19,560 nucleotides of DNA from a bacterium. GTDB taxonomy: Bacteria; Sysuimicrobiota; Sysuimicrobiia; Sysuimicrobiales; Kaftiobacteriaceae. The first letter of the stretch is position 1. Each line of letters opens with the position of its first letter. The position numbers and the translations under genes were made by a program. Below, one piece after another: positions 1 through 19,560 of this stretch. The stretch is from NCBI GenBank assembly GCA_044868695.1, contig JBIOWP010000009.1:1-19560 (forward strand), given 5' to 3'. A model generated the notes under the pieces. It did not search any database. It had not been told where the DNA came from and saw nothing but the letters and a program-made list of their open reading frames with translations.

Positions 1-257
1 CCCTGGAGACCGTCTCCGGCCACCGTGTGCACCGGGCGGAGCACCGCGCCGAGCTGATCAGGCGTGTACTCGTCGGTGATGCTGGTGCCCTCGTGGAAAT
101 CCTCGCAGACGCTGACGAAACTGTCAACGTCCTGATGGGTGATGCCCGCGTCGTCATAGGCGCGGGTCGCCGCGTCAAACGTGAGTTCGCGGTAGGAACT
201 GTCGGGTGAGAGCGGACGCGGGGGAACGGTCCCGATGCCGGTGATTGCGACCTTCAC
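1..257 (-). CDS. Thiolase-family protein (SCP2/archaeal-type), N-terminal part, truncated by window edge
   Basis: Not in the ORF track. Manual translation from GTG at 257 gives VKVAITGIGTVPPRPLSPDSSYRELTFDAATRAYDDAGITHQDVDSFVSVCEDFHEGTSITDEYTPDQLGAVLRPVHTVAGDGLQG. This matches the thiolase N-terminal pattern (VAIxGxG...EL..A...A..DAGI...DVD). An in-frame TAA 4 codons upstream fixes the start. Confidence 0.8.
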   Translation of the reverse strand, partial: MKVAITGIGTVPPRPLSPDSSYRELTFDAATRAYDDAGITHQDVDSFVSVCEDFHEGTSITDEYTPDQLGAVLRPVHTVAGDGLQ

Positions 258-277
258 GAGACGTCTTTACACGGCGC

Positions 278-292
278 GCAGGAGTCTCCTGC
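278..292. promoter_or_regulatory. Perfect 15-bp palindrome GCAGGAG-T-CTCCTGC, candidate operator
   Basis: 7-bp arms with a 1-nt centre in the 98-nt divergent intergenic region between the thiolase-like gene and the acyl-CoA dehydrogenase. Confidence 0.35.
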
Positions 293-355
293 CGGATCGG
301 GCGCGGAGGGAACGTCCCCCGCGCGGACGAACAGAGATGCCAGGCGCGACCCCGC

Positions 356-1510
356 ATGAACTTTCAATTGACCGACGAACACCGGATGGTCCAGGCGGCG
401 GTGCGGGAGTTCGCGATGAACGAAATCCTCCCGCACGCGGCGGCCCTCGACCATTCCGCCACGTTTCCCGCCGGAATTATTCAGAAAGCGGCCGCACTCG
501 GCCTGATGGGGATGGCCGTGCCCGAGGCCTACGGCGGAGCGGGCATGGACGCCCTCAGCTACGTGATCGCCCAGGAAGAGCTGGCCCGGGTCTCGGCGGG
601 CGTGCAGGCGATCATTACGGTCAACAACTCCCTGGTGTGCGAGCCGATTCTACGCTTCGGCACCGAGGAGCAGAAGCGGCAATACTTGCCGGCGTTGAGT
701 TCGGGTACATCGCTGGGATGCTACTGTCTCACGGAGCCGTCCGCGGGGTCGGACGCCATGTCCTTGCAGACCAGCGCGCGGCGCCAGGGAGACGAGTGGA
801 TCCTTCGGGGCACGAAGGCGTTCGTGACCAACGGCGTCGAAGCCGACGTGTGCATCGTCTACGCGCGCACCGGCCCCGATCCCGGCGCCCGTGGCCTGTC
901 CGCGTTTATCGCGGAGAAGGGCTTTCCGGGAATCTCGGTCGGGAAGGTGGAACACAAGCTTGGCATCAAGTGCTCTTCGACTGCAGAGATCGTGTTTGAC
1001 GACTGCCGTGTGCCCGCCGGCCATCTGCTCGGTGAATCGGGGATGGGCGGGAAGATCGCGCTGTCGACCCTGGACGGCGGGCGGCTGGGGATCGCGGCGC
1101 AGGCCGTGGGTATCGCGCGTGCGGCGCTGGAAGAGACGGCCGCGTATGCGGTGGGCCGGCGGCAGTTCGGCCGCCCGATCGCGGAGTTCCAGGCGGTGCA
1201 GTGGGTGCTGGCCGACATGGCCACGCGGATCGACGCCGCGCGGCTGCTCATGTACCGCGCCGCGTATCTGCGGGCTCAGGGAGTGCGGTACACGAAGGAA
1301 GCCTCGATGGCGAAGCTATTTGCGTCGGAGACGGCGATGTGGGCATCGCACAAGGCCGTTCAGATGCTCGGCGGATATGGGTACATCGCGGACTACCCGG
1401 TGGAGCGGTATTTCCGAGACGCTAAGATCACGGAAATCTATGAAGGGACCAGTGAGATTCAACGGGTGGTGATCGCCCGGAACATCCTCCAAGACACGGT
1501 GGGCGTATGA
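356..1510 (+). CDS. Acyl-CoA dehydrogenase, short-chain/butyryl-CoA type
   Basis: Typical MNFQLTDEH start, CLTEPSAGSD, GTKAFVTNG, KLGIKCS, GGYGY and YEGTSEIQ (catalytic Glu). ATG 356 was chosen over the ORF-track start at 245. ATGA overlap with etfB. Confidence 0.95.
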   Translation: MNFQLTDEHRMVQAAVREFAMNEILPHAAALDHSATFPAGIIQKAAALGLMGMAVPEAYGGAGMDALSYVIAQEELARVSAGVQAIITVNNSLVCEPILRFGTEEQKRQYLPALSSGTSLGCYCLTEPSAGSDAMSLQTSARRQGDEWILRGTKAFVTNGVEADVCIVYARTGPDPGARGLSAFIAEKGFPGISVGKVEHKLGIKCSSTAEIVFDDCRVPAGHLLGESGMGGKIALSTLDGGRLGIAAQAVGIARAALEETAAYAVGRRQFGRPIAEFQAVQWVLADMATRIDAARLLMYRAAYLRAQGVRYTKEASMAKLFASETAMWASHKAVQMLGGYGYIADYPVERYFRDAKITEIYEGTSEIQRVVIARNILQDTVGV

Positions 1511-2298
1511 ACATCATCGTCTGCGTCAAGCAGGTGCCTGACACAGAAGCGCCGATTCGCATCAAGCCGGACGGCAGCGGCATCGACGAGACCGGGTTGA
1601 ACCTGGTCATGAACTATTATGACGAGCACGCGACGGAAGCCGGGCTCCGGTTGCGGGAGCAGTTCGGCGGAACGGTGACACTGCTCTGCGCGGGACCGGA
1701 GCGTGCGAAAGAGGCGCTGCGGACCGGGCTGGCGATGGGTGCCGACGAGGCGATCCTGGTGGCCGATCCCGCCCTGGACGGCGCCGACCACCTCGCTCTC
1801 GCTCGTGTTCTGGCGGCTGTGATCAAAGCGATTCCGCATGACGTCATCGTCTGCGGTAAGCTCAGCACCGATGACAATGCCGCCGTGGTTGGCCCGGCGC
1901 TCGCCGAGTACCTGGATCTTCCGCAGGCCACGGCGATCGCGCACCTTGAGGCCGACGCCTCCGGGGCGGGCGCAGTGGTGCACCGGGAGGTCGAGGGCGG
2001 CGTAGAGGTGCTGCAGGTACCATTTCCGGCGGTGCTGACGGTGGAGCGCAGCCTCAACGAGCCGCGCTACCCGTCACTCCCCGGGATCATGAAGGCCAAG
2101 CGCAAAGACATCAAGACGATGACTCTCCGGGACATCGGGACCGGCCTGGGCGAGGCCGGGCGCGTCACGGCTAAGACTGCGCTGGTCCAGCTGGCTACTC
2201 CGCCCAAGCGGAAGGCTGGCCGGATAGTGGAAGGCGATGTGAATCAGGCCGTGGCGGCCATCGTGGCGTTTCTCCGGGACGAAGCGAAGGTGCTGTGA
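1507..2298 (+). CDS. etfB: Electron transfer flavoprotein beta subunit
   Basis: MNIIVCVKQVPD, ALRTGLAMGAD, NEPRYPSLPGIMKAKRK. Overlapping start and stop with both neighbours. Confidence 0.96.
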   Translation: MNIIVCVKQVPDTEAPIRIKPDGSGIDETGLNLVMNYYDEHATEAGLRLREQFGGTVTLLCAGPERAKEALRTGLAMGADEAILVADPALDGADHLALARVLAAVIKAIPHDVIVCGKLSTDDNAAVVGPALAEYLDLPQATAIAHLEADASGAGAVVHREVEGGVEVLQVPFPAVLTVERSLNEPRYPSLPGIMKAKRKDIKTMTLRDIGTGLGEAGRVTAKTALVQLATPPKRKAGRIVEGDVNQAVAAIVAFLRDEAKVL

Positions 2299-3311
2299 TG
2301 AGTGCGGATGTTTGGGTTGTCGTCGAACACCAGCAGGCGGCGCCCAAGAAGATCAGCCTCGAACTGCTCAGCTGCGCCCGGCCCCTCGCCGCCTCCCTGT
2401 CCGGGAAGGTGGTCGCGTTCGTGGCCGGGACCGGTGTGGGTCCGGTTGCCGCCACCCTGGGGCCCAGAGGGGCGGATGTCGTGTATACTGCCGACCATCC
2501 CCTGCTGGGTACGTATACAACAGACGGGTACGCCGCGGTGCTTGCGGATGCCCTGCAGGGAGAGTCTCCCTCTGTCGTGCTCTTCGGGTCGACTGCTCAG
2601 GGACGGGATCTGGCGCCCCGGGTCGCGGCCCGGCTGGGAGCGGGGATCGTCACCGACTGCGCACGGGTCGATCTGCGTGACGGCGAGCTTGTGGCCACCC
2701 GTTCCATGTACACGCGGAAGGCCATCGGGACGGTGCGGTTTTCCGGCGGCCTGCGGGTCGCTGTCGTCCTGCCGGCCATGTATCCAGTTGCCGCCGCGGA
2801 TTCAGGACGCCGCTCAGAAGCCCGGGTCTGCCAGGTGGGGCTGGACCGGAAGGCCATCCGGACGACCGTGCGCGAGACAAAAGTCGTCCACCGGGAGACG
2901 ATTCCGCTGATCGAAGCCGATGTCGTCGTCTCAGGCGGCCGGGGCATGAAAGGACCGGAGAACTTTGCGCTCCTGGACGGCCTCGCGCGGGCGCTGGGCG
3001 CGGCGGTCGGATCGTCGAGGCCTCCCGTGGACTCAGGATGGGTGCCGCATGACTACGAGATCGGGCAGACCGGCAAGACGATCAGCCCGGAGGTGTACCT
3101 CGCCTGCGGCATTTCCGGGGCGCCTCAGCATCTGGCTGGCATGTCCGGCTCGAAGCACATTGTAGCCATCAACCGAGACCCGAACGCGCCCATCTTCCAG
3201 ATGGCGGATCTGGGCGTGGTCGGTGACCTGTTCGAGATCATTCCGAAGCTGACCGAAGCCGTACGAAAGGCAAAAGGCGGGACCGGGGAACAGGGACCGG
3301 GGACCGGTTAG
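2298..3311 (+). CDS. etfA: Electron transfer flavoprotein alpha subunit
   Basis: [52 protein letters not shown] coupling to etfB. The last ~10 aa derive from a 7-mer repeat. Confidence 0.96.
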
Positions 3312-3395
3312 GATGGGTTTAGCGACCATGACTGGCCGCGGAGTCAGACGGTTCAAAATGTCGGTTGGGATCGGGTCCCAGGTCCCTGGTCCCTG
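3279..3395. repeat. Inverted short-tandem-repeat element A (7-nt unit GGGACCN)
   Basis: Left arm GGGACCG GGGAACA GGGACCG GGGACCG (3279-3306). Right arm GGGTCCC AGGTCCC TGGTCCC (3373-3393). 3291-3305 pairs with 3381-3395 over 15 bp with one G-U. Confidence 0.85.
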
Positions 3396-3418
3396 CATGT
3401 CAGGTGGTGGCAACCGTG

Positions 3419-5095
3419 ATGAATCCCAGGAAGTTGGAAGAGTTACGTCAGGCGCGCCGGCGCTGGGAAGAGACGACGCTGCGAGTAGGGCTGGACCAGC
3501 AGCCTGAGCGCGCGCCGCGCTTCTCCACGCTGTCCGATATGGAGGTGGCGCGCCTCTACGCACCCGACGATCTGGCCTCGCTGGATCCCGCGCGTGACCT
3601 GGGCCTGCCGGGGGAATACCCTTTCACGCGCGGCATCCACCCCACGATGTACCGGGGCAGGCTGTGGACGATGCGGCAGTTCGCCGGTTTCGGGTCCGCG
3701 GCCGACAGCAACCGCCGGTTTCACTACCTGCTCGAGCACGGGCAGACCGGTCTGTCCGTCGCGTTCGACATGCCCACGCTGATGGGATACGACTCCGATC
3801 ATCCCCGCGCCCTGGGTGAGGTCGGACGCGAAGGGGTGGCGGTGGACACGGTTCAGGACATGGACGTGCTCCTGGGCGGACTGCCGCTGGACCGGATTAC
3901 CACGTCCATGACCATCAACGCGCCGGCCAATGTGCTGCTGGCCATGTACGTGGTGGCCGCGGAGAAGGCCGGGTTCCGGCGGGCCGACCTCGGCGGCACG
4001 ACCCAGACCGACATGCTGAAGGAGTTCATCGCGCAGAAAGAATGGATCATCCCCCCGCGGCCCAGCATGCGGCTGATTCAGGACATGCTGGTTTTCGGCA
4101 CCCGGGAGCTCCCACACTGGAACGTCATCAGCATCAGCGGGTACCACATTCGGGAGGCGGGGGCCACGGCGGCGCAGGAGTTGGCCTTCACGCTCGCCGA
4201 CGGCATCGCCTACGTCCAGGCCGGGATCGAGGCCGGTCTCGATGTAGACGCATTTGCGCCCCGGCTGTCGTTCTTTTTCGACTGCCACAACGACTTCTTT
4301 GAGGAGATCGCGAAGTTTCGCGCCGCCCGGCGGCTGTGGGCACGGATCATGCGCGAGCGGTTCCGGGCCCGCAATCCGCGCTCATGGTGGCTGCGGTTCC
4401 ACACCCAGACCGCCGGCGTCTCGCTCACCGCCCAGCAGCCGCTGAACAACATCGTGCGCGTGGCGATCCAGGCCCTGGCGGCGGTGCTGGGCGGCACGCA
4501 GTCCCTGCACACGAACTCGATGGATGAGACGTACGCATTGCCCACCGAAGAGGCCGTCATGGTCGCGCTGCGCACGCAGCAGATCATCGCATACGAGAGC
4601 GGCGCCGCCAACACCGCGGATCCACTGGGCGGATCGTATTTCGTGGAGTCGCTCACCAACCGCATGGAGGCGGAGGCGGAGGCGTACATTAAGAAGATCG
4701 ATGATCTCGGCGGCATGGTGCATGCGGTCGAGCTCGCCTACCCGCAGCGGGAGATCGCGGAGGCCAGTTACCGGTATCAGCAGCAGCTGGAGGGCAGGGA
4801 GAAATTCATCGTGGGAGTCAACGAATTCGTGCACCCGGAGGAGCAGCCGATTTCCATCCTCCGGATCGATCCGGAAATCGAGCGCCAGCAGATTGCGCGC
4901 CTGCGCCAGGTGCGCGCGGACCGCAGCACCCTCCAGGTCCGTCGGGCGTTGGACACGCTCACGCGGGCCACCGCCGGCGGGGGCAATACGATGGAGCAGG
5001 TGGTGGAGTGCGTGAAAGCCGGCGCGACCATCGGCGAGATCTGCGACGTGTTCAAGACGGTGTATGGCGAGTACCGGGAACCCGCTATCATCTGA
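3419..5095 (+). CDS. icmA: B12-dependent acyl-CoA mutase, substrate-binding large subunit; isobutyryl-CoA mutase-like
   Basis: [84 protein letters not shown]-like AGGTGGTGG at 3402-3410, start GTG 3416 or ATG 3419. The family is certain; the icmA assignment rests on the Phe/Gln residues. Confidence 0.8.
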
Positions 5096-5108
5096 AGGTC
5101 GGGACTAG

Positions 5109-5522
5109 ATGGCTACTCAGAAGATTCGTATCATTGTTGCCAAGCCGGGGCTCGACGGCCACGACCGGGGCGCAAAGGTCGTGGCGCGCGCGCTGCGTGA
5201 CGCGGGATTTGAAGTCATCTACACCGGGCTGCATCAGACCCCGGAGATGATCGTCAATGCTGCGATTCAAGAGGACGCCGACGCCATCGGGTTGTCCATC
5301 CTCTCCGGCGCGCACATGACCCTGCTGCCGCGGGTGATGGTGATGCTGCGCCAGAAGGGCGCTGGCGACGTGGTGGTGTTCGGCGGAGGGATCATTCCAG
5401 AAGAGGACATCGCGGCCCTGAAGGCCGCCGGCGTCAGCGAAATCTTCCAGCCAGGAGCGTCGCTGGACTCCATCGTCCGATGGGTGCGCGAACACGTGAA
5501 ACCCAGAGGGGTGAAGACATAG
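5109..5522 (+). CDS. icmB: B12-binding small subunit of acyl-CoA mutase
   Basis: [13 protein letters not shown] (DxHxxG cobalamin motif), [16 protein letters not shown]. Stand-alone 137-aa protein directly after the large subunit. Confidence 0.85.
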
Positions 5523-6436
5523 AGGACGCGCATTCATCGAAGCCGGGTGTCCTGAGGGAAGGGGAGCCGGTCCTCCTGATCGACCGCAAGGACCGGCGGT
5601 ACCTGCTCACCTTGCGCGCCGGCGCCGTGGCCGACCTGCGGGGGGGCAAACTTGCGCACGACCATCTCATCGGGACATCGGAGGGGCGGTTCGTGCGCAC
5701 GACCCGCGGCGAGGTCTTTCTCATGCTGCGTCCTACGCTGGCCGAATTCGTCCTGGACATGCCCCGCGGCGCGCAGATCATCTATCCAAAAGACCTGAGC
5801 GCAATTCTTCTGGCGGCCGATATCTACCCCGGCGCGACGGTGCTCGAGGCGGGTACCGGGTCGGGCGCGCTCACGATGACGCTCCTGCGAGCGGTGGGAC
5901 CGGCGGGGCGCGTCTACTCCTACGAAATCCGCGGCGAGTTTGCCGCCCGCGCGGCCCAGAACATCGGCCGCTACGTCGGCTCGTCTGACCAGCTGGTGGC
6001 TCGCGCGCAAGATGTCTACGAGGGTATTCCTGATACGCCGCTGGACCGCATCGTGCTCGACGTCCCGGAGCCGTGGCGCGTCGTCCCACACGCCGTCCGG
6101 ACCCTGCGACTCGGCGGAATCATCCTATCCTATGTGCCGACCGTGCCTCAGGCGGCGCGCATGGTTGAAACACTGCGGATGTCCGGCGGATTCAGCTTGA
6201 TCGAGACATTTGAGACGCTCGTCCGCCCGTGGAACATCGAGGGGGCAAGCGTGCGCCCCGCCCACCGTATGGTGGCACACACCGCGTTCATCACGACGGC
6301 GCGGCGGGTGGACCTACACAGGGAACGCGGGGACGCGGGAACACGGGAACGCGAAGACGGGCAGCTAGGGGGCGAGTCTCCAGACGGCGGGGATGAGGAC
6401 GTAGGAGACGATTCCCAAGAGGATCGCCAAGGGTAG
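5519..6436 (+). CDS. trmI: tRNA (adenine-N1)-methyltransferase (TrmI/Gcd14 family); start uncertain (ATA 5519 or ATG 5480)
   Basis: [59 protein letters not shown]. The C-terminal ~40 aa come from a repeat plus antisense overlap. Confidence 0.92.
6321..6360 (+). repeat. Short tandem repeat B (8-nt unit GGGAACGC)
   Basis: GGGAACGC GGGGACGC GGGAACAC GGGAACGC GAAGACGG at the trmI/SLC13 convergence. Confidence 0.8.
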
Positions 6437-8155
6437 CCCAATCCGCACGTAGTCCCGCATCTGGTACCCGCCGGGGCCCATGACCAGCAGGTTCACCGGG
6501 TTGCTGATCGGCGTGAACGTCGTGCCGGTCCCGGCGATCACCGCCATGACGAACGCGTGCGGATGTGCCCCTGTCGCGCCCGCGGCCTGGACCGCATTGG
6601 GCGCCAGGACCGTGGTCGCGGCGATGCTCGGCATGAGCTGGTTGAGGATAATGGACACGCCCAGGACCGTGGCCAGCGCGGATAGTGGGTGAGCCCCCAG
6701 CGTACGCAGCGCAACGCCGCTGAGCGCGGACGCGGCGCCGGTGGTGGACAGCGCGGTGCCGATCGGCAGAATGGCGCCGATGAACACCAGCGCGCGCCAG
6801 TCGATCACCTGGTAAATCTCGTCCACCGTCAGCGCGCGCGACCCGAGGATAATTCCGGCGGCGAGCAGCGTCGCGAGGACGATGGGGACGCCGGCGGTGC
6901 TGGCGCCGATCATGACGGCCACGCTGAGCAGCGCCCACGGCGCCCGTGCCGTCCGCAGCTCCTGCGACCCGTCAGGCTCGAGGACCAGGAAGTCGGAGTC
7001 CTGGCGCAGCAGGGCGATCCGGTCCCGGGGGCCCTGGACAAGCAACGCATCGCCCAGTCGAACGGGGAGGTCCACCAGACCGGTCCGCCTGGGGCGTCCT
7101 TCCTGCCAGATCGCCAGGACGGTCAGGCCGTACTTCTCCCGGAAGTTGATCTCGCGGAGGGTCTTGCCGGCCAGGCCGGAACGCGGCGCCAGGATGGCCT
7201 CGACCACCCTGATCTGGGCGGACTCGAGCACCGTCACCTCGGGCTCGCGTGGTGCGGAGAGGCCGACCTGTTGCAAGTCGTGGGACCGCTGCAGGTCCTC
7301 CGGCCGTCCTTCCACGACCAGACGATCCCCGCCCCGTAGGCGTTCGTCGCGCGTGGGCGCGATGATCCGCTGTGTGCCACGAGAGATGCTGAGCACCGTC
7401 AACCCCAGCGATCGTCCCAGGTCGCTCTGTGCGATGGTCTTGCCGGAGAGGGGAGAGCCGTCGGGAATGCGGACTTCAAACAACCGCTCGCGTAGCCGGT
7501 ACAGGTCGACCAGGTGCTCATGGCGAGGCGGTTCGTGGATCGCGACGTCCGGCAGCCACCGCCGGCCGATCAATCCGATGAACGCGACCCCCGCCACCAG
7601 GAACGCGGTTCCGAGCGGCGCGAACTCGAAAAACGCAAAGGGGCGAAGGCCATGCTGGACCAGCGACTCACTCGCGATGAGGTTGCTCGGGCCTGAAATC
7701 AGCGTCAGGTTGCCCCCCAGCCGCGTGCCCAGCGCCAGAGGGAGCAGCAGTCTGGATGGGCTGACCTTTGCCTCGCGGGCGGTCGCGACCGCGGCGGGGA
7801 GCAGCACGGCCATCGCGCCGATGCTGTTCATGACGCCCGAGAGCAGGCCCCCGGCGGCGCAATACGCCAGCGCCAGGCGGGCTTCGCTGCGTCCGGCCAC
7901 CCCCAGGATTCTCTGACCCAGCACCGCGGCGACGCCGGTGCGCTCGAGGCCTGCGCTGACCACAAACACCGCGGCGATGGCGACCAGCGCCGGTGATCCG
8001 AACCCGGCCAGGCCGGCTTCGAGAGTCACGGTACCGGAGAGCAGCAGGACGATCAGGACAAGGAGGGCGATGGCGTCGGGACGCCAGCGGCCCAGCGCGA
8101 ACGCCGATGAGGCAGCAACGAGGAGCGACAGAGTGAGCGCGGCCGCGGTGGACAC
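6365..8155 (-). CDS. SLC13/CitMHS-type permease with two TrkA-C (RCK_C) domains
   Basis: Hydrophobic N- and C-terminal blocks. Motifs SPSRLLLPLA, GGNLTLISGPSNLI, SPLSGKTIAQ and SGLAGKTLREINFR (RCK_C), LGDALLVQG, TPISNPVNLLVMGPGGY. GTG start 9 nt after the thiolase stop. Confidence 0.92.
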   Translation of the reverse strand: MSTAAALTLSLLVAASSAFALGRWRPDAIALLVLIVLLLSGTVTLEAGLAGFGSPALVAIAAVFVVSAGLERTGVAAVLGQRILGVAGRSEARLALAYCAAGGLLSGVMNSIGAMAVLLPAAVATAREAKVSPSRLLLPLALGTRLGGNLTLISGPSNLIASESLVQHGLRPFAFFEFAPLGTAFLVAGVAFIGLIGRRWLPDVAIHEPPRHEHLVDLYRLRERLFEVRIPDGSPLSGKTIAQSDLGRSLGLTVLSISRGTQRIIAPTRDERLRGGDRLVVEGRPEDLQRSHDLQQVGLSAPREPEVTVLESAQIRVVEAILAPRSGLAGKTLREINFREKYGLTVLAIWQEGRPRRTGLVDLPVRLGDALLVQGPRDRIALLRQDSDFLVLEPDGSQELRTARAPWALLSVAVMIGASTAGVPIVLATLLAAGIILGSRALTVDEIYQVIDWRALVFIGAILPIGTALSTTGAASALSGVALRTLGAHPLSALATVLGVSIILNQLMPSIAATTVLAPNAVQAAGATGAHPHAFVMAVIAGTGTTFTPISNPVNLLVMGPGGYQMRDYVRIGLPLAILLGIVSYVLIPAVWRLAP

Positions 8156-8164
8156 GCCGGCCGG

Positions 8165-9343
8165 CTACACGCGCTCGACCGCGACGGCCACCGCCTCGCC
8201 GCCGGCCAGGCAGATCGCGGCGACACCGCGGCGTGCGTCGTAGCGGGGCATCGCTGAGAGCAGCGTCGTCAGGATCCGGGCGCCGCTGCAGCCGATCGGG
8301 TGGCCCAGGGCAACCGCGCCGCCGTGAACGTTCACGTGGTCGAAGGGGATGCCGAGATCGCGGCAGACCGCGATGACGACCGCGCCAAAGGCTTCGTTGA
8401 TCTCGAACAGGTCGACGTCGTCTTTCTGCCAGCCGACTTTCTCCAGGAGCCGCCGCGTCGCGTGCGCGGGAGCGATGGTGAACCACTCCGGCGCCATCGC
8501 GGCTCCGGCCTGCCCCACAAGGCGGGCGATGGGCTTCCACCCGCGGCGGCGCGCCGCATCGTCGGCCGCCAGCACCACGGCCGCTGCGCCGTCGCTGATG
8601 CTGCTCGCGTTGGCCGCGGTGACGGTGCCGCCTTCTTCGAACACGGGACGCAGGGTGGGGATCTTGTCGAAATCGACGCGGCGAGGTTCTTCGTCCTCAC
8701 CCACGACCTGACTCGCCCCCTTCCCGCCGGACACGTCGACGGGAACGATTTCGTCGGCGAACACGCCGGAGTCCATCGCCGTCAGGGCGCGCGAATAACT
8801 CAACCGGGCGAAGTCGTCCTGCTCCTGGCGCGAGATGCGGTACTCCCGCGACAGCAGCTCGGCGCAGTTGCCCATGTGCAGGTTCTGGTACGCATCAAGG
8901 AGTCCGTCCCGCAGGATCGTGTCGACGATCTTGTCGTCGCCGAGCCGGTACCCGGTGCGGGCCCGGGGCAAGAGGTACGGTGACGCGCTCATGTTCTCCA
9001 TGCCGCCGGCGACGGCCACGTCCGCGTCCCCCGCCCCGATGGCCTGCGCGGCCAGCATCACCGCTTTCAGACCGGAGCCGCACATCTTGTTGATCGTTGT
9101 TGCGGGCACGGCCTGAGGCAATCCTGCGTGCAGCGTCGCCTGGCGGGCGGGCGCCTGGCCAAGGCCGGCGCTCAGCACGTTGCCCATGAAGACCTCGTCG
9201 ACCTGGTCCTTCTGGACGCCGGCCCGGCGCAGGGCCTCGGCGATCGCGATGCTGCCGAGTCGCGGTGCGGGGATCGACGCCAGGCCGCCGAGGAACCGGC
9301 CGATGGGCGTGCGGGCGGCGCCGATGATCACGACCGTGCGCAT
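8165..9343 (-). CDS. Acetyl-CoA C-acetyltransferase (classical thiolase)
   Basis: ARTPIG, GQAPARQA, INKMCGSG (nucleophile Cys), NEAF, GHPIGCSG, CLAGGEA. All catalytic residues are present. Confidence 0.96.
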   Translation of the reverse strand: MRTVVIIGAARTPIGRFLGGLASIPAPRLGSIAIAEALRRAGVQKDQVDEVFMGNVLSAGLGQAPARQATLHAGLPQAVPATTINKMCGSGLKAVMLAAQAIGAGDADVAVAGGMENMSASPYLLPRARTGYRLGDDKIVDTILRDGLLDAYQNLHMGNCAELLSREYRISRQEQDDFARLSYSRALTAMDSGVFADEIVPVDVSGGKGASQVVGEDEEPRRVDFDKIPTLRPVFEEGGTVTAANASSISDGAAAVVLAADDAARRRGWKPIARLVGQAGAAMAPEWFTIAPAHATRRLLEKVGWQKDDVDLFEINEAFGAVVIAVCRDLGIPFDHVNVHGGAVALGHPIGCSGARILTTLLSAMPRYDARRGVAAICLAGGEAVAVAVERV

Positions 9344-9352
9344 GCTACGCTC

Positions 9353-9381
9353 AGTCTACTGCGCGGTCCACACCCGCGCAA
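9353..9381 (-). promoter_or_regulatory. Putative sigma70-type promoter for thiolase (near-leaderless)
   Basis: Minus strand TTGCGC-N17-TAGACT, 9 nt before ATG 9343; no Shine-Dalgarno. Confidence 0.55.
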
Positions 9382-9401
9382 CGCCGCCCTCCGCGTGTGG
9401 T

Positions 9402-9431
9402 TTGACACCCCGGAGGATCCCATGCTAGACT
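9402..9431 (+). promoter_or_regulatory. Putative sigma70-type promoter for the lysA operon
   Basis: TTGACA (9402-9407)-N18-TAGACT (9426-9431) with an extended TG at 9423-9424. Confidence 0.65.
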
Positions 9432-9451
9432 CGGCTTCAAGTTTTCCCACC

Positions 9452-10765
9452 ATGAGCGCCGATACGGTCGCCGCCCACGGGTATTCCATCAACGCCGCCG
9501 GGCACCTGGAGATCGGCGGGGCGGACGCCGTTGGTCTCGCGCGTGAGTTTGGGACCCCGCTCCACGTCCTCGACGAAGGCCGGATACGTGCGAACTGCGG
9601 GGCCTACCGCGACGCGCTGGCCCGCGAATACGGCAACGCCCGGCCGCTATTCGCGTCCAAAGCCTGCTGCATCATCGCGTCCTGTCAGATTGCCGCCCAA
9701 GAAGGGCTGGGGGTTGACGTCGCTTCCGGCGGGGAGTTGCATACGGCGCTGCGCGCCGGCGTGTCCCCGGGCGATCTGTACTTCCACGGCAACAACAAAA
9801 CCCCCGACGAAATCGAGTATGCGCTCCGGTCCGGCGTCGGGCGGATCATTGTCGACAACGACTATGAACTCGACCTGCTGGAGGCGGCGACGGCCCGGCT
9901 GGATGCCACCGCCGACATCCTGCTCCGGTTGACGCCGGGGATCGAGCCGCACACCCACAAGGCGATCCGCACCGGGGGCGTGGACTCGAAATTTGGATTT
10001 GGGATCCTGGACGGGACGGCCCACCGCGCCGTCGCACGCGCAGGCCGCATGGACCGGGTCCGGCTGCGCGGCCTCCACGCCCACATCGGGTCCCAAGTGT
10101 TCGATCTCGAGCCGTTTCAGATGGCGGCGGCGGCGATGGTGGAGTGTGCCGCGCGCGTCCGGGATGACCTCGACGTGACCGTCGAAGAGCTGAATCTCGG
10201 CGGCGGCCTGGGAATCCGGTACCTCCGGACCGATGAGCCGCCGGCGATTGCCGACTACGTGCGCGCCGTAGCCAGCGTCGTCAAGGCAAAGCTCGCCGAG
10301 CACCGTTTGGCGCCGCCCCGCCTGTTCGTCGAGCCCGGCCGGTCGATCGTGGGCGATGCGGGGGTCAGCCTCTACACGGTGGGTGCGGTCAAGCAGATAG
10401 CAGGTGTCCGGACCTACATCTCGGTGGATGGTGGGATGTTTGAGAATCCGCGCCCGGCGCTGTACGGCGCGCGGTACGAAGCGGTCGCGCCGGCGCGCGC
10501 GGCCGAGGCGCCGTCACAGACCGCCGCCGTCGCGGGGCGGTGCTGCGAGTCCGGGGACGTCCTGATCTGGGAGGCATCCCTGCCGCCGCTGCGGAGCGGG
10601 GATCTGCTGGCGGTGTTTGCCACCGGCGCCTATACTTACTCGATGGCCAGCAACTACAACCGCTTCCCACGGCCGGCCGTCGTGCTGGTGCGCGACGGCC
10701 GGGCGCGCGTCGTCGTGGAGCGCGAAACATACGATGATATCGTGCGCAAGGACGTTCCCCTCTAA
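9452..10765 (+). CDS. lysA: Diaminopimelate decarboxylase
   Basis: FGTPLHV, FASKA (PLP Lys), DVASGGEL, HGNNK, SKFG, HIGSQ, EPGRS, CESGD, GAY, SNYN. An alternative start at ATG 9422 is preceded by GGAGG. Confidence 0.95.
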   Translation: MSADTVAAHGYSINAAGHLEIGGADAVGLAREFGTPLHVLDEGRIRANCGAYRDALAREYGNARPLFASKACCIIASCQIAAQEGLGVDVASGGELHTALRAGVSPGDLYFHGNNKTPDEIEYALRSGVGRIIVDNDYELDLLEAATARLDATADILLRLTPGIEPHTHKAIRTGGVDSKFGFGILDGTAHRAVARAGRMDRVRLRGLHAHIGSQVFDLEPFQMAAAAMVECAARVRDDLDVTVEELNLGGGLGIRYLRTDEPPAIADYVRAVASVVKAKLAEHRLAPPRLFVEPGRSIVGDAGVSLYTVGAVKQIAGVRTYISVDGGMFENPRPALYGARYEAVAPARAAEAPSQTAAVAGRCCESGDVLIWEASLPPLRSGDLLAVFATGAYTYSMASNYNRFPRPAVVLVRDGRARVVVERETYDDIVRKDVPL

Positions 10766-10783
10766 GTCTTGAAGTAACCGTCG

Positions 10784-11410
10784 ATGCTCTTCCTCGATCC
10801 GGAGACGCTCCCGTACAGGGTGGTGGCGCTGCTCATCGCCCTTACGGTGCACGAGTTTGCGCACGCCTATGTGGCGGACCGTCTCGGTGATCCGACGCCG
10901 CGTGCGCAGGGCCGGTTGACCCTCAACCCGCTGGCGCATTTGGATCCGTGGGGCACCGTGCTCATCCTGCTGCTGCGGTTTGGCTGGGCCAAGCCGGTGC
11001 AGATCAATCCCACCAACTTTCAGAACTGGCGTCGAGACTCGATCATCGTCGCCGCCGCCGGGCCGCTGGCCAATATCACGCTGCTGTTCGTCGTTGGGAT
11101 TCCCTACAAGCTCGGCCTGCTGGACGTGCGGGAGATTGGCGCGATGGCCTCGCTCAGCCGGCTGCTCGTCGAGATGATGTGGCTGAACGCGATGCTGGCC
11201 GTCTTCAACCTGATTCCCGTTCCGCCCCTGGATGGGTCGCGGATCCTGATCGGCGTGCTACCGCCGGCGCAGGCAGTCTCCTACGCGCGGATCCAGCTGT
11301 ACGGACCGGTGATCTTGATCCTCCTCATTGTGACGAGGACGCTGCCGTTCCTTGTGGGGCCGCCCATGTTCTGGCTGCTGGCACAGGCGACGGGGAGTGG
11401 ATTCTTTTGA
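10784..11410 (+). CDS. Site-2 protease family (peptidase M50) membrane metalloprotease
   Basis: HEFAH zinc motif, GRLTLNPLAHLD, GWAKPV, AAGP, FNLIPVPPLDG. Confidence 0.95.
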   Translation: MLFLDPETLPYRVVALLIALTVHEFAHAYVADRLGDPTPRAQGRLTLNPLAHLDPWGTVLILLLRFGWAKPVQINPTNFQNWRRDSIIVAAAGPLANITLLFVVGIPYKLGLLDVREIGAMASLSRLLVEMMWLNAMLAVFNLIPVPPLDGSRILIGVLPPAQAVSYARIQLYGPVILILLIVTRTLPFLVGPPMFWLLAQATGSGFF

Positions 11411-12117
11411 CCTACAGCGTGAAGCTGCCGCAGTTTGAGGGTCCAATCGATCTGCTCCTCACGCTGGCGCAGCAGGGGCAGGTGGACCTGCGCGACATTC
11501 CGCTGGGGCAGATCGCCGAGGACTATCTGGCCGGCACCCGCGGCGGGCTCGACCTCGAAGAAGCCACCGAAGTCCTGTGGATGCTCGCCGCGATGATCGA
11601 GATGAAGTCGCGGCTTCTGGTGCCGAAGCCGGAGACACCCGAGGAGCCGCTCCCGGAGGCCGAGGAACCCTCTGACCTCCAGGAACGGCTGGAAGAGAAG
11701 CTGCAGGAGTACCGGGCGTTCAAGGAAGTCGCGTCGGCGCTGCGTGCGCTGGAGGACTATCAGCACCGTGTCTTCGCGCGGTCGCCGGGGGATGACCCCA
11801 ATGCCGTGTTCCTGGAAGGGGTGACGCTCGGTGATCTGTTCCGCGCGTTCCAGCAGGTCCTTGAACGGGCCCAGGAACAGGTCGGGGAAATTCCGGCCGA
11901 AGAGGTGAAAGTGGCCGAACGGATGCAGGGGATCCTGGCCCTGCTGGGCCGGCACCCCGAGGGCGTCGTGTTCGGGGACCTCTTTCCTACCACGGCCACG
12001 AAGCTGGAGGTCATCGTGACGTTTCTCGCGCTGCTGGAGCTCATCAAGAACCGGCGCGCGCGTGCTGCGCAGCCCCAGACGTTCGCGCCCATCCGGATCG
12101 TGCTGGTGGCATCATGA
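11407..12117 (+). CDS. scpA: Segregation and condensation protein A (kleisin)
   Basis: YSVKLPQFEGPIDLLL, KSRLLVP, VTFLALLELIK. TTG start overlaps the upstream TGA, with GGGGAG upstream. Confidence 0.93.
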   Translation: MTYSVKLPQFEGPIDLLLTLAQQGQVDLRDIPLGQIAEDYLAGTRGGLDLEEATEVLWMLAAMIEMKSRLLVPKPETPEEPLPEAEEPSDLQERLEEKLQEYRAFKEVASALRALEDYQHRVFARSPGDDPNAVFLEGVTLGDLFRAFQQVLERAQEQVGEIPAEEVKVAERMQGILALLGRHPEGVVFGDLFPTTATKLEVIVTFLALLELIKNRRARAAQPQTFAPIRIVLVAS

Positions 12118-12710
12118 CGATCCCCGCTAGTCTCACCCCGCCGTCCGACGACCTCGACCTCGAGGAACTGAAAAAAGCCACCGAGTGTCTTCTGCTGGTG
12201 GGGGGCGGTCCGGTGACCGTCGAGCAGCTCGCGGAGGCGCTCGCGGCGCCGCCGCAGACGGTTCACGCGCTGTTGTGGGAGCTGCAGCAGGACTACGGCG
12301 TCCGCGGGCTCCAGATTCAGGCCGTGGCCGGTGGATATCAATTGTGCACGCGCCCGGAACTCGCGCGGTATGTGCAGCAGTTTCTGCGGCTGGATCACCG
12401 CGAGCCGCTCTCTCAAGCGGCGCTGGAAACGCTGGCCATCATCGCGTACCGGCAGCCCACCACCCGGGCAGAGATCGAGGCCGTGCGGGGGGTGCGCAGC
12501 GACCACGTGATCGACCGTCTGGTGGAGCGGCACCTCGCCCGTGAGGTCGGCCGGAAGCAGACCCTGGGGCGGCCGATCCTCTATGGCACAACGGAAGGAT
12601 TCCTACGGTACTTCGGACTCAAAGACCTCGAAGGCCTCCCGGCGCTGGAGGGCGATGATCCCCGCCGCGCCTTCAGCGGTGGGCCGCCCGCGGCCGCTCC
12701 GCAAGAGTAG
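12114..12710 (+). CDS. scpB: Segregation and condensation protein B
   Basis: VAGGYQLCT, LSQAALETLAIIAYRQPTTRAEIEAVRGV, GRPILYGTTEGFLRYFGL. Confidence 0.96.
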   Translation: MTIPASLTPPSDDLDLEELKKATECLLLVGGGPVTVEQLAEALAAPPQTVHALLWELQQDYGVRGLQIQAVAGGYQLCTRPELARYVQQFLRLDHREPLSQAALETLAIIAYRQPTTRAEIEAVRGVRSDHVIDRLVERHLAREVGRKQTLGRPILYGTTEGFLRYFGLKDLEGLPALEGDDPRRAFSGGPPAAAPQE

Positions 12711-12712
12711 GG

Positions 12713-13123
12713 ATGGAGAAACGGCTCTATCGGTCCCGCACCGAGCGATGGATTGCGGGCGTCTGTGGTGGGCTCAGCGACTACTTCAACGTGGACGTCA
12801 GCGCGCTCCGGGTCGCCTTTGCCCTGCTCGCGCTGTGGAACGGGTTTGGGCTGCTGCTGTACCTGCTGCTGGTCATCATCGTGCCGGACGAACCGGCCCC
12901 GGAAGTGGTCACCGAGCCCGGGCTGCCTCCGCCGATCCCGGACGGGGACGACGGGCAGGGCCGGGCCCGCACGCTGGGCGCGATCCTGGTCATCGGCGGG
13001 GCCTACCTGCTGGCCCACGAAGCCCAGCTCTTCGAGATGCTCCTGCACCAGCCGTGGGTGGGCGCGGTGCTGATCATCGGGGGGCTGGTGGTCCTGCTGC
13101 TCCGGCCCAAGCGGAAGGCCTGA
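12713..13123 (+). CDS. PspC-domain membrane protein with Pro-rich linker and two extra TM helices
   Basis: KRLYRSRTERWIAGVCGGLSDYF ... LYLLLVIIVP is the PspC signature, followed by a C-terminal hydrophobic hairpin. Confidence 0.88.
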   Translation: MEKRLYRSRTERWIAGVCGGLSDYFNVDVSALRVAFALLALWNGFGLLLYLLLVIIVPDEPAPEVVTEPGLPPPIPDGDDGQGRARTLGAILVIGGAYLLAHEAQLFEMLLHQPWVGAVLIIGGLVVLLLRPKRKA

Positions 13124-13126
13124 TCG

Positions 13127-13462
13127 TCACCCGATCCTCCCTCCGACCTCCGCAGGTTTGTCGGGTTGCAGCAGGACGATGCGGCCGCCGGCCTCCATCA
13201 CCCCGAGCGTCAGGACCTCGGACGTAAAGTCGGCGATCTGTTTGGGCGGGAAATTCGTGACGCACACCACCTGGCGGCCAATCAGTTCTTCCTTCCTATA
13301 GAAGGGACGGATGGCGGCGGACGATCTCTTGACTCCGTACGGGCCGAAGTCGATCGTCAGGTGGTACGAGGGTTTCCGCGCCCGCGGGAAGTCATCCGCC
13401 GTCTGGATGACCCCCACGCGCACCTCGACTTTCTCGAAGTCTTCCCAGCCGATTCTCGCCAT
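13127..13462 (-). CDS. csaA: CsaA / Trbp111-like OB-fold tRNA-binding protein and export chaperone
   Basis: WEDFEKVEVRVG, ARKPSYHLTIDFG, KRSSA, VTNFPPKQIADFTSEVLTLG. GGAGGTGG RBS precedes ATG 13462. Confidence 0.9.
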   Translation of the reverse strand: MARIGWEDFEKVEVRVGVIQTADDFPRARKPSYHLTIDFGPYGVKRSSAAIRPFYRKEELIGRQVVCVTNFPPKQIADFTSEVLTLGVMEAGGRIVLLQPDKPAEVGGRIG

Positions 13463-13601
13463 GACGCCACCTCCCGGCAGGACTGCTTTTGCAGTGACCG
13501 GAATGGGTAGAGGACATGTGCCGGGCGCGCAGTGCGGAAGCCGCCACAGTGTGCCTTGCCGTTTCGGCGCCGCCCTCGGGCTTTCCCGTACCCAGACCTC
13601 G

Positions 13602-14294
13602 ATGAGGCCCGGGAGGCCGACCGGCCAGCCGATCGTCGCCATCGACGGGCCTGTCGGGGCGGGGAAGAGCACCGTGGCGCGCGCGGTCGCCCAGCGCCTG
13701 AACTTCCGCTACGTCGATACCGGGGCGATGTACCGTTCGGTGGCGTGGGCCGCGCTCAGATGCGGGATGAGTTTGCAGGACGAGGCAGCCGTGACGGCCC
13801 TGGCCGGATCGCTGCGCATCGAGTTCGTGACTCATCCGCAGGGCCAGCGGGTGCTCGTCGACGCCGTGGACGTGACCGAGGCGATCCGGGCGCCCGAGGT
13901 GAGCGACGGCGCCTCCGTGGTTAGTATCTATCCAGGTGTGCGAGAGGCGATGGTTGCCGTGCAGCGCCGTCTCGGCGCAGAAGGCGGCGTGGTCATGGAA
14001 GGGCGCGACATCGGCACCGTCGTGTTCCCTGACGCCGAGGTGAAGGTATTCCTCGACGCGTCTTTGGATGTGCGCGCGCAGCGCCGTTTCGAAGAACTCC
14101 GGGGACGGGGCGCGGTGGTGGAGTTCGAGGCGGTGCGGAGAGCAGAAGAAGAACGCGACCGCCGGGACCGCACACGCGACCACTCGCCGCTCCGGCAGGC
14201 GCCCGATGCAATTGTGATCGACTCGACCGGCGTCCCCGCCGACGCGGTGGTCGACCGTATTGTGCGGCTCGTCCAGGGCCACGCGAATGGGTAG
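13602..14294 (+). CDS. cmk: Cytidylate kinase
   Basis: VAIDGPVGAGKST, DTGAMYR, VMEGRDIGTVVFPDA, RDRRDRTR...SPL. Confidence 0.95.
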   Translation: MRPGRPTGQPIVAIDGPVGAGKSTVARAVAQRLNFRYVDTGAMYRSVAWAALRCGMSLQDEAAVTALAGSLRIEFVTHPQGQRVLVDAVDVTEAIRAPEVSDGASVVSIYPGVREAMVAVQRRLGAEGGVVMEGRDIGTVVFPDAEVKVFLDASLDVRAQRRFEELRGRGAVVEFEAVRRAEEERDRRDRTRDHSPLRQAPDAIVIDSTGVPADAVVDRIVRLVQGHANG

Positions 14295-14991
14295 CGCGCG
14301 CACCAGAGAACCAGGGGGGTTCGTCAGCGGCCTCTGGTACTTCTTTTGGAAAACGGCGTTGTGGGCGATCGCGAAGGTCGCGTTCCGCCTGCGGATCGAG
14401 GGCCGGGAGCACGAGCCTCGGCGCGGGCCCTTTATCGTGGTGGGCAATCACGTCAGCGCCATCGACCCGCCGCTGGTCGGGATCGCGCTCCGCCACCGCG
14501 CCGCCTACATGGGCAAGCGGGAACTGTTCGACGTTCCGGTGCTGGGCGTGCTCCTGCGGTCGATCGGCGTCTTCCCGGTCCACCGGGGAGCCCCGGACCA
14601 TGGCGCCATCCGGAAGTCTCTGGACGTGCTGGGATCCGGCGGGGTGCTGGTGCTGTTCCCGGAGGGGACCCGCAGTCCTGACGGCCGGCTGCAGAAACCC
14701 GAACCCGGGAGCGCGATGATTGCCCTGCGCACCGGCGCGCCCGTGCTGCCTGTCGCCGTCATCAACAGCCAGCGCATTCTGCCCAAGGGCGCCCGCCGGC
14801 CATCCTTTCAACAAGTGGTCGTCCGGATGGGACCGCCGGTGTCCGTCCCGCAGGTCGACGGGCGGCTGGAGCATGAGCTGCTGGCGGAGTGGAGCGAACG
14901 CATTCTTGCAGCGATCGAACGTCTGCTCCCGGAGGAGCAGCGCCGCGTCACCCGCGGCCCGGTACAATCACCTCGAGTGCCTGGGGGATGA
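14287..14991 (+). CDS. plsC: 1-acyl-sn-glycerol-3-phosphate acyltransferase
   Basis: NHVSAID (HxxxxD), FPVHRG, FPEGTRS. Lies directly after cmk. Confidence 0.9.
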   Translation: MGSARTREPGGFVSGLWYFFWKTALWAIAKVAFRLRIEGREHEPRRGPFIVVGNHVSAIDPPLVGIALRHRAAYMGKRELFDVPVLGVLLRSIGVFPVHRGAPDHGAIRKSLDVLGSGGVLVLFPEGTRSPDGRLQKPEPGSAMIALRTGAPVLPVAVINSQRILPKGARRPSFQQVVVRMGPPVSVPQVDGRLEHELLAEWSERILAAIERLLPEEQRRVTRGPVQSPRVPGG

Positions 14992-15865
14992 TCCGAAACA
15001 CCGCCGGCACCCTGCCGACGGTTTCCCCGTCCGCATGGATCGCGAGCGGAACGTCGCTGTCCACCCGGACTTCGTGCGCCGCGGTATGGAAGACCTTCGG
15101 ATGCTGCAGGTGGCGGCCTGAGAAGACTTTCGGAAGCACCGCGAGCGTTTCCCATTTCGTGAGGTCGGTCGCATAGACGACGGCCAGCAGGCCATCGTCG
15201 ACGTGCGCGTGCGGGGCCATATACATTCCCCCGCCGTACCAGTTGGTGTTCGCGGCGGCGAGCAGGAACATCCGGATCCGCTGCTCCCCCCCATCAATGG
15301 TGATCCGCGTGGCCACCGGGCGGTACGTGAGCAGCGTCCGGAGGATGCCCGCCACGTACACCGCCGTCCCTCGGATCCAGCGCGGCCACCGATTGACCAG
15401 CTGCGCGACCTCGGCGTCAAATCCAACGCCCGAAATCGTCGCAAAGTACCGGTCGTTGACCTGCCCGACATCCACGCGGCGTCGCCTGCCGTCCAGCACG
15501 GCGCGCGCGGACGCGTGGGGGTTCAGCGGGATGCCCAGGCAGCGTGGGAAATCGTTGGCGGTGCCTTCGGGGATGATGGCCAGCGCGGGGCGCGGGTCGG
15601 CCGGGCTGTGGAGCAATCCGTTGATGGCCCAGTGGGTCGTGCCATCGCCGCCGACGGAGATGATGGTCGCAAACCCATCGCCGCCGGCCCGCTGCGCGAT
15701 CGCCATCCCCTCCTGCGGCGAGTGAGTCGTGGCTTCTTCGAGATCCAGTCCCGCTCCGCGCAGAATCGCCCGCAGCCCCGGCCACGCCCGCTGCCCGCGC
15801 CCCCGGGCCGCGGAGGGATTGATGAGTGCAAGCGCGCGACCGGCACGCGGTGGAGGCGGCGACAT
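14948..15865 (-). CDS. Diacylglycerol/lipid kinase, YegS/Rv2252/BmrU family
   Basis: INPSAARG, GGDGT, PEGTANDF, GVGFDA, YGGGM, DDGLL, HADGE. Confidence 0.92.
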   Translation of the reverse strand: MSPPPPRAGRALALINPSAARGRGQRAWPGLRAILRGAGLDLEEATTHSPQEGMAIAQRAGGDGFATIISVGGDGTTHWAINGLLHSPADPRPALAIIPEGTANDFPRCLGIPLNPHASARAVLDGRRRRVDVGQVNDRYFATISGVGFDAEVAQLVNRWPRWIRGTAVYVAGILRTLLTYRPVATRITIDGGEQRIRMFLLAAANTNWYGGGMYMAPHAHVDDGLLAVVYATDLTKWETLAVLPKVFSGRHLQHPKVFHTAAHEVRVDSDVPLAIHADGETVGRVPAVFRIIPQALEVIVPGRG

Positions 15866-15893
15866 GGTGCTGTCGCTATACGGCGACCGGAAG

Positions 15894-15922
15894 GTGCAAT
15901 CCTGTGTTTGCCATAGTATGCT
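15894..15922 (+). promoter_or_regulatory. Putative promoter for ispH (near-leaderless)
   Basis: GTGCAA-N17-TATGCT, 8 nt before ATG 15931. Confidence 0.4.
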
Positions 15923-15930
15923 AAGGGACG

Positions 15931-16806
15931 ATGGAGATTGTCGTCGCCAAGCACATGGGCTTCTGCGGCGGGGTGAAGCGCGCTGTGGACATGGCGCGCA
16001 GCACCGCGGAGCAGTCGTCCGGACCGGTGTTCACCTGGGGCCCGCTGATCCATAACCCGCAAGTCGTGACCAGGCTGCAGGAGGCGGGCGTCGACGTGGC
16101 CGACCGGCTCGACGACCTCGCGGGCGAGGCGTTTGTGGTCTCCGCCTACGGCGTCGAGCATGCTGTGCTTGAGGCGGCGAAGAGCCGCGGCATGAGGATC
16201 GTGGACGCCACCTGCCCCGTCGTCATCCGCGCCCATTCCCTGGCGTTCAAACTGGTTGAAGAAGGCTACCATCTGGTGGTCGTCGGCGACCACGGACACC
16301 CTGAGATCGTCACGCTAAAAGAAGCGCTGGGCGACAAAGTGACCATCGTGCACAACCGGGATGAGGCGGCGCAGGTGAAGCTGCGCGGCCGGGTGGCGGT
16401 GATGTCTCAAACCACCCAGTCTCAGGAAAACTTCCGGCAGATCGTCGGGGACCTGAGCTTACGCACCAAGGAACTGCGGGTGGTCAATACGCTCTGTCCG
16501 GCGATCACCGTGCGACAAGAGGAAGCAGAGCGCATGGTTGACGAAGTCGACGCGCTGATCGTCATTGGTGGGCACCACAGCGCGAACACGACACGTCTGT
16601 GGGAGATCGGCCGGACCCACCGCCTGCCGACGCACCACATTGAAGTGGCAGAGGAACTGGACCCCGGCTGGTTCGATGGGGTCGAGCGGGTGGGCATCAT
16701 GTCGGGCGCCAGCACCCCTGAATGGATTATCGCCGAAGTCCTGCACCGATTGGATGAGATAGGGCGGCAACACGAAACCGCACAACCTACTCAATCTACA
16801 CAATGA
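15931..16806 (+). CDS. ispH: 4-hydroxy-3-methylbut-2-enyl diphosphate reductase
   Basis: GFCGGVKRA, IHNPQV, DATCPVV, HPE, SQTT, NTLCPA, SANT, GASTP, with three Fe-S Cys. No S1 fusion. The tail ETAQPTQSTQ is repeat-derived. Confidence 0.95.
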   Translation: MEIVVAKHMGFCGGVKRAVDMARSTAEQSSGPVFTWGPLIHNPQVVTRLQEAGVDVADRLDDLAGEAFVVSAYGVEHAVLEAAKSRGMRIVDATCPVVIRAHSLAFKLVEEGYHLVVVGDHGHPEIVTLKEALGDKVTIVHNRDEAAQVKLRGRVAVMSQTTQSQENFRQIVGDLSLRTKELRVVNTLCPAITVRQEEAERMVDEVDALIVIGGHHSANTTRLWEIGRTHRLPTHHIEVAEELDPGWFDGVERVGIMSGASTPEWIIAEVLHRLDEIGRQHETAQPTQSTQ

Positions 16807-16902
16807 CAGACATGATGGATCCGGGGTGAACTGGGCAGTCACGCCAGGACCCCGTGCAGTTGATTGTGTAGGTTGAGTAGATTGTGTAGCTTGCGTCGTT
16901 TG
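16774..16902. repeat. Inverted short-tandem-repeat element C (9-nt unit CAAYCTACW)
   Basis: Left arm GAAACCGCA CAACCTACT CAATCTACA CAAT (16774-16804). Right arm AGTTGATTG TGTAGGTTG AGTAGATTG TGTAGCTTG CGTCGTTTG (16858-16902) is the reverse complement of the same unit. Confidence 0.88.
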
Positions 16903-16934
16903 GGGTGGCGGCTGCGGCCGCCATTTTTCACTGC

Positions 16935-18266
16935 ATGAGCGCACCCATTGTCGCAATCGTCGGCCGTCCCAACGTCGGAAAGTCGGCGCTGTTCAACCGT
17001 CTGGTGGGGCAGCGCAAGGCCATCGTGGAAGGGACGCCCGGAGTGACCCGCGACCGGCTCTATGGGACTGCGGCCTGGGGCGGCCGGGAGTTTTCAATCG
17101 TGGACACGGGCGGCCTGGTCTGGCCCGCGGGCGCGCAGGTCGGCGCACAGGTGCGCGCACAGGCCGAGCGCGCGATCGAGGACGCTGATGTGATCCTCTT
17201 CGTGGTCGATGCCCGCGCCGGGCTGGTTCCCGATGACCGTGACGTGGCGGAGCGCCTGCGCGCCAGCCGCCGGCCGGTCCTCGTGGTCGCCAACAAGGTC
17301 GAAGAGAATGATCAGCCCGGCCCCCTGGAGTTCTATGAGATGGGGCTGGGCGATCCCATTCCCATCTCAGCGCTCCACGGGCTGGGAATCGGCGATCTGC
17401 TGGACCAGATCGTCGCGCTGCTTCCAGAAGGCGGGCCGCAGGAGGCCACAGCTTCCGCGATTCAGGTAGCGGTGGTGGGACGGCCCAATGTCGGCAAATC
17501 CTCTCTCGTCAACGCGATGCTCGGAGAGGAACGCGTGATCGTCGATCCGGCCCCCGGGACGACCCGGGACGCGATCGATACGCCGTTCGTCCGCGGAGAG
17601 CGCCGGTTCATCGTCGTTGACACCGCAGGGCTGCGGCGCAAGGCCAGAGTCGAGGAGGGCCTTGAGCGGTACAGCGTCATCAGATCCCTTGAGGCGGTCG
17701 ACCGGGCCGATGTGGTCATCCTGGTCCTCGACGCGTCCGGGCCCCCGGTGGAACAGGACCAGGAAATCGCGCGCTACACGGCGGAGCAGGGGAGGGCGCT
17801 CGTCCTGGCCGTCAACAAGTGGGATCTGGTCAGCACCACGTCGAAACCGCGCGACGACCGGCTGGCGCCCGTGCGCGGGGCGATGCGCTTCGTCGAGTAT
17901 GCCGCCATCGTCTGTACGTCGGCGGTCCGTGGATGGGGGATTGCGGTGCTTGTGGACCGGGTAACAGATGCCGCGGATGCCCATGCCCGACGGGTTCCCA
18001 CCGGACCTCTGAACCGCGCGATTGAGGAGGCGGAGCATGCACACAATCCGCCGGCCGACGGGGCGGGGCGGCAGCTGAAATTGCTCTACGCCACGCAGCC
18101 CAGCGCCAAACCACCGACGATCGTCCTGTTTGTCAACGACGCGGCGCTGGTGACCGAAAACTACCGCCGCTATCTTGAATCGCAGCTGCGCGGGACGTTT
18201 GACTTCCGCGGGACACCCATCCGTCTGGTATTCCGGACCAGAGAACGGAGCAAAGCACACCGGTGA
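16935..18266 (+). CDS. der: Ribosome biogenesis GTPase Der (EngA)
   Basis: Two GRPNVGKS P-loops, PGVTRDR/PGTTRD, DTGG/DTAG, NKVE/NKWD, and a KH-like C-terminus (F.GTPIRL). Confidence 0.97.
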   Translation: MSAPIVAIVGRPNVGKSALFNRLVGQRKAIVEGTPGVTRDRLYGTAAWGGREFSIVDTGGLVWPAGAQVGAQVRAQAERAIEDADVILFVVDARAGLVPDDRDVAERLRASRRPVLVVANKVEENDQPGPLEFYEMGLGDPIPISALHGLGIGDLLDQIVALLPEGGPQEATASAIQVAVVGRPNVGKSSLVNAMLGEERVIVDPAPGTTRDAIDTPFVRGERRFIVVDTAGLRRKARVEEGLERYSVIRSLEAVDRADVVILVLDASGPPVEQDQEIARYTAEQGRALVLAVNKWDLVSTTSKPRDDRLAPVRGAMRFVEYAAIVCTSAVRGWGIAVLVDRVTDAADAHARRVPTGPLNRAIEEAEHAHNPPADGAGRQLKLLYATQPSAKPPTIVLFVNDAALVTENYRRYLESQLRGTFDFRGTPIRLVFRTRERSKAHR

Positions 18267-18865
18267 CGGCGCTGCTGGCGGTCGCGGCGGCAGGCTACCT
18301 GCTCGGTTCTCTGCCGACCGGCCTCCTCGTCGTACGGGCGCTGACCGGCACAGATATCCGCACGCTTGGCAGCGGGAACATCGGGACGGTGAACGTGTAC
18401 CGGGTGGCGGGGCTGGGCGCGTCTGCGCTGGTGCTGGCCGTGGACATGCTCAAGGGCGCCGCCGCCGTCCTGCTGGCGCGGGCGTGGGGACAGCCGGAGA
18501 CCGCGCAGGTGACGGCAGGCCTGGCGGCCATCGCCGGACACAACTGGTCGCTGTTCTTGCGTTTCCGGGGCGGGAAGGGCATCGCCACATCGTTCGGGGT
18601 CCTGCTCGCGATCTCGCCGTTCGTCGGGCTTGTGGCCGCTGCGGTATGGGGCGCCGTGGTGGGGATCACGCAGTACGCATCGCTGGGTTCGCTGTTGGGC
18701 GTTGCGTCGGTGCCGCTGCTCATGTGGTGGCGCAGGGAGCCGCTCCCGCATCTCGTATTTGGAATCATCACCGTCGCGTTTGCCGTCTACCGGCACCGGG
18801 CCAATTTAGTGAGACTCATCTCGGGGACCGAGTTGAAGATTACCGACAAACCTCGGGATCGATGA
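18263..18865 (+). CDS. plsY: Glycerol-3-phosphate acyltransferase PlsY
   Basis: YLLGSLP, GSGNIGTVN, DMLKG, GHNWS..FRGGKGIAT, HRANLVRL..GTE. GTGA overlap with der. Confidence 0.95.
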   Translation: MTALLAVAAAGYLLGSLPTGLLVVRALTGTDIRTLGSGNIGTVNVYRVAGLGASALVLAVDMLKGAAAVLLARAWGQPETAQVTAGLAAIAGHNWSLFLRFRGGKGIATSFGVLLAISPFVGLVAAAVWGAVVGITQYASLGSLLGVASVPLLMWWRREPLPHLVFGIITVAFAVYRHRANLVRLISGTELKITDKPRDR

Positions 18866-18908
18866 CTGCGCCGCGCGGGATGCGGGCATAGGAAGGGTGT
18901 GATCGACC

Positions 18909-19499
18909 ATGTTCACTCCTGACATTCCCGTACAGCTCCTTGCGCTGGCGGTTATTCTGCTCCTGGTCGCGGTGTTCGGCCTACGGCGTCTGGTATTGCG
19001 GCGTATGGCCGATCGCGCCATCCGGGATCTGCAGACAGGCACCTACACCGCCGACTTCATCCAGGAAGTCTACCAGGCCGAACTGCGCCGGGCCGAACGC
19101 ACGGGGGTGCCCTTCTCCGTAGCCCTGGTGGCGCTGCGCGATGAAGATGAGGCCGGGAAAGCGCTCCCCGCGGACGCGCCGACGGCGGCCGCCCAATGGC
19201 TGCGCAGCAACCTCCGCAGCAGCGATTACATCGGCCGCCTGGAAGAGCGCCGCTTCGCGATGGTCCTGCCCGAGACGTGGGAAGAGGATGCGCGGATCGT
19301 CATGGCGCGCATTGACGGATCGTTCCACTACCAGCCCCGGGCCAGTGAAAAAGAGCGGTGGTTGGCCTGCAGCCTCGGCGTGGCGACCTGGACGCCGGAG
19401 GCTCCCGATGTCTGGGCCGTCGCAGTGAAGCAGCTCGAGGACGCCCTGCGCAGGCCGACCCAGCAATCACCCGGCTCCCTGTCCCCCAACCACACGTAA
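18909..19499 (+). CDS. Single-TM protein with degenerate GGDEF domain
   Basis: N-terminal hydrophobic helix, then D.QTG, ELRRAERTGVPFSVALV, LRSSDYIGRLEERRFAMVLPET and CSLGVAT. This is GGDEF fold grammar with EERRF at the active-site position. Confidence 0.8.
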   Translation: MFTPDIPVQLLALAVILLLVAVFGLRRLVLRRMADRAIRDLQTGTYTADFIQEVYQAELRRAERTGVPFSVALVALRDEDEAGKALPADAPTAAAQWLRSNLRSSDYIGRLEERRFAMVLPETWEEDARIVMARIDGSFHYQPRASEKERWLACSLGVATWTPEAPDVWAVAVKQLEDALRRPTQQSPGSLSPNHT

Positions 19500-19542
19500 G
19501 TCCCTAGGAATTTCCGCCGCTCGCCAGTGCTTGCCGGCTTGA

Positions 19543-19560
19543 TCCGCGTTTCCGCGTTCC
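19543..19560 (-). repeat. Start of another 8-nt tandem repeat (same family as B), cut by the window edge
   Basis: TCCGCGTT TCCGCGTT CC; the reverse complement gives GGAACGC GGAAACGC GGA. Confidence 0.5.

Follow-up and report, generated by a model that had tools for sequence, protein, structure and literature searches.

The stretch of DNA analysed (the window) is a whole contig of 19,560 nt from a bacterial genome referred to here as G000. It holds four elements built of short tandem units, A to D, together with the genes that carry them:

2298..3311, + strand: etfA (PF01012, PF00766), host gene of A at its 3′ end
3279..3307, + strand: left arm of A, four 7-nt units of the GGGACCR family, encoding the last codons of etfA
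3308..3373: spacer of A, 66 nt, containing the etfA stop codon (3309-3311)
3374..3395, − strand: right arm of A, three units in the window
5555..6436, + strand: trmI-like methyltransferase gene, carrying B
6321..6353, + strand: B, a lone left arm of four 8-nt units, GGGAACGC family
6365-8155, − strand: CitMHS/TrkA_C transporter gene, convergent with trmI and overlapped by the trmI end
15931..16806, + strand: ispH (PF02401), host gene of C at its 3′ end
16781..16804, + strand: left arm of C, 9-nt units of the CACAAYCTA family, encoding the IspH tail
16805..16857: spacer of C, behind the ispH stop codon (16804-16806); its fold extends the stem
16858..16904, − strand: right arm of C, four to five 9-nt units
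19543..19560, − strand: D, a partial arm of the 8-nt family of B, truncated by the contig end

Of the four repeat loci described in an earlier note on this DNA, A and C stand as inverted arm pairs; B consists of a left arm only, and in D the contig end truncates a right arm. Placement at or just after a gene end, as that note had it, holds for A and C at the etfA and ispH stop codons and for D, which lies 43 nt behind a GGDEF gene; B sits 80 nt inside the trmI stop. The best 20-nt arm pair of A is 90% complementary (RNA fold z −2.36), its spacer is without relation to other spacers, and its right arm stops 23 nt short of the mutase start codon (ATG, 3419). The arms of C share a 24-nt pairing that is 92% complementary (z −4.18); a leader-like ACACGAAAC (16770-16778) lies by the left arm, and the right arm ends about 30 nt upstream of the der ATG at 16935. 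B has no partner arm (fold z −1.0) and lies in frame in trmI, directly after the conserved C-terminal FITTARR. D, with about 2.5 units in right-arm orientation, falls below the threshold used in genome-wide arm calling. The translated C-terminal tails reported earlier are present in EtfA, TrmI and IspH, the last ending in the repeat-derived ETAQPTQSTQ; the acidic remainder of the TrmI tail, however, results from reading on into the antisense strand of the convergent transporter gene, and is also present in relatives that have no arm. An Rfam scan of the window returned no matches.

The tandem arrays of the window are members of a population that spans the genome. In the 2.59 Mb of G000, arrays with periods of 7, 8 and 9 nt number 150, 58 and 40, whereas order-5 Markov sequence of 1 Mb yields 1, 0 and 0, and 103 pairs of arms, together with 146 single arms, are sited at stop codons (gene calls were those of our own simple caller), so that the units are neither confined to A-D nor randomly placed. 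For 106 arms adjacent within 150 nt, the order is left-then-right in 100 and right-then-left in none, with the same family in 94; the unit number is four in 123 of the 206 paired arms. This architecture is observed directly, as is the placement: 90 of 98 short pairs have a stop codon close to an outer end, compared with 470 of 3000 random places. Of these 98 pairs, 74 have a tandem context, 19 a convergent and 3 a divergent one, and 2 lie inside genes, in a genome with about equal numbers of convergent and divergent junctions (222 and 221). Translation is the minority state, 81 of 346 arms overlapping a called gene by at least 14 nt. A spacer of 50-70 nt with its own hairpin, which the earlier note had taken as shared design, proved untypical, since the spacers of the 98 short pairs range from −5 to 111 nt and are mostly below 40.

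Families with different units have an outer leader in common (AACTGC in 24 of 352 flanks vs. 1.7 expected; AACTAC in 16 vs. 0.3) and recur across genomes, in which the units can be genome-specific: GGGACC in G000, GGGACT in G005 and GGGATC in G004 and G010. Nearly all arms are distinct (57/67, 47/47, 26/27, 27/27 and 18/18 in the sets compared), as in shuffles, and adjacent units are identical less often than at random. The 81 spacers compared are mutually unrelated, with best matches of at most 13 nt, apart from one that has a 38-nt copy elsewhere. A direct flank match of at least 5 nt accompanies 16% of the 98 pairs, against 10.7 ± 2.7% of controls, with true element ends undefined, and this gives no sign that target duplication is general. 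The likeness to copy-paste MITEs suggested earlier thus did not survive, arms and spacers being nearly all unique and no general target duplication being present.

In strain-level sequencing runs, arms differ in length by single units: the right arm of A has four units in contigs of runs X3, X4 and X5 vs. three in the window, and the left arm of C has one extra unit in those of X3 and X4, which may be strain variation or assembly collapse alike. Whole-element gain or loss was not seen among the entries listed for four such runs. Excision of A was considered and rejected, because the joint across A in X3 and X4 contains another spacer, matching a different element of the genome. Single-unit steps are what independent slippage, with no common origin of the elements, would produce; that account is hardly credible, as it is contradicted by the fixed polarity (100 to 0) and by the cargo genes described below, the common leader and the recurrence of families also speak against it, and identical neighbouring units are in deficit rather than in excess.

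That the hairpins are host RNA elements at operon junctions, serving as RNase III sites or mRNA stabilisers, would fit the strong 3′-end bias, the avoidance of divergent junctions and the good folds of A and C, and in the available part of a report on Coxiella the PF05635 protein family lies within a stem excised by RNase III (PMC4990558). Pairing and stability, however, are without strand asymmetry (G-U 119 vs. A-C 98; the sense strand gives the more stable fold in 40 of 72), a U-rich tail as in intrinsic terminators follows only 4 of 75, and the arms of one element pair no better with each other than with those of different elements (0.80 vs. 0.81, n = 84). With site turnover between relatives and 146 arms that have no detected partner, we consider an RNA role to be quite improbable as the explanation.

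Comparison of orthologous junctions revealed, as direct observations, three allele states, gene-filled, gene-less and empty, often with another unit family. In G005 and G009 a cassette gene fills the junction of the genes that we take to be guaB and guaA, where G000 has a gene-less pair of the family of A; four further cassette sites (L063, L068, L138 and L140) are empty in G000. G000 also holds an internal-deletion relic, itself seen directly, in which the 5′ interior of a cassette of G005 and G011 is joined to an eroded right-arm remnant, and another relic (C145) that retains a left arm and a promoter box, the gene being gone. Sites appear to be reused, the relative being armed in 52 of 82 comparisons in which G000 is armed vs. 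159 of 546 in which it is unarmed, often with another family, in regions partly picked for bearing arms and in kin that are not independent; in G011, elements occupy 69 of 167 compared junctions, up to about four in ten in a biased sample. The alignment of junctions across relatives proposed in the earlier note thus yielded the three states, but no cargo gene was found at junction A in 14 loci of relatives, at B in 20 or at C in 29. Among 35 public loci with the exact unit of C, a right arm lies within 75 nt in 15 and a gene is enclosed in none.

The gene in the filled alleles encodes a four-helix-bundle protein of PF05635, with a match to the pentamer 2GSC (E 2e-33; PMC10053308). Three of the four PF05635 genes of G000 have arms, built of a different heptamer in every case, and paired inverted arms flank 37 of 52 PF05635 loci in this genome and its relatives; a clade of seven loci at one conserved site has neither arms nor box. 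Across G000 and 947 kb of relatives' sequence, PF05635 is the sole cargo that arm pairs hold, other long pairs enclosing host genes, and the same sequences contain no GIY-YIG nuclease between arms. The earlier proposals of a common design of mobile-cassette type and of four-helix-bundle cargo are thereby borne out, the units occurring at hundreds of stop-codon sites and armed cassettes having been found; GxxExxY cargo, proposed alongside, is not (PF13366, 0 of 81 genomes of the order). Since the arms of the window match PF05635 cassettes in design and in sites, they are likely to be gene-less remnants. The octamer of B and D occurs in a cassette of relative G009 (L125); the family of A is the commonest in G000, yet has no resident cassette in this 95%-complete assembly. 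In 2 of 5 cases gene-less units had their best match among the cassettes of their own genome, a mixed result, and orthologous cassette proteins at one site have different units and even different periods (L064/L128, L050/L066, L127/L129), which weakens strict recognition of a unit by its protein.

Each gene-less element might instead be what decay has left of a full cassette that was inserted separately, by an unspecified route, the arms having no role after gene loss. Mutually unrelated spacers and the cassette interior retained in the two relics are in keeping with such decay; in general, matches of spacers to cassette interiors do not exceed 16 nt, which gave no indication of derivation. 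Against it, hundreds of arms retain four units and the genome-specific unit, with neighbouring units identical less frequently than at random, which suggests upkeep or recent supply, and a promoter box lies near just 1 of 103 arm pairs. Decay of this kind is therefore an unlikely explanation. Writing of arms unit by unit by a reverse transcriptase with an Avd-like pentamer, in telomerase-like fashion with error-prone positions, could account for a unit order that looks independently drawn and for the distinctness of nearly all arms, and PF05635 resembles the Avd of diversity-generating retroelements (DGRs) according to the accessible sections of one report (PMC10053308). The three reverse transcriptase loci with an Rfam match, all those scanned, are group II introns, none beside a cassette, and, unlike a DGR, reverse transcriptase matches lie on other contigs than the Avd-like genes; variation within units is not adenine-specific, and invariant A's are present. 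We regard such a writer as very improbable.

A palindromic box, directly observed, lies upstream of many cassette genes and is shared with genes of DNA uptake. A matrix trained on the cassette promoters of 18 relatives gives 28 matches above 16 bits in G000 vs. 0-4 for shuffled columns, and the box lies upstream of SSB, ComEC, a YraN-ComM-DprA operon, RadC, RecA, a pilin and one G000 cassette. It precedes comEC in 9 of 11 loci within the family vs. 0 of 12 outside, and is absent before comEA. A LexA/SOS reading was discarded, the box being absent before both lexA genes and before uvrB, ruvB, dinB and radA as picked by motif. Scores above 14.5 occur in only 22 of 45 PF05635 loci outside the unarmed clade, 18 of which are the training set, and in one of the three armed G000 cassettes. 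The common box points, as the sole pointer, to a possible effect of the elements on transformation. Competence is not sufficient, because comEC is common in arm-free genomes (f4, 12/12; f5, 15/15; g7, 4/5).

The box also precedes both G000 copies of a Y1 transposase gene (PF01797), and scores at least 14 before 6 of 11 relatives' copies. RAYT-like Y1 (HUH) transposases of the host could move the arms in trans on single-stranded hairpins, the four-helix gene being a passenger, and PF01797 is present in 12 of 12 genomes of arm-rich genera vs. 0 of 10 in g2 and g7, a co-occurrence that may reflect shared ancestry. The Y1 genes are flanked by REP-like palindromes of their own that are unrelated to the arms, neither G000 copy has an arm within 300 nt of its box, and the arms have no master copy. 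The GTAG or CGTC tag of a REP lies at the 5′ foot of its short stem; GYAG-like (GTAG-like) letters are common behind right arms, at the 3′ foot of the arm hairpin, which may be a difference. Transposition by Y1 is accordingly doubtful, and we give it a small chance.

Our preferred account, held at about even confidence, is that A-D, as members of the inverted tandem-repeat population found at gene 3′ ends throughout the genome, are probably gene-less derivatives of one-gene cassettes, which would spread and displace each other at gene junctions in the course of natural transformation. The cassette would consist of an arm, the competence-type box, the PF05635 gene and an inverted arm. The box may drive production of the protein during competence; judging by 2GSC, the protein is probably a pentameric ring that has no known catalytic site. 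On single-stranded DNA entering the cell, this ring could bind the periodic, deliberately imperfect arms, which have some four units apiece, and would thereby promote the integration of junction alleles with arms via host RecA, DprA, ComM and YraN, conserved flanking genes supplying homology. Gene-less pairs would spread with help in trans, a lone arm such as B would be what erosion has left of a pair, and slippage of units may then alter arm length in single-unit steps. The elements might therefore be transposase-free selfish DNA that exploits transformation drive, in which a competence-induced pentamer reads mismatched hairpin arms on ssDNA and biases which junction allele is integrated; this stronger proposal is tentative, and we think it somewhat more apt to be wrong than right. 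If true, it would account for families of 7-9 nt repeats that have long lacked an explanation in many bacteria, and would assign a function to PF05635; repeat arrays, a large uncharacterised protein family and the competence regulon would be tied together, two open questions merging into one. The odd low-complexity C-terminal tails of EtfA, TrmI and IspH would be by-products, not adaptations.

Heptamer or octamer arrays at gene ends, for which the available parts of the reports state no origin, are found in Geobacter, Xanthomonas, Nostoc and Beggiatoaceae (PMC2700814, PMC4692102, PMC4679880). Geobacter metallireducens has multicopy elements of tandem 7- and 8-mers, including four tandem GGGACCG units, the unit of A, at 49 places, octamer sites paired on opposite strands at variable distance, and several families per genome (Aklujkar 2009, PMC2700814); the accessible sections interpret them as regulatory RNA or IHF/HU sites and draw no link to a cargo gene, competence or junction turnover. 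The GGGAATC repeats of Xanthomonas and GGGGA(C/T)T repeats of Nostoc similarly prefer four units and inverted pairs, lie less than 50 bp from stops on the sense strand and are rare between divergent genes (Rehm 2015, PMC4692102). In the portions available, they are read as G-quadruplex motifs, with one family per genome and no association with mobile elements, whereas many families of G000 lack G-tracts (ATTGCGG, CGTGAAT, CACAATCTA). Gene-less forms have thus been described in Geobacter and Xanthomonas; within the literature searched, we found no paper linking these, or tandem arms in general, to PF05635.

MITEs likewise have terminal inverted repeats, here imperfect and periodic, and differ in that the present arms are nearly all distinct and lack a general target duplication. 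REP/RAYT systems, as far as the consulted text goes, have in common with the present elements palindromes that lie between genes, close to 3′ ends, and can supply stops, as well as a gene flanked by its repeats (Di Nocera 2013, PMC3733652); here the arms are periodic, enclose no Y1 gene and have no near-identical copies. Intervening sequences of 23S rRNA with an ORF, excised by RNase III in Coxiella (PMC4990558, in the part available), and the Avd-like Xcc0516/2GSC share PF05635 in a fold-back, which is true of the cassettes, A-D holding no gene; the cassettes inspected differ in lying between protein genes or beside tRNA rather than within 23S rRNA, with periodic arms and a competence-type box. 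The Ssn nuclease with its NTS/SRM repeats (Chenal 2025, PMC11893778), in the sections of that report at hand, pairs a GIY-YIG nuclease with a single hairpin of 20-50 nt rather than PF05635 with long degenerate tandem arms; it resembles the present system in its repeat-gene-repeat layout accompanied by hundreds of gene-less repeats, and Ssn acts on ssDNA in natural transformation, as the PF05635 protein would in the account proposed here.

All four repeat arrays that the earlier note had reported were located in the window at the same positions: A at the etfA end (7-mer), B at the trmI end (8-mer), C at the ispH end (9-mer) and D at the contig end (8-mer). The window is the entire contig C9 of a 2.59-Mb host assembly (95% complete), and the sequencing runs containing it are soil metagenomes. 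Inverted pairing of the arms (runs of short imperfect tandem units) held for A and C, which are both more stably folded than shuffled sequences (z −2.36 and −4.18, respectively), and failed for B, which has no partner arm (fold z −1.0), and for D, an incomplete arm in right-arm orientation cut by the contig end. The peptide tails described for EtfA, TrmI and IspH are all real in translations; the acidic part of the TrmI tail results mostly from reading on into the convergent gene, and arm-free relatives show it too. trmI and a transporter gene overlap tail-to-tail by 72 nt (window 6365–6436), and relatives also show such overlaps with acidic tails.

These arrays belong to a large genomic population. 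In the host genome a family-blind periodicity scan found 150 arrays with a 7-nt period, 58 with an 8-nt period, and 40 with a 9-nt period vs. 1, 0, and 0 in a Markov-5 sequence of 1 Mb, and unit matrices derived from these arrays, thus trained on the same genome, detected 346 arms vs. 1 in a 2.6-Mb control. The units recur genome-wide near stop codons, as 103 left–right pairs and 146 lone arms of 15 families. Spacers are ≤150 nt in 98/103 pairs, four units is the commonest arm size (123/206 paired arms), and adjacent arms face each other in 100/106 cases and face away in none, with orientation set once per family from the pairs. A stop codon, placed with our own gene caller, lies near the outer end of 90/98 pairs vs. 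470/3000 random places, usually 3–15 nt outside the arm; TAA is overrepresented among stops with an arm (34/106 vs. 363/2182). Divergent junctions are avoided (3 pairs vs. 19 at convergent junctions, with 221 and 222 available, respectively). Unrelated arm families share an outer leader, AACTRC, the longest form of which, TAACACGAA, adjoins an arm in 4/4 genome copies; since the leader-like letters at etfA are host codons also present in arm-free relatives, the leader may partly be a target preference. An arm lies within 80 nt of 8/45 tRNA genes.

Of the cargo genes named in the earlier note, GxxExxY genes (PF13366) were found in 0/81 genomes, and four-helix-bundle genes (PF05635) do lie between inverted arms. 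Of the four PF05635 genes in the host, one has no arms and the other three are enclosed by inverted heptamer arms, with a different arm family in each case. PF05635 is present in 16/21 relatives within the family and 3/59 outside, and a G-rich heptamer pattern, with a genome-specific unit, in 10/21 and 1/59. Automatic detection found paired inverted arms in 37 of 52 PF05635 loci (fetched from 61 matches). Seven genes without arms, all at a single locus conserved across the family, make up a supported clade that lacks the promoter motif (box) described below (host C27:15513–15818, locus L004; L055–L058, L142, L143), a candidate domesticated copy. Seven 9-mer cassettes cluster together in the tree with weak support (92/70); orthologous cassette proteins at one site can differ in unit and period, both arms switching together. 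A cassette with B's octamer occurs in relative G009 and one with a unit near A's in G005; among the public loci examined, no cassette had the exact unit of C. Paired arms of C's unit (L163–L197) come mostly from 'Bacillati bacterium ANGP1' records and unclassified MAGs.

Orthologous junctions include gene-filled, gene-less and empty states, as the earlier note had envisaged, with no gene between the arms at the etfA, trmI or ispH alleles compared. The etfA junction carries other-heptamer pairs in G015 and G002, a relic in G008 and nothing in 11/14 relatives; the trmI end carries pairs of three further families in G002, G009, and G014 and a lone arm in G005; the ispH junction has C's family with another spacer in G015 and octamer traces, read by eye, in three genomes. 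Sites of cassettes in relatives are occupied in the host by the same cassette, by a gene-less pair or by a relic, or are empty. One relic joins ~30 nt of the cassette 5' interior to an eroded right-arm remnant and is an in-place internal deletion. Across 628 junction comparisons (947 kb, six relatives, regions partly chosen for arms and kin not independent), arms were present on both sides in 52, in the host alone in 30, in the relative alone in 159 and on neither side in 387. Because of this sampling, the p-value calculated for the comparison is an overstatement. Elements of the A–D type are very probably gene-less derivatives of PF05635 cassettes.

Other origins were considered. A MITE reading was rejected on the diversity of arms, the lack of relation among spacers and flank direct repeats that are not general among pairs. 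An RNA device is unlikely because G-U excess, sense-strand stability gain and a U-tract are all absent at the arms. Diversity among four-unit arms matches that of shuffles, and arms pair no better with their own partner than with another element's arm (0.80 vs. 0.81, n = 84). Slippage as the origin was rejected because identical neighboring units are rarer than random in 5/5 families tested. Slippage probably does act on arms, as single-unit differences: one extra unit, next to an identical unit, is found in A's right arm in contigs of runs X3, X4, and X5 and in C's left arm in those of X3 and X4. No whole-element loss occurred among the matches listed in strain-level run comparisons.

Many cassettes carry a palindromic box, ATRRCYCA-NN-TGRGYYAT, between the left arm and the gene. 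A matrix trained on cassettes of 18 relatives' loci gave 28 host matches above 16 bits (0–4 with shuffled columns), often continuing into a TTGA(C/A)A hexamer. The box lies upstream of 25/2361 host genes, including those for SSB, ComEC, UPF0102 (YraN), a Mg-chelatase-like protein before DprA (which we take to be ComM), RadC, RecA, GspH pilin, Nth, NrdR, two Y1 transposases, a LAGLIDADG protein, one cassette and a protein without Pfam match, presumably ComF-like; several further matches precede unrelated genes. It is absent upstream of comEA and both lexA genes in the host; a LexA box was rejected as its identity on the latter ground, and both lexA promoters carry GAAC-N4-GTTC-like sites. With 23/24 loci scored, the box precedes comEC in 9/11 family loci and 0/12 others, which identifies it as a host competence motif that cassettes have acquired. 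In transformation, YraN and ComM act in D-loop processing (PMC13663708). Genus g2 lacks comEC (0/2), PF05635 (0/3) and the heptamer pattern (0/3); comEC was likewise not found in family f3 (0/15) and is present in f4 and f5, and many comEC-bearing genomes have no arms.

The box is also carried by RAYT-like Y1 transposase genes and their REP-like palindromes (host C20:15755, C2:12972, C158:83, C120:39379; L260–L263), a second palindrome family (C72, C78, C149) and the LAGLIDADG gene (C109); this promoter was apparently acquired by several mobile elements. A 393-aa ORF of no known family (C161:1713–2894, L157) has two copies at its 5' end. Y1 transposases as movers of the arms are the best rival explanation, their co-occurrence with arms within the family being perfect (12/12 vs. 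0/10), but they have palindromes of their own. Under the cassette reading, the cassette protein would bind the arms, its gene would be induced in competence, and a transformation-coupled bias would drive spread at junctions; this reading as a whole we consider evenly balanced. A 17-protein profile matches 2GSC (E 2e-33) and 2RLD, of five chains each, and we would guess that four to five units per arm match the five subunits of a pentamer. The title of 2GSC names five four-helix bundles, and PMC10053308 compares it to DGR Avd. Where an RT locus could be assigned to a class, it was a group II intron; several host RT genes lie on small contigs (C32, C44, C47, C86, C100), with group II intron RNA at three loci.

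The repeat feature is real and belongs among repeat-flanked genes. No link of such arms to PF05635 or a competence box was found in the open-access literature. Gene-less forms have already been published: Geobacter has four GGGACCG units and paired octamers (PMC2700814), Xanthomonas repeats have the same geometry (PMC4692102) and Beggiatoaceae carry gene-less TAACTGA sets (PMC4679880). The nearest working model is Ssn/NTS (PMC11893778).
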